In this document: one piece after another, positions 1 to 64,000 of the stretch
How the letters are laid out: the number at the start of each line of letters is the position of its first letter
How positions within the stretch are numbered: the stretch's first letter is position 1
DNA from: an uncultured cyanobacterium
GTDB lineage: Bacteria; Cyanobacteriota; Cyanobacteriia; Phormidesmidales; Phormidesmidaceae
Length of the DNA: 64,000 bases
Reading direction: 5' to 3'
Assembly (NCBI GenBank): GCA_963793265.1
Contig: CAWBZI010000001.1
Span: forward strand, 1,568,001-1,632,000
The notes under the pieces: generated by a model
What the model was told of the DNA's origin: nothing
Seen by the model: the letters and a program-made list of their open reading frames with translations, nothing else
Databases searched by the model: none
Translations under genes and position numbers: made by a program

Positions 1-358
1 ACACCCATTCGTCAACGTCTCGCTCCTTGCCTAGCGTAGACCTACCGCCCGGTAAGTCTATCAGTGCATCTCTAGAGGAAATATCAAAGCCCAGCGTCTG
101 CGAATAGCCCCGGATTAAATCATAGGGATCGACGGGTGCCGTTTGCAGCGTGACGGTCTGACCGTTGGTGTAGGTCATAAAGCTTTGGAAAGGAACTGCA
201 ACAATGATTGCCGATTGAATGAGCATCGCAGCCCAAAATCGGCCTGCTAGAAAGCGCGGTGTCCGAGGTGGCGTAGCGGTGATCACCTCTCTTGAATTGG
301 GTAAAACTGGATTGCTCATAATTTCTCTCGTAGTTTTTCTCAACAACTTCCTGAACAT
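1..358 (-). CDS. GDYXXLXY-domain membrane-anchored protein (runs off window start)
   Basis: Not in the ORF track. Manual translation gives ...RFWAAMLIQSAIIVAVPFQSFMTYTNGQTVTLQTAPVDPYDLIRGYSQTLGFDIS..., the family motif. Start is ATG 358 (overlaps the DUF2157 stop) or ATG 319. Usual partner of DUF2157. Confidence 0.8.
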   Translation of the reverse strand, partial: MFRKLLRKTTREIMSNPVLPNSREVITATPPRTPRFLAGRFWAAMLIQSAIIVAVPFQSFMTYTNGQTVTLQTAPVDPYDLIRGYSQTLGFDISSRDALIDLPGGRSTLGKERDVDEWV

Positions 359-1794
359 CAAGCAGAGGGTAGCGCCGTTGACCGCCGTGCTTTTTTCTCA
401 AACCAAAGACCGGCCACAATAATGCCAATACCGCAAGCGCCTAGCACTAACGCCTTGAGCATTAATCCAGTGTCGTACTCAAACATACGACTCACAAGGC
501 CGATAACAACAATGCCCATCCCGCCCCAAAAGCGATGGCGAATACCCAGCAGCGTGCCGTCGTGTAGCATTGCAAAGCCGATAAAGAACAAAACTATGTT
601 TGCGATCACCACCCCGTAAACAAACGATCGCTCAATCCACCAAACAATCACCTGAGAAGAAGGAATGAAAACTAAGCATCCCATCACAACTAAAACAACG
701 ATAAAGGCAGGCGTTCTCATCCAAAGCGCGTTTGGAATAGAGTGCTGGCGCGATCTCAGGAACCATCGCCAGAAACCATAAGCAGTCAGTAGCCAGAGCA
801 AAGCCAGCCCTAGCAAAAATGGATAAGGAGCCGTGTATTCCCGCTGCCCGTAAAAAAGTGTGCCTTCTGTCCAAACAACTTCAAAAGAATAGCCATAGGC
901 GGCAATGCTCAGAAACCAAATCGCCAGCGATCGCCCAATCGACATAAAGGGATCCACCTGCCCGCTATCTATCGGCCCTACCGCTCGCCTCCAGAACTGA
1001 GAGTGATACACCCACAACAAAGCCGGTGGCAGCAAGAATACCGCTGTCACTAAAGCCGGACTCCAAGCTGCTACCCGCGTAGTATCAGCCGACAGCAGCA
1101 TCGTCATCAGTCCAACGCCCCACAGCCCGTAGAGCACACGTGAGCGGCACCAGTGCGCCAGCGGTAGATACAGCGGCGTTATCAACAGCGGCAGATACGC
1201 AACCAGTATTCCTATCCAGGAGCTACCTATTCCTGAATCTCCCCAAACACCGCCCCAGCTCGAACCCCAGTGACTCATAAAAATCAGAATCCACGACAGC
1301 ACACCCAAACTGGTCAGCCGCAGCGAGTAGGCCATCACCAGCACCCCCAATCCCCACACCAAATACAGTCCATATACAGAACCGCTTTGATGAAACATCT
1401 GAGACACCAGCCCAATATTTGCGCCCATAATCAGCGCCCCTGAAAGCAACAGACCATTGCCCAACCAGGATGAGCCCAGTTGCCGATCTGAACGTCGCCA
1501 CAGATAAAAGCCAGCCGCATTCACGCTCAAAAATGCGCTGAATATTACCGCCATTCGAAGCAGCCGCGACCACGCCTGCCAGTTAGCCGCCACCAGCGTA
1601 ATCGCACCCAAACCTAACAATATTCCGCCCAAACCCAAGAGTACGGCAGTGAACCGGCTGCTTGAGCTATTTCCAAGCTGCTCGAACCGATAGCGCGATG
1701 CTAATTGCTCGTATATAGCTGTATCAATTACACCTTCTTGCTGCCATTTGGCCGACTCAGCGCGTAGCTCTCGTCGAAATTTCTCTGTACTCAT
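358..1794 (-). CDS. DUF2157-domain membrane protein
   Basis: N-terminal W..EG.ID......L..RY followed by LGG.LLGLG.ITLVAANWQ; many TM helices. Confidence 0.85.
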   Translation of the reverse strand: MSTEKFRRELRAESAKWQQEGVIDTAIYEQLASRYRFEQLGNSSSSRFTAVLLGLGGILLGLGAITLVAANWQAWSRLLRMAVIFSAFLSVNAAGFYLWRRSDRQLGSSWLGNGLLLSGALIMGANIGLVSQMFHQSGSVYGLYLVWGLGVLVMAYSLRLTSLGVLSWILIFMSHWGSSWGGVWGDSGIGSSWIGILVAYLPLLITPLYLPLAHWCRSRVLYGLWGVGLMTMLLSADTTRVAAWSPALVTAVFLLPPALLWVYHSQFWRRAVGPIDSGQVDPFMSIGRSLAIWFLSIAAYGYSFEVVWTEGTLFYGQREYTAPYPFLLGLALLWLLTAYGFWRWFLRSRQHSIPNALWMRTPAFIVVLVVMGCLVFIPSSQVIVWWIERSFVYGVVIANIVLFFIGFAMLHDGTLLGIRHRFWGGMGIVVIGLVSRMFEYDTGLMLKALVLGACGIGIIVAGLWFEKKARRSTALPSA

Positions 1795-2024
1795 CGCCGT
1801 TCTCTTTACCCAATTTCAACAAAAGGAAAGTGCCTTTGTCTCTAAATTGACGGAAATAAGCTTAAAAAAAGAGACAAAAGGTGACGGCTTTCGATCTGGA
1901 TAGAAATCGCGACGCCTTATGAGGATAAGGAAAAAGGTAACAGCAAAGCCTAAATCGTTTAATACAGAAGGTAGGCTTGCCCGCTAAGATAAAGCACTGA
2001 GCGAACTGTCTGCTTCTGTTTTAT

Positions 2025-2939
2025 ATGGCCCCTTTTCAACCGCAGTCCAAACGTGAGCGCAAGCATCAGTCAATGCGTTTCAAGCGCGAAGTTGACGATC
2101 TTATTCGAGGCGTTTGCGGCGGTTTCTTATTTGGCATTCCTCTGCTTTACACCATGGAAGTGTGGTGGATTGGCTCAGTGGCAAGGCCGTCACAACTGAT
2201 AGGGGTGTTGGTTGCAACGCTATTAGGTACCTATTTACTTAGCCGCACAGCAGGGTTTCGTAAGGCCAAAGCGACTACGGAGCGAGAGGCGATTGGAGAC
2301 GCAGTTGAGGCGATCGCAATCGGCATCATCTGCGCTACGCTCATGCTCATCACCTTGCAGCAAATCACCTTCGACACCCGTATCAGCGAGTCTTTAGGCA
2401 AAATTATTTTTGAGAGTGTGCCTTTCACGCTAGGGGTAGCCCTTGCCAACCAGCTTTTACAGGATTCCGACTCAGACGACTCAGGCGACTCGAAACAACC
2501 GAACGATTCTCACTCAGAGCGCTTTTACCCCGAGGGCAATCTTAACGAAACGCTCTCTGATATTGGCGCAACCCTGATCGGAGCCACAATCATTGCCTTC
2601 AGCATCGCCCCTACTGATGAGGTGACAGTACTCGTCGCTGCCGTCGATGGGCCATGGCTAATGCTGACAGTGCTGATCTCTTTAGTGATCTCTTACTGCA
2701 TTGTTTTCCAGGCAAACTTCTCGCGGCAAGGGCAAAGGCGGTTACAAAAAGGGCCATTTCAACAGCCGCTTAGCGAGACGGTCTTCGCCTACCTAATATC
2801 GCTATTTGCTGCCGGGCTGATGCTTGGCTTTTTCCGAAAAATCGATCCGGGTGCGCCGTTAGAACTTGCCTTTCGCCAGATCCTAATTTTAGGACTGCCT
2901 GCAACCATTGGCGGTGCTGCAGGGAGATTGACACTTTGA
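2025..2939 (+). CDS. TIGR02587 family integral membrane protein (DUF2391)
   Basis: GGFLFGIPLLYTMEVWWIG, APTDEV and C-terminal LGLPATIGGAAGRL motifs. Confidence 0.85.
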   Translation: MAPFQPQSKRERKHQSMRFKREVDDLIRGVCGGFLFGIPLLYTMEVWWIGSVARPSQLIGVLVATLLGTYLLSRTAGFRKAKATTEREAIGDAVEAIAIGIICATLMLITLQQITFDTRISESLGKIIFESVPFTLGVALANQLLQDSDSDDSGDSKQPNDSHSERFYPEGNLNETLSDIGATLIGATIIAFSIAPTDEVTVLVAAVDGPWLMLTVLISLVISYCIVFQANFSRQGQRRLQKGPFQQPLSETVFAYLISLFAAGLMLGFFRKIDPGAPLELAFRQILILGLPATIGGAAGRLTL

Positions 2940-3316
2940 GTAAAGCTTCCTCAACGGCAGAGAAGATCAGCTTTTTGATGGCGGCGGCAATTGTGTTAGC
3001 TATTTTTGGGGGCGTGGGTTATCTGTGGACGCGCGATCGCAATCAAGACCCGCCTATCTTACAAGTCACCACCGAAATAGAGCAGCGTCAGGGCCAGTAC
3101 TATGTGCCATTCACCGTCACCAACGCAGGTGGGAAAACCGCAGCCACCGTGCAGGTTATGGCAGAACTGTGGGTTGATGGTGAGCTAGTCGAGTGGGGCG
3201 AGCAGCAGTTTGACTTTCTTTCTAGCCAGGAAGAAGCAGAAGGATCGTTTATCTTTGTTCGCAATCCTGAAGAAGGTGAGCTAACCGTCAGGGTCGCTGG
3301 TTATCAAGCACCCTAA
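2936..3316 (+). CDS. TIGR02588 family protein
   Basis: N-terminal [23 protein letters not shown]; overlaps the TIGR02587 stop, its usual partner. Confidence 0.8.
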
Positions 3317-3348
3317 GAAAAGATGTTCATAGAAAAAGAGGCACCATC

Positions 3349-4356
3349 ATGCAAGCAATTGGTTACAGAGACGCAGGCCCCATCTCATCGGCAAACGCAC
3401 TCACCTTGTTTGAAACTGAAAAGCCGCAGCCTGGCCCAAACGATCTACTCGTAGCAGTCCGAGGCGTTTCGGTGAATCCGGTTGATACCAAAGTACGGGC
3501 AAACGCTCAACCTGATGGCGAATATCGCATTCTTGGGTTTGACGCCGCTGGTGTTGTAGAAGCAGTTGGCTCAAAAGTGACAAGATTTCAGCCGGGCGAC
3601 GAAGTGTTCTATGCAGGCGACATCACTCGCCCAGGAACTAACGCCGAGTTTCACGTAGTTGATGAGCGCATCGTTGGCAAAAAACCAGCATCGCTTGGTT
3701 TCGCAGAGGCTGCCGGAATGCCGCTAACCAGTATTACGGCTTGGGAAATTTTGTTCGACAGCATAGGGCTCAAAGCGGGAGAAGGCAGCGGCGAATCGCT
3801 GCTCGTTATCGGCGGCGCGGGTGGTGTAGGCTCTATCTTGATCCAACTGGCTAAGAAGCTCACAAATTTAACCGTTATTGCCACCGCGTCGCGTGACGAT
3901 ACGCGCGCTTGGGTTGAAAAGATGGGCGCGGATCATATTGTCAATCACCACAATCCGCTTGACGAAGAGATGAGGGCTCTAGGCATTTCGCCGCGCTATG
4001 TTGCCTCGCTGACGCATACCGGCAGTCACTATGGAGCAATTCAAGCATTGATTAAGCCGCGCGGTCACATTGCTCTGATTGATGATCCAGAGTCGCTTGA
4101 TGCTAGACCCCTAAAAGGCAAAGCGCTTTCCTTGAGTTGGGAACTAATGTTTGTTCGTCCGATGTTTCAAACAGAAGATATGGACGAGCAGCACAAGCTG
4201 TTGAATAGGGTTTCAGAACTTCTCGATGACAGCACGCTAATTGCGACCGCTAACAGTCATGGTGGCGCTCTGAGTGTTGAAAATTTGCGTGCCGCGCATG
4301 AGCTACAGGAAAGCGGCAAGGCGATAGGTAAAACCGTATTGGATGGTTTTACCTAA
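3349..4356 (+). CDS. Zinc-binding alcohol dehydrogenase / quinone oxidoreductase-like MDR protein
   Basis: [40 protein letters not shown] motifs. Confidence 0.9.
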
Positions 4357-4363
4357 AACGCGA

Positions 4364-5152
4364 CTACTCAGCCGCGTGATCGTCTACTTTACCAAAGCGG
4401 CGATCGCGCCCCTGAAACGCTTTCATCGCCTGATGAAACTCATCGGTATCAAAGTCAGGCCACAGCGTATCGGTAATGTAAAACTCCGAATAGGCAAGCT
4501 GCCAGAGCAGGAAATTACTGATCCGCATTTCGCCGCTGGTGCGGATGAGCAAATCGGGGTCGCTGATATCAGATGTGTAGAGGTGGCGGCTAAAGAGAGA
4601 TTCGTCAATGTCTTCGGGCTGGAGCTGGCCTGCTTTTACCTGGGTTGCGATCGCCCGACAAGCCTGCAAAATCTCCTGCCGCCCGCCATAATTCGTCGCC
4701 ACCGAAAACCGAATACCCGTATTCTGTGCCGTCTCCTGCACCGCCCGGTCAATCTCCTGTTGCAGCGTATCTGGCAGCGCCGAAAGATTGCCGACAAACT
4801 GAATTCGCACGCCCTCTTCCATCATCTCTTTTAGCTCCTGCCTCAGCACTCGCTCAAACAGCGTCATCAGAAAATCGACCTCGCGCGTAGGTCGTCCCCA
4901 GTTCTCGGTTGAAAACGCATAGGCCGTCAGCGCATCCACACCCCAGTCTCGGCAGCAGCGCAGCAGCTTTTTGAGCGTATCAACACCCTTACGATGACCC
5001 ATGATCCTGGGTAACCCTCGGCGCTTAGCCCAGCGGCCATTGCCATCCATAATCACCGCGACATGGGAAGGCATTCGAGTGGGCAGCAAATCTGTCGGTA
5101 GCGACAGAGAAGACGCTGAAGGCGCAATAGAAGCACCAGAATTGGCTGTCAT
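4364..5152 (-). CDS. uppS: Isoprenyl transferase (undecaprenyl diphosphate synthase)
   Basis: [52 protein letters not shown]. Confidence 0.97.
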
Positions 5153-6030
5153 TTCTTTTCCTGGGGAGAGGAGCGGGGGAGCTTACGCTTGATCGCGCTT
5201 AAAAAGTTAATCCCTTTTAGGCTCAGCCGCCGTCCTAAGCTTCGTAGCTGAGGGGCAACCGTATCGCCGTCAGTCGTAGGCGAAAACTTATCAAGCAGCA
5301 GTTCCCTCAGTTTACTGCTGGTCAGGGGGCGGTTTAACATTCCTTGCTCGGCCACCGAAATCGAGCCGGTTTCTTCAGAAACCACCACGCAAAGGCAGTG
5401 CTCCACACGCTCGGTAATGCCCATCGCCGCCCGGTGCCGAGTGCCAAGCTGCCGAGAAGCATCTCTTTCAGAAATCGGCAAAATGACGCCTGCTGCCAAT
5501 ATCCGCGATCCGCGAATGAGTACGGCTCCATCGTGTAGCAGCGTCGTCGTTTGAAAAATAGTCTGCAATAGCTCCCGCGATAGCTCCGCGTTCAGCCGTA
5601 CGCCCGGCACAGAAAAAGCGCTTTCTTCAATCGGCTCGTCGGTTTCCAAAATCATTAGCGCGCCGGTTCGATTTTGGCTCAGCCCTTTTACTGCCTCCAC
5701 TAGCTCATCAATCACGCTATTGGCCGTCGAAAGCTGGCTCTCTTGCCCAACAAATAGCTGACCAATTTCGCCGCGACCAAGCTGTTCTAGCAGCCGCCGG
5801 AACTCGGGCACCAGCATAATTGCCAGCGCCACCGAAGCGCCTAGCAGCAACTTGTCCATCACAAAATTGAGCAGCCACAGGTCTGCCGCCTTGCTTAGCA
5901 AAGTAGCGGCCATCAGTACAAGCAGCCCTTGCACCATCCACATCGTCCGGCGATCGCCACGAATCACCATCAGCACTGCATAAACCAGTGCCACAACGAG
6001 GCAAATATCAATGATGGTGCCATACCACAA
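5149..6030 (-). CDS. cdaA: Diadenylate cyclase
   Basis: Three N-terminal TMs, LHDGA, GTRHRAA, VVSEETG; lysA-cdaA-uppS synteny. Confidence 0.95.
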
Positions 6031-6098
6031 GAGTCAGACCTGCTTCATGAGATGCCGGTTCAATCTAGGAATATGCGCTTTGAGCGCACCCGGCAGCT

Positions 6099-7508
6099 TT
6101 ACTTTACGGGTTTTAGGGAATTTGGCAACCGATCTTGACGAACCAAATCTTCATAGGTTTCACGGCGCAAAATCACCTCGGCCTGGCCCTGATTTACCAA
6201 CACCGCCGCCGGACGCGGTACCCGGTTGTAGTTGGAGGACATGCTGTAGTTATAAGCGCCCGTGGCAGGCACGACCACCACATCACCGGCTTCTAGCGGT
6301 GGCAGTGTTGCCGACTGTATCACTACATCGCCCGACTCGCAGTGCTTACCGGCCAAGGTCACCGTTTCAGATAGCGGCGCAGACATCTTACTCGCGGCAA
6401 GTGCTCTGTACTCTGACTGATAGGTAATGGGGCGCGGATTGTCAGACATGCCGCCGTCTACAGAGACGTAGGTGCGGATGCCGGGTACAGTTTTTTGGCC
6501 GCCGACGGTGTAGGCCGTAACGCAGGCAGAGCCGATGAGCGATCGCCCCGGTTCACACAAAATCTTCGGCAAAGGCAAATCAGCCGACTTGCAAGCCGCC
6601 GCCAGGCTTTCACACACCGTCTTTGCCCACGCATCAATGCTCGGGGGATCGTCAGACTCGGTATAGCGAATGCCCAAGCCACCACCAATATCAATCTGCT
6701 CAATCGGCAGACCGTACTTATTCGCCGTTTGGAACCAGCGCACCATCACGCCGGGGAGATCTTCATGCGGCTGTAGTTCAAAAATCTGCGAGCCAATATG
6801 CGCGTGTAGGCCAACGCAGTTCAGGCTATCGCCCTGCTGAGAAATGAACTCAAACACTTCTTCTAGCTGATCAGGGTCAAAGCCAAATTTGCTGTCGATG
6901 TGGCCGGTCTGAATATATTCGTGAGTATGGCACTCAATCCCAGGCGTCAGTCGTAGCAGAATCGTTGCCTTTTGTTCGCCGCTGGCTAGCTCGTTGAGCG
7001 TTTTTAGCTCGTGCCAGTTATCAACGACAATATGCGCGCCTGCTGCTAGGCCCAGCTTCAGCTCGTCTAGCGACTTATTGTTGCCATGGAAGTACAGGTT
7101 TTCGCTTTTAGCGCCTGCATCTATCGCGGTTTGCAGTTCACCGCCTGAAACAACATCAATGCCGATGCCTTCTTGAGAGGCGATCGCACACACCGCCAAG
7201 CAGTTCCAAGCCTTAGAGGCATACACAATCAGCGACTCGCCTGGATAGTGCTTTTCAAAAGACTGCTTATACTGCTGGCAAGATTCTCGCAGCGTATGCT
7301 CATCTAATATATAGAGCGGCGATCCAAACTCTTCAACCAGGCTCACCACATCACAGCCACCCACCACCAGATGGTCTTTCTCATTCACCTTTGCCCCTAA
7401 CGGCAGCAGCAGTTGATTAGGTGAGGCATCAGATTCACTAGATATGTATTGCAGGCTCGTTGTCTGTGATGCTGAAGCTGAGGGAGGCGCTGAAACAGTA
7501 GAAACCAT
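6099..7508 (-). CDS. lysA: Diaminopimelate decarboxylase
   Basis: YASKA (PLP lysine), SKFG, HAHIGSQI, EPGRS, GKHCESGD, GAY. Confidence 0.97.
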   Translation of the reverse strand: MVSTVSAPPSASASQTTSLQYISSESDASPNQLLLPLGAKVNEKDHLVVGGCDVVSLVEEFGSPLYILDEHTLRESCQQYKQSFEKHYPGESLIVYASKAWNCLAVCAIASQEGIGIDVVSGGELQTAIDAGAKSENLYFHGNNKSLDELKLGLAAGAHIVVDNWHELKTLNELASGEQKATILLRLTPGIECHTHEYIQTGHIDSKFGFDPDQLEEVFEFISQQGDSLNCVGLHAHIGSQIFELQPHEDLPGVMVRWFQTANKYGLPIEQIDIGGGLGIRYTESDDPPSIDAWAKTVCESLAAACKSADLPLPKILCEPGRSLIGSACVTAYTVGGQKTVPGIRTYVSVDGGMSDNPRPITYQSEYRALAASKMSAPLSETVTLAGKHCESGDVVIQSATLPPLEAGDVVVVPATGAYNYSMSSNYNRVPRPAAVLVNQGQAEVILRRETYEDLVRQDRLPNSLKPVK

Positions 7509-7629
7509 GGGAAGCTAAAAGATGATATAGAGGTCTGAAGAAAATAGACTTAGACAGTACAGTGTACAATTGGCCGCTCTTAAGTCGCACTTGAGCGATC
7601 GCAAATGTTAGTTAACGTTAGGCATTTTT

Positions 7630-8313
7630 TTGTCCTTTTTAGCCTGCCTGCCCCTCGTAGAAGCTGACATCACCGCCGTCCTAGCGCTCGACCAGCGATG
7701 CTTGGGCGGACTGTGGACGCGCTCAGGCTACAGGCGAGAAATTGAAAGCGACTGTAGCGATTTACGGGTGCTAGTATCCACATCTGATCCAGAGGCTTTG
7801 CGCCTGCGGAGTACAGCCATTTTTGCCACTGCTGATATTACTGATGCTAATTCACCAGCCGCCGAATCCCCACATACTAACTATCTAGCTGCTATCGATC
7901 CGACCGATACCTCATTGTCTAACTATCCAATTCAGCTACTCGGCATTGGCTGTTTGTGGGCTGTTATGGAAGAAGCGCACATCACCACACTGGCAATTGA
8001 GCCGACCTGTCAGGGGCAAAAGCTCGGCCAGTTTTTAATCACTGAGCTTTTGCTTTGCGGTCATCGCAGAGGGTTGACCAGAGCCACGCTAGAAGTTCGA
8101 GCCTCTAATCAGAAGGCACTTAGCCTGTATCAAAAATTTGGCTTTAGGGAGGCCGGGCAGCGCAGGCGGTATTACTCAGATGGTGAGAACGCGCGGATTC
8201 TATGGAGAAGTGGGCTACAAGAGCAGGATTTTTTAGGGCAGATTGAGCAGAGAAGGGAAGAGGCGATCGCGCATTTCACCCAAACCAATACCTACAAACT
8301 TACGCTTGCCTGA
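7630..8313 (+). CDS. rimI: RimI-type GNAT N-acetyltransferase
   Basis: EEAHITTLAI, ATLEVRASN..A..LYQKFGF...G.RRRYY; upstream of clpC as is typical in cyanobacteria. Confidence 0.85.
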   Translation: MSFLACLPLVEADITAVLALDQRCLGGLWTRSGYRREIESDCSDLRVLVSTSDPEALRLRSTAIFATADITDANSPAAESPHTNYLAAIDPTDTSLSNYPIQLLGIGCLWAVMEEAHITTLAIEPTCQGQKLGQFLITELLLCGHRRGLTRATLEVRASNQKALSLYQKFGFREAGQRRRYYSDGENARILWRSGLQEQDFLGQIEQRREEAIAHFTQTNTYKLTLA

Positions 8314-8666
8314 CTAACGCGCTCTTATACCAGCACGACGCTAGCCGTCTTCGGTAGCTCTGTCTAAAGGCATATTAAATGTCACTGATCCCTCAAAATT
8401 TTCGGTGCTAAAACGAGCCAAACATTTGTTCTTTTTTTCCTTTTTAAAGAGGCAGTTTTATGCACTCACGCTATACCTGTAGCGTATGTAGCTAAATAAA
8501 CAGAGTTATCCTCTATTGACTGCCTACTAACAGAGAGCAGCGAGTGAATAATCGGCATAGCAAACGCTAATATCCTTTAGGGGTAGTGAATACCGCCCGC
8601 GTCCTCCGAAATTTTGCTGTGCTAGAATCACAGCAACCAGCCCGTAGCAGGTGATGGAATACCGCC

Positions 8667-11150
8667 ATGTTTGAACGCTTTACAGAAAAGGCCATTAAGG
8701 TCATCATGCTTGCCCAAGAAGAGGCCCGCCGTCTGGGTCATAACTTCGTTGGCACAGAGCAGATTCTTCTCGGACTCATTGGAGAAGGCACAGGAGTCGC
8801 AGCCAAAGTACTGAAATCAATGGGGGTCAACCTCAAAGACGCTCGGATTGAAGTCGAAAAGATTATTGGTCGCGGGTCAGGTTTCGTTGCCGTTGAGATC
8901 CCATTTACGCCTAGAGCCAAGCGCGTTCTTGAGCTATCGCTTGAGGAAGCCCGGCAGCTAGGACATAACTACATTGGCACAGAGCACCTATTGCTCGGCC
9001 TGATTCGTGAAGGTGAAGGCGTTGCCGCTCGGGTACTCGAAAACTTAGGCGTAGACCTTTCTAAGGTACGCACCCAAGTCATTCGGATGCTGGGCGAAAC
9101 GGCTGAAGTCTCTGGGGGCTCAGGCGCTCAGGGTCGCACCAAAACTCCTACGCTAGACGAGTTTGGCTCAAACCTGACTCAGATGGCGATTGATGGCAAG
9201 CTTGACCCCGTGGTCGGTCGCCAAAAAGAAATCGAGCGCGTCATTCAAATTCTAGGACGCCGTACTAAAAATAATCCTGTACTCATTGGCGAGCCTGGCG
9301 TTGGTAAAACAGCACTGGCCGAAGGCTTAGCCCAGCGCATCGGCAACGGTGACATTCCAGACATATTAGAAGATAAGCGAGTCGTTACGTTAGATATTGG
9401 CTTGCTTGTAGCCGGTACCAAATATCGCGGTGAGTTTGAAGAACGTCTGAAAAAGATCATGGATGAAATTCGCGCCGCCGCGAACGTCATTCTGGTGATT
9501 GACGAGGTTCATACCCTGATTGGGGCAGGTGCCGCTGAAGGCGCGATTGATGCGGCCAACATTCTCAAGCCCGCCTTAGCGCGTGGTGAGCTGCAATGTA
9601 TTGGCGCGACTACCCTTGATGAGTATCGCAAGCACATTGAGCGAGATGCGGCCCTAGAAAGACGCTTCCAGCCGGTGATGGTCGGTGAGCCTAGCGTGGA
9701 GGAGACAATCGAGATTCTTCACGGGTTGCGCGATCGCTACGAGCAGCACCACAAGCTCAAGATTTTAGACGAGTCTTTAGAAGCTGCGGCCACGCTCTCT
9801 GATCGGTACATCTCTGATCGCTTCCTACCGGACAAAGCGATTGACCTAATCGACGAAGCCGGTTCGAGAGTGCGTTTGTTGAACTCTCAGCTACCACCAG
9901 CGGCTAAAGAGCTAGACAAAGAGCTGCGTCAGGTGCTTAAAGATAAGGACAATGCGGTTCGTTCTCAAGACTTTGATAAGGCTGGGGAACTGCGCGATCG
10001 CGAAATGGAAATCAAATCCGAAATTCGCAACATCGCTCAAACCAAGAAAGCTGAAGACGAAGAAAACACCAAAGACACTTCGCCCGAAGTTACCGAAGAG
10101 GACATCGCTCATATCGTCGCTTCCTGGACGGGCGTTCCCGTTCAAAAGCTCACCGAGAGCGAGTCTGAGAAGCTGCTGCATATGGAGGACGTACTCCACC
10201 AGCGCCTGATTGGTCAAGACGAAGCCGTCAAAGCCATCTCGCGGGCAATTCGCCGGGCGCGCGTGGGCCTCAAAAACCCCAACCGTCCAATTGCCAGCTT
10301 TGTATTCTCTGGCCCTACAGGCGTCGGTAAAACCGAGCTTGCTAAGTCCTTAGCCGCCTACTTCTTCGGCGCTGAAGAAGCGATGATTCGCCTCGACATG
10401 TCTGAGTTTATGGAGCGCCACACCGTTTCTAAGCTCATCGGCTCGCCGCCAGGCTATGTCGGCTACAACGAAGGCGGTCAGCTCACCGAAGCCGTACGCC
10501 GTCGCCCTTACACCGTCGTCCTGTTCGACGAGATTGAAAAGGCGCACCCCGACGTATTCAACATGCTGCTGCAAATTTTGGAAGACGGTCGATTGACCGA
10601 CGCCAAAGGCCGCACCGTTGACTTCAAAAACACCTTGCTCATCCTCACCTCTAACATTGGCTCCAAGGTCATTGAAAAAGGTGGCGGTGGCTTAGGCTTC
10701 GAGCTAGAGGCCGACCAGGCAGAGTCGCAGTACAACCGCATTCGCTCTCTGGTTAATGAAGAACTCAAGACGTACTTCCGTCCTGAATTCCTCAACCGCC
10801 TCGACGAGATTATTGTCTTCCGTCAGCTCACTAAGGACGAAGTTAAAGAAATCTCGGTCATCTTGCTCAAAGAAGTCTTCAGCCGACTGGAGCTACAGGG
10901 CATTCGCCTGGAGGTCACTGAGAAATTCAAGGATCGACTGGTGGAGGAAGGCTACAACCCGAGTTATGGCGCAAGGCCGTTACGCAGAGCTATTATGCGA
11001 CTGTTGGAAGATAGCCTGGCTGAGGAGATCCTGTCGGGTCGAATCAAAGATGGCAGCACAGCGGTTGTAGATATTGGCGAAGATAATAAGGTTGTGGTGA
11101 CCTCATCAGCGACTGAGGAAAAGCGAGAGCTTGCCGCTGCTGCTGACTAG
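8667..11150 (+). CDS. clpC: ATP-dependent Clp protease ATP-binding subunit ClpC
   Basis: [31 protein letters not shown], two AAA+ modules ([16 protein letters not shown]), UVR coiled coil. Confidence 0.98.
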
Positions 11151-11422
11151 ATAGCCTTAAATAGCTATCAAACGCTAGAAAAGTAATAGAAGCGCTCGAA
11201 GAGATAATTCTTTGGGCGCTTTTATTTATGAGAATCATCGCCCTAATTTGACGGACTTCGCCAGCGGTTTGTAAACAGAAGTAACGCTGTCTTGCGTTGT
11301 TCCGCAACGAAAATCAATAATTAAAGAAGGGCGGTGTAATCCACATGTCAGGTAATCTTGCTAAGCGGCCTGCTGTGATTTTAAACGCTCAAACTTTCAA
11401 AAAACTCATTGGTAAAGTAGCC

Positions 11423-12070
11423 ATGATTGGTGGAATATTCGAGACGATTGGCAAAACGCTGGGCATTGGTAAAGAAAAGTACTATTTAGAGCTTGATGAC
11501 GCTGCCGAACAGGGCGTAGAGAATCTAAAAGAGGCCGCGACTAAGGCAACTAAAGTCGCTAAGGCTGCGGCGGTAGAAGTGGTAGATAAGGCGCAAGAGA
11601 TCGCAGAGACGGTCACTGACGAAGCGGCTGATAAGGCGAAGGCGACAGCGGCAAAGGGCAAAGAAAAGGCTAAAGAAGTCTCTGCCGATGCCGCTCAGGC
11701 AGGCAAGAAAGCCGCAAATAAGGTTGAAGGAAAAACGGAGGCTGCGGGTAAAGCGGCTAAGAACGCGGCTAAGAAAGGTAAGAAGGCGGCTAAGTCGGCT
11801 GCATCTGCTACGGCTGAAAAGGCACCCGAGCCCAAAGTGGCACCCGAGCCCGAAAAGCCAGCGGCACCTACTGCCGAAGAGATTATTGCTAAGGCGATCG
11901 CAGGCACTAACCATAAAACAAACGACGATGGCAGAGCCGCTGACGCTCCTGATACTTTCTCTACCGACTACCTGATGCCTTTAGGCAATCGCTCTCGCCG
12001 TCGCCCCGGCCCTAGCTTTGGCAAATTCAAAGGCATGGCTAAAGACGTTAACCCTAGACTGAAAAACTAG
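11423..12070 (+). CDS. Hypothetical Ala/Lys-rich protein with conserved-looking termini
   Basis: Long ORF with N-terminal YYLELDD and C-terminal DYLMP..RRRPGPS; start at ATG 11423 is more plausible than 11345. Confidence 0.7.
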   Translation: MIGGIFETIGKTLGIGKEKYYLELDDAAEQGVENLKEAATKATKVAKAAAVEVVDKAQEIAETVTDEAADKAKATAAKGKEKAKEVSADAAQAGKKAANKVEGKTEAAGKAAKNAAKKGKKAAKSAASATAEKAPEPKVAPEPEKPAAPTAEEIIAKAIAGTNHKTNDDGRAADAPDTFSTDYLMPLGNRSRRRPGPSFGKFKGMAKDVNPRLKN

Positions 12071-12122
12071 AGTGTTCAATTGAAGCGTTAACATCAGAAC
12101 CGCAAAAGTGTGGCCGTCGTGC

Positions 12123-12175
12123 AAAGCCGCATCCGAGAAGTTGCCTGTCGTGCTTCTTAGATGCGGCTTATTTTA
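12123..12175. terminator. Hairpin between convergent genes
   Basis: AAGCCGCATC...GATGCGGCTT followed by ATTTT. Confidence 0.55.
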
Positions 12176-12200
12176 TGACTAAAATCTAGCAGGAAATCAT

Positions 12201-13220
12201 TCAACGAACGCCATAAGCCGCCATCGGCTCTTTGATAAAGCGGATATACAAGTGCTTAAACGTAGAGCGCAGCACTCTAGGCGCGCCAAAATCAATCGGC
12301 TTTAGCTTCTCAGGTAGCTTCCAGTCATTCACCTTTAGCTCAGCAGGCTGCATCAGCACAAAATCTATCTGTGAAAGATCAGGGCAAAGGCCCAACCGCT
12401 TAGATTCTACTAAGGTCGGAATCTGACCAGGATCTACGCCCAGCACCTCAATCATCGCCCGGTCTAAAGCAAACACATTGTCAGAAGCCCCCAGCACGCC
12501 CAGATCTTTAGGCTCACCATGAATCGGGCCATTGCCCTCGTGACCGATAATACCGTCAATAATTGTCAGCTCCGGTGAAATCGCACGGGCTGTTTCAACC
12601 AGCATCGTGCCAAAGCGGCTGCGATCTTTCCCTGCTTCCATGTGCCACCAAGCCTTCATTTTTCCAGGTACGCAGCCAAACAGGTTTTTCACCCCTAAGG
12701 TCATGGTGAGCTGCACATGCGCTTTTACCTTCGGTAGGTTGATCACCACATCGGCATCCATGGCCTCTTTAGAGAGCAAGAAGTTGTCGAAGTCTTCGCC
12801 TTCAATGGCGTAACGCTTGCCGTGCATTTCTACGATTGGCACCTCGGCTTTGTCAGCCCATTCGAGCAGTCCATTAGCTTTAGCAACCCCACGCGCGCTG
12901 CCAAATGCAGGGCTGTCGCCTAAGAAAGGTTTGCCACCTACAGCCTGTACCATTTTGGCGACGCAGTAGACGACTTCAGGGCGAGTGGTGCATTCTTTGG
13001 TGGGCCGAGAGCCTGTGAGCAGATTGGGCTTTAAAAGAACGCGATCGCCCCTTTTCACAAATCGAGCTATTCCACCCATCGGCTCTAACAAAGCTTCCAA
13101 TTTCTGGTAGAGCGAATCAATCTCATAAGAATCAGCGCCAATTAAACTAACCGCCGAGCGAGCATCGTTCTCACTCAACTCTTCTTCTAAAGCTTGGTTC
13201 ACCATCGTGTTGCTTTCCAT
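12201..13220 (-). CDS. DUF362 domain protein
   Basis: VLLKPNLL, INLPKVKAH, TLGVKNLFGCVPG, DGIIGHEGNGP. Confidence 0.88.
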   Translation of the reverse strand: MESNTMVNQALEEELSENDARSAVSLIGADSYEIDSLYQKLEALLEPMGGIARFVKRGDRVLLKPNLLTGSRPTKECTTRPEVVYCVAKMVQAVGGKPFLGDSPAFGSARGVAKANGLLEWADKAEVPIVEMHGKRYAIEGEDFDNFLLSKEAMDADVVINLPKVKAHVQLTMTLGVKNLFGCVPGKMKAWWHMEAGKDRSRFGTMLVETARAISPELTIIDGIIGHEGNGPIHGEPKDLGVLGASDNVFALDRAMIEVLGVDPGQIPTLVESKRLGLCPDLSQIDFVLMQPAELKVNDWKLPEKLKPIDFGAPRVLRSTFKHLYIRFIKEPMAAYGVR

Positions 13221-13353
13221 TTTCGCTGTTCCTATCCTTGCTATCCCTGCACGCTATTCCACGGTGGGTTTGCATAGCGTGCCCGTACCGTCATAATAGG
13301 CTTTCTAAACAACACACGCTAAATCTGCCCTAGCTGAGCAGGCAACCTTTTTA

Positions 13354-14097
13354 ATGCTATCTTTTTGGGCTAAGACCAGCGGCACCTGGATTAACGTCGC
13401 TTTAGTTATTTTTGGTACGAGCTGCGGACTCCTACTGCGCAACCGCTTATCACCAAAGCTTCAGGCCATCATCACCCAAGCCGTGGGGCTGACAACAATT
13501 TTTATCGGCATCTCTATGGCAAGCGCATTGTCTGAGGCCAGAGCTGGGCGCGTTGATGGCGTTATTTTGGCCTTATTTGCCCTAGTCATCGGTGGACTGA
13601 TAGGAGAATGGTGGCAGATAGAGGAGCGTCTCATTGTTTTTGGAGACTGGCTCAAGGCCCGCTTTCGAGGCGGCAACCGATTTACGGAAGGGTTCGTCGC
13701 ATCCAGCCTTTTATTTTGCATTGGCCCGATGTCTATTTTAGGAAGCCTCAATAATGGCCTGCTGGGCGATAGCACTATTTTGGTGGTAAAAAGCACCATG
13801 GACGGGCTGATTTCCATTGCCCTTACCGGCACTTATGGCATCGGCGTTGGGTTCTCGATAATACCTCTGGTCATCTACCAAGGCAGTCTTTCAATCTTGG
13901 CCAGTGGCCTAGCCGAAGCAATTCCTGACCCGGCGACCGCACCTAGCATTTTGCTGGTGAGCGGTATTGGCGGCATTATGATTTTAGGGCTGGGCCTTAA
14001 CTTGTTAGATGTGAAAAAGATTCAGGTTGCTTCATTCTTACCGGCCTTACTACTTGGGCCGTTCATTAGCTGGCTGGCTCAAAGGGTATTGCCATAA
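13354..14097 (+). CDS. DUF554 membrane protein
   Basis: GTWIN, EGFVASSLLFCIGPMSILGS, KSTMDG. Confidence 0.88.
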   Translation: MLSFWAKTSGTWINVALVIFGTSCGLLLRNRLSPKLQAIITQAVGLTTIFIGISMASALSEARAGRVDGVILALFALVIGGLIGEWWQIEERLIVFGDWLKARFRGGNRFTEGFVASSLLFCIGPMSILGSLNNGLLGDSTILVVKSTMDGLISIALTGTYGIGVGFSIIPLVIYQGSLSILASGLAEAIPDPATAPSILLVSGIGGIMILGLGLNLLDVKKIQVASFLPALLLGPFISWLAQRVLP

Positions 14098-14101
14098 CTT
14101 C

Positions 14102-15748
14102 TTATCGAATTTCCATAGTGGCAGTCATAAACGAAGGCTCGGCCTGCGGTGAAGTCCGTTTGTTGGGCGTTGCTTCTACTGTCTCTTTATCGATGTCTCT
14201 GCTGGCTGAGTTGCTGACTAATCCTACAGACTGAATAGCTACCAGGCTAGATTTTGCCGATCTGATCAGGCAGTAGGCTAGCGCGATCGCGTACTGCAAA
14301 CTCAACACGCTAGTCGGCACCTCAGCACTAATCGCCACCGCTGAAGTCATCATCACAAACAGCATCAGGCAGCTCAGGTTTAATGGAAAGCGCCAGCGAT
14401 CGCCCCCACATCGATAGACACTGTAATGTATCCAGCGGCTAATAATTAAAGACAGCAGCAGCATTGCGCCAATAGCGTTAGTGCTCAGTAAAAGCGTGAA
14501 GCCGAACAGCTTTTGAATTTGTAAAAGCGGATAGATCCAAAGACGGGTGTCTTCGTTGAATCGGTTATAGAGTCCAAAGCTAAGCCGCACAGACAGCAGA
14601 AACGCCAGCCAAACTACTACATCAAACACGAGCTGATGAGATCCGCTATCTGTAATCGTCGTAAAAGCAGCGTGCCAGGGCGTTGAAAGCTTACTCATCT
14701 CTAGTAGAAAAAAGGCCGGTACGGCAAAAGCCATAGCCCAACACCAAGGCGCAGGCGTGTTTAAGTTCAGTCGAGATTTGTAGCGCGCGTAGGTTTTTGA
14801 GAGAATAGGCGTCTTCTCATACTTCTCGCCAATGATGTCGTTCTCGTAGTAGCCAATCTCGTATACGCACCAATAGCTGACGACTAGCAAAAGTAAGCTA
14901 GCAGCATTCCATAGCGGATGAGGGCTCAACGCGCTTAGGGCGATCGCTATAAAAGCCCAGTGTCCCAATACCAGGCGCTTCAAAAAGTGCGATCTATCAG
15001 GATTCTTTACCTTCTCTGAATAGTACAAGGGCAGGTAAACATCTGACATCGCAGGCACAAACTCAGCGTCCGGCCAAACGACCAGGCGTGGTATGGCCAC
15101 CGCCGCGAGCAAGGGCGCATCGTGTACTGCGTCTGTGACCGCAACAGCTTTAGCAACTGCACTAGCGCCTAAAGCCTCAGTGACCATGGCTAGCTTGCCT
15201 TTGGCGCGATCGGCTGGCCCTTGCCAAAACCGGCAGGAAACTGCTGTTTGTTCTACATCGCGATCAAGAACAACAGATAGTTGCTTCAGCAAGGGATTTA
15301 CAACAACATCAAATCCTAACGTCGCAACAATGACTTGAGCACGGGAATTGTCTTTTATTGCCTCTACGAGTGGTTGGTTCCAGTGAGCCACAGCGATCGC
15401 CCGAGCCCGCCAGTGCCATACCAGCAGCGTCCAAGGCATCAATAGCGTGACAGCAACAACCAGACACCAGTCTTTAGCCGTCTTATCACTGCGCAAAGCT
15501 TCCGGCAGCAGTCGCCAAGGCTTTAGTGCCTTAATACTCATTAGCAAGAGCGCGCCCATCGGCTTCGGATAAGCCGAATTCAAATATTCTTCTGTAGAAT
15601 TTCGTAGAAACAACGTTTCGTCAAAATCTACAATGATCGGACTTTCTGGGTCAGCAGATCGAACGGCCTTAAGTGCACTCTCAGGCGGTGCTTCTGTGGG
15701 TGGAGTAGAAATATAATTAGCTGTCACAATTTTTGATGACATGAACAC
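14102..15748 (-). CDS. HAD-like hydrolase domain fused to a multi-TM (UbiA-like) domain
   Basis: IVDFDETL HAD motif I, later TD..HD.PLL; C-terminal TM bundle with YEIGYYEND. Confidence 0.65.
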   Translation of the reverse strand: MFMSSKIVTANYISTPPTEAPPESALKAVRSADPESPIIVDFDETLFLRNSTEEYLNSAYPKPMGALLLMSIKALKPWRLLPEALRSDKTAKDWCLVVAVTLLMPWTLLVWHWRARAIAVAHWNQPLVEAIKDNSRAQVIVATLGFDVVVNPLLKQLSVVLDRDVEQTAVSCRFWQGPADRAKGKLAMVTEALGASAVAKAVAVTDAVHDAPLLAAVAIPRLVVWPDAEFVPAMSDVYLPLYYSEKVKNPDRSHFLKRLVLGHWAFIAIALSALSPHPLWNAASLLLLVVSYWCVYEIGYYENDIIGEKYEKTPILSKTYARYKSRLNLNTPAPWCWAMAFAVPAFFLLEMSKLSTPWHAAFTTITDSGSHQLVFDVVVWLAFLLSVRLSFGLYNRFNEDTRLWIYPLLQIQKLFGFTLLLSTNAIGAMLLLSLIISRWIHYSVYRCGGDRWRFPLNLSCLMLFVMMTSAVAISAEVPTSVLSLQYAIALAYCLIRSAKSSLVAIQSVGLVSNSASRDIDKETVEATPNKRTSPQAEPSFMTATMEIR

Positions 15749-16231
15749 ACGGGGGTGTAGCAGATACAGGGATTAAGTAAAGTCTTGACGGTTGCCACTG
15801 GGGCTTAAAGAGATAGATAAGTAACAGCGCAACTATCTAGATCTAGTCATTTCTTCCCAGACGAGGTGCGGCGTCCGGAAATCAGAATGAGATTTGGCTT
15901 TCTCATTGCCTAAAATTCACACTTAGTATTGAAAAATATATATAAGCGCCTTAGGAAAGCTGTGGTAACGCAGTCTCTTATATGCACCGAGACTTATCTA
16001 TGAACTATTAGTAGCGTGCTCTGAGCGCCGTATGTGGAAGCTGAAAGCTGATTATCTAAGGCTTTATCTATTAGTAAAGATGCGCTAGAGAACCGTGATT
16101 TTACGGATACGCTTTCAGTCAGCAAAGTGGCTGCAGAGTATACACAAAGAATTGGTTAGGAATGTTCTTGTAACTATGAATATCTAGACTTTGTGTTTGG
16201 TACAAACTAGAACAAATTTCCAAAAACAAAA

Positions 16232-16269
16232 AATAAGCCCCTCAGGCATATTACCCAAGAGGCTTATTC
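16232..16269 (-). terminator. Probable terminator downstream of tRNA-fMet
   Basis: AATAAGCC...GGCTTATT stem with a plus-strand A run (U tail on the minus strand). Confidence 0.55.
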
Positions 16270-16308
16270 ATTAGAGTTTCCTTGACAAGGAAGATTTCTA
16301 TTAAGAGT

Positions 16309-16385
<77 letters not shown>

Positions 16386-16528
16386 ATGCGTATTAACCAA
16401 CTTTTTATGAAACGCGCCAATTCATCAGCGCCTAACGAGTATAGCGCATCGATACCCAGCTTGTGTGCCGCAAACGTTTTTTATTTTAGATATTGTTTCG
16501 GGTAGCTCGATTCTATGGCGGCATCCCC

Positions 16529-17482
16529 TCAACTCAAAGGCAGCTCGCCCACCACATCTAGGCGGCTGTACTTGCCAGGCATCATAAACTTCTCAGCGAG
16601 CGCTTCTGACACATCAGGCGTAATCCAGCCTAGCTGCTTGAGCAAGTAGACCGCGGTCGCATATTTCGCTTGCTTAGATCCGTCAATGACCTTAATCGCA
16701 AGCCCCATGCCATCACCCACGCGCCCGATGCACTGAATGCCCTGCGCGCCTGACTTACTCACCAGCGCCCCTTCACTCAGATACATAAGCTGAGAGTCGA
16801 ACCCATCCGGCCCTGAGATCATCATGGGGTGGTGAGTCATTGCTCTGATCACACGCTCTAAGTCCAGGCTGTTACCCGAAGCTAGCTTTGCGTACAGCGT
16901 CGCCATCTGGCTAAGCTGCATAAAATAGGTGGGCACGCCGCAGTTGTCATGCGCGCAGATGAACTCATCGGCGGGCATTGCCAGCAGCTCAGCAATCTTA
17001 GAAATAATTAGCTTTTGAACGGGGTGCGATCGCTGCATATACCCATCCAAAGACCAGCCCTGCTGCTTACACACCGCCAGCATTCCAGCATGTTTGCCCG
17101 AGCAGTTATGCGCCAGCGGCGTATTCTTACTATCCGGTGTCGGGCATTGCAAGGCCAAGGGCTCTACGTCACAGCGCCAAAGAATATTAAACGCCTGACG
17201 AATTTGACCCAAGTTGCCCTGGTGCGAGCTGCACATAATCGCCAGATCTTTATCGGTGAGGTGAAAATGATCGAGGGTGCCAGTTGTGAGCAAAGAAAGC
17301 GCCTGAAAAGGCTTGAGCGCTGAGCGGATAAAGGTGCCTAGCTCTGGGTCGCCAGCGCTGGCTAAAATGCGACCGCGATCATCGCAGGCAACCGCATGAA
17401 CCTTGTGAGTAGACTCGACAATGCCCTCTCTCAAGAGCTGTACTTCGAGCGGCGCTGAGGAATGACGACTCACCCTATTCAT
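16529..17482 (-). CDS. Asparaginase (L-asparaginase II / Rhizobium-type family)
   Basis: RSALKPFQAL, SSHQG, HNCSGKHAGML, DNCGVP, SKSGAQG. Confidence 0.88.
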   Translation of the reverse strand: MNRVSRHSSAPLEVQLLREGIVESTHKVHAVACDDRGRILASAGDPELGTFIRSALKPFQALSLLTTGTLDHFHLTDKDLAIMCSSHQGNLGQIRQAFNILWRCDVEPLALQCPTPDSKNTPLAHNCSGKHAGMLAVCKQQGWSLDGYMQRSHPVQKLIISKIAELLAMPADEFICAHDNCGVPTYFMQLSQMATLYAKLASGNSLDLERVIRAMTHHPMMISGPDGFDSQLMYLSEGALVSKSGAQGIQCIGRVGDGMGLAIKVIDGSKQAKYATAVYLLKQLGWITPDVSEALAEKFMMPGKYSRLDVVGELPLS

Positions 17483-17547
17483 AAATTCTCTTGTCCGTTT
17501 TAGGAGCTATTTTGGGATTTGTAGATGGAAAAAACCAGAAGTAGAAG

Positions 17548-18087
17548 CTAGATAAACTGCCAGGTAACCAGGCTAAAAGAAATAATGCCTAGAATAACAG
17601 CGAAGGTTTTTTGCAGGCGCAGCATCAGCGGCTTTACCTGATAGTCGGCAATTAGACGATCGCGATTCACCACATCTTCAGGCTTTTCCCAAATTTGGCC
17701 ATCATACCAGCCCGACTCTTCGTAGGGCACAGCCGGTTGAGAGAGGCGATCGCACACATGACGCCAGCCCACATAAAGCTGCACCAAAGCCAGCGTCGGC
17801 AGCACCAAAGCCCCTAGAGAGCCGCTAATTACAAACTGCGGCAGCAGCTTACTTGGCCCAAAGCTCACTGCCGCCATCGGCCCAACCACTAGCCAGCTCA
17901 GCAGCCAAAGGCTAATGATTGGGCTCAGATAGCCTCGCAGATTTTGCGCACCCCAGCGATAAAACCAGGACTCGCTCATACTTTCGTATTCTTTAATCGG
18001 AATTTGATCGACCGGCACCGGACAGCGGGCACTGCGAGGACTTTTGTAAGCTTGGTCATTGGCCTGGCCGTTGGACTTGCCGTTCAT
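17548..18087 (-). CDS. ycf36: CGLD27 / Ycf36 family protein (DUF1230)
   Basis: CPVP.DQ.PI.EY, LYVGW..V..RL, YEESGWYDGQIWEKP; start chosen at ATG 18087. Confidence 0.88.
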   Translation of the reverse strand: MNGKSNGQANDQAYKSPRSARCPVPVDQIPIKEYESMSESWFYRWGAQNLRGYLSPIISLWLLSWLVVGPMAAVSFGPSKLLPQFVISGSLGALVLPTLALVQLYVGWRHVCDRLSQPAVPYEESGWYDGQIWEKPEDVVNRDRLIADYQVKPLMLRLQKTFAVILGIISFSLVTWQFI

Positions 18088-18124
18088 GTTTTTTTGCAGG
18101 TGCCGTTCATGCTTTTTTGATATT

Positions 18125-18694
18125 TTAGCGGAGTGAAGGCAACGAGGCTTGAGCCGAAGAAGGCACAAACTCAATTCGCTCTGCATGACCCCAAAAAGCT
18201 TCTAAATCGTAAAAGTCGCGATCGTCCGGCATAAAGATATGCGCAATCACCTCGCCGTAGTCTTTCACGACCCAGCGGCCCTCACTGTTGCCTTCGCTTC
18301 TTAATGGCAGTCGCTCGAACTGCTCTTCTACTGCGTCTTCAATAGAGTTTGCGATCGCTCTGACTTGAACGTTAGAAAACCCGGTGACAATGACAAAGTA
18401 ATCGGCCAGGTAAGAAATATCGCCCGTTTGCAAAATAGTGATGTCACCGGCTTTGCGATCGTCAGCAGCTTCAGCAATCGCCAGCGCTAGCGCCTTAGCC
18501 TTTTCATCAATTGGTGCTCTCGACTCATCATCTAAAGGCGGCAAAGCCTGATTGCCATCGGGCAAGTCGGCCTCTGGGTTCATTTCTACAGAGATATCAG
18601 GCGCATCGCCAACCGTTTTTTCAGACATTGCCTCAGCCATCACTTTAGGGAGATCATTCAAAAGTTCAGTTCCTCGTTCGTTCATTAAAAGCAA
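18125..18694 (-). CDS. rsfS: Ribosome silencing factor
   Basis: [28 protein letters not shown]...DYG.VI.HIF....R.FYDLE.FW; true start uncertain. Confidence 0.92.
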
Positions 18695-18909
18695 AGAGTT
18701 GTCTATATATTACTGAACCTCTCCTGCTTTATTGCGACAACCACTACCAGGCTTGACACAATGAAAGAAGTCCGTAATATTTCCTCATATTCTAGCGAAC
18801 CGCGCTGCCCGCTCTTAAGGGATAATCCACACTAGCTATCTCTCGTATTCGTCTCCAGTATTCAATCTTTCATCCCACACTTATTCTTTAGTAACGGAGC
18901 CGTTGAGCT

Positions 18910-19245
18910 TTGATTTTCGGCCTCTTTATCGGACTTATCATCGGCGCACTCTGCGCGTTCTTAATCTACTGGCTCATGAAGCACCGCATCGACCGGATGC
19001 TAAGCGCTTTGCAAAACAATCAAAGGCGCTTGCAGCAGCTAGAAAGCGAGCATGAAATTCGCCTGCGGGCAGCGACCGACCAGCTTCAGGCTGACTACGA
19101 ACGGCAGCTCGCAGAAAAGATTGAGTACTACCAGGACGACCAAATTTTGAGCACTGAGCTAGCAGAACTAGAGTTTGAAACCAGACTCAGCGTGATCGAA
19201 GCGGCTTACAACCGAGAACTAGACATGCAGCAATCTGCCTCCTAA
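18910..19245 (+). CDS. Hypothetical protein, N-terminal TM plus coiled coil
   Basis: Hydrophobic N-terminus followed by a Q/E/L-rich helix; fills the gap before the cyclophilin gene. Confidence 0.6.
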   Translation: MIFGLFIGLIIGALCAFLIYWLMKHRIDRMLSALQNNQRRLQQLESEHEIRLRAATDQLQADYERQLAEKIEYYQDDQILSTELAELEFETRLSVIEAAYNRELDMQQSAS

Positions 19246-19278
19246 CGTAGAATATTCAAGGACTATAAGGAAGGCTTT

Positions 19279-19698
19279 ATGACCAAGGCAATTATGGAAA
19301 CAAACAAGGGGACTATCAACCTTGAGTTGTTTGAGAAGGATGCACCTAACACCGTTAAGAATTTCGTTAAGCTCTCCAAAGATGGCTTCTACGACGACCT
19401 CAGCTTTCACCGCGTAATCCCTAACTTTATGGTTCAAGGCGGCTGTCCGCTGGGCACTGGCACTGGCGGCCCTGGCTACAAAATCGATTGCGAAATCAAT
19501 GACAACAAGCATCAGGCAGGCAGTCTGTCGATGGCGCACGCGGGCAAAAACACAGGCGGCTCTCAGTTCTTTATCTGCCACGAGGCGCAGCCGCACTTAG
19601 ACGGCATTCATACGGTCTTTGGTAAAACCGAAGATATGGATGTGGTCAATAAGATTGCTAAAGGCGACAAGATTGTTTCGGTTAAGATCGAAGACTAG
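19279..19698 (+). CDS. Cyclophilin-type peptidyl-prolyl isomerase
   Basis: [46 protein letters not shown]. Confidence 0.95.
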
Positions 19699-19721
19699 CG
19701 CGATCGCTTAAATAAAATTAG

Positions 19722-19761
19722 AAGGCTCAGGAGTGCATCTATGATGCACCCTGGGCCTTTT
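19722..19761 (+). terminator. Rho-independent terminator
   Basis: AAGGCTCAGG-AGTGCATC...GATGCAC-CCTGGGCCTTTT stem with T tail. Confidence 0.6.
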
Positions 19762-19819
19762 AGCTTTAAAATATTCAATACCTCAAAAAATACGCAAAGA
19801 ACTAAGTCGCTTTTAAGCT

Positions 19820-20509
19820 ATGGTTTCAACCCCAAATGCAGGCTCAGATGAAACCATTGGTCTGACAAACTCTTCGATTGGTAGAAAGCTGCTCACTGGC
19901 ATAACGGGCTTAGGCTTAGTCGCTTTTGTGATAGTGCACTTGCTCGGCAATCTGACGCTCTTTTTTAGCGCGAGCGCCTACAACCAGCTAGCGCACGTGA
20001 TTGAACGGTTGGGGCCGTTGACTTATTTAGTGGAAGCTTTGCTACTTGCGATCGCCCTGCTCCACATCACCATCGGCCTCAAAATCCACATCGGCAAGCG
20101 CCAGGCTCGCCCCGTAAACTACACCGAATACGAATCAGCAGGCGCACCAAGCCGTCAGACGCTCAGCTCTCGCACGATGGTCGTCTCAGGCGCGCTATTG
20201 GGTCTTTTTTTAGTTGTCCATTTAGCGACCTTCAAATTTGGCACTTACTATTTGCTACCCGGCTCTGGCGATCGCGATCTCTCACGGCTCGTCTTTGAAA
20301 CCTTTCATAAGCCTGGATACACCGCTGGCTATGTCGTCGTTTTGAGCCTGCTAGGGCTGCACCTGCGCCACGGCATTTGGAGCGCGTTGCAGTCATTGGG
20401 CATAGACACTAAGCCTGGCGTATATGGTGCAAGTGCGGTGATTGGTAGTGCGATCGCCCTTGGATTCATCGGCCTACCCCTCTCTATCTATTTCGGCCTT
20501 ATCGGCTAA
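19820..20509 (+). CDS. sdhC: Succinate dehydrogenase cytochrome b subunit (b558 family)
   Basis: SSIGRK...GITG....FV..HL.GN, further His ligands (LH, VH, HLRHG), about 5 TMs; first gene of the operon. Confidence 0.9.
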   Translation: MVSTPNAGSDETIGLTNSSIGRKLLTGITGLGLVAFVIVHLLGNLTLFFSASAYNQLAHVIERLGPLTYLVEALLLAIALLHITIGLKIHIGKRQARPVNYTEYESAGAPSRQTLSSRTMVVSGALLGLFLVVHLATFKFGTYYLLPGSGDRDLSRLVFETFHKPGYTAGYVVVLSLLGLHLRHGIWSALQSLGIDTKPGVYGASAVIGSAIALGFIGLPLSIYFGLIG

Positions 20510-20515
20510 ACAGCT

Positions 20516-22429
20516 ATGCAACTAAACGCTCGTATCCCCGATGGCCCGCTGCCCGAAAAATGGGCGCACTTCAAAGACCGCTGCAAGCTAGTAAATCCTG
20601 GCAACAAACCCAAGCACACCGTTATTGTGGTCGGCACTGGCCTTGCAGGCGCATCAGCAGCAGCGACCCTAGCAGAGCAGGGCTACCGGGTAAAGAGCTT
20701 TTGCATTCAAGACTCGCCACGTCGGGCGCACAGCATTGCAGCTCAAGGCGGCATTAATGCGGCTAAAAACTATCCGAATGATGGCGATAGCGTGTGGCGG
20801 CTGTTTTACGACACGATCAAAGGCGGCGACTATCGCTCGCGTGAGGCGAACGTTTACCGACTTGCACAAATCAGCAACCAAATTATCGATCAGTGCGTTG
20901 CTCAAGGCGTTCCTTTTGCCCGCGAATACAGCGGACTCTTGGCCAACAGATCCTTCGGCGGCGCGCAGGTTTCTCGCACCTTTTACGCACGCGGTCAAAC
21001 CGGACAGCAGCTTTTACTAGGTGCTTACGGCGCGATGATGCGGCAGGTAGCAGCAGGCCAAATTGAGCTATTCCCTCGGCGGGAAATGCTGGATCTGGTT
21101 GTCGTTGATGGCCGTGCCAGAGGCATCGTGGTGCGCAATCTTTTGACTGGCGAGTTTGAACGCTATGTCGGGGATACGGTCGTACTGGCAACGGGCGGCT
21201 ACAGCAACGTGTACTACCTTTCGACCAATGGCAAAAACTCTAACGTCACTGCCGCCTGGCGAGCCCATAAGCGCGGCGCACTGTTTGCGAATCCCTGCTT
21301 TACGCAAATTCACCCCACCTGCATTCCAGTGGCCAGTGAGTTTCAGTCGAAGCTGACGCTGATGAGTGAGAGCTTGCGGAATGATGGACGGGTGTGGGTG
21401 CCTAAGCAGGCAGGTGATGAGCGGCTGCCAGAGGATATTCCTGAGAGCGATCGCGACTACTACTTAGAGACGCGCTATCCCACATTTGGTAACTTAGTGC
21501 CGCGCGATGTGGCCTCGCGAAATGCCAAGCAGGTCATTGATGAAGGCCGGGGCGTCGGGGCTACAGGACTGGCGGTGTATCTGGATTTTCGCGATGCGAT
21601 CGCCACTCAAGGCCAAGCTGCCATCGAAACGCGCTACGGCAACCTCTTTGAAATGTATCAGCGCATTACAGGCGAAGATCCTTACGCGGTGCCGATGCGA
21701 ATTTATCCGGCTGTGCACTACACCATGGGCGGGCTGTGGGTGGACTATCACCTGATGAGCACGGTGCCCGGCTTGTTTGTGCTAGGCGAAGCAAACTTTT
21801 CGGATCACGGAGCCAATCGACTCGGGGCAAGTGCGCTGATGCAAGGACTTTCTGACGGCTACTTCGTGATTCCATATACGCTGGGCAACTATCTGGCGAC
21901 GACACCTTTGGATCAGGTGAGTACTGACGATGATGCCTTTGGTGAAGCTGAAGCCTCAGCGCGGGCAAGGACGCTGAAACTGCTGAGCATTAAGGGCGAT
22001 AAAACGATGTTGGACTTTCATCGTGAGCTGGGGCAGTTGGTTTGGAATGGGGTGGGGATTAATCGCGATCGCAATACTTTGAAAGCGACGATAGACGGGG
22101 TGCGATCGCTCCGCAGTGAATTTTGGCAAAACCTCCGCGTACCGGGCGAAGCCAACACCCTCAACAAAAACTTAGAGTTCGCAGGTCGCGTAGCCGACTT
22201 CATGGAGCTTGGCGAAGTCATGGCTCGCGATGCTTTAGCACGTGAAGAATCATGCGGCTGTCACTTCCGCGAAGAATTCCAAACGCCCGGCGGTGAAGCT
22301 AACCGCCGGGACGAACAGTTTTCGACCGCTGCCGCCTGGAAATATGAGGGCGACGAACAGCCTGCGACCCTCATTAGTGAAACGCTCACCTTTGAAAACG
22401 TCAAACTCACCCAACGTTCCTATCAATAG
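20516..22429 (+). CDS. sdhA: Succinate dehydrogenase / fumarate reductase flavoprotein
   Basis: [48 protein letters not shown]. Confidence 0.95.
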
Positions 22430-22434
22430 CTGCT

Positions 22435-23181
22435 ATGAAAATCAACTTAAAGGTGTGGCGTCAAAACAGTCCTCAATCAACAGGTGACTTTGCTAACTAC
22501 ACCGTAGAAAACGTCCAACCCGATCTCTCTTTTCTAGAAGTCCTCGACATCCTCAACGAGCAGCTCATCGCAGAAGGGGGCCTACCCGTAGAGTTTGACC
22601 ACGACTGTCGCGAAGGCATCTGTGGCTCCTGCGGCATGATGATCAACGGCCAGGCCCACGGCTCACAGCAGCGCACGGCAGTTTGCCAGCTATATATGCG
22701 TCACTTTCAAGACGGTGACACAGTAACCCTGGAGCCCTGGCGAGCAAAGGCGTTTCCAGTTATTAAAGATTTAGTCGTAGACAGAACTGCCCTAGATCGC
22801 ATCTCAGCAGCAGGCGGCTATATCTCTGTGAAAACAGGTGCCGCACCCGATGCGAACGCGGTTTTAGTGGATAAGCCAAATGCCGACAAAGCTTTTGACT
22901 ACGCAACTTGTATCGGCTGTGGCGCTTGCGTAGCCGCCTGCCCTAACGCCTCAGCCTCTCTATTTACAGCCGCCAAACTCTCTCATCTGGCGCTGCTCGA
23001 GCAAGGCAAACCAGAGCGCAAACAGCGCGTTGTGAAAATGACCACGCAGATGACAGCAGAGGGCTTTGGCGACTGCTCAAACCATGGCGAGTGCCAGTCG
23101 GTGTGCCCAAAAGGCATCTCTATTGAGGCGATTTCTCAAATGCGTCGGGAGTACATCCGCGCTAAGATACCCTTCTTCTAA
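22435..23181 (+). CDS. sdhB: Succinate dehydrogenase iron-sulfur subunit
   Basis: DCREGICGSCG, CIGCGACVAACP, CSNHGECQSVCPK. Confidence 0.95.
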   Translation: MKINLKVWRQNSPQSTGDFANYTVENVQPDLSFLEVLDILNEQLIAEGGLPVEFDHDCREGICGSCGMMINGQAHGSQQRTAVCQLYMRHFQDGDTVTLEPWRAKAFPVIKDLVVDRTALDRISAAGGYISVKTGAAPDANAVLVDKPNADKAFDYATCIGCGACVAACPNASASLFTAAKLSHLALLEQGKPERKQRVVKMTTQMTAEGFGDCSNHGECQSVCPKGISIEAISQMRREYIRAKIPFF

Positions 23182-23220
23182 CGACATTTTTAGACATTCT
23201 TTAAAGGGCATTCGCAAACG

Positions 23221-24222
23221 ATGGCAACCGTGGAGTCGCAAACCAAAGCACAGGTCAAAGAAATCTATACGGACGGTGCCTGCTCGGGAAACCCAGGGCC
23301 GGGCGGCTGGGGTACCAGGGTCGAGTTTGCAGACGGGCAGGTGCACGAGCTAGGCGGTCGGGACAAGGCAACGACGAATAATCGGATGGAAATGCAGGCA
23401 GCGATCGCAGCTCTAGCCTTCCTGAACGAAACCAAACCAGACAGCGGCCCCGTTATCCTGCACACCGACAGCGAATACCTCAAAAACGGCATCACCAAAT
23501 GGATCAAAGGCTGGAAGCGAAAGGGGTGGAAAACCTCAGCCGGTAAGCCCGTACTCAACAAAGACCTGTGGCAGCAGCTCGATGAGCTTACACAGTCGCT
23601 TAGCGGGGAAGCGCTCACAATCGACTGGCGCTACGTACGCGGCCACGCAGGCAACCCTGGTAACGAGCGCTGCGACGAAATCGCCAGAGCCTTCTCCCAC
23701 AGCAGTCCTATTAACCTGAGTCAGTACAAAGCGGCAAGCAAAGCATCTAAAAGCGAAGCGTCCGTGAGTAAATCATCAAAAGAACAGCCCTCAGAAATCA
23801 ATTCAAACGCTGAAACGGTTGATACAGAAGTCGATCATAGAGATAGCTCACTAGATATCCCAGAAATAAATATTGGCACTACTGAAGAACCATTTCCAAG
23901 ACCAGCGCTAAAATCCTACGAAACAGACCCGCATCAAGGACAGCAGCCCGACATGGTAACTTCAGCAGAGAAACAGGGAAATGCCATCGGGATCAGTAGA
24001 ATAGAGCGTCTTACCAACACACTTAAAACCCTACAGGTCACGGATGAACTAGCCCAGCAGGGCTACCTGATTACGAGCGCAGAGCTAGCCGATCTCATGG
24101 ACGTAAACGCAAGCGCTGTAACGAGTAGAGGCGATTATTGGGCCTGGCGAAACTGGACAGTCTCACGCATTCGCCGTGAGGGCAATCAGATCCTCTGGCA
24201 GCTAGAGCGTATTGACGAGTAG
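23221..24222 (+). CDS. rnhA: Ribonuclease HI with C-terminal extension
   Basis: YTDGACSGNPGPGGWG, TTNNRME, TDSEY, VRGHAGNPGNERCD. Confidence 0.93.
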   Translation: MATVESQTKAQVKEIYTDGACSGNPGPGGWGTRVEFADGQVHELGGRDKATTNNRMEMQAAIAALAFLNETKPDSGPVILHTDSEYLKNGITKWIKGWKRKGWKTSAGKPVLNKDLWQQLDELTQSLSGEALTIDWRYVRGHAGNPGNERCDEIARAFSHSSPINLSQYKAASKASKSEASVSKSSKEQPSEINSNAETVDTEVDHRDSSLDIPEINIGTTEEPFPRPALKSYETDPHQGQQPDMVTSAEKQGNAIGISRIERLTNTLKTLQVTDELAQQGYLITSAELADLMDVNASAVTSRGDYWAWRNWTVSRIRREGNQILWQLERIDE

Positions 24223-24283
24223 GGCTAGATTTCCAAGCCTACTTCTACAGCCTGCCTTAAAGAATCTGAGTATCATTTAGCAC

Positions 24284-24631
<348 letters not shown>

Positions 24632-24721
24632 TCATCAGGGATAGGCATAGGAAGTATCTTATCTGCCTAATGCCTCTATGCACTAACGCCCCTATACAAA
24701 AGAGCAGGCAAAACCACGCCT

Positions 24722-25093
24722 TTAAAAGTCCGTACTTAAAACCACGCCCGTACGCCCCACAACGCGGCCCATGCCGACAGAAATCGGCAAACTACCACCG
24801 CTCATATCAAAACTGCCAGATTCATCTATCAGATCTCTAACCAGCGGAATATCCTTTAGCTGCAAGCCCACTGGCTCATTCAACCGCGCCTGCTCGGCAG
24901 CTATTTGGGTATTCATATTGTCAGCAACGCGGTCTAACGCAACAGATTGACTAGGCGTCTCGATACTGCGTGTTTGTAAAGGCAGCAGCGACTCTACAGG
25001 GCGAGCGTGAACAGCCTCGACTTCTACAAAGAGCTGAGTGGCACACAGTACAGAAACGCCCGTTACGAGGCGAGACATAAAAGTATTCAACAT
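24722..25093 (-). CDS. Hypothetical secreted protein
   Basis: Signal-like N-terminus ending AVHA; ORF fits the gap. Confidence 0.55.
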   Translation of the reverse strand: MLNTFMSRLVTGVSVLCATQLFVEVEAVHARPVESLLPLQTRSIETPSQSVALDRVADNMNTQIAAEQARLNEPVGLQLKDIPLVRDLIDESGSFDMSGGSLPISVGMGRVVGRTGVVLSTDF

Positions 25094-25256
25094 CGTTGAT
25101 CGCTATGAATGAATAATAGAAGCTCAGCCTAGCGACTATCTGGCTGCATAGAGAAGGCGATATCCGCTGGATACATAGTCGCTGGCAGTCGCCAGAACCG
25201 CTGATTTACGTAGAGCTTCCGTAACAAATGTAAATACTTCAGCAAGGCGCATGTTT

Positions 25257-25754
25257 TTACTGACTAGCAGTAGAGGGACTTTGCGGTCTAACACTGACGC
25301 CCGGTAGGTTATCAGGATCTCCGTCTGGTGCAATTACTTCCGGTAAAACGACTTCGCTAGGCGAAAAGCTCACCTGAGAATGCAGCCATTCTGTAATCAA
25401 GTGCGGGCAGTTCTTTTTGCTCCAGCGCAGCATGAAATATCTAAAAATAGGCTTTGAGCGCCGAGCAATCACCTTCATGAATCGGTTGAGCGGCTTTGAT
25501 TGAATGCGCTGGTTGAGCAAGTTGACAGAGCCTACGTCGTAGAGGCAGTCGGCAATGAGCCGCATCGTGACTTCTTCGCGCAAAAACATGCTCTCTAGCA
25601 GCATTTCGACGTCTCGCATTCGCGCCTCTTCTTTTTGCCGCTCGCGCCAGGTAATAGCGTCTCTGGAAGATTGCGATCGCCTTAACATAGTCAATTTAGG
25701 GAGAAAGTTCGTAAGAAAGTGCGGTAAGCGGAAAACGAATCTGCTTCGCGACAC
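25257..25754 (-). CDS. Hypothetical protein
   Basis: REE.T...I.DCLYDVGSVNL.N and W.KKNCP.LIT.WL..QV look like a conserved cyanobacterial family. Confidence 0.7.
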   Translation of the reverse strand: MSRSRFVFRLPHFLTNFLPKLTMLRRSQSSRDAITWRERQKEEARMRDVEMLLESMFLREEVTMRLIADCLYDVGSVNLLNQRIQSKPLNRFMKVIARRSKPIFRYFMLRWSKKNCPHLITEWLHSQVSFSPSEVVLPEVIAPDGDPDNLPGVSVRPQSPSTASQ

Positions 25755-25902
25755 AAAGGATTCACCAAAAGTTTACGAGAATTATCCTGTAAAAAAAATC
25801 TATCTTGCTAAATATTAGCAGTGGTGCCGATGAGCTACGGAGCTTGCAATTCCCTATAAGGAATTATCTACCAGCAAAACGATGTTTTGGTAGGTCAAAA
25901 GG

Positions 25903-26094
25903 ATGAGGAAAAATTTTGAATTAGTCAGCGAACTTGATCAGGTTGCTCGGCTTGAGTCAGAGGCTAAAGAACTCAGAAGAAAAGCCAGTGAGAAGAGAGC
26001 ACAAGCTGACGAAAACCTTCGGCATTGCCTAGAGCGTTTAAGCCAGCATATAGCCAGCAATAAAACTAAAAGCAGCGACAAAGTTAAGTCCTGA
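25903..26094 (+). CDS. Small coiled-coil protein (paralog 1)
   Basis: AAAGG just before ATG; aligns with the 26211 ORF. Confidence 0.6.
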   Translation: MRKNFELVSELDQVARLESEAKELRRKASEKRAQADENLRHCLERLSQHIASNKTKSSDKVKS

Positions 26095-26210
26095 AAGTGT
26101 GGAGTATAGCTGCTGCTTACTAAATCGGCTTTTTATATCGAAAAACTATATCTACTTATGGCCATCTCTCACCTGTGAGACTGCTTCCCAAGTATCCGAG
26201 AAACTAAGCA

Positions 26211-26462
26211 ATGACAAATATAAATAATGACTTAGGTAACATTTGGAATCTAAGATCAGACGCTGATGCTTTAACAGCAGAAGCGGCTCAAAAGAAAGAG
26301 CGTGCCGATAGCGAGCTAAAGGAAAAACTAGAAGAGTTAAAGGAACTGATTCAAGATTATCAGGAAGGGAAACAGGTATGCCCTGAGATCAGACAACTCA
26401 TGCGAACATATCCTTTACTTCAGGAGTATCACCCTGACTATTGGAAATTATGCGCGCTTTGA
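26211..26462 (+). CDS. Small coiled-coil protein (paralog 2)
   Basis: 14/45 ungapped identities to the 25903 ORF. Confidence 0.6.
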   Translation: MTNINNDLGNIWNLRSDADALTAEAAQKKERADSELKEKLEELKELIQDYQEGKQVCPEIRQLMRTYPLLQEYHPDYWKLCAL

Positions 26463-26471
26463 AATCAGACT

Positions 26472-28250
26472 TCAGTCTGATTCTTGAAGCTGACAAATAG
26501 ATAGCCTTATAAATTCGTAGAGTATGCCCTCTTTAGAGAGAGCGTTAGATGAACGGCCAAGTATGTTAGGAATCGTCGTTTCTGACATCGCTTTTAAGAC
26601 TTCTACGTAACTTAAAGCAGGTAGATCTAAAGCCAACTCTTCGTAGCAGGGCTTTTGGAATTGGCAGAGACAATCAGCTAAATGAGACAACAAAGTGTCC
26701 ATATCGGACTCAAGATGACGTGAAGCTGTGGAAGGATCGCTAATTTCACCGCCTGAACAATTTATCCAATATTGCTCAAGTGCTTGAGTTCTAACAGTTT
26801 CTCTGTTCTTCTTAAGCCAATCTCCAGCCTCACAAGCGCAACGCTTACTGAGTTCTAACTGCTGATTCTTCGCGTGTGCCTGTCGTTCGAGTTCATCAGC
26901 TTCTCTATATGCTTGATCTCGAGCTTTGACCTTATCCTCAATATCCAGGAGCAGATCTCTTGCAGTATTATCAATGTCTTTGTTTTCTAGAGACAACTTT
27001 TCTACGGCACCGACTACTTCATTAATAAGAGGGTGACTAGGCGAAGATGAGAGCAAATCGCTATCTAGGAGTCGAATAAGTTCCGTGATTTTCTGACGAA
27101 TTTCAGTTATTTCTTGTTTTCTTTTAGCTTCTTCTGTTGTCAGTAACGTGTGTACAATACCAAGGAGCTTAAGTTCGGGAGAATCTACAGTTTTTGTGGC
27201 GCTAGTCGTTTCAGCGTAGTCATCTACTATCAAGTTTAGGACACGATGCTTTTGGCAAAAGTCCACATCATATTTTGCCTGCCGCCAGCTCTCTGCCCTA
27301 GATAATTGAAGCTGCTCAATAGTTATCTGGGCTCTACTAAGGTGTGCACCCTCTAAATCAGCATCTTTCAGGCAAGCTCCCCGTAAGTTTGCCCCTTGCA
27401 AAAAAGCCCCCCGTAAGTCTGCCCCTTGCAAATCTGCTTTCGGCAGGATAGCTCTTTGTAAATTTGCCCGTCCGAGCTTTGCATTTCTCAAGTTGGTCAG
27501 TCTTTCTGCCGGTTTTCTATCAAAGCGAGTATCCCTTCCTTCTATATCATCTGGCTCGCTCGTGTCTAGATTGGCCTCTTCTAAGTCAGCGCCCCAAAGA
27601 TTTGAACCTTCAAGGTTTGCGCCACGCAGATTAGCTTGCTGAAGCTGAGCTATATACAAATTGGCTTTGTACAAATTCGCGCCCTGAAGAAGTGCGCATT
27701 TTAAGCTTGAGCGAGCTAAGTCTGCCTTTCTTAAATCTATCTCAATTAGATCTGCCCCGTCGGCGTCCAAGCCCCGAAGCGACCCTCCAGCCTGGTTGAT
27801 CTCTTCGAGCGCTTGAATTCTCGCACCGCTGGTTTCCGTACCGCGCGCGCCGTCAATTAATTGCCAAGCGACTCTCTCTGAGTGCTTTCGTCGATCCCGC
27901 GTATCTAAAATAAATATAGATAACGCTAAAAGAATACTAAAGTTCTGAACTTGACCTAACAGTTTTGAATGAGCTGATTTACATACAAAGAAATCCCAAG
28001 AGAAAGCAGGGCTCTTGCAGGTGAGGTTGCTGTCAGGCTCAAAAATTGCTGTTACGGCATAGATAGATAGAGTTAGTCCGAGCGCAGGTAATGTTAGAGC
28101 AATAAATTTTCTAACAGCCGGAATATCCTTCTTCATCCAGCAAAGCGGAGATCGCTTGACCCAGCGGAAAGCCTCTTTTGTGACTGAATAGATGGTAGGG
28201 GTTCGCTTCTTTATGTCCTCAGAAGTCCTAGTCATATCGATCCTAGTCAC
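26472..28250 (-). CDS. Membrane-anchored pentapeptide-repeat protein with helical C-terminal domain
   Basis: Two TMs, AWQLID...G..ARI.ALE.IN, A(D/N)LxG repeats, coiled-coil tail. Confidence 0.85.
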   Translation of the reverse strand: MTRIDMTRTSEDIKKRTPTIYSVTKEAFRWVKRSPLCWMKKDIPAVRKFIALTLPALGLTLSIYAVTAIFEPDSNLTCKSPAFSWDFFVCKSAHSKLLGQVQNFSILLALSIFILDTRDRRKHSERVAWQLIDGARGTETSGARIQALEEINQAGGSLRGLDADGADLIEIDLRKADLARSSLKCALLQGANLYKANLYIAQLQQANLRGANLEGSNLWGADLEEANLDTSEPDDIEGRDTRFDRKPAERLTNLRNAKLGRANLQRAILPKADLQGADLRGAFLQGANLRGACLKDADLEGAHLSRAQITIEQLQLSRAESWRQAKYDVDFCQKHRVLNLIVDDYAETTSATKTVDSPELKLLGIVHTLLTTEEAKRKQEITEIRQKITELIRLLDSDLLSSSPSHPLINEVVGAVEKLSLENKDIDNTARDLLLDIEDKVKARDQAYREADELERQAHAKNQQLELSKRCACEAGDWLKKNRETVRTQALEQYWINCSGGEISDPSTASRHLESDMDTLLSHLADCLCQFQKPCYEELALDLPALSYVEVLKAMSETTIPNILGRSSNALSKEGILYEFIRLSICQLQESD

Positions 28251-28301
28251 AGAAAAGTATTGCTTTAGGATTTCTAATTGCTAGCAAGTGATGGGCCTAG
28301 A

Positions 28302-28332
28302 GCCTAATCTTCTGTATATCAGAAGATTAGGC
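28302..28332. repeat. Perfect 13-bp inverted repeat
   Basis: GCCTAATCTTCTG-TATAT-CAGAAGATTAGGC. Confidence 0.85.
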
Positions 28333-28698
28333 ATCTTACTTACCAGAGAAATACTGACTAAATAGTAAGGCAAATTCCTGTAGTTTTTTCAATTTTATAT
28401 TTCCAAGATGTTAAGGGAAGCCAAGACTTAAGGTAATTGAAATCGGTATCTTCAGCCTGATTATCTAAGTTCTAAGGAATTTCTCTTCTGTAATGTGGCC
28501 TGAAAGCCATTTGTACCAGCGATCTGGCATCATCTTAAGAAGGTTCAGCCCAAACCGATCCGAGTCCACAGCTTTTTATCTGCTCAATTGGGTAAGCAAA
28601 CGCATAGGCACCTGGGATATAGATTGAACCGCTTGACCTTTACCGCTAAGATCATGACCTAAGAGATCGACCTACAAACAAAAAAGCATTCTCACTAG

Positions 28699-29709
28699 AT
28701 GACAGCAAAATACACCAGTCTCGAACTATGTGCCGGTGCTGGCGGGCAAGCCTTGGGTCTTGAGCAGACAGGGTTTGAACACGTGGCTCTCGTAGAGAAC
28801 GATTTGCATCCATGCAATACTCTGAGGTCAAATCGGCCTAGTTGGCCAGTTATTGAGACTGATCTGAAAACTTTTGACGCAAAAGCTTACGAAGGGGTTG
28901 ACCTTGTGGCCGGAGGTGTTCCGTGTCAACCTTTCAGCGCCGGGGGAAAGCAACTTGGCCTTCATGATGAGCGTGACCTTTTTCCTTCTGCCATTCGCGT
29001 TATCGCTGAATGTAGACCGAGACTGATCCTTTTAGAAAACGTCCGAGGCTTAGCAGATAAGAAGTTTTCAAGCTACAGAAAATGGATAATAAGCGAACTG
29101 CACGACTTGGGATATCAGTGCGAATGGAAAGTAGTCAATGCTGTTGACTATGGTGTATGCCAAGCAAGGTTACGCTTCATCCTTGTCGGCTATCTGGGCA
29201 CGTCTTCCTTATTTCCATGGCCAGAACCAGTAAAGCAAACGACGACTGTTGGCGAAGCTTTGCAAGATCTGATGGGCGAAAACGGGTGGCAAGGTTTAGA
29301 TAAATGGGTCAAACAGGCTAATGGTGTAGCCCCTTGCCTCGTTGGCGGCAGTAAAAAACACGGCGGTGCCGATTTAGGGCCGCAACGTGCCAAAAGGGAC
29401 TGGCTACGCTTGGGTGTTGATGGGAAGGGGCTTGCGAACACCGCACCTTCAACCGACTTCCAGGGCTTACCAAGATTAACAAACCTAATGGCTGCAAGGT
29501 TGCAGGGATTTCCCGACGACTGGCATTTTGCAAGCAAGAAAACGGCTACCTACCGGCAGATAGGCAATGCTTTTCCCTCGCCAGTGGCTAGAGCGATAGG
29601 TGAATCGCTAATTAGCTGGCTAGAAACGGATGGTCAAGCAGGCAAGCATCGTATTGAGAAAGCCTATTCAGAGCAATCTGCTCTACAGCTAGAACTCGCC
29701 GTTGGATAG
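28699..29709 (+). CDS. DNA (cytosine-5)-methyltransferase, M.NgoMIV/M.NaeI-like
   Basis: Motif I CAGAGG, IV GVPCQPFS, VI ENVRG, VIII Q.R.R, X QIGNA; TRD AP.LVGGSKKHGG.DLGP as recalled for GCCGGC-specific methyltransferases. Confidence 0.93.
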   Translation: MTAKYTSLELCAGAGGQALGLEQTGFEHVALVENDLHPCNTLRSNRPSWPVIETDLKTFDAKAYEGVDLVAGGVPCQPFSAGGKQLGLHDERDLFPSAIRVIAECRPRLILLENVRGLADKKFSSYRKWIISELHDLGYQCEWKVVNAVDYGVCQARLRFILVGYLGTSSLFPWPEPVKQTTTVGEALQDLMGENGWQGLDKWVKQANGVAPCLVGGSKKHGGADLGPQRAKRDWLRLGVDGKGLANTAPSTDFQGLPRLTNLMAARLQGFPDDWHFASKKTATYRQIGNAFPSPVARAIGESLISWLETDGQAGKHRIEKAYSEQSALQLELAVG

Positions 29710-30417
29710 AGTGTCCTCTGTTAGTTCACTGATAGCTTCAATGATCAATGCCTGTGGTGTGGTGGCACGTGATCGCGCTAACCTCTGCAACGATTCTCCT
29801 AACTCCTTAGTCAGTTGAATAGGAATAGTCTGACCATAGTGTTCTGGGAATGCCCACGCACATTGATTGCAGTCAACTTCGCACCCCATGCATGAGCGTC
29901 GTTTAGCAACGTTACAAGCAATGCAAAGCGGTTGCCAGTTTTGAATTTCGGAACCACCGCCTCTAATCAAAGGAACTTTGTGATCGGCTTGTAGCCCCTT
30001 TCCATCTGTTGCAAACTGCTGGGAACAAGCAGCACAACGATATTCGAAGACTTCAAATAGCTGCCTCTTTTGCGCGCCAGTAAGATACGTCCTATCAAAT
30101 GCCTCGCTTAAGCTGGCTGACAATAACCGATAAGCGTGAGAGCCATTATGAATGCCAGTTTCTATATCGCAACCCCTTTCATTGCGAAGCTCGCGTATAC
30201 GCCTATCAATGTATTTCTGATTTGTTAGCTCATAAAGTTGATCAGAAAGAACCCAATTCTTCGGGAAAGATTTGCTTGAATCCCATAGCGCCTTTAGCAC
30301 CAGTAGCTTCGCAGCACTAAGCTTCTTCGGCTTACCCGCTTTTGTTAAAACATGGTTCTCAACCTGACCAATGTATTCCTGAAATCCTTCGTTAGCTGAT
30401 AGATTTTGCTCAGGCAT
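29689..30417 (-). CDS. HNH endonuclease, probable type II restriction enzyme
   Basis: C..C, LQADHKVPL.RGG, NWQPLC..CN..K; N-terminal RRIRELRNE.G..I; ATG 30417 overlaps the controller stop. Confidence 0.8.
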   Translation of the reverse strand: MPEQNLSANEGFQEYIGQVENHVLTKAGKPKKLSAAKLLVLKALWDSSKSFPKNWVLSDQLYELTNQKYIDRRIRELRNERGCDIETGIHNGSHAYRLLSASLSEAFDRTYLTGAQKRQLFEVFEYRCAACSQQFATDGKGLQADHKVPLIRGGGSEIQNWQPLCIACNVAKRRSCMGCEVDCNQCAWAFPEHYGQTIPIQLTKELGESLQRLARSRATTPQALIIEAISELTEDTLSNGEF

Positions 30418-30673
30418 CACTACCTTGCCCTTGCTGAATAGCGCTCTCCAACTTTGCGGCAAACTCAGCTAATGAAATACCCATTGCCTGGCAGAAATGC
30501 CTAAGTTCAATGATGTCTATGCGCCTTTCGCCGCGTTCGCACTTACTAACAAAAGATTGAGTTTCATCTAGGGCAATAGCAATATCTTCCTGAGTCAGAC
30601 TCGCCTGAATACGAAGCTCCTTGAGGAGATTAAGAAAAATCTGATATTCTCCCGAGAAAAGAGCTTTCTCCAT
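30410..30673 (-). CDS. XRE-family HTH regulator (R-M controller-like)
   Basis: LTQEDIA..L..TQSFVSKCERGERRIDIIEL; immediately upstream of and coupled to the nuclease. Confidence 0.88.
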   Translation of the reverse strand: MEKALFSGEYQIFLNLLKELRIQASLTQEDIAIALDETQSFVSKCERGERRIDIIELRHFCQAMGISLAEFAAKLESAIQQGQGSDA

Positions 30674-30687
30674 CAGTGACCAGCCGT

Positions 30688-30737
30688 TGACTAGCCATCA
30701 ATTTATAGTCATTTATCGAATAGTCCAAGATCGACTA
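30688..30737. promoter_or_regulatory. Putative controller operator (C-box-like)
   Basis: GACTA/TAGTC half-sites at 30689, 30706, 30721 and 30733, forming two inverted pairs directly upstream of the XRE gene. Confidence 0.55.
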
Positions 30738-30871
30738 ATTTGCGAACGGTAGGGAAAAAATTTTAGCGTTTTCTGTCAGCTCTGCGTTTGTGGAGATAGC
30801 TATTAAGGTGAACTGCTGAAAGCTACGGGCACGATAAATCCACGGCAATCACTGATAAGGAATTAACCACT

Positions 30872-32401
30872 ATGCTGGCAAGAATTTGGAGTGCTTCGCT
30901 CATCGGGATTGATGCGCTAAAAGTCGGTGTGGAAGTTGATCTTTCAGGCGGCTTGCCCGGTGTGGTGATTGTGGGCTTACCGGATACAGCGGTGCAGGAG
31001 TCACGTGAGCGAGTGCGGGCGGCGCTGAAGAATGCGGGGTTTGCCTTTCCGATGCGTAAGGTGGTGATTAATCTCACCCCGGCAGATGTGCGTAAGGAAG
31101 GGCCAATTTATGATTTGCCGATTGCCGTTGGGATTTTGGCTGCATCGGAGGCGGTGGCCCAGACTTGTTTGGATGACTATTTGTTTTTGGGTGAGATGTC
31201 TTTAGATGGGACGCTGAGGCCGGTGGCGGGTGTGGTTGCGATCGCTGCTGCCGCCCGTAGACTCGGACTAAAAGGACTGGTTCTCCCAGCAGACAATGCT
31301 TACGAAGCCGCTGTCGTGCCTGGCCTAGAGGTGTATGGCTTTAAGCATTTATCTGAGGTGACAGACTTTTTGAATCATCCTGAGAGTCAGGAGCCGGTAA
31401 AGGTGAATGCGCCCGAGGAATTGTTGCGATCGCCCGCCCCCAGCGAAGACTTGCGTGATGTAAAAGGCCAAGCCCAAGCCCGCCGCGCCCTAGAAATTGC
31501 CGCAGCAGGCGGACACAACCTTTGTCTCATCGGCCCACCCGGCAGCGGCAAAACCATGCTCGCCCAGCGCCTACCCGGCATACTGCCACCCCTTACCTTC
31601 GCTGAAGCCTTAGAAGTCACCCAAATCCACTCCGTCGCCGGACTTCTCAAAGAAAAAGGCAGCTTAGTCAACCAGCGCCCCTTTCGCACTCCGCATCACT
31701 CAGCCTCCGGCCCTTCCCTAGTGGGCGGCGGCAGCTATCCCAAACCCGGCGAAATCTCACTCGCGCACCGAGGCGTTCTCTTCCTAGACGAACTTACCGA
31801 ATTCAAACGCAGCGTCCTCGAATTCTTACGCCAGCCCTTAGAAGACGGCAAAGTCACCATCTCTCGCACCCGCCAATCCGTAGAATTTCCCGCTCAGTTC
31901 ACCCTAGTCTCTAGCACCAATCCCTGCCCCTGCGGCTACTTCGGTGACACCGTACAGCCCTGCACCTGCACCCCTCGCAACCGTGAGCAATATTGGGCCA
32001 AGCTCTCAGGCCCCCTCATGGATCGCATTGACTTGCAGGTAATCGTAGGTCGTCTCAAACCCGAAGAAGTGACCCGCCAGCCTGAAGGCGAAGATTCTAC
32101 AACCGTCAGAGCGAGAGTAGAAGCCGCCCGTCATCGCGCCCAGACTCGGTTTGCTGAAGCACCCTCCTTGCAGTGCAACGCGGATATGCAGAGCCGCCAT
32201 ATCCGCGAATGGTGCCCTTTTGACGAAAGCACACGTAGCTTAATCGAAGGTGCCGTGCGCAAATTAGGGCTTTCTGCTCGCGCCACAGATCGCATTCTCA
32301 AAGTGGCTCGCACTATCGCTGACTTAGGCGATGCGCCTCATATCGAAACCCAGCACGTCGCTGAGGCCATCCAATATCGCACCATCGACCGAATGCAGTA
32401 A
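30872..32401 (+). CDS. comM: YifB/ComM Mg-chelatase-like AAA+ ATPase
   Basis: VGLPDTAVQESRERVRAA, GPPGSGKTM, PGEISLAHRGVLFLDE, NPCPCGY, LSARA..R.LKVARTIADL. Confidence 0.93.
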   Translation: MLARIWSASLIGIDALKVGVEVDLSGGLPGVVIVGLPDTAVQESRERVRAALKNAGFAFPMRKVVINLTPADVRKEGPIYDLPIAVGILAASEAVAQTCLDDYLFLGEMSLDGTLRPVAGVVAIAAAARRLGLKGLVLPADNAYEAAVVPGLEVYGFKHLSEVTDFLNHPESQEPVKVNAPEELLRSPAPSEDLRDVKGQAQARRALEIAAAGGHNLCLIGPPGSGKTMLAQRLPGILPPLTFAEALEVTQIHSVAGLLKEKGSLVNQRPFRTPHHSASGPSLVGGGSYPKPGEISLAHRGVLFLDELTEFKRSVLEFLRQPLEDGKVTISRTRQSVEFPAQFTLVSSTNPCPCGYFGDTVQPCTCTPRNREQYWAKLSGPLMDRIDLQVIVGRLKPEEVTRQPEGEDSTTVRARVEAARHRAQTRFAEAPSLQCNADMQSRHIREWCPFDESTRSLIEGAVRKLGLSARATDRILKVARTIADLGDAPHIETQHVAEAIQYRTIDRMQ

Positions 32402-32584
32402 ACACGACAATATTTTGGCTACTACCCCTGCATTTCGGGTTTATGTCCCCAGACACAGAGCTAGTGTTGGCCAGTTAGCTACTATTTACTCGTCATATAA
32501 AAATAAACTGGTCATTACGCAAAAAAGTACTTAAGTACATATAGGCTTTTTTGTGGTCATTGTTTTACGAGGAGTAACCGAGTC

Positions 32585-33397
32585 ATGTCTGTCAGAAAAA
32601 AACTTTTAGGAGCCCTGAGCCTAGCTTTAATGGCAGCAGGAATGCATTTGCCAGCCAATGCTGAAACGCTCGAATCACAAACGCTTAGCGTCGAGGATAC
32701 CAGCGGCCTACAGCTAGAGAGCTTGCCTACCCAAGGGTTATTGGAAGCAGACGCATCGTCTCCAGATTTGGCTATCACTGAGGTCAGCGAGCCTACCTAC
32801 CTACAGCTCGAAAGCTTACAAACTGAGAACTTACAGGCTGAGAACTTACAAACTGAAAGCCTACAGGCCGAGAGCTTACCGTCTGAAAATTTAGAAACTG
32901 CCGCACTCGACGCATCAGAACTAGAAGCTGTTGAGCTAGATGTAGACGAGTCATCAGAGATAGCCCAAGCTCGCCGCCGTACTCGGAACAGAGTCGCCCG
33001 TAGTGGCTCAGATTTTGTTGGTATCGGTGCTGACTTTGGCTACGTAGATAGCGTTTCTTTTGCTGTAATCAGCAAGCTGTCTCTATCCGAACAAATTGCC
33101 CTGCGTCCTTCTGTCTTAGTGGGGGACGATCTTGCGGTGCTAGTTCCTGTTACCTACGAGTTCACTCGCTTTTCTACCGACGTTAGCGGCTTCCAGATTC
33201 GACCCTATGCGGGCGTAGGCGCTTCTTACGATGGCGACGGTGAAGACTTTAATCTGCTATTGGCAGCGGGCGCAGATGCACCACTCTCTCAACGCTTTAC
33301 GCTGAACGCACAGGCCAACTTAGGCGTGTTTAACGATACTGACTTCGGCGTAACGGTAGGTGTTGGCTACAACTTCGGTAGCCTGCTTGGCCGATAG
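32585..33397 (+). CDS. Secreted outer-membrane beta-barrel-like protein (paralog 1)
   Basis: Signal peptide ending ANA, acidic linker, alternating strands, PYAGVG, terminal VGVGYNF. Confidence 0.75.
   Translation: MSVRKKLLGALSLALMAAGMHLPANAETLESQTLSVEDTSGLQLESLPTQGLLEADASSPDLAITEVSEPTYLQLESLQTENLQAENLQTESLQAESLPSENLETAALDASELEAVELDVDESSEIAQARRRTRNRVARSGSDFVGIGADFGYVDSVSFAVISKLSLSEQIALRPSVLVGDDLAVLVPVTYEFTRFSTDVSGFQIRPYAGVGASYDGDGEDFNLLLAAGADAPLSQRFTLNAQANLGVFNDTDFGVTVGVGYNFGSLLGR
32801..32893 (+). repeat. 15-bp degenerate tandem repeat (about 6 units)
   Basis: Encodes ESLQT-ENLQA-ENLQT-ESLQA-ESLPS-ENLET. Confidence 0.8.
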
Positions 33398-33451
33398 AGG
33401 CTTGGGTTCTGTTTTAATGAAACTTCTCGATTGAGCAGTGCGGTTGTTTAG

Positions 33452-33487
33452 AAAGCGGCTGAAGATAATTTCTTCAGTCGCTTTTTA
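33452..33487 (+). terminator. Rho-independent terminator
   Basis: AAAGCGGCTGAAGA-TAATT-TCTTCAGTCGCTTTTT. Confidence 0.7.
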
Positions 33488-33620
33488 TTGGCTGCGCATA
33501 ATAGCTTGATTATTGTCTTCAGCCATAGGTCAAATGTAAATAACTTGATGTAATTGTGGGTAGTCTGTGAATACGCATCGCCTATAGAAAAAGCAAAAGC
33601 CGTTAGAGGAGTATTTGTAT

Positions 33621-34217
33621 ATGTCAGTGAAAAAAGGTTTGTTGAGTGTCATTGGCTTGGCTGTGCTCGCAATGGGGTTGCATTTGCCCGCACAGGCACA
33701 AACTATCGAGCAAGAGAGTGAATCAAACTACTTGGTAGCAGGAGACATAGAAGAGCTAGCTCAAAACCGTCGCAGACGAAATCCAGCGAATAGAGAGATG
33801 GATAGGGGCTCTGATTTTGTGGGCATTGGTGCCAATGTGGGCTACGTCAATGATGTCTCTGGCGTTGTTATCAGCAAAATTACGATTCGAGACAGACTTT
33901 CTATACGCCCTTCTCTCTCTATCGGTGACGACTTTGCTGTTTTAGTTCCACTTACTTATGATTTTAGAGAAGCTAGTGGTGAGGTTGAAGGATTTCAGCT
34001 ACGTCCTTACGCTGGCTTAGGGGCTTCTTGGGCAAATGAAAACAACAACAGAGGCGATGATACTTCTGATTTGCACTTGCTATTATCAGCAGGAGTAGAT
34101 GTTCCAGTATCTCGACGATTCACGGTCAATGCCCAGGCTAACTTAGGCGTCTTTAACGATACAGAGTTTGGCGCTACTGTTGGCGTTGGTTACAACGTAG
34201 GCAACTTTTTCCGCTAA
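33621..34217 (+). CDS. Secreted outer-membrane beta-barrel-like protein (paralog 2)
   Basis: Similar signal peptide, GSDFVGIGA, NAQANLGVFNDT, VGVGYN shared with paralog 1; AGAGGAG upstream of ATG 33621. Confidence 0.75.
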   Translation: MSVKKGLLSVIGLAVLAMGLHLPAQAQTIEQESESNYLVAGDIEELAQNRRRRNPANREMDRGSDFVGIGANVGYVNDVSGVVISKITIRDRLSIRPSLSIGDDFAVLVPLTYDFREASGEVEGFQLRPYAGLGASWANENNNRGDDTSDLHLLLSAGVDVPVSRRFTVNAQANLGVFNDTEFGATVGVGYNVGNFFR

Positions 34218-34273
34218 AGCGCTTTGCTAATACTGCGCTAGTGATTTCCTAATTTTGATGAATTAGAAACAAC

Positions 34274-34307
34274 AGAGAGATTGAGTCAATACTTAGTCTC
34301 TCTTTTT
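34274..34307 (+). terminator. Rho-independent terminator
   Basis: AGAGAGATTGAGT-CAAT-ACTTAGTCTCTCTTTTT. Confidence 0.65.
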
Positions 34308-34330
34308 GTTTGCAGCAATGAGGACATATT

Positions 34331-35833
34331 ATCGTTATTTCGTCTTCTCAATCTGAAAAACCAAAATTACAAAAACCAAGATTACAAACTGACTTAGACC
34401 GGCTAAGAAAAAAGTTTCAGCAAACGTGGGGATACGATGATTTTCGATCGCCGCAGGGAGAGATCGCGCTGTCGCTGTTGCAGGGTCGAGACTCTATTAC
34501 GGTGATGCCGACCGGGGGCGGAAAGTCTGTTTGTTTTCAGCTACCGGCTTTGATGAGCACAGGCGTAACTTTGGTGATATCGCCTTTGGTTGCTCTAATG
34601 GAAAATCAGGTACAAGAGCTAAAAGAGAAAAACTTACCCGCAGCGGCTTTGCATAGTGAGTTAGGCGGGTCGGCTCACTGGCAGACGTTGCGATCGCTCC
34701 AAAACAACAAACTCCGCCTCCTCTACCTCTCTCCTGAAACGCTCCTAAGCCCCAAAGTCTGGGAAATTCTCTGCTTGCCCCAGGTTGCCATCAACGCCCT
34801 AGTGCTCGACGAAGCTCACTGCCTCACCCAGTGGGGCAATAGCTTTCGCCCCGCCTACCGACGACTAGGAGCCGTACGACCAGCACTACTACAGCACAAA
34901 CCTGAAGGGACTAGAATTGCGATCCCGGCCTTCACCGCCACCGCCGACCCCATCACCCAAAGCGCCCTCCATACCGTCCTCCGCCTACAAAACCCTCAGC
35001 TCATCCGCCTCAATCCCTATCGCAAAAACCTACACCTCACTGTCAAAACAGTCTGGACGCCCAAGGCTCGCAAGCAAGCCCTGCTCCAGTTCATTCAAAG
35101 CAAAGGCAGACAGTCGGGCTTAGTCTACGCTCGTACCCGCCGAGGCACAGAAGATCTCGCGCAGTGGCTAGCGGCTAAAGGCTACAAGGTCAGAGCCTAT
35201 CACGGCGGACTCGCGGCTTCTGTTCGCCGCCAAATAGAAGCGCAGTGGATTGACAATACCTGTCAGTTTGTCGTGTGCAGCTCTGCGTTTGGCATGGGCA
35301 TCAACAAAGCTGACTGCCGGTTTGTCGCCCATTACGAAGTGCCTACGCTGCTAGCCGAATATGTGCAAGAGGTTGGTCGGGGTGGGCGAGATGGCAAGCC
35401 TGCAACAGCATTGGCTATCGTTAGCGAGCGCACGGGACTGCTTGCCCCTGAAGACAAAAGACGCTGGCAGTTCTTCGAGCAAAAGGCGCAGCAGCTACAG
35501 TCGTCAGCCGCTCAGCTCATTAAGCAAATTCCACCAGAAGGGAATATCGATGAGGTCAGGCGAAAGTTTCGCAACGGCGAGCAGGCTTTAGCGCTACTCC
35601 ATCGGGACGGTCAGCTACGCTGGCTAGATCCTTTTACCTATCAAGTTCAAAAGAAACCACAGAGAAAAGTAGAAAAACAGCCCTCGTCTGTAGCGGTGAT
35701 GAAGCGCTATTTATTTACGCGGCGCTGTCGGTGGCAGTTTTTGCTAGAGGCGTTTGGGTTTGCTGATGAGGCGCAGGGTATGAGGTGTGGGAAGTGCGAT
35801 CGCTGTCTTTCGTGTCAGACTAAACGTAGATAA
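34331..35833 (+). CDS. recQ: RecQ family DNA helicase
   Basis: MPTGGGKS, DEAHC, TATA, YHGG, FGMGINK, QEVGRGGRDG, CR...L..FG...CGKCDRC. The conserved WGYDDFR.PQ lies upstream of the track start (34478), so the true start is uncertain. Confidence 0.9.
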   Translation: MVISSSQSEKPKLQKPRLQTDLDRLRKKFQQTWGYDDFRSPQGEIALSLLQGRDSITVMPTGGGKSVCFQLPALMSTGVTLVISPLVALMENQVQELKEKNLPAAALHSELGGSAHWQTLRSLQNNKLRLLYLSPETLLSPKVWEILCLPQVAINALVLDEAHCLTQWGNSFRPAYRRLGAVRPALLQHKPEGTRIAIPAFTATADPITQSALHTVLRLQNPQLIRLNPYRKNLHLTVKTVWTPKARKQALLQFIQSKGRQSGLVYARTRRGTEDLAQWLAAKGYKVRAYHGGLAASVRRQIEAQWIDNTCQFVVCSSAFGMGINKADCRFVAHYEVPTLLAEYVQEVGRGGRDGKPATALAIVSERTGLLAPEDKRRWQFFEQKAQQLQSSAAQLIKQIPPEGNIDEVRRKFRNGEQALALLHRDGQLRWLDPFTYQVQKKPQRKVEKQPSSVAVMKRYLFTRRCRWQFLLEAFGFADEAQGMRCGKCDRCLSCQTKRR

Positions 35834-35835
35834 AA

Positions 35836-36078
35836 ATGGAGGCGATTGTGACGACTGAACAGCTACTTCTAGAACACTGGCACAGCCTGCCTGAAGAAAA
35901 ACAAAAGGCAGTCTTGGACTTTGCAGAATTCCTCCGACGTAAGACAGCAACACTAGATCCCCCATCTAAAAAGGTAAAGCGTCGCTTTCCAGTACCCAAG
36001 CTAGCAGGTAAAGCCAAGATCATAGGAGATATTGTCAGACCCGTTGTTGACGAGGAGGACTGGGAGTGTCTGAAATAA
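35836..36078 (+). CDS. DUF2281-like antitoxin
   Basis: LP.EKQ..VLDFAEFL and LAGK.KI.GDIV.P....DWE; overlaps the PIN toxin gene. Confidence 0.75.
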   Translation: MEAIVTTEQLLLEHWHSLPEEKQKAVLDFAEFLRRKTATLDPPSKKVKRRFPVPKLAGKAKIIGDIVRPVVDEEDWECLK

Positions 36079-36467
36079 TTGTCTTAGACACTCACATCTG
36101 GATTTGGCTAGTCAATGGCAATCTAGAAAAGATTCCAGGATCGTGGCTAGAACAGATTGAGACTGTTGAACGCATTGGCATATCGCCTGTATCTTGCTAC
36201 GAAATATCCTTAGCTGTAAAGAAAGGAGGGCTTATTCTGCCTTCTACTGCGCAAGCCTGGTTTGATCAATCGATAGACGCAGCAGGCATAGAAGTATTGC
36301 CTTTGACAGCTCGCATTGCAGACAAAGCAGTTTCCTTGTCTCCCGTTCACAAAGATCCATTCGACAGAATGATTATTGCGACAGCACTGGACTACGCGGC
36401 AAGTCTTGCTAGCGTAGACAAGTTGTTTTCAAAGTACGAAGAACTGAAGGGATATCTGCTGACTTAA
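36066..36467 (+). CDS. vapC: VapC PIN-domain toxin
   Basis: VLDTHIWIW, S..S.YEI, HKDPFDRMIIATA. Confidence 0.9.
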   Translation: MSEIIVLDTHIWIWLVNGNLEKIPGSWLEQIETVERIGISPVSCYEISLAVKKGGLILPSTAQAWFDQSIDAAGIEVLPLTARIADKAVSLSPVHKDPFDRMIIATALDYAASLASVDKLFSKYEELKGYLLT

Positions 36468-36469
36468 AG

Positions 36470-37261
36470 CTACGCTTTCTCAGTTCGTTTTTCATCGCCA
36501 GCGATAACTAACGGCTCCTCGGTAGAGTCCGTGTCGGTTGCGACAGCCGAAAGATTGGGAATCGTCGTGGTTTCTAGCTCAGCTTCGTCAGTTACTTTTT
36601 TAGAGAAGCCCCAGGCAAACAGCGCAAAAATGAGGCTGACCATGATCCACTCGGGCGGTACCCATTCAGGATTAATCACCCGCACGAGTAGACGAATGCC
36701 GACAAAGGCAACTGTGACAAAGCCTGCGTCTTCTAAGTGAACGTAAATTTCAAGCCAGCGGATGAACAGGCCCGCCATGAAGCGGAGGGCGATGATACCG
36801 ATGGTGCCGCCGAGCAATACGATTAAGACATCTTTTGAAAGGGCGATCGCAGTCGTCACACTATCCAGTGAAAAGGCAATATCCGTCAGCGCAATTGTCG
36901 GCACCGCCTGCCAAAGCGTCGCAAACTTCGGCCCTTTCCCTTCACCATCTTCGCCATCACCTGACATAAAGTGCTGATACACCAGCCATAGCAAATACAG
37001 GGCTCCAGCCACTTCAAACTGCCAGTACTTGAGCACCCAGCTAGCGGCTAAAATCAGCGACACTCGCAAGATGAAGGCGACAATAAGGCCCAAGTTAAGC
37101 GCCTTTTTTTGGAGTTCTTCGGTTTGTAGGCCCTGCGCGATCGCTGCCAAAGCAATAGCATTATCAGCCGAGAGCACCAGCTCTAACAGGATCAATACCG
37201 GCAATAGCAGTAAGGTATCGCCTCCTAACGTGGGAGACATTTCAAGCAGGCGATCTAGCAT
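36470..37261 (-). CDS. TerC family membrane protein
   Basis: LELVLSADNAI, DIAFSLDSV..A.A. Confidence 0.9.
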   Translation of the reverse strand: MLDRLLEMSPTLGGDTLLLLPVLILLELVLSADNAIALAAIAQGLQTEELQKKALNLGLIVAFILRVSLILAASWVLKYWQFEVAGALYLLWLVYQHFMSGDGEDGEGKGPKFATLWQAVPTIALTDIAFSLDSVTTAIALSKDVLIVLLGGTIGIIALRFMAGLFIRWLEIYVHLEDAGFVTVAFVGIRLLVRVINPEWVPPEWIMVSLIFALFAWGFSKKVTDEAELETTTIPNLSAVATDTDSTEEPLVIAGDEKRTEKA

Positions 37262-37323
37262 GTGTCTGAACTCTTGGGCAGAACCCTGTAAAAATGAGCT
37301 AAAAAAATTTAAGACAAAAGATA

Positions 37324-38166
37324 GTGTCTCTCATCCTTTTTAGCAAGATAGGCTACAAACGCCTTCCCCTATCTAGAATAGATCGAAAGCCAAAGGCTAT
37401 TATGCTTTATTGGCTCGCCCCTTCATCCTTTGCACCTGTGGTCACTTCCCTCGAAAAATTTAGATCCCAATATCCAGAGGGTGCGCTTGTTTCAAATCTG
37501 GTCACGATTCAAGACGGACAGTATGTGGTGCGCGCGGTGATTGTGCAAAAGGGTGAAACGCTAGCAACCGGGCTGGCGGCTAGTGTGGACGTGCAGATTG
37601 CTGAAGATAAGGCGAGGGAGCGGGCGATCGCAACCCTAATCACCACCTCAGAAGCCTCTGTTCAAGACGCTATCCAAAGCTCATCCAATGGCTCCAAAGA
37701 AGCTGAGCCCATTGCCCAGCCTCCCATTCAAACGACTGACCAAACTGCTACTCAAACGCCAACAGTTGCTATACCAACAGTCAGTTCGCGATCATCTGAC
37801 GAGATTATAGAAAGCGAGCCCGTTTTGCCGACAGCAGACGAATCACTAGAAGAACCTGCCGAAGAGGAAGATCTGAGCCCGCCTATTGAGGCTATTCAAG
37901 AAAGTGCCCTTGAGGAAGATACGGTAGCCGCAGCGCCTGCCAAGCCTTCGGCAGCGACGCTTGCGCTAGAGAGCTTTAACACAAGCGCTAACCCGGTTGA
38001 CCTTTCAGATGTGATTGCGCAAACCGATGTGGAGCTGACTCGGTTGGGCTGGACAAATGTACAGGGGCGAGAGTATCTAGAAAAGACGTATGGGAAGCGA
38101 TCGCGTCAGCAGCTCACCGACGAAGAGCTTATGAGCTTCTTGCTCTACCTAGAAGATCAAAGCTAA
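37324..38166 (+). CDS. Hypothetical protein with conserved-looking N- and C-terminal domains
   Basis: FR..YP.G.L.S.L...AEDKARERA; C-terminal TDVEL.RLGW...QGR.YL..TYGKRSR..LTDEEL; start uncertain. Confidence 0.75.
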   Translation: MSLILFSKIGYKRLPLSRIDRKPKAIMLYWLAPSSFAPVVTSLEKFRSQYPEGALVSNLVTIQDGQYVVRAVIVQKGETLATGLAASVDVQIAEDKARERAIATLITTSEASVQDAIQSSSNGSKEAEPIAQPPIQTTDQTATQTPTVAIPTVSSRSSDEIIESEPVLPTADESLEEPAEEEDLSPPIEAIQESALEEDTVAAAPAKPSAATLALESFNTSANPVDLSDVIAQTDVELTRLGWTNVQGREYLEKTYGKRSRQQLTDEELMSFLLYLEDQS

Positions 38167-39464
38167 GCGACTGATTCCTTCTCGGCCCGTTTCTGAACGA
38201 TCTGACTTCTAATATCTGCGGCTTGCTCAAGCAACTCGGCCTGCATCAGCTCAGACTGCTCACCCGAAGCCAACCACTTAAGCTGAACCTTTCCGGCCTC
38301 AGCCTCAGCATCTCCCAAAATCAAACCCACCACCGCGCCACTGCGATCGGCCCTCTTGAACTGCTTACCAAAGGCGCTACCGCTCAAATCAACTTCTACC
38401 GAATAGCCCTGCTTGCGCAGCTTATCGGCTAGCACCGCCGATTGAAACTCAGCCTTCTCGCCCCGAGAAATCAAATAAATGTCCAGCTCTGGCGTTGTGC
38501 TAAAGCGTTCCATTTGCTCTAGCAGAATAATTAAGCGCTCTAAGCCCATGCCAAACCCAATTGCAGGCGTATCTGGCCCACCTAATTGAGACACAAGGCC
38601 GTCATAACGACCGCCGCCGCATACCGTCGCCTGAGCGCCCAAGTCGGATGACTGAATCTCGAAGGCGGTGTGTGTGTAGTAGTCTAGGCCGCGAACGAGG
38701 CGTGGATTGATGTTGAAAGGAATGCCTAAGTTAGTGAGGTGCTGCTGTAGGCCATCAAAATGGCGCTGAGAGTCTTCGCTGAGGTAGTCGAGCAAACTAG
38801 GCGCATCGACAACAATCTCTTGGGTGCGCTTGTCTTTGCTGTCTAAAATTCGGAGCGGATTGCGGGTCAGACGGTCTTGTGAGTCTTCGTCTAGGTCGCC
38901 TTTAAAGGGCGTGAAGTAGTTGACTAGCGCTTCTCGGTACTGCTGACGGTCTTCGCTGCTGCCGACAGAGTTGAGATCGAGCGACAGGGCTTTGAGGCCG
39001 AGGGTGTTGAGGATTTGGGTTGCGATCGCGATAATCTCCACGTCCGCCCTCGGGTCGCGGCTCCCCAAAATCTCCACGTCTAGCTGATGAAACTGCCGCT
39101 GCCGCCCTGCCTGCGGCCTTTCGTAACGAAAAGCCGGGCCAATATGCCACAGCCGTTGTACGCCCCCCTGGGCAAATAGCTTGTTTTGAATAAACGCCCG
39201 CACCAAACCCGCTGTAATTTCAGGTCGTAGCGCAATCGAGCGACCACCGCGATCTTCAAAGCTGTACATCTCTTTGCCCACCGCATCGGTTGCCTCACCA
39301 ATGCCCCTGGCAAACAGCTCCGTCTGCTCAAAAACAGGCGTCCGAATTTCTCGATAGGCATAACTGCTGAGCGCTTGCCTGGCAATTCCTTCAATAGCCT
39401 CCCATAAAGGAGATTCTGAAGGCAAAATGTCGCGAGTCCCGCGAATGGCTTGAATGCTGCTCAT
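38163..39464 (-). CDS. hisS: Histidine--tRNA ligase
   Basis: RGTRD, LRPE.TA, FRYERPQAGRQRQFHQ, LVRGLDYY, GGGRYD. Confidence 0.98.
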   Translation of the reverse strand: MSSIQAIRGTRDILPSESPLWEAIEGIARQALSSYAYREIRTPVFEQTELFARGIGEATDAVGKEMYSFEDRGGRSIALRPEITAGLVRAFIQNKLFAQGGVQRLWHIGPAFRYERPQAGRQRQFHQLDVEILGSRDPRADVEIIAIATQILNTLGLKALSLDLNSVGSSEDRQQYREALVNYFTPFKGDLDEDSQDRLTRNPLRILDSKDKRTQEIVVDAPSLLDYLSEDSQRHFDGLQQHLTNLGIPFNINPRLVRGLDYYTHTAFEIQSSDLGAQATVCGGGRYDGLVSQLGGPDTPAIGFGMGLERLIILLEQMERFSTTPELDIYLISRGEKAEFQSAVLADKLRKQGYSVEVDLSGSAFGKQFKRADRSGAVVGLILGDAEAEAGKVQLKWLASGEQSELMQAELLEQAADIRSQIVQKRAEKESVA

Positions 39465-39492
39465 GAAAAGTAAAGAACCTGTGTATCAGACG

Positions 39493-39927
39493 TTACGCGT
39501 CGGGCAAGTGACAGCAGTTTAGCTCGTCAATGCATACCTTACCTGACTGTAACGCCCAGCGAACTAATGCCACACGATTGCCGGTAGCTGTTTTATTAAG
39601 CACATTGCTCACATGGTTATCCACGGTGCGCTTGCTAATATCTAGCTCATTTGAAATCTCTTGATTGGTCATGCCTGCGGACACTAGCTCTACAATCTGT
39701 AGCTCTCGCTTGGACAGCTCAGTCGCTAGCTCACTGGCTGGCTCACTGTGGTCTGCCCCCTCTTTGCGAGATGAATCTTGGGACGCATGAGGTTCTGAGC
39801 TGTGATGAGGGAGCATCGCTTCTTGAGCTGTATTTTGGTCGTTAGTCTTAACGTTTTGCTGAGAAGAGCGGCTGCCGTACATGAGCGTTTGATCTGTATT
39901 TATGCTTAGTATCTTTAGTGTAATCAA
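39493..39927 (-). CDS. pedR: Small LuxR-type regulator PedR
   Basis: LuxR HTH ISKRTVDNHVSN.L.KT.T.NRV.LVRWAL plus C-terminal GKVC...NCC; the true start is probably downstream (39882 or 39816). Confidence 0.85.
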   Translation of the reverse strand: MITLKILSINTDQTLMYGSRSSQQNVKTNDQNTAQEAMLPHHSSEPHASQDSSRKEGADHSEPASELATELSKRELQIVELVSAGMTNQEISNELDISKRTVDNHVSNVLNKTATGNRVALVRWALQSGKVCIDELNCCHLPDA

Positions 39928-39931
39928 TTAG

Positions 39932-40432
39932 GTGAGTGCCATGCTGAATCTTGAGAGTTTCAATAGAATGTTCTGCTCAAAGACACATATTTTACTGATC
40001 GAGTGGAAAAGGGTGTTAGTGCAGGTTCAGACTTTTGTGCTGGTAGGCGTTTTTTGTTTGGCTGGACTGACTGGGGCGATCACCTTTCCCGTGGTGAGTC
40101 TTGCTGATGATGTCAACACTTTACCTGTGACTGAATCTGTCGCCCCTCTCACCGAAAGCACTGACGTTGCCGCCGAAAAAGTAGACCAGTTCGCCCAGGC
40201 TTATCTACACGTATTAGAGCTATTGAGTGACAGAGAGTCAGAACTACCTGCCGCCGAAACCAGCGCCGAAGCTGCCAAAGTACAGCAGTCTATTGAAGCA
40301 GAAGCCGTCTCTTTAATTGAAGAGAGCGGCCTGACCATGCCCGAATACATGCAGCTTCTTGGACTTGCCAGCGAAGACGCAAGCTTCCGTGACAAAGTAC
40401 TTGGCAGCATGGACGAGTCGCTTCAGGAGTAA
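39932..40432 (+). CDS. DUF4168 domain protein
   Basis: Signal peptide; KVDQFAQAY, IEESGLT..EY. Confidence 0.7.
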   Translation: MSAMLNLESFNRMFCSKTHILLIEWKRVLVQVQTFVLVGVFCLAGLTGAITFPVVSLADDVNTLPVTESVAPLTESTDVAAEKVDQFAQAYLHVLELLSDRESELPAAETSAEAAKVQQSIEAEAVSLIEESGLTMPEYMQLLGLASEDASFRDKVLGSMDESLQE

Positions 40433-40515
40433 GCAACCTTCAGGAAAGCACCCATACCAATCTCAAAGAGTGAGTCAGCACGGGTGCGTATATTTTTACT
40501 TAGAAAGATTGCAGC

Positions 40516-41559
40516 CTATCGACGCATAGACTCTAGGCTTTCTCTATTACTGCGCTCAGTCAGCAAGCTAGAGATTAGCGAAGCAGGCTGCTGCTTGTGA
40601 GGCCAAGCGAACGAATGACGAAAAGCCGCTGCCTGACAGGCTCTAAGCTCATCAAAGCCAATCACGTCATGCGTGAGCAAGTTTTCATACTCAAATGGCA
40701 GTCGCACATTATGCAAACCCGCATTATCCGTACAGATAGCAATATCAACGCCTGCATCGAAGCAGCGATCAAACACTGTCTTGAGCTGACCAATTTCTTC
40801 AAGCGTTCCTGTTTGCAAATACGTAGTTGGACACACTTCCAAACACTGCCCACGAGCGGCAACTTCCTTTAATAACTCGGGATAGCGCAATGGGATTTGG
40901 ATACCGTGACCAATTCGCATCAGGTAGGGCAAAAGATCGGGATAGCAGCCGTCTTTTGTCTCGTATAAATGGCCCGTTGTGTTGAGCCCTAAGCTCTGGG
41001 CGTGTGCATAAAGCCGCTTAATTTCATCCAGATTGTAAACAGCGTCACCGCCTGCAATATCGATCCCACACACGTACTCGGGGTACTGAGCTGCTAGCTC
41101 CAGGGTGGCGCGGTTAATTTCGTAAGGCAAACGGGAGTGCAAACACAGAATCTGCTTGGTGATTACTGGATATTCACTTTGGTGACTCGCCCGGCCAACC
41201 ACCTCAATAATTTCGGCCATCGCATCGATTCTTTGCGTATCGCTTAGGCGAGCGGGCGTACGATAAAACGGCGTGTAGCGCAGTTCTAAATAAGCCAAAT
41301 TCTCGAATATGTAAGCGCCTCTAATCAACCGATAAATGAAGTAGGGCAGCGCCTCTTTGGTTTGCACGCTCTCAACTAATGTGTGCAGCTCTAAATATTC
41401 TTCGAGCGTATCTTTGGGCTGCGTATAGAACAGCTCAAATGCAGAATAGTCAGTAAATTTGTTTGAAATGTCGGGGCGATTACGCTCAAAGTAGCGCCAT
41501 AGCACTCTAGGAACTACGGAACCACCAAGATGCCGGTGAAGCTCTGCGTACAAACTCAT
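40516..41559 (-). CDS. Adenosine deaminase family protein
   Basis: ELHRHLGGS, GH, RIGHG, LEVCPT, TDN. Confidence 0.88.
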   Translation of the reverse strand: MSLYAELHRHLGGSVVPRVLWRYFERNRPDISNKFTDYSAFELFYTQPKDTLEEYLELHTLVESVQTKEALPYFIYRLIRGAYIFENLAYLELRYTPFYRTPARLSDTQRIDAMAEIIEVVGRASHQSEYPVITKQILCLHSRLPYEINRATLELAAQYPEYVCGIDIAGGDAVYNLDEIKRLYAHAQSLGLNTTGHLYETKDGCYPDLLPYLMRIGHGIQIPLRYPELLKEVAARGQCLEVCPTTYLQTGTLEEIGQLKTVFDRCFDAGVDIAICTDNAGLHNVRLPFEYENLLTHDVIGFDELRACQAAAFRHSFAWPHKQQPASLISSLLTERSNRESLESMRR

Positions 41560-42033
41560 AGTGAAGTCCTCCGTTCGTAAAAAGTTGGTGAGTTATTGAG
41601 TCCAGCGAGGATAAAAAAGGTTAAACAAATCTATTCAATAGCCTTAAGTAGCTATCAAAAATGCAGTCTCAAAGAAGTGAATAAACTATGCTCGAATCAG
41701 CTTTATCTATTAGGACTTGGCGATTAGATAAAGCTTGATGTTTAGATCTCGTTAATAAGGCATCAGCGCATTTTTGGGGCAGTTTTTGCGTGATGCTCAG
41801 GTACCAAGCCAAGTATCAGACTTTGACGGTCAGGAAAAGCGTGAAAAAACTTAATTAGTTATTTCTACAGCATAACCAAGTTTTTAGGATGTGGGGGTAA
41901 GAACCCCGTGGAAGGTCATAAGTTGGCTACAAATAGTCCCAAATAAGTTCAGATTAAGTTGGGATGCTTCAATTTTTGTTGTTGACACTTCAATCAAAGC
42001 TTGGTGATAATGGTTGTTTGAATTGAACTCTAG

Positions 42034-43386
<1,353 letters not shown>

Positions 43387-43539
43387 ACACCCGCCTAGAT
43401 CAGGTACAATCGATCTCCGGGTCTATTGCTTGAATTGGGCCTGCTACAGAGATGCTCCGAAGGCAACTGCTGGCGAAACGTCTTTACCTCAGACGATTTT
43501 ATTGACATATTTTTGACTTGAACCACCCTAGTAACTCCC

Positions 43540-44187
43540 ATGGATTTAACGATTGACTGCACCCAGCGCGCCTCGGACGAAAAGACCAAAAAGCTCCGTC
43601 GCGAAGGCACTTTGCCCGCCGTACTCTACGGACACGACGGCACTAACTCTGTAGCGCTCAAGCTCAGCAACTACGACGCCGAAGCGCTATTGCGCAAAGC
43701 CAGCGTCAACAAATCAGTCATCACAGTTAACGTGACTGATATGCCTTGGAGCGGCAAGGTCATCTTGCGCGAAGTGCAAAAGCACCCCTGGAAAAACAAG
43801 ATTCATCACCTCAGCTTTTTCTCCATTGCCTCACAGGACTTTATTGAAGTCAGTATGCCTATCAACTTTGTAGGCGAGGCCGTTGGTGTCACTAACCAGG
43901 GCGGCACGCTAGACATGGTAATGACCGAAGTCCAGCTCAAGTGCCCACCCGATGCGATTCCTCAGTCACTTGATGTAGATGTGTCTGCTTTGGATATCGG
44001 TGATGCGCTTCACGTAGGCGAAATTACGCTTCCTAAAGGCAGCTCTATTGCCGCTGATGACAAGCTGCTAGTGGTTTCTGTGCTTGCACCTCGCACAACG
44101 ACGCTTGAAGAGGAAGACGCAGCAGAAGATGCAGCAGCGGTAGCACCTGCTGAAGGCGAGGCCCCTGAAGCTGAAGCTGCACCATAA
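43540..44187 (+). CDS. rplY: 50S ribosomal protein L25 / Ctc
   Basis: LRREG.LPAVLYG, REVQ.HP, GEAVGV..GG, DVS.L.IGD.LHV. Confidence 0.95.
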   Translation: MDLTIDCTQRASDEKTKKLRREGTLPAVLYGHDGTNSVALKLSNYDAEALLRKASVNKSVITVNVTDMPWSGKVILREVQKHPWKNKIHHLSFFSIASQDFIEVSMPINFVGEAVGVTNQGGTLDMVMTEVQLKCPPDAIPQSLDVDVSALDIGDALHVGEITLPKGSSIAADDKLLVVSVLAPRTTTLEEEDAAEDAAAVAPAEGEAPEAEAAP

Positions 44188-44227
44188 CAGAATGGCTTGA
44201 GTTATCTAAAACTCATCACACATTAGC

Positions 44228-44270
44228 AAAGGGCTAGGGATCAACATTCCTAGCCCTTTCGCTTTTCTTT
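44228..44270 (+). terminator. Rho-independent terminator
   Basis: AAAGGGCTAGGGA...TTCCTAGCCCTTT followed by T runs. Confidence 0.75.
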
Positions 44271-44382
44271 GGTGTCTATATATTCCTATCTAATTCGTAT
44301 ATAAGGGTGTGCGCTCGCTAGCTGGCATAATGGCTGGGCTCGAACCGTGTTCACACGCCCCTAATAGCTCTCACTAACAGCC

Positions 44383-45429
44383 ATGACTGACTCTGCACTT
44401 CCGGCCCTCGTTCAACAAATGCTCAAGCCGGATTTTTATCCCCATCCGGTCACCGAGCCGATCAAACTCATGCAGACGCACGTCTCTCAAGTGCTGCTGA
44501 CCGGCGACTACGTTTACAAGCTCAAAAAGCCCGTCAACTTCGGCTTTTTAGACTACGACACCCTAGCCAAGCGCAAGCACTTTTGCGAAGAGGAAATCAA
44601 GCTTAACCAACGAGGCGCTGGTAGCTTGTACTTGGGCGTTGTAGCGCTTACCCAAGACGGCGACAAAGTTGTAATTGATGGCGATGGCGAAGCGGTAGAG
44701 TACGCGGTTAAGATGCGTCAGTTTCCACAGTCGGCGCTGCTCAGCGATCAGTTTGAGCGCGGGCTGCTAGATGAAAAAAAGGTACGTGAGCTAGCGACGA
44801 CCATTGCTCAGTTTCACGGCAAAACGGAAACAAACGAGCACATCCGTACTTATGGAACGGTTGCGGCCATTCGACAGGCTTTTGATGAAAACTACGAGCA
44901 AACGGTAGGATTTGTCGGCGGAGATGATATCACGAAGCCTCAGACGCAAAAGCAGTTTGACGAGACAAAGGCATATACCGACAGTTTTTTTGATGAGCAG
45001 GCCGACCTTTTTCAAAAAAGGCTAGATCAAGACCGCATTCGCGCTTGTCACGGCGACCTGCACTTAGGCAATATCTGCGAATGGGAAGACCAAATATATC
45101 TATTTGACTGCATCGAGTTCAACGAGCCGTTTCGCTTCGTCGATACGATGTACGACGTAGCCTATATCGTGATGGATTTAGAGCTAGCAGGCCGCAGCGA
45201 CCTCAGCAAGATCTTTCTAAACCAATATGTAGAAGAGACAGGCGATTACGAAGGGCTAGAGATTTTGCCTTTGTACGTTAGCCGTCAGTCTTATGTGAGA
45301 GGAAAGGTGACTTCCTTTATGCTGGGCGATCCGTCTGTGTCTGAGGCAGATCAAAAGGCTGCGAGCGAAAGGGCGGCTAAGTACTACAAGCTGGCCTGGT
45401 CTTACGTGCAAAAAAAAACGGTAGCTTAG
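44383..45429 (+). CDS. APH-like phosphotransferase, N-terminal part of a frameshifted bifunctional protein
   Basis: QTHVS, YKLKKPV.FGFLD, CHGDLHLGNI, FDCIEFN..FR..D. Confidence 0.85.
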   Translation: MTDSALPALVQQMLKPDFYPHPVTEPIKLMQTHVSQVLLTGDYVYKLKKPVNFGFLDYDTLAKRKHFCEEEIKLNQRGAGSLYLGVVALTQDGDKVVIDGDGEAVEYAVKMRQFPQSALLSDQFERGLLDEKKVRELATTIAQFHGKTETNEHIRTYGTVAAIRQAFDENYEQTVGFVGGDDITKPQTQKQFDETKAYTDSFFDEQADLFQKRLDQDRIRACHGDLHLGNICEWEDQIYLFDCIEFNEPFRFVDTMYDVAYIVMDLELAGRSDLSKIFLNQYVEETGDYEGLEILPLYVSRQSYVRGKVTSFMLGDPSVSEADQKAASERAAKYYKLAWSYVQKKTVA

Positions 45430-45434
45430 TCGCG

Positions 45435-45935
45435 ATGGCAGGGCTGTCGGGCTCAGGGAAAAGTACGACAGCTCAGAATTTGGCAGTGCAGGCAGGGGCG
45501 ATTCGGCTGCGTTCAGATGCGATTCGGAAGCATTTGGCGGGGGTGCCGCTGCACGAAAAAGCGGGGGATGAAATCTATACTCCGGCGATGAGCGATAAGA
45601 CCTACACGCGCTTAATTGAGCTGGGCGTTGAGCTGGCGAGGTTGGGATATTCGGTGATTTTGGACGCTAAATTTGACCGGCAGGCTAAGCGGAAAGAGGC
45701 GATCGCACTCACCCAAGCCAAAAACATCCCCCTCACCTTTCTACACTGCACCGCGCCCGCTGATGTTCTAAAAGCCAGAGTTACCGCCCGTACAGGCGAC
45801 ATTGCCGACGCCACGGCTGATATTTTAGCCAAGCAGTCTATGGAGCCGTTTAGCGCTGAGGCAACTGTGAAAACAATAGATACAACCCTTAGCGAAGATG
45901 AAATTCAGGAGCAGCTTGCCAAGGTGTTCGCGTAA
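45435..45935 (+). CDS. AAA_33 / gluconate-kinase-like P-loop domain, C-terminal part of the same gene
   Basis: GLSGSGKST, RSD..RK.LAG, VILDA; joins the upstream ORF in the -1 frame at the A9 tract. Confidence 0.85.
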   Translation: MAGLSGSGKSTTAQNLAVQAGAIRLRSDAIRKHLAGVPLHEKAGDEIYTPAMSDKTYTRLIELGVELARLGYSVILDAKFDRQAKRKEAIALTQAKNIPLTFLHCTAPADVLKARVTARTGDIADATADILAKQSMEPFSAEATVKTIDTTLSEDEIQEQLAKVFA

Positions 45936-46041
45936 GCGCATCTAGAATAATGAAACCGATTACAACCGAACCGGCTACGCGGTATAGCTTCGGGCTATAT
46001 TGAGGGCACTTAATATATAGAAATCAACTGGATTAGGTACC

Positions 46042-46380
46042 TTGGCTGATTTAATCATCCCAGCAGCTTTACAGATTTGGCTGGTCTTTTTACTTGTATT
46101 TGCGCTTTTGGGCTACCCAGTGCCTTTCAGCATCGTATTTGGTGCCATTGGCGGTATTGCAGGCGGCATCGCTACGGCCTGGTGGCAAATTAAAGGCGGC
46201 GCGCCTGCCGATCCAAAAGGAGATGCCAAGAATCGCCCGCCCGTCGATAAGCTAGAGCCGCCCGAAACTTACGTGCCAGAATCTTCCTCACGATGGGATT
46301 TGCCTTTCTTTAGGCCCGGTAAGTCAAGGCAGCGGTATATGGAAAGAACCAGAAGGGCTCGGCACAGGAGGCTAAGATAA
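46042..46380 (+). CDS. Hypothetical membrane protein
   Basis: Two TMs (FGAIGGIAGG...WW) and a basic tail. Confidence 0.6.
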   Translation: MADLIIPAALQIWLVFLLVFALLGYPVPFSIVFGAIGGIAGGIATAWWQIKGGAPADPKGDAKNRPPVDKLEPPETYVPESSSRWDLPFFRPGKSRQRYMERTRRARHRRLR

Positions 46381-46436
46381 GCCACTGTTCGGCGCACTCA
46401 AAGGCGGATCGAATGCATGTGGTTTCAACTTAAGAT

Positions 46437-47228
46437 ATGTTCTTTCTTTCTAAGCTACTCCCTCTGTTTATTTATCCAGTGGGTCTTAGCTGTTTGCTAA
46501 TGGCACTCGGGCTCGTGTGGCTGTGGCGCTATCCCAGGCGGGCAAGTTGGGCGATCGCACTCTCCTTTTTCATTCTCTTTTTCACCAGCAACCCCATCGT
46601 CAGCGACAAATTCGTCAGCACCCTAGAATGGCGCTACTTCCCCCTCGACCCGATCCCCACAGCGGACGCGATTGTGGTGTTAGGTGGTGCGACTGCCCCC
46701 GCATCAGCGCCGCGGCCTTGGGTGGAAGTACTGGAGGCAGGCGATCGCATCCTCTACGGCGCACGTCTCTACAACCAAAAGCAGGCCCCCAAACTCATCC
46801 TCAGCGGCGGACGCATCTCGTGGCGCGGCGACAGCGGCCCCTCAGAAGCCGACGACATGAAAGAATTTGCCCTGGCAATGGGCGTCCCTGAATCAGCCAT
46901 CGTGTTAGAAGGCGACTCGCTCAACACCCGGCAAAATGCCGTTAATGTCAAAAAAATTCTAGACGCGCAGTCAATAAAATCTGTGCTGCTGGTGACTTCA
47001 GCGATCCATATGCCGCGTTCGGCAGCTATTTTCAAAAAGCTTGGGATCGATGTGATTCCTGCGCCGACGGACTATTTGGTGGCTACGGACGCTTACCGAA
47101 GTATTACGTCCACTTGGCAGGGGTGGTTGCTTGCCCTAGTGCCAGATTCGGAGGCGATCGCACACTTCACTAGAGCCCTCAAAGAATATGTGGGTTTCAC
47201 AATATATCGCCTACGCGGCTGGGTCTAA
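46437..47228 (+). CDS. YdcF / DUF218 family protein
   Basis: AIVVLGG, LSGG, SEA..M, S.NT.QNA, LVTSA.HMPR, KEY.G. Confidence 0.92.
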   Translation: MFFLSKLLPLFIYPVGLSCLLMALGLVWLWRYPRRASWAIALSFFILFFTSNPIVSDKFVSTLEWRYFPLDPIPTADAIVVLGGATAPASAPRPWVEVLEAGDRILYGARLYNQKQAPKLILSGGRISWRGDSGPSEADDMKEFALAMGVPESAIVLEGDSLNTRQNAVNVKKILDAQSIKSVLLVTSAIHMPRSAAIFKKLGIDVIPAPTDYLVATDAYRSITSTWQGWLLALVPDSEAIAHFTRALKEYVGFTIYRLRGWV

Positions 47229-47271
47229 CCGCTAGGATAAAAGCATAGCCCCTCACCCAGCTTCTGCCCGT

Positions 47272-47508
47272 ATGCTCGAATATTTGTTGCCGAAGTCAGC
47301 AGCCGAAATCCAGTGGATAGAGGAATCGCTACAGCTTCAGCAAGCCGCTCAAGAATTCCGCATGGAAGTAGAGAAGCGGGAAGTTGAAGAAGCCTACTGC
47401 CAGTGGTATTACGACATGGCAAAGCAAACTCAGGCCGAGGCAGCAGCGATGAAGAATGATCCTAATTTTTTCGGTTGGTTCTGTGGCTTGAAAAGAAGGA
47501 AACTCTGA
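47272..47508 (+). CDS. Small hypothetical protein
   Basis: EFR.EV..R...E.YCQWYY..A......M..D.N.FGWF looks like a conserved cyanobacterial family. Confidence 0.7.
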   Translation: MLEYLLPKSAAEIQWIEESLQLQQAAQEFRMEVEKREVEEAYCQWYYDMAKQTQAEAAAMKNDPNFFGWFCGLKRRKL

Positions 47509-47862
47509 ATGAATTCAACGATGCAAGCGATACCCAGCATGGAAGAAGGTGTTGAACTATTGGCAGCTCGCTATCTGCCACAAAGCCGAGAGCTTGAGAT
47601 CACATTCAATACAGGGGCTCTGTATCGCTGGCCAGTTGATTCACTGCAAATGCAGGAGAAAACAGCTAGCGGGTGGCAAAGCATTTCACCACCAACAAAT
47701 GAGCAGCTAGCTAATGTCAGACTATGGCCACATAAGGAAGTTGTAGAGTTTACTGATATTGAGCAGTACTTTGAAGTTGCGGCACTAATGCGCGGACAGC
47801 TTGGTTCTAGGCGGTGGATGAACCATCTATTATCGAAGGCTGAAAATTATGGAAAGTTATAA
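47509..47862 (+). CDS. DUF2442-like antitoxin
   Basis: ARY......L.I.F.TG, EQL..V.L, L..G.LGSRRWM. Confidence 0.7.
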   Translation: MNSTMQAIPSMEEGVELLAARYLPQSRELEITFNTGALYRWPVDSLQMQEKTASGWQSISPPTNEQLANVRLWPHKEVVEFTDIEQYFEVAALMRGQLGSRRWMNHLLSKAENYGKL

Positions 47863-48073
47863 CGCTTTGAATATGCTAGAGCGTCAGCCGGATAGGGTGA
47901 GTGGTGCATGGGTGTTTAAGGGAACTCGTGTTCCTATATCGGCCCTTTTCGAGAATCTCAAAGATGGGGCTTCAATTGATCAATTTCTGGAATGGTTTCC
48001 GGGTGTGAGCCGTACGCAAATAGAGGCACTCTTAGACTATGAACTTGCAACGCTAGAGAAAACCGTCAGATAG
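47849..48073 (+). CDS. DUF433 antitoxin
   Basis: P.RVSGAWVFKGTRVP..ALFENL..GA.I..FLEWFPGV. Confidence 0.88.
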   Translation: MESYNALNMLERQPDRVSGAWVFKGTRVPISALFENLKDGASIDQFLEWFPGVSRTQIEALLDYELATLEKTVR

Positions 48074-48204
48074 TGAAGGTTCTTTTCGACCAGGGTACGC
48101 CTGTGCCGCTACGCCGCTATCTATCAACACACGAGATCGATACAGCTTACGAACGAGGTTGGTCAGAACTATCTGACAGTCTCGTTGAAGCACAAACAAT
48201 CTGA
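48073..48204 (+). pseudogene. Truncated DUF5615 / PIN-like toxin
   Basis: Not in the track. GTG overlaps the DUF433 stop; MKVLFDQGTPVPLRRYLSTHEIDTAYERGWSEL then stop at 43 aa. Confidence 0.75.
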
Positions 48205-48225
48205 AGCCGCTAATCTGATTCAGTC

Positions 48226-48507
48226 TTAAGTTGCCTGCGATCGCCACCAGTCGGCAGCTACTGCGAAATCTACTGTTTCCGTAAGGCAAGTAACACCTGC
48301 GCGAGTTCCATCTAAAAACTCGTAGTCGGCAGAAGTTGCATCCGATAGCTCCTCAAATTCACTGGTAGGAACACGAGCAGTTTTGCCATCTTGAAAAGTA
48401 ACTACTATCTCATCAGTCTCGTCGTCGTAGCGAGCGGCAGTCAAATCGGTTGGTAGTGGACTAGGTGCTGAGATAACAGCATCATATGTTAGCTGACTTA
48501 AAGTCAT
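48226..48507 (-). CDS. DUF2442-like protein
   Basis: ARYD.....I.V.F.DG....VP......L..AT; start chosen at ATG 48507. Confidence 0.6.
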   Translation of the reverse strand: MTLSQLTYDAVISAPSPLPTDLTAARYDDETDEIVVTFQDGKTARVPTSEFEELSDATSADYEFLDGTRAGVTCLTETVDFAVAADWWRSQAT

Positions 48508-48621
48508 GCATTTTCTCCATAGATTGAGTCCCAGATTTCCCAAGCTTTATCAAGGTTTTGTATCAAAATCTCTACATATGCATCTATTGACGTACTGCAA
48601 AGAGTGATGTCTATCAAAGCA

Positions 48622-50046
48622 TCAATGCCTCACCAGCTTCACCATAAAGAAGCCGTCCATATGCTGACGGTGAGGCCATACTTTTATCCAACCCTCTTCC
48701 GTTGCGGGCAGAGCAAAGTTTACATCAGGGGGCTGAATCTCCCAGCCCTCATGCTCGCTCAAAAACCACTGAACCTGCTCTTCATTTTCGGCAGGATGCA
48801 GCGTACAGGTTGAATACACCATCGCACCGCCCGGCTTTACCCAAGTAGAGACATGGCTTAATAGCTCCCTTTGCAAAGTTACGAGCCCTTCAACGCTCTC
48901 AGGCGTTTGTCGCCAACGGGCATCGGCGTGGCGGTTTAAGGTGCCTAGCCCAGAGCAAGGTACGTCGAGTAATACGCGGTCAGCTTTGCCAGCAAAAGTC
49001 GGCTGGTTGCGGCTGTCACACATCAGCGGACGGACAATAGTTGAGCCTATGCGGTCGATGTTTTGTTGGATTTTTTTGGTGCGGGAGGCTGTGCGATCGC
49101 AGCTCCAAACCATGCCCTTCTCGCCCATCAGCTCAGCTATATGCAAACTCTTGCCACCCGGCGCACCACAGGCATCAATCACCGTCTCACCCGGCTGCGG
49201 GTCAAGCAAATATCCGACTAGCTGAGCGCTACTATCTTGCACAGCCCACCAGCCCTCGTCATAACCCGGCAGTGCAGAAACCGCGCCATGTCGCCCTTTA
49301 ACCCTCAGCGCTGAAGGCACCGCCTCAACAGGTTCCACCTCAATATCAGCCGCCTTGAATATCTCTATGGCCTCAGATAAAGCATGCCGCTTCAAGTTGA
49401 TTCGCAAATCGAGCGCAGGCGGCTGATTGAACCATTCGCACAGCTCAGCGACTTCTGCATCCGGCAGCATTGACTGCCAAACGCGCACCATCCAGTTGGG
49501 ATAGCTGTGCAGAATGCCGAGCTGCTGAGTTGGATTATTAGGAAGTTCAAGCGGGTCAACCGCCGCCTCAGAACTGCTCCGGCGGATGTACTCACGCAAC
49601 ATGGCGTTCACGACGCCGCTGAGCTTCCCGAGCTTTTGTGACTTTGCAAGCTGTACTGTCGTATCGACTACCGCGTGATCGGGCACATGGGATAGATAGC
49701 GAAGCTGATAGAAGCCAATTCGTAGGATTTGAAGTAGGTCGGCCTGCTGCTTGCTTACGGCGCGATCGCCAAGCTGCCCAATTAGTGTATCCAGCGTACG
49801 TCTTCGCCTGACCGTGCCATACACTAGCTCAGTAACGAAGCCTTTATCTTGAGCGCTCAAATCGGATTCGTTGAGCTTGCGATCTAACACCACATCAGCA
49901 AAAGCGCCCCGGTCAATAGCTCGGAGCGCTTCAAAAGCTATTTGCCTGGCTGTCTTACCTACTGCGGTAGAAGCTGGCTTTTTGTTTCTAGGGCGTGACT
50001 TACGTTCAGATTTCGGGACGAGCTTGGGCTTTTGATTCACGGGCAT
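48622..50046 (-). CDS. rsmB: 16S rRNA m5C967 methyltransferase RsmB/Sun
   Basis: NusB-like N-terminus, VQD.SAQ, DACGAPGGKS, LLDVPCSGLG, VYSTCT, MDGFF. Confidence 0.95.
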   Translation of the reverse strand: MPVNQKPKLVPKSERKSRPRNKKPASTAVGKTARQIAFEALRAIDRGAFADVVLDRKLNESDLSAQDKGFVTELVYGTVRRRRTLDTLIGQLGDRAVSKQQADLLQILRIGFYQLRYLSHVPDHAVVDTTVQLAKSQKLGKLSGVVNAMLREYIRRSSSEAAVDPLELPNNPTQQLGILHSYPNWMVRVWQSMLPDAEVAELCEWFNQPPALDLRINLKRHALSEAIEIFKAADIEVEPVEAVPSALRVKGRHGAVSALPGYDEGWWAVQDSSAQLVGYLLDPQPGETVIDACGAPGGKSLHIAELMGEKGMVWSCDRTASRTKKIQQNIDRIGSTIVRPLMCDSRNQPTFAGKADRVLLDVPCSGLGTLNRHADARWRQTPESVEGLVTLQRELLSHVSTWVKPGGAMVYSTCTLHPAENEEQVQWFLSEHEGWEIQPPDVNFALPATEEGWIKVWPHRQHMDGFFMVKLVRH

Positions 50047-50105
50047 TCACTCATCAGCAAAATTTGCGAACTTAAGGGCACTGTCTGGCGACTGCCTTAT
50101 TACGA

Positions 50106-50297
50106 CTACTTCCTACGGCCACCTCTTAAGTTAGGCGGTAGCGCATCTAATTCTCTACCGCGTCTGCGGCGATCGCGCCATTCCACCGCCGTCAGGTAGC
50201 CCACACCAAGGGTCACCACAATTAATAGCAAGAAAGCCAGCGCGGCCAAAACGGTCAGTAGCTGACTTTCTAATGCTGCATTTAACAGAGAATCCAC
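50106..50297 (-). CDS. Small single-TM hypothetical protein
   Basis: TM followed by GVGYLT.VEWRDRRRR; downstream of petN. Confidence 0.7.
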   Translation of the reverse strand: MDSLLNAALESQLLTVLAALAFLLLIVVTLGVGYLTAVEWRDRRRRGRELDALPPNLRGGRRK

Positions 50298-50352
50298 AGC
50301 CTAATACTCAAAACTCGACAACAAATGGGTGCTGTAGTTAGGTCTACAAAAT

Positions 50353-50442
50353 CTAGAAGCCGTTGCGGCCCCAAATCACCATGGAGATAGAAAAAGTGAA
50401 GCAGCCCAACAGTGAAACCCAGCCCAAAGTCAAAATATCCAT
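50353..50442 (-). CDS. petN: Cytochrome b6f subunit VIII
   Basis: Not in the track. Manual translation [29 protein letters not shown] (29 aa). Confidence 0.95.
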
Positions 50443-50541
50443 AATAAAAGCGTCAATGTCTTCAGCTTCTATCATACGGTAAAGCTAGGCCCTTGAATGG
50501 CTAAGACCAAAAGAACTTAACCCAAATCGTTCAGTCAATAT

Positions 50542-51000
50542 ATGGATGGAATGAGCGCAAGCACGTCAGGAACAACCCCATCAGAAATGTCCATTGCCCA
50601 AATGCGAATGGAGTCTGTTAAAGCAGGGCTTTTGGGCGCTGGGGCTGTTGGGGTTGCAGCTATTGTGGCCTGGTTAGGAATGTCACTGGCCGGATTGCAG
50701 TCGGATAGCTCACTGATTGAGTGGCTGGTGAATTTAGCGGTGGCGCTGAGTTCTGGCTTTTTCTTTGGTGTTAGCTATCGCTATATTGTGCGGCGCGATG
50801 ACAATTTGCACTTGGGTAGCGGGGCTGTGGGGGCGTTTGCGTTTGTGCGATCGCTCGCCCAAATAGAAGCCACCTGGACAGACTCCTTCACCCTCCTCCT
50901 GTGGCTACTGATCACAGGCGAAAGCTTCCTATGGTTCGCTGCTGCCCGCTACACCTTGGACTGGGCCATTCGCAAAGGTTGGATAAATCCGCTCGACTAA
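50542..51000 (+). CDS. Hypothetical membrane protein
   Basis: R.ES.KAG, FFGVSYRYIVR.D.N.HL.SGAV.AF..VR.LAQ. Confidence 0.7.
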   Translation: MDGMSASTSGTTPSEMSIAQMRMESVKAGLLGAGAVGVAAIVAWLGMSLAGLQSDSSLIEWLVNLAVALSSGFFFGVSYRYIVRRDDNLHLGSGAVGAFAFVRSLAQIEATWTDSFTLLLWLLITGESFLWFAAARYTLDWAIRKGWINPLD

Positions 51001-51025
51001 AGGGTAGAGCTAAGCCGAGTCGAAG

Positions 51026-51691
51026 TCACAGTTCAAAAACCTTAAAAGCCTTATCACTTCGTTTCATCGACAGATCAATCGCTGAAAATATCTTATTTAC
51101 AGCCTTATCGCTCCCCAAACATTCCACCGCTAGCGTTGCCACCGCCGCCCTGGGAATAGAACCGGCTACTGTCGGATCTTCAGTCAAAACGGCTTGCCCT
51201 GTCACGGGTTCAGACAGCAAACCGCCCGGACGAATTACCGTGTAGTCCAAGCCACTATCGGCCAGATGTTTCTCAGCCTGAGCTTTCTCTTTGAGTACAG
51301 GGCCGAGCGTTTCTATTACATTTGGCGGCAGCGCCTGCTCGCTATCACCGCTGCCAATAGAGCTGATGAGAATAAATCGTTTGGCCTGAGCGGCAACCGC
51401 AGCGTCAATCAGGTTTTTATTACCCTGAAAGTCAGCGCGAACGCCGCCATCGCTCGGTAGTCCTCCAATCGTACTCACCACCGCATCAGGTGAATGCTCC
51501 GTGACTAGCTGCTTCATCAGCTCAGCTTCTAAGGCATCGCCTTTTACCACCGTGACGCCCATTCCTGTAAGTTCGGGTTTAGCGCGATCACTCCGCAACA
51601 GCGCCACCACCTCATGCCCCGCCACCACTAGCTGCTTTGCAATCTCACGGCCTACGCCCTGACTAGCTCCTGCTAAAAAAATACGAGTCAT
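51026..51691 (-). CDS. Atypical SDR / NAD(P)H-binding oxidoreductase
   Basis: IFLAGASQGVG, GNKNLIDAA, YTVIRPGGL; start chosen at ATG 51691. Confidence 0.88.
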   Translation of the reverse strand: MTRIFLAGASQGVGREIAKQLVVAGHEVVALLRSDRAKPELTGMGVTVVKGDALEAELMKQLVTEHSPDAVVSTIGGLPSDGGVRADFQGNKNLIDAAVAAQAKRFILISSIGSGDSEQALPPNVIETLGPVLKEKAQAEKHLADSGLDYTVIRPGGLLSEPVTGQAVLTEDPTVAGSIPRAAVATLAVECLGSDKAVNKIFSAIDLSMKRSDKAFKVFEL

Positions 51692-51773
51692 ACGTATGCC
51701 TACACCATTAAAACTAGATATACAAATATCCTGATAGTTCAACTGTAGCGCTCAGACAGAGTTTAGATAGCGC

Positions 51774-54700
51774 TCAAAGTAATTGAATCTCCCTTTCTTG
51801 AAAAGGCTCGCTCTCGCCTTCTAGAATCAAGGGCACATGCTCTAATACGACGCCGTTTACCTCTAGCTTATATACCTCGGGCCTCAGCCTCTCTAAGTAG
51901 TAAACGCCTGCACCGTTAGTAACCGACACTTTGCGATCGCCCTGCTCGCTCATGGCCTCTACTCGCGCCCCTGCTACGACTGCGCCACTAGCATCTACCA
52001 CCACGCCCGAAACAGAATAAGACAGTAGCAACGGCAATGGCACAGCAGTGTACTGACCTGCCACTACCTCTACCGCATAGGCCAGCGACGCTATCGTTCT
52101 ATCGAGCGGCAGTCCTGCCGGATCGATGTCTAGCCGGTAGGTGTCAGGCGGTAGCGTCATCATTAGTCCATCTGCTTGAGCCGCTAGCTGATAGGTACTC
52201 AAAGCGCGATGGTTTATTTGCAGCAGTAGCTCTGAATCTTCCAGGTACAAGGGCTCTGAGATATCGCGCACGCCATCTGCATCTGCATCTAAAAAAGGCT
52301 GTAGGATCAGGCCGCCCTGAGTTCGAAGCGCTGCCTGATGACGATGACCCAAGCTCAGATGACGCTGAGGGCTGCGATCGCCACCGTTGCGAATACCACT
52401 GTCTTGAACGCCCAGATGTGACACCAGCGAAATTTGAAAGCTGTCTCTGTCCGAAAAAGCTGACACGCCCTGGTAGCGCACCTGCAAATCTAGGCCCTGT
52501 CCGATAGCTGTAGCAGCCGAAACCACTGGCCCCGACCGGCGCGATCCTATGCCATAGCCCAGAGCATAGCGCCATTTAGACTGACCATCTACTCGCTGCG
52601 GCGACTGATAGCGCCACTGGGCGATCACTGCCCACCCGCCCCCCAACGCCACCGTCTCCAAATCATGCGTGCGCGTTTCATGGGTAAGTGCTAGCGTGTG
52701 GCCTGCACCTGCTATGCGCTGTGATTTGTTAGACAGCCGATAGACCAAATCTGAATAGGTCGAGATTTCGTTGCCCTGATGAGCAAACCTCAGCCTTTGG
52801 GTTTGAGTATTTAAGTTCCAGCGAATTCGTTGGCGCGTATCAACAGCAGCGCTTGCACTGCCCGACCAGCTACTTGTCCTGTAAGAAGTCTGCATCCCCA
52901 CAGACAGGGTGCGCGCTCTGGTATTGCCTCTGGCCAGCAGCGCCAGCCCAGGCGACAGCCGCCAATCAGCTTGAAATCGTTGGGAGAAGCGATCGCTATC
53001 AAAAGATAGTCTCAAATTGCGAGCAGGCTGGTAGCGCACATTCGCATCGATTTGCGCCTGTCCCGTCTGCAAATTAACCATTGCAGACATCGCCGCCTGC
53101 AACGGCACGCCCTCGGGCAGATAAAAGACCTCGCTCAGCGTCTGCAAGCTGCCGTCTTGCACTAAGCCCGCACCCACCGTCAGCGACTCACTCAGCCCGA
53201 GGCGATAGGCAACGCCTCCTCTCAATGAGTTGAAATCACCAAGAAATTGCTGGTCGAGCTGCCGATGTCCCATGCCTACAGAAGCAATTAGCGTAGAGGC
53301 ACCCTTGGGTAGCTGACCAGGCAGCGTTGTGAAGACGGCCGAGCGAATTTCGGGCTCGCTGGCTAGCTGACCATTGGCATATAGCTGCACCTGGTAGCCC
53401 TGATTGGAGTATTGGCTAGAGAGCTGACCAGCAGCAGGCACATTTTCAAATCGATAGATGCCTGAGGCGTCAACAATCGTTTCAGCGATCGCACTACCGT
53501 TGAGCCCCCGAGTAAGCTGCACAAATGTACCCGGCGCGGCTTCTCCCACGACAGTGCGGCCAATGGTATCGGCCTGCATTCGCAAACCAGGGTTAAAGCC
53601 ACCGCGAAAGGTGAAGTCGGGCGGCGTGACGTGGCGGCGCTGAACGGTCGTAAGCCCCCAGTAGTTTTGATAGCGGCTACGGGTGCGATCGCTCACAGGC
53701 GATCGCCAAAAAGTAGGCTGAGAGCCCACTACATAGTCGCTATAGTCACCCTGCCGAAGGTATTGCAGTTCGCTAAGTCGCCAGGTACTCGGCTTCATCG
53801 CGTCAGGCTGATCGATGCGAGTATACCAAGATCCGTCGAACGCGCTGCCGACAGCCGATAGCTGAGCGGTGGTACTCGTTAGCGCAGATTGACTTGAGCC
53901 AGTTACTAGCGTGGCCTGACGCACGCCGCCCAAGCTAACAGCAGCAGGCGCAATTGCGGGGAGTCCATCTGTTATCACGGGCCGCGAGCTGACACCTGAA
54001 ATATTAGCTGAGTTGAGCTGATCTAACGACGGCGGATGAAATCGAATCGCGTATTGAGCAAAGCTAAAGTCGGCGGTAATACCCAATGATTTTTCAATCT
54101 CGGCAATAGACATAACTGGCCCCAAATCGGTATCCGTCTGCAGCGTATCGGGGTCGATAGCGGTTGCCAAACCGGGCGCTCGAATCAGCAGCAATCCGTC
54201 ATCTGTAGGCGTAACGCTGCTGCCCAAAGCCGTCATGACATCTTCAAAAGGAATCAGCCACCGATCAAAAGCCAGCGCCGCTTCACCATTCTCTCGGCCT
54301 TTGACAAGGGTGGCTTCTACCGTCGTGATGTCATCAATGGCCAAACCCACCAGCATCATTCCTAGTGCCTCTGGGTTTTGAGAGATCGCTGGCGCTGGAC
54401 TTGCTGTTAGGGTTTGAGCTGGCGAATCTTTTGCTGACTTACTTTCAGCGTGAATAAAGGCGTACTCGCTGGTAAAAGCTGGCAGCGTAGAACCGGGCGA
54501 TCCCCCTTTGCTGATAGCCGCCTCTTTAATATGTAGAGCGTAGTTGACGCGATCGAATTCTACTGAGACACCAAACAAAGCTTCAAGTTCGGCAACTGAC
54601 CAAACAGCACCTAGCTCTGGATCGACGCGCAGCGATGCCAAGTCGATATGGTTGACTACTTCGGGCGATCGCAACTCCAGTCGTCCGTCTGTCTGCACCG

Positions 54701-55103
54701 AAGCCGTAAAGCCCAGCGCTGCGATCGCATCATCAAAAGGAACTAGCCAGCTTTCGAGGGATAGCGCCTGCTGACCATCCTCTGCCCCTTTTACCAAAGC
54801 AGACCGCTCAGAATCGCCCTGAGAACTATTTACGCTCCGTAGCTCTACCATTAGCGTACCGAGATCTGTAGGATTCTCGGTCGCCGCAACGCTCACAGCG
54901 GCTTCTACCTGAGAGGGCAAAACAGAAGTCAACGAAGCTATTGGCGATTCAGGCAATTCATCTAACGGATCAACTGGCGCTAGCAGCCAGTCTTCATCGG
55001 CGGTTATCCCAGCGGCAAAGCTTTCGGTTGGAATATCAGTTTGTTCAGACTGCTCAGCTTGAAGAGGCGCTGCATAGAGAGCATCTGCTATATAGACATC
55101 CAT
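51774..55103 (-). CDS. Large usher-like outer-membrane protein with C-terminal carboxypeptidase-regulatory-like (Ig) domains
   Basis: Long amphipathic beta-rich core, FLD.D.DG.RD..E, G.V......V.GA.V....TN.AG.Y.LE.L; downstream of a PapD-like gene. Confidence 0.7.
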   Translation of the reverse strand: MDVYIADALYAAPLQAEQSEQTDIPTESFAAGITADEDWLLAPVDPLDELPESPIASLTSVLPSQVEAAVSVAATENPTDLGTLMVELRSVNSSQGDSERSALVKGAEDGQQALSLESWLVPFDDAIAALGFTASVQTDGRLELRSPEVVNHIDLASLRVDPELGAVWSVAELEALFGVSVEFDRVNYALHIKEAAISKGGSPGSTLPAFTSEYAFIHAESKSAKDSPAQTLTASPAPAISQNPEALGMMLVGLAIDDITTVEATLVKGRENGEAALAFDRWLIPFEDVMTALGSSVTPTDDGLLLIRAPGLATAIDPDTLQTDTDLGPVMSIAEIEKSLGITADFSFAQYAIRFHPPSLDQLNSANISGVSSRPVITDGLPAIAPAAVSLGGVRQATLVTGSSQSALTSTTAQLSAVGSAFDGSWYTRIDQPDAMKPSTWRLSELQYLRQGDYSDYVVGSQPTFWRSPVSDRTRSRYQNYWGLTTVQRRHVTPPDFTFRGGFNPGLRMQADTIGRTVVGEAAPGTFVQLTRGLNGSAIAETIVDASGIYRFENVPAAGQLSSQYSNQGYQVQLYANGQLASEPEIRSAVFTTLPGQLPKGASTLIASVGMGHRQLDQQFLGDFNSLRGGVAYRLGLSESLTVGAGLVQDGSLQTLSEVFYLPEGVPLQAAMSAMVNLQTGQAQIDANVRYQPARNLRLSFDSDRFSQRFQADWRLSPGLALLARGNTRARTLSVGMQTSYRTSSWSGSASAAVDTRQRIRWNLNTQTQRLRFAHQGNEISTYSDLVYRLSNKSQRIAGAGHTLALTHETRTHDLETVALGGGWAVIAQWRYQSPQRVDGQSKWRYALGYGIGSRRSGPVVSAATAIGQGLDLQVRYQGVSAFSDRDSFQISLVSHLGVQDSGIRNGGDRSPQRHLSLGHRHQAALRTQGGLILQPFLDADADGVRDISEPLYLEDSELLLQINHRALSTYQLAAQADGLMMTLPPDTYRLDIDPAGLPLDRTIASLAYAVEVVAGQYTAVPLPLLLSYSVSGVVVDASGAVVAGARVEAMSEQGDRKVSVTNGAGVYYLERLRPEVYKLEVNGVVLEHVPLILEGESEPFQEREIQLL

Positions 55104-55145
55104 ATATAGTGATTCATAAATTATCTAAGGTCATTCAAAACACGG

Positions 55146-55961
55146 CTACGGCGCGGTCACTGGCAGTTCAAAAAGCTGTGAGTAGGCTTCGCCACGTGTC
55201 GTCCAGCGCATTTCGCCCTTGAGCCGGTAGCTACCGGCTGGTAGCGCCTCTGGCAAACCAATCGAAAAGAGGCGATCGCCCCCAGTCGCCACCGTATGTT
55301 CATTCAGCTCGCCAGCAGCAAAGATTTGCCCAGCAGCTTGTTCAGCGTCTTTTACAAGCTGCCAGCTCAAACTAGCGCGAGCACTTGCCTGCCCCTGATT
55401 ATTGACGAGCACATCAAGCGATCGCCCGTCAGCCGCTACAGTAGCGCTCTGCCCAGCTAAGACCGCAGACAGATCGCCTTGATGTACGTACAGCGTCGAG
55501 CCCACCCGGACATTGACAGCCACCGCACCGGTCTGAGCCGCGCTCTCAACCAGCTCCTCTGCAAAAATCGCTGCTCTGTATTCGCCCGCCGGAAATCCCG
55601 GTGGAAAAAGGCTCAGCACCCGCACCCGCTGTTCTGCGCCTGGCGGAATCACAACCTCGCGCGGAGAGAATTGAAGATACGGAGAAAGATCGGCGGCATC
55701 TTCGCGCAGGCTCACAAAACCGTCACGCCCGTAGGTAAAGGGTTCGGCATAAACTCTCGCCCGTACAGGCCGCTCGGTGCCGTTCGTTAATGTCAATACA
55801 CCTTGCGATCTTCCCCGCTCTGCCTGCTCTTCAAAAAATAGAGGCGACAGCCCCATTTGAGCAAAAGCAGGCGAATAATTCGCTAATACCGCAAAGGGAC
55901 TCACTATCAGGCTACCTACAGTTGCAGCCTTGATATAAAAAACTGATAAACGCATTTTCAC
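55146..55961 (-). CDS. PapD-like pilus assembly chaperone
   Basis: Signal peptide (AFA), G.SPL, L.L.N, FSP....IPPG..Q.VR, GEYRA.IF.E. Confidence 0.75.
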   Translation of the reverse strand: MKMRLSVFYIKAATVGSLIVSPFAVLANYSPAFAQMGLSPLFFEEQAERGRSQGVLTLTNGTERPVRARVYAEPFTYGRDGFVSLREDAADLSPYLQFSPREVVIPPGAEQRVRVLSLFPPGFPAGEYRAAIFAEELVESAAQTGAVAVNVRVGSTLYVHQGDLSAVLAGQSATVAADGRSLDVLVNNQGQASARASLSWQLVKDAEQAAGQIFAAGELNEHTVATGGDRLFSIGLPEALPAGSYRLKGEMRWTTRGEAYSQLFELPVTAP

Positions 55962-56153
55962 AGGTTTGAGTTAGAAACTACTAGAAACTACTACATATAA
56001 AAGAGATGCTCAGAAAGTCACTCAGAACCCTCCCGAACATCTCTACTTCAAAACTCAATCTACTCTCAAAAAAGCACTAGACAGCTATTGATAGAGCCAC
56101 TCAAAATGCTTTTATCAGTTAAAAAGAGGCGCTAGGTTTCAGTTAGCTGGCTT

Positions 56154-56630
56154 TTAGTTGTAGGTGACGGTAACAGGAACCGTAAAGGTATAGGCTCCTG
56201 CTTCGATAACGTCTGAATTGGTAGAGGCTGTCATATCGACAGCAATCACATGTACACCGGCTGGCAAGCTATCGATTGAGGTTGCACCTGATGTAGAAGT
56301 CGTCACGCTAGCTGAAGATGTTTTAGTACCATCGAAATTGGTAGCGCCTACGCTAGCGCCCTGTTCGGGCTCTTCGGTAGCAAGGCTAGAGCTAACAGAG
56401 CAGGTTACTACGACACTTCCGGCAGCGCCGCCTGTCGCTGTAGAAGTCAACGTAGTGGGCTGGTTGTCATCGATTGCTAGCAGCCCTACGGTTGGGACAG
56501 CAAGGCAGCTAGGCGCAACAACAGATGTGTAGATTACGTCTGCATTAGCTTCAGCCGCAGTAGCGCTAGAGGCGATCGCATTTAGCCCGCCAAACGCAAA
56601 CAGCAGACTTGCTAGGAGATAGTGTTTCAT
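56154..56630 (-). CDS. Secreted pilin-like subunit
   Basis: Signal peptide, A/S/T-rich beta protein, two Cys, C-terminal AGAYTFTVPVTVTYN. Confidence 0.65.
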   Translation of the reverse strand: MKHYLLASLLFAFGGLNAIASSATAAEANADVIYTSVVAPSCLAVPTVGLLAIDDNQPTTLTSTATGGAAGSVVVTCSVSSSLATEEPEQGASVGATNFDGTKTSSASVTTSTSGATSIDSLPAGVHVIAVDMTASTNSDVIEAGAYTFTVPVTVTYN

Positions 56631-57081
56631 AGTTGTCTTTCAAATTGTGTTCTTGGTTAATCAAGCTAAAGACAAAAGTCTTGCAAAAAAGCCTTTGCGA
56701 ACAACTCAATCCTCGCTGTCTTCAGCACACAAAAACTAACAGCTATTCTGGCTTCTAACCAGTGGCAAGAATACGGAAACATTACTTTTATTACATTTAT
56801 TTGTAAAAGCGTACTTTCGCTGAAGATCACTTTTAAAGAGGTATGAACGCTCACTTTTTTGAAGCTTTCTGATCGCGATCTGCGAAAGAATAGCTAGCCT
56901 TAGGCCAACACAAAGTTACAGCGCTCTATCCGAAGGCATAAGTAGATGTGCCATAGCGGATGACTTCGCTATTGGTGCTGCAAAATTTTCGGGTTATCCA
57001 CACCCTGCTGGAACAAAACAAAAATGAGGTGAAGTCTGTACAATTCAAGTGAACGAAATAATTGAACTTAAGTAGCTTCTA

Positions 57082-57687
57082 ATGATTCCAACCGTTATCG
57101 AGCAATCGGGTCGCGGTGAACGCGCCTTCGATATCTACTCTCGCCTGCTCAGAGAGCGCATCATCTTTCTCCACGGGCAGGTCGATTCAGACTCTATGAA
57201 TCTGATCGTGGCTCAGATGCTCTTTTTAGAAGCCGAAGACCCCGAAAAAGATATTTATCTCTATATCAACTCTCCTGGTGGCGTGATCAATGCAGGCTTG
57301 GGTCTTTACGACACCATGAACCATATTCGCCCCGATGTAGCCACTATCTGCATGGGCTTAGCGGCGAGTATGGGTGCGTTTTTGCTCAGCGCAGGCACGA
57401 AAGGCAAGCGCATGATTTTGCCAAATGCTCGCGTGATGATTCACCAGCCCTCAGGCGGCGCGCAGGGTCAGGCGACTGATATTGAAATTCAGGCCAAAGA
57501 GATTCTGTATCTCAAAAGCTCTCTAAACGAGGCAATGGCTAGGCATACAGGACAGCCTTTAGAGAAGATCATGGAAGACACTGAGCGCGACTTCTTTATG
57601 TCTCCAGAAGAAGCTGTAGAGTACGGCATCGTAGACAAGGTGATCGATCGTCACGCTGTTGGCTCTCGTCCTACCCCGGTTGAATAG
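57082..57687 (+). CDS. clpP: ATP-dependent Clp protease proteolytic subunit
   Basis: [44 protein letters not shown]. Confidence 0.98.
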
Positions 57688-57705
57688 TTTCTAATCTTCT
57701 AGAAC

Positions 57706-57750
57706 GCAAAAAGGGCAAGCGCTACTCTATCCAGAGCTTGCCCTTTTTGC
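57706..57750. terminator. Bidirectional terminator
   Basis: GCAAAAAGGGCAAGC...GCTTGCCCTTTTTGC between convergent genes. Confidence 0.8.
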
Positions 57751-57776
57751 TTTAAAGATTTCGACTCGACAAAAGA

Positions 57777-58217
57777 CTATTCGTCTTTATCGAATGAGCA
57801 CTCAACCGTAATGCTCAAATTGCTCTCAGCCGTGCCTTTAGTCACATAAGGCACGCCTGCCTCGCCGCCCACGCGAATGCCAAACTGCAACGTTACTTTG
57901 TCTACATTGCCCTGAGACATGTCCTTGAACGCGCTAAGCGTGTGCGTGGTGTAGGTGCGAATAGTGCCCTCAATGGCCTTAAAGCTTTGGGCTGCGATCG
58001 CTGCTGCCCCACCGCTATCACCGCCACCGCCAGGAAAGCCAACCATCCCCCGAGAGCCGCCACCGCCGCCCCAGCCTTTCTGCCCACGGCGCACTTCATC
58101 TTCTTCCTCGTCGTCATCGCTATCAACATCAACCGTCGGCGGAACGGCCACATCATCAGTCGCCTCTATATAGATTTCGGTGCCGTCTTCTAGCTGAATA
58201 GGAACGAGCTTAGCCAT
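57777..58217 (-). CDS. CU044_2847 / Trypco1 family protein
   Basis: L.DGT.IYIEA, V.L.FGI..GGEAGVPY.TKG.AE.NL.I.V. Confidence 0.75.
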   Translation of the reverse strand: MAKLVPIQLEDGTEIYIEATDDVAVPPTVDVDSDDDEEEDEVRRGQKGWGGGGGSRGMVGFPGGGGDSGGAAAIAAQSFKAIEGTIRTYTTHTLSAFKDMSQGNVDKVTLQFGIRVGGEAGVPYVTKGTAESNLSITVECSFDKDE

Positions 58218-58471
58218 GCTGAAAAATCCTGTGTAGATGTAGGGAGGTAACTGTGAAACGTGAGAATCGAAAGTACGGTCAGGATGCCCATCTACAAAGC
58301 TGAATCATCAAATTATGTTGGAATGTTTCGAGGTGATCGCCCCCTCCGGTTTTCCCTACTACGCAACCTCTCGTTTTTTGTCTACATTGGATGCATTGGG
58401 CTGTAGCAAAGGCCACTTTAGCCAGGGCCCCGAAGCCTATAACCAAATTTGTGACTGAAAGTAGCACGACT

Positions 58472-58936
58472 ATGGCAGACCTATACGTGAGCGAAGATGC
58501 TCAGCAGATTTTACAAATTGCGATCGCTAAAGACACTGAGTCGGGCGAACTTAGCCGCACTCAGCTCCTGGAAATCGCCGCTGAGCTAAATATTGCTCCC
58601 GAAACGCTGTGGTCAGCCGAACGAGAATGGCTTTCTCTTAAAAGCGAAAGCAATCAAAAACTACTTTTTAACCAGCACAAGCGCCAAAAGTTTCAGCACC
58701 ACCTCATTCGCTACACCATCTTCAACGTCTTCTTGCTGATGCTCAACCTCCTGCTTGGTGGCTACGGGTTTGCCGGATTCGTTGCCCTTACTTGGGGTCT
58801 TGCCTTAGCGCTACACGGCTGGCGAGCCTACCAGTCATCGGGCCTTCGCTACCAGAGGGACTTTGAGAAATGGATGCGTCGCCAGCAGGTGAAGCGCTCA
58901 GTTAGCAATTTATTCAATCGCTTTCTCAATGCGTAA
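58472..58936 (+). CDS. 2TM-domain protein
   Basis: Y..ED.QQIL..AIA, QL.EIA.EL.I, HL..Y...N.FL, WG..LALH; start chosen at ATG 58472. Confidence 0.8.
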   Translation: MADLYVSEDAQQILQIAIAKDTESGELSRTQLLEIAAELNIAPETLWSAEREWLSLKSESNQKLLFNQHKRQKFQHHLIRYTIFNVFLLMLNLLLGGYGFAGFVALTWGLALALHGWRAYQSSGLRYQRDFEKWMRRQQVKRSVSNLFNRFLNA

Positions 58937-58938
58937 GG

Positions 58939-60483
58939 CTAGACATTTGCAGGCACTTTCTCAAGCATCAGCTTAGAACTCTTGATCTGCATCGGAATGT
59001 CAATGGGATAGTCCCCCGTAAAGCAGGCCGAGCAGAAGCTATTTACATCTGCCTCAGTCGCTTCTAACATGCCTTCCCAGCTTAGATAAGCCAAAGAATC
59101 GGCCCCTAGCTGCGCCTCAATTTCCTTTACAGACTTAGTTGCTGCAATGAGCTGATCCTGGTTGTCAGTGTCAATCCCATAAAAGCAAGGGTGGGTAACT
59201 GGTGGCGATGAAATACGCATGTGCACCTCTACAGCGCCCGCATCGTAAAGCATCTGCACGAGCTTTCGGCTTGTCGTTCCACGCACAATAGAATCGTCCA
59301 CAATCAAAATTCGCTTGCCCTCTAGCACGTCACGCATCGGGTTAAGCTTCATTCGGATACCGACTTCGCGCATGGCCTGGGTTGGCTGAATAAAGGTACG
59401 GCCTACGTAGCGATTTTTAATCAAGCCTTCTGCATAGGGAATTCCCGAAGCCTCTGAGTAGCCGATAGCAGCCGGAATACCCGAGTCAGGTACTGCCATA
59501 ATCAAATCCACGTCCGCAGGTGACTCCTGAGCGAGGCGCTGGCCGATCCGCTTGCGATAGCTGTACAGGCTTTCTCCGTTGAAAACGCTGTCGGGCCGTG
59601 CGAAGTAAATCATTTCAAATACGCACAGCTTCCGCTCTGTTTTTTCGGCCCACTGCACAGACTTCACGCCGTCGCAGTCGATCCACATGAGTTCGCCGGG
59701 GGCGATGTCTCTTAAGTAAGTAGCGCCGACAATATCTAAACCGCAGGTTTCAGAGGAAACAACGAACTTCCCTGGCCCATAGTCTTCTCTTCCACTGCTC
59801 GCTGAGCGCTTCGTGTCAGGCGCTTCAGCGCCAATGTATCCAAGCACTAAGGGGCGAATGCCGTGTGGATCGCGAGCGGCAACGATGCCTGCTGGGGTGC
59901 CAATAACTAGGCTAAAAGCGCCTTCGCAGCGTTTGAAGGCAGCGATCGCACCATCCACCCAATTATCACCATCATTTACCGCCTCCATCATCGCAAACGC
60001 AATTAGCTCAGAATCAGAAGTCGTCGTTAGGCAGTAATTCTCTCGCTCTAATAGCGCACTCCGCAGGGTATTCACATTTACGATATTGCCATTATGAGCC
60101 AGCGCTAGCTGCCCTAGTCGAGTATCTAGCACGGCGGGCTGAGCGTTCGCGGCGGTGTTAGAGCCAGTGGTTGAATAGCGCGTATGACCGACTGCCCACT
60201 GCCCCGGAATATCTTTGAGCATATCGTCAGTAAACACCTGAGAAACCAGACCCATGCCCTTATGCTCGTGCACGTCGCCCTGGTCGAAAGAAGCAATTCC
60301 CGCAGATTCCTGTCCGCGATGCTGTAAAGCGTAAAGGCCAAAGTAGGTCAGCGTAGCGACATCTTCAGTAGGTGCATACACACCGAACACACCGCAGGCT
60401 TCCTCCGGCTTATCGGGCCGCATAGAATCATTCATTTCAGCAGATATCTCAAGATTCATCGCAGAGTCAGGGGACTGATACAT
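58939..60483 (-). CDS. purF: Amidophosphoribosyltransferase
   Basis: EEACGVFG, LQHRGQESAG, GHTRYST, HNGN, YFARPDS, VDDSIVRGTT. Confidence 0.98.
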   Translation of the reverse strand: MYQSPDSAMNLEISAEMNDSMRPDKPEEACGVFGVYAPTEDVATLTYFGLYALQHRGQESAGIASFDQGDVHEHKGMGLVSQVFTDDMLKDIPGQWAVGHTRYSTTGSNTAANAQPAVLDTRLGQLALAHNGNIVNVNTLRSALLERENYCLTTTSDSELIAFAMMEAVNDGDNWVDGAIAAFKRCEGAFSLVIGTPAGIVAARDPHGIRPLVLGYIGAEAPDTKRSASSGREDYGPGKFVVSSETCGLDIVGATYLRDIAPGELMWIDCDGVKSVQWAEKTERKLCVFEMIYFARPDSVFNGESLYSYRKRIGQRLAQESPADVDLIMAVPDSGIPAAIGYSEASGIPYAEGLIKNRYVGRTFIQPTQAMREVGIRMKLNPMRDVLEGKRILIVDDSIVRGTTSRKLVQMLYDAGAVEVHMRISSPPVTHPCFYGIDTDNQDQLIAATKSVKEIEAQLGADSLAYLSWEGMLEATEADVNSFCSACFTGDYPIDIPMQIKSSKLMLEKVPANV

Positions 60484-60620
60484 GCTCGATCAAAGCTCCA
60501 ATGCAACCGTTCAAACAGACTTTTCTAAGCGCGCGCTTCTGGTCAGCGCTTCCAAACAAACTCTTAACCAAAATAGTCAGGAGACAGACCGCAGCGCTAA
60601 GGCTGACGAAACTGCCTATC

Positions 60621-60753
60621 TAGTCTAGTCGTTTCAAATAGCGCTTCATTGAATGGCTCTTAATTGCAATTGGCTCGATGCGAACAACATCAAAGGCAAT
60701 CTGCACAAGCAATTCAATGAAGCGCTGTAGCCTATGAAACAGCAGCAAGACTA
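60621..60753. repeat. Long inverted repeat in the purL-purF spacer
   Basis: Perfect AGCGCTTCATTGAAT (60640-60654) / ATTCAATGAAGCGCT (60712-60726), extended by GTTTCA/TGAAAC and TAGTC/GACTA. Confidence 0.8.
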
Positions 60754-60892
60754 AACTTAATGTTTTGTTAAACTTTATGTTCAAATCCTATCACTCTCTG
60801 TAGCACTGCTCGCCTAGATTACGTATAGACGCCGCGCTTTTTATACAGAAGCTTAGAGCAGCTGATTTTGGGCTTTCTAAAAGACAAAATCT

Positions 60893-63211
60893 CTAGCTAT
60901 CTTTAGCTAAAGCGCGTTCGATAGCGTTATTCCATTGGTCTGCTGCGTGTGCTACTGAAAGAGAGACAAGTGTGCGATCGCCCTTTCTAATCACTAAAGG
61001 CGAATCCGCCGTACCCACCGCGCCAAGCTGCTGAATGCTTCCCACATGCGACCGACAATAGCGCTCCCATTCAGCCTGATTGGTCGGCGCGACCGACACC
61101 AAAATACGCGCACCCCCTTCGCCAAAGAGCACCGTATCTAGCCGCAGTTGACTGCTTGATAGCGTAACGGTTGCGCCTTTTTGCCCACTAATACAAGATT
61201 CAGCCAGTGCGATCGCCATTCCTCCTTCTGCACAGTCATGCGCCGAGCGAATCCACCCCTGACGAATACCGTGCCGACAAGCCGCCTGCACCTTCAGCTC
61301 TAGCGCCACATCTACCTTCGGCGGCTGCCCTGCCACCGTCTGATGAATCAGCTTGAGATATTCAGCCCCCCCTAAAGTCACAGACCCTTCACCAGTACTA
61401 TCAGACCCTACCCCTAGCAGATAAATCAGATCGCCTTCTTCCTGAAAAGCCTGACCGCACACCTTCGTTAAATCAGGCACTAGGCCCACCATGCCCACAA
61501 CGGGCGTCGGATAGATTGGCTGAGGCTTGCCCGTACTATCGAGCGTTTCGTTATAGAGCGACACGTTACCACCCGTTACAGGTGTTGAGAACTGCCGACA
61601 GCCATCAGCTAATCCCCGGCAGGCTTCTGCGAGCTGCCAGTAGCCAATCGGCTTTTCAGGGCTCCCGAAGTTGAGATTATCAGTAACCGCCACTGGTTCT
61701 GCGCCGACACAGCTCAGGTTACGAGCCGCTTCAGCGACCGCTGCTAGTGCGCCTTCGTAAGGATTGAGGTATACGTGACGGGCGTTGCAGTCTACGGTAG
61801 CGGCGAGTCCTGCATCAGCTTTTAGATCTGGTTTGATCTGAGATCGCAGCCGAATTACCGCCGCATCAGCCCCACCCGGCATCATTACCGTATTGTTTTG
61901 CACCTGATGGTCATACTGCCGGTAAACCCACCGCTTAGAGGCGATCGTCGGCGTTGCTAATAGCGCCATCACCACCTGAGTCCAGGACTGCTCACCAATT
62001 CCCTCAGCCGTTGCCTCCGGTAGCGAGCTTTCCTGCCAGGCCCAAGCCTTTTGCGCATACTCAGGCGGCTCAGCCATCAGCTCATGCTGATAGATCGGCG
62101 TATTATCCGACAGCGCAGTCGCCGGGATTTCAGCCGCCACCCCGCCCTCAAACAAAATCCTCACAATCGGCTCTTCAATCACCGAACCGGCCACCACCGC
62201 CTGCAATCCCCAGCGATGAAAAATATCAACTAGCTCCTGCTCGCGCCCCGCATGAGCCACAAACAGCATTCTCTCCTGCGACTCCGAAAGCAAATACTCA
62301 TAAGGCACCATCCCCGGCTCCCGCTCAGGAATCAAGTCCAAATCTAGCTCAATTCCCACACCGCCATTTGCCGCCATCTCAGCCGTAGAGCACGTAATTC
62401 CAGCAGCCCCCATATCCTGCGCCGCCGCCACGCCCCCGGTCTTAAACGCCTCCAAACAAGCCTCCACCAAAGACTTCTCCAAAAACGGATCGCCCACCTG
62501 CACCGCAGGCCGATTCGCCTCCGACTCATCGCTCAGCTCCGCACTCGCAAAGCTAGCGCCCCCCATTCCATCGCGCCCCGTCGTCGAGCCCACATACAGC
62601 ACCGGATTCCCAATCCCCACAGCCCCCGACTTCACAATCTCGTCAGTTTCCATCAGGCCAATCGCCATCGCATTCACCAGCGGATTGCCACTGTAGGCTT
62701 CATCAAAAAAGACTTCGCCCCCCACCGTAGGCACCCCAAAGCAGTTGCCATAGTGCGCAATCCCAGAAACGACGCCCGTAAAAATCTGTCTAGTCCGCGC
62801 GTCTTCTAGACTTCCAAAGCGCAAAGAGTTGAGCGCTGCAATAGGCCGAGCGCCCATCGTAAAAATGTCTCGCAAAATGCCGCCAACACCAGTAGCTGCA
62901 CCTTGAAAGGGCTCAATAGCTGAAGGATGATTGTGCGATTCGATCTTAAAGGCAACCTGCATTCCATTGCCCACATCAATCACGCCCGCGTTTTCGCCAG
63001 GGCCGACCAAAATTCGCTCGCCCTCCGTCGGAAACTGACTTAGCAAAGGCCGTGAGTTTTTGTAGCAACAGTGCTCTGACCACATCACCCCAAACATCCC
63101 TAGCTCAGCACGATTCGGATGACGGCCCAACCGATTCACGATTTCGTCATACTCATCGGGCTTAAGCCCCTCTGATGCAATATCTTCGGGCGAGCAAGCA
63201 GCAGTTGCCAT
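60893..63211 (-). CDS. purL: Phosphoribosylformylglycinamidine synthase subunit PurL
   Basis: [48 protein letters not shown]. Confidence 0.98.
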
Positions 63212-63404
63212 AGGTTTTAATGGGGGTGGAATTGGCTGTTGAAGGAGACAGCTATCAATTCTATCTCTCTACGGAGACTTACTCCATTAGCGATGCGACC
63301 TGCGACCCATTTCGCCTGCGCATCTCCTCGGTGTATTGTTAAGAGAGCTTAACTATTGCTCTAATAGTTGAGCCATTAAATCAACTTTAACGAGAGGGCT
63401 TTCC

Positions 63405-63704
63405 ATGGCGACTTATAAGGTCACACTCATCAACGAAGATGAAGGCATTAACGAAACAATTGAATGCGCTGATGATACGTATATTATCGAAGCAGCCGAA
63501 GACGCGGGTATTGACCTGCCCGCTTCCTGCCGCGCAGGCTCCTGCTCTAGCTGCACTGGCAAGCTGGTTTCAGGCACCGTCGATCAGTCCGATCAGGTTT
63601 TCTTAGAAGATGACCAAATGGAAGCTGGCTTCGTATTAACTTGCGTCGCCTACCCAACGTCTGACTGCACCATTCAAACGCATCAAGAAGAAGCGCTTCT
63701 GTAG
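63405..63704 (+). CDS. petF: Plant-type [2Fe-2S] ferredoxin
   Basis: [32 protein letters not shown]. Confidence 0.95.
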
Positions 63705-63744
63705 AGCCTTCTATAGTGCTTTAAGAATAGTGTTTTAAGAAAAG

Positions 63745-63784
63745 AAAAAGGCCCCACAGTCGTCTAAAACTGTGGGGCCTTTTT
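63745..63784. terminator. Bidirectional terminator
   Basis: AAAAAGGCCCCACAGT...ACTGTGGGGCCTTTTT. Confidence 0.85.
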
Positions 63785-63801
63785 GCGTATGCTACGGAGC
63801 G

Positions 63802-64000
63802 TTATTGCAATATATCCTTAGGATTTTTTGTTTTCCTTAAGTCAGACAGCGTGTCCTGTGAGAAGGCACTGCTGCGTCTTTCTGGCAAAACGTCATTCAG
63901 CGCACTTTCGCGCTTGTAGGAGTTTTTCGCAGTCGATTTGGGTTCGGGATGATTTTCGTTGTTTCGCAGCGTTTGCTCAATGATATCTCGTAGGGTTTCG
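63802..64000 (-). CDS. 3' end of an unidentified gene running off the window
   Basis: Open frame ETLRDIIEQTLRNN...PKDILQ* ending at the bidirectional terminator. Confidence 0.5.
   Translation of the reverse strand, partial: ETLRDIIEQTLRNNENHPEPKSTAKNSYKRESALNDVLPERRSSAFSQDTLSDLRKTKNPKDILQ

Follow-up and report, generated by a model that had tools for sequence, protein, structure and literature searches.

Why the plus strand should change so abruptly, and so often, from G-rich to C-rich is the question raised by the window, the whole 64,000-nucleotide stretch of cyanobacterial DNA analysed here. The changes are seen at HIP1 (GCGATCGC), a heavily over-represented palindrome present in all reading frames and in intergenic DNA, which has been known for three decades and is described as having no demonstrated function (PMC5861425; PMC13756078). 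The window holds 68 exact copies at 927-61216, against 1.8 expected from window shuffles (Table 1); the genome total is 6,884, with 2884/2081/1189 copies in the three frames and 715 in intergenic DNA. Copies are spaced ~0.8 kb apart, the majority inside genes.

The first-pass annotation had picked out by eye a switch from G/T-rich to C/A-rich sequence at these sites. With a flip score defined as (G-C) to the left minus (G-C) to the right over 30 nt, 59 of the 68 window sites were positive, 4 zero and 5 negative. The hand counts at 42633, 49093 and 34690 were reproduced exactly, the gene names (YifB/ComM-type ATPase, RecQ family, purA, rsmB, purL) were borne out, and the chosen sites proved representative, 85.4% of 6,883 genome sites being positive versus 46.2% of equally many random positions. 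On average each copy is the centre of the switch, G-rich 5′ and C-rich 3′ on both strands. The A/T part of the switch is small (3′-flank AT skew ~+0.05, all sites), and it is the G/C part that stands.

Table 1. Positions of HIP1 copies, C-to-T relics and skewed tracts in the window
Feature	Strand	Site (HIP1 or relic)	Extent	G and C counts or remark
HIP1 starts, set 1 of 4		927, 2310, 3033, 4400, 4647, 5950, 6539, 7180, 7595, 8263, 9730, 9994, 11894, 13041, 14283, 14396, 14940		
HIP1 starts, set 2 of 4		15393, 17026, 17746, 18351, 19700, 20048, 20268, 20450, 21447, 21596, 22065, 22102, 23401, 24411, 25673, 31238, 31426		
HIP1 starts, set 3 of 4		34690, 35796, 36843, 37137, 37624, 38097, 39022, 42633, 43094, 45699, 46551, 46741, 47154, 48237, 49093, 49762, 50169		
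HIP1 starts, set 4 of 4		50847, 51933, 52374, 52989, 53485, 53685, 53699, 54665, 54721, 55272, 55418, 56572, 57994, 58520, 59942, 60974, 61209		
C-to-T relics GTGATCGC		29769, 58333	602..58340 (six relics in all, both forms)	
C-to-T relics GCGATCAC		602, 40076, 51584, 52621		
purA	+	42633-42640	42573..42700 (~60 nt flanks)	11G/3C before, 2G/11C after (30 nt)
rsmB	-	49093-49100	49033..49160	12G/2C then 3G/14C; polarity as in + genes
RecQ-family gene	+	34690-34697	34630..34757	12G/7C then 1G/14C
YifB/ComM-type ATPase gene		31238/31426	30872..32000	extreme long-range switch
purL C-rich stretch	-	61209 (closest HIP1)	62050..62700	fourfold 14G/73C

The effect is not limited to codon positions 1 and 2, which shift slightly; it is maximal at fourfold-degenerate sites, where the window alone gives 187G/98C on the left and 76G/241C on the right at 16-60 nt, and where the composition adjoining HIP1 is about C 0.47, G 0.11. 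The skew is equal on coding and template strands, up- and downstream alike, and the flip fraction is similar in the three reading frames (0.86-0.90). Intergenic copies are also skewed, but less than genic ones. The skew is confined to the full octamer and its C-to-T relic: GATC outside CGATCG (2,970 sites, contig C1), CGATCG without the flanking G..C and control palindromes are flat, unlike HIP1, and a scan of all hexamers far from HIP1 found flips at HIP1-like words only. Genome-wide, the relic class retains ~70% of the HIP1 skew, and 21 of 50 alignable relic sites have HIP1 in a relative. One relic form, GTGATCGC, is the commonest one-off in the genome (494, versus 99-289 for the others), an excess that would be compatible with C5 methylation.

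The decay of the skew with distance has two exponential components, ~57 nt and ~1 kb, with tails smooth to 1 kb. For the short tract the weight carried past the next HIP1 is -0.05, and for the long tract it is 0.47; the short class stops at the next site. Both flanks are skewed in 32 of 32 genome blocks whatever the regional sign, and the HIP1 effect adds to the 50-kb block skew with a slope of 0.87-0.97 beyond 15 nt and 0.72 at 2-15 nt. Over six site classes its signature, a large G/C and a small A/T part, resembles the regional strand skew of the genome, the blocks of which are patchy. TGG is about twofold commoner 5′ of the sites. A search of the flanks for dinucleotide or motif structure found none, and since they show no mirror pairing a HIP1 hairpin is excluded. 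No polar flank footprint at HIP1 was found in the literature searched.

Two longer C-rich tails had also been attributed to HIP1-type sites. Within the gene for the YifB/ComM-type ATPase, the skew at third positions is between +0.4 and +0.7 before the HIP1 pair and -0.8 after it, with fourfold counts of 4G/75C at 31434-32000, and the tail 3′ of 31426 ranks second most extreme among 5,707 scorable sites of the genome. Residual long-range flips are symmetric (z>4 in 1.6% and z<-4 in 1.5% of sites), which indicates that such long tails are a HIP1 tail plus regional skew noise. The purL stretch is likewise real, but the octamer at 61941 (core at 61942) from which it had been derived is a one-off, GCGATCGT, and one-offs of this type carry scarcely any skew or none, so that this core is not shown as its cause. 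Nor does the average HIP1 tail account for it.

Comparison among relatives places the skew in time. HIP1 occupies 207 of 481 aligned site positions in all three genomes, and in two close pairs none of 120 and none of 144 site bases had changed; conservation of HIP1 itself has been described (PMC5861425). Lineages without the newly gained site have skews of +0.14, +0.01, +0.01 and -0.04. The skew thus arises after gain of HIP1, and it persists past loss of the site. Same-species contigs are mosaic, and 15 SNP rows gave a small, unconfirmed lead toward raised recombination beside HIP1; SNPs were not in excess near HIP1 in a 97.4% identical strain pair (317 SNPs/12.2 kb; 0.022-0.033 in every bin) or in a 92.5% identical pair.

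Substitution rates near and far from HIP1, read on the 3′ strand, were obtained from 281 three-way orthologues, with 4,477 fourfold sites near HIP1, 16,291 far from it and a bootstrap over genes, and are model-based because the relatives are highly divergent (fourfold distance ~0.7). Near/far ratios were 0.60 (0.50-0.73) for A>G and 1.53 (1.34-1.73) for its complement T>C, 0.61 for C>A and 1.69 for G>T, 0.68 for C>G and 2.34 for G>C, and 0.81 for C>T and 1.06 (0.90-1.28) for G>A. The total was unchanged at 0.98 (0.89-1.06), and the mean of complementary rates was ~1 in five of six pairs, the exception being C<->G at 1.51 (1.18-1.90). Each HIP1 therefore imposes a substitution bias of fixed polarity in which complementary rates move oppositely at constant total; one strand's letter wins over the other's, rather than extra damage being added. 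Most of the signal is accounted for by one parameter acting on the 3′ strand, with weights of C +0.70, G -0.70 and A=T=0. Among 12 models, with far sites drawn from the same 139 genes, six-parameter polarity sorting was best (AIC 21151.5), followed by one-parameter bias at 21183, protection-only at 21297 and added-damage-only at 21336. In a second comparison a general reversible bias gave 21170-21173 versus 21175-21180 for polarity sorting, and a free 12-rate model beat both; because these alternatives fit as well or better, the rates do not single out strand replacement. Adding a free overall rate brought up-only and down-only models within 15-26 AIC units. An added oxidised-G-only model was rejected (180-280 units worse). 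New-strand discrimination would lower mutation near its signal; the total stands at 0.98 and protection-only fits poorly, but protection reaching across the genome at long range would not register in a near/far contrast.

The explanation we tentatively prefer is polar mismatch resolution by strand replacement, a process that would enter at HIP1 and renew the strand extending 3′ from it. A candidate nickase, e.g., MutL, would cut at the probably methylated HIP1 (MutH and Vsr being absent), and the strand 3′ of the site would be removed and resynthesised 5′->3′ regardless of which strand has the wrong base, so that the 5′-lying strand would win as template. G:G, G:A and oxidised G:A mispairs are taken to form more frequently than the corresponding mispairs with C. 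G/T mispairs lie far above C/A (PMC6159521). Because G-containing mispairs outnumber the C-containing ones, 5′-strand errors would be fixed and 3′-strand errors erased, the outcome being G before and C after every HIP1 with zero net gain in fidelity. The choice of replaced strand depends on this mispair assumption, composition alone being insufficient. In favour of strand replacement are the opposed complementary rates at constant total, the best AIC of polarity sorting among the 12 models, the pass-through weights, the resemblance to regional strand skew and the low skew of lineages without a newly gained site. Against it, the C<->G mean is 1.51, not 1; G>A/C>T shows the smallest asymmetry of all pairs and needs the extra assumption that most such changes bypass the pathway; and strand-blind repair offers no obvious benefit.

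Motifs of mutS, mutL, polA, recJ and uvrD, which count in favour of strand replacement, were detected (by motif scan only), MutH gave no PF02976 match in the 98.97% complete genome (the control in E. coli being positive), and Vsr nuclease is absent from the genome. Methylase candidates comprise two dcm-family proteins and one dam-family protein of putative specificity, and a C5 methylase was found in every one of the 7 genomes of the genus that were searched; ComEC and DprA, competence proteins that a DNA uptake sequence would call for, are encoded. The skew is strong throughout the genus, the signal of this lineage being about fourfold above the cross-family mean, and other HIP1-rich loci show a weak skew of the same sign in 42 of 49. 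Outside the genus skew strength does not vary with the presence of xseA, a MutY-type domain, NucS or C5 methylase (0.16 with C5 methylase versus 0.15 without), which counts against strand replacement. Plasmid skew is weak in PCC 7002 (+0.16±0.06) and PCC 6803 (+0.04±0.10), and S. elongatus pANL has none at 16-60 nt (-0.04±0.06, 95 sites). Strand replacement draws support from pANL, since S. elongatus is listed by Elhai as lacking the CGATCG methylase (PMC4390886, section 2.5.2). E. coli GATC leaves no footprint (+0.05, -0.04, -0.02; 435 sites in 100 kb), and nothing like the HIP1 skew is seen at CCWGG in E. coli.

Biased gene conversion, in which HIP1 fixes one end of a heteroduplex formed by natural transformation or polyploid chromosome-copy exchange and the mismatch type picks the allele, is less likely though a serious contender. 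Either C:C escapes while G:G and G:T are corrected on a donor strand beginning at HIP1, or an invading strand that ends there tolerates mismatches with G more readily. The one-parameter fit has the shape of a fixation bias, resetting at each HIP1 suits DNA cut there, and both competence proteins and mosaic contigs are present; E. coli corrects C:C very poorly and G:G best (PMC3167615), HIP1 abundance follows competence genes (PMC13756078), and HIP1 in homology arms lifts transformation 7-fold, or >100-fold when methylated, without AddAB (bioRxiv 2024.09.10.611283). Weighing against it are the missing SNP excess in both pairs, the weak plasmid skew in PCC 7002 and PCC 6803, where HIP1 helps transformation, the 31 AIC units by which one-parameter bias trails polarity sorting, and the small effect of mismatch repair reported for genome-wide pneumococcal transformation (PMC3375284). 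Weak selection or molecular drive, with a G-rich 5′ and C-rich 3′ context on which a protein loaded at HIP1 (RecA/DprA, a helicase, uptake machinery) works better as it travels along one strand or covers it, seems unlikely. It is formally the same as the one-parameter fit, the site bases are conserved, and TGG, enriched 5′ of the sites, is in repeated form preferred by RecA (PMC3763553), but the T preference expected for RecA is absent (weight A minus T ~0), the flanks lack motif structure and mirror pairing, intergenic skew is weaker, and smooth exponential tails carry the same signature as the regional skew.

The regional resemblance, the site spacing and the use of multiple origins by many cyanobacteria (PMC7198777) could also suit replication features at HIP1, such as fork meeting points, Okazaki starts or restart sites, acting as small-scale leading/lagging skew. 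This is very unlikely: both flanks are skewed irrespective of regional sign, the effect is additive to regional skew rather than overriding it, and 57 nt is too short for forks. More improbable still is the mechanism of the first-pass annotation, deamination (C>T, A>G) of single-stranded DNA 5′ of HIP1. Both transition asymmetries agree with it in sign and T>C is raised, but it predicts G>A and T>C up on the 3′ strand and none down, whereas G>A is flat, four rates drop and transversions supply much of the signal; relative to one-parameter bias its AIC is worse by 865 in the pair, by ~770 in the triple and by 645-750 when the same genes are used, whether or not the rate is left free, and on the present rate estimates it is refuted as sole cause. 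What survives of that interpretation is a directional, strand-specific process anchored at HIP1, given that the octamer is needed, silent sites respond most, skew follows gain and the decay is tract-like; a nick followed by 5′->3′ replacement is likewise the reading tentatively preferred here. An origin in protein coding, codon choice, transcription or by-eye picking can hardly be credited. Sites are mostly genic and positions 1 and 2 are slightly shifted, but the fourfold maximum, strand equality, intergenic presence, agreement of the three frames and flatness of control words refute it.

Strand replacement from HIP1 shares features with several known systems. With E. coli Dam/MutH repair it has in common a (here probably) methylated GATC-containing palindrome as possible nick site and kb-scale tracts; MutH is absent here, and GATC alone is flat here and in E. 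coli. Leading/lagging GC skew has a similar signature, but the HIP1 skew sits at ~6,900 dispersed octamers on 57-nt and 1-kb scales; its sign is that of a terminus, provided that leading strands are G-rich. Very-short-patch repair by Vsr/Dcm uses 5′->3′ short patches at a C5-methylated palindrome, as HIP1 probably is; it differs in that Vsr is absent here and the T:G product GTGATCGC is undepleted. Motif-anchored biased gene conversion at eukaryotic recombination hotspots and Okazaki-junction footprints are decaying substitution footprints at a sequence-defined DNA end; they either enrich G+C whichever strand is read or increase the rate, whereas the HIP1 footprint has opposite signs on the two strands and leaves G+C and the total rate almost unaltered. 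Chi G/T islands are a codon artefact; the HIP1 skew is not a codon effect. Like Chi, HIP1 is a short recurring word at which a G-rich strand has its 3′ end, and it boosts homologous integration, but Chi is non-palindromic and one-sided while the HIP1 footprint is equal on both sides of the palindrome, and the transformation effect is AddAB-independent (bioRxiv 2024.09.10.611283). The G-mC-directed mismatch repair ratchet proposed by Elhai (PMC4390886) shares the motif, the full G..C-flanked octamer, ~1 kb reach, MutS/MutL without MutH and one-off decay by C-to-T. As described there, it predicts site creation and fidelity and no polar flank gradient, the flank analysis being limited to short palindromic extensions; here total divergence is unchanged, a 57-nt component exists and polarity is fixed.

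Since the footprint is polar, something acts directionally from HIP1. Perhaps, and with slightly more reserve than for strand replacement as such, this is an undescribed cyanobacterial pathway: a nickase other than MutH would open thousands of methylated HIP1 copies, each a programmed point of strand entry, and 5′->3′ tracts of ~57 nt or ~1 kb would settle which strand keeps its base in mismatches from replication, chromosome-copy exchange or transformation. If so, HIP1 would be a genome-wide polar gene-conversion signal, not a fidelity or uptake tag, and the flank skew would map past tracts like a fossil record, most strongly in genomes of the Phormidesmis type. Any model of HIP1 has to meet the polarity, two tract lengths, next-site reset, octamer specificity, unchanged total rate and C +0.7/G -0.7 weight, and its function is now directly testable in a named lineage with a strong signal. 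In these genomes distance to HIP1 shapes GC skew on the local scale, the choice among synonymous codons and, in part, that of amino acids.

The polar footprint at HIP1 is real and specific. The hand counts of G and C that the first-pass annotation gave for the flanks of three sites proved exact on recount. In the whole genome (G000; 5.68 Mb, seven contigs, 6,884 HIP1 sites) the switch is general, being observed at 59 of the 68 sites in the window (contig C1, positions 1568001–1632000) and at 85.4% of 6,883 genome sites, compared with 46.2% of random positions. At fourfold sites read 5′ to 3′ from HIP1, the coding-strand fractions of C and G at 6–10 nt are 0.47 and 0.11, and the template-strand fractions 0.45 and 0.12; at 401–600 nt both strands have 0.30 and 0.28. 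Described originally as a change from G/T-rich to C/A-rich, the switch is mainly one of G versus C, A and T hardly shifting at fourfold sites. It is not limited to first and second codon positions, a possibility raised at the outset; these move less than fourfold sites. With positive ln(C/G) and negative skew both denoting a C-rich 3′ flank, ln(C/G) is 0.86–0.90 in all three reading frames of HIP1, and two-sided skew is present in 32 of 32 blocks of 200 kb. Intergenic skew within 10 nt of HIP1 ranges from −0.37 to −0.25, in a class that may contain genes missed by the purpose-written caller (4,900 genes, 83% coding). Genome-wide, fourfold G+C is slightly raised 21–50 nt from HIP1 (0.61 versus 0.58), and bases that would extend the palindrome are avoided at ±1 to ±3.

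Anchoring at HIP1 and directionality, both proposed in the annotation, are shown. Among the control words, GATC outside CGATCG, GCTAGC, GCGCGC and CGCGCG were all flat on contig C1, and in a scan that took every hexamer lying over 250 nt away from HIP1 a flip was seen in HIP1-like words only. CGATCG with both outer bases changed showed no skew. When one-mismatch words were sorted into 12 strand-independent classes, using copies 200 nt or more from the nearest HIP1, two-sided skew was retained by only GTGATCGC/GCGATCAC (about 70%, n = 494); in three further classes a weak trace appeared on one side, within 20 nt. The GTGATCGC/GCGATCAC class is largely a HIP1 relic, HIP1 standing in a relative at 21 of its 50 alignable copies, whereas among the other one-offs this is so for 18 of 207. 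Copies without a HIP1 orthologue (29) nevertheless have a skew of −0.26, and older loss or partial activity is therefore possible. A longer recognition word was rejected, since flank bases +1 to +6 change the flip at long range by no more than 0.15 z, as was an extended hairpin or cruciform, mirror-position complementarity being no higher than in shuffled flanks and depleted at 1–3 nt. A class of "hot" sites was likewise discarded; residual flips are over-dispersed (sd 1.84) yet symmetric. The flanks showed no dinucleotide context and no mirror pairing. At the alternative word GGGATCCC, third-position skew was absent (29 sites in a single 20-kb stretch of comparison genome G027).

Among ten decay forms fitted to 436,239 fourfold G/C positions, the best was a pair of exponentials in the distance to the closest site on either side, with amplitudes of 1.25 and 0.52 and scales of 57 and 990 nt, respectively. 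The fit was poorer with one exponential alone, with a power law or with a logarithmic form, and nearest-site diffusion in one dimension (sinh, linear) was worse by 55–98 AIC units. In 2–4 kb gaps between sites, ln(C/G) is still +0.20 at 500–1000 nt. The second-nearest HIP1 carries a weight of −0.05 in the short term and 0.47, about half, in the long term. The effect is additive to regional skew (slope 0.72 at 2–15 nt and 0.87–0.97 farther out, 113 blocks), and the two have a similar profile over site classes. Regional G/C skew far from HIP1 is strong and patchy in 50-kb blocks, where ln(C/G) has an sd of 0.24 and reaches ±0.6. Its autocorrelation extends from 1 kb to tens of kb, and residuals were taken in segments of about 0.4–1.2 kb. 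In G000 it showed no clean replichores and no relation to gene direction; it may represent scrambled replichore relics or multi-origin replication.

Gain and loss of sites were followed in 281 genes aligned in G000 and two relatives, G164 and G020 (drawn from 493 and 562 called genes), with the same picture in an earlier set of 140; 314 of 481 site positions, isolated by more than 120 nt, were used. Where HIP1 is shared by all three genomes (163 isolated sites), fourfold skew is −0.57, −0.57 and −0.58. Sites unique to G000 (31) show −0.58 there versus −0.15 and −0.01, and those unique to G020 (16) show −0.41 versus +0.14 and +0.01. At sites unique to G164 (24) the skew is only −0.10, with +0.01 and −0.04 in the others, which counts partly against fast build-up. 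Where HIP1 was lost in one genome, skew remains there (−0.65, n = 12; −0.26, n = 13; −0.31, n = 55). Skew thus tracks the gain of a site and outlasts its loss, indicating that the site precedes the skew. In the three-way alignments, new HIP1 sites are often two or three mismatches from the orthologous word, more than expected of single-step drift.

Ratios of substitution rates near and far from HIP1 were estimated for G164–G020 on the 3′ strand, where a fourfold distance of about 0.7 makes them model-based. Grouped by starting base, the ratios are 0.60 for A>G and 1.19 for A>C; 0.61 for C>A, 0.68 for C>G and 0.81 for C>T; 1.06 for G>A, 2.34 for G>C and 1.69 for G>T; and 1.53 for T>C and 0.93 for T>G. 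The corresponding exit rates are 0.81 for A, 0.75 for C, 1.43 for G and 1.38 for T, and total substitution is 0.98 (0.89–1.06). Most of the signal is captured by one parameter, C +0.7 and G −0.7. Relative to this model, deamination of the exposed strand, the mechanism originally suggested, is worse by 865 AIC units pairwise and about 770 three-way, and by 645–750 when near and far sites come from the same genes; deamination as the sole cause is excluded. Fits of protection alone and of added damage alone are worse by 110–190 and 50–150 units, respectively. Polarity sorting, with six parameters, is 31 units ahead of the one-parameter model in one fit; in another it does no better than a reversible bias with nine parameters. 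If the overall rate is left free, models that allow only increases or only decreases are 15–26 units away. With models so nearly tied, the data show one strand's letter winning, without saying how.

All asymmetric pairs agree in that the strand 5′ of HIP1 gains the base that would be part of a mispair containing G. The reading tentatively preferred here is that a nick would be made at HIP1 and the downstream strand replaced 5′ to 3′ from it, regardless of which strand is new; it is favored because G/T mispairs far exceed C/A in replication (PMC6159521). A bias by mismatch type in recombination heteroduplex at HIP1 seems rather unlikely as the source; it has independent support from transformation work and is suggested by the preference of E. 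coli mismatch repair, best for G:G and worst for C:C (PMC3167615). It predicts a composition identical to that of replacement from a nick. The enzyme and pathway behind the footprint we infer. Other mispair rankings and a part played by oxidized guanine enter this reading as background. The footprint is apparently new to the literature: no flanking gradient is described in the available HIP1 texts, including those of PMC13756078, PMC5861425 and PMC4390886 and few subscription journals; relevant material may stand in the supplements to Elhai 2015 and to Xu 2018.

SNP density was flat against HIP1 distance in two closer pairs. Clustering at HIP1, seen in the best 40 of 401 rows by depth (7 of 9 SNPs within 60–75 nt on one contig and 6 of 6 on another), was absent in an independent pair and was rejected as support. 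Same-species environmental contigs form a mosaic over part of the window, which suggests imported tracts. The strong long-range switch in the YifB/ComM-type gene is probably a coincidence; ComM is a transformation helicase. GGCGCC is missing from the 64-kb window, possibly through restriction-site avoidance.

Coordinates of individual features in the window and elsewhere in G000
Feature	Position	Observation
Stretch without HIP1	window 25681-31237	5.5 kb, few called genes, one XRE-type regulator; probably foreign DNA
Long-range switch in the YifB/ComM-type ATPase gene	window 30872-32401	Ranks second in strength genome-wide
Mosaic of same-species contigs	window 42101-62000	0-3 differences in many 1-kb pieces, among matches listed
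Divergent segment between same-species contigs	window 51324-52763	39 differences in 1.44 kb, among matches listed
Orphan C5 methylase	L278:526-1836 = G000:C4:631026-632336	60-78% conserved across the genus

Motifs of mutS, mutL, polA, recJ and uvrD are present in G000, as are xseA, ComEC and DprA; MutH, Vsr and NucS were not found there. RadC and GIY-YIG proteins are named as correlates of HIP1 in PMC13756078. A dcm-family methylase occurs in all seven genomes of the genus that were searched (two with a split gene). Elsewhere it occurs in 1 of 18 genomes from the same family and 8 of 36 from other families. Its genus-wide presence may be a lead to why the genus is extreme; outside the genus it does not predict skew strength. 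Strong and null genomes outside the genus were likewise not separated by xseA (29 of 32 over the cut-off), a MutY-type domain (32 of 32), NucS (3 of 32 over the cut-off) or C5 methylase (17 of 61). The orphan C5 methylase seems split in G020 and another genome, G007. Its next-ranked named homologues (58–61%) include proteobacteria, and there is a hint in these sequences of horizontal acquisition; the matches in the homologue search assigned no sequence specificity.

PurA is 96% identical to that of Phormidesmis sp., the nearest named relatives among the matches listed, and the methylase homologues agree; tblastn of PurA against plasmids gave no match. Third-position ln(C/G) at 16–60 nt is 0.65 in G000, 0.34–0.81 in five other stretches of the genus and 0.43–0.93 in six metagenome loci found by genus-level alignment. 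Most genomes outside the genus were sampled by 20 kb each, with errors of 0.06–0.2. From 69 survey loci, five of the genus, one that carries GGGATCCC and 14 whose sites number under 10 were excluded (negative values were obtained at two of these 14, which have 3 sites and 1 site). The remaining 49, among which kin are not independent, include 42 positive loci; z exceeds 2 at 15 of the loci and falls below −2 at none, and the weighted mean is 0.16 ± 0.02, with heterogeneity. Named Nostocales loci pooled give 0.52 ± 0.09, and G202 (160 sites) gives 0.05 ± 0.04. Named plasmids, which may understate chromosomes, give −0.04 ± 0.06 (pANL), +0.04 ± 0.10 (pSYSM), +0.11 ± 0.08 (pCC7120alpha) and +0.16 ± 0.06 (pAQ7), and GATC in E. 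coli gives −0.04 ± 0.03. Three 20-kb stretches (L191, L210 and L212) have no HIP1 and at most one CGATCG; the genome of L191, G111, lies within a HIP1-rich family and may therefore have lost HIP1 or restrict CGATCG. The shape of the profile varies among lineages, as seen at L202, L209, L217 and companion loci (genomes G195, G229 and G310). In G195 and G229 the near-site peak is absent and the longer tail present. G310 has mostly the short component, with skew also at CGATCG lacking the outer G and C.
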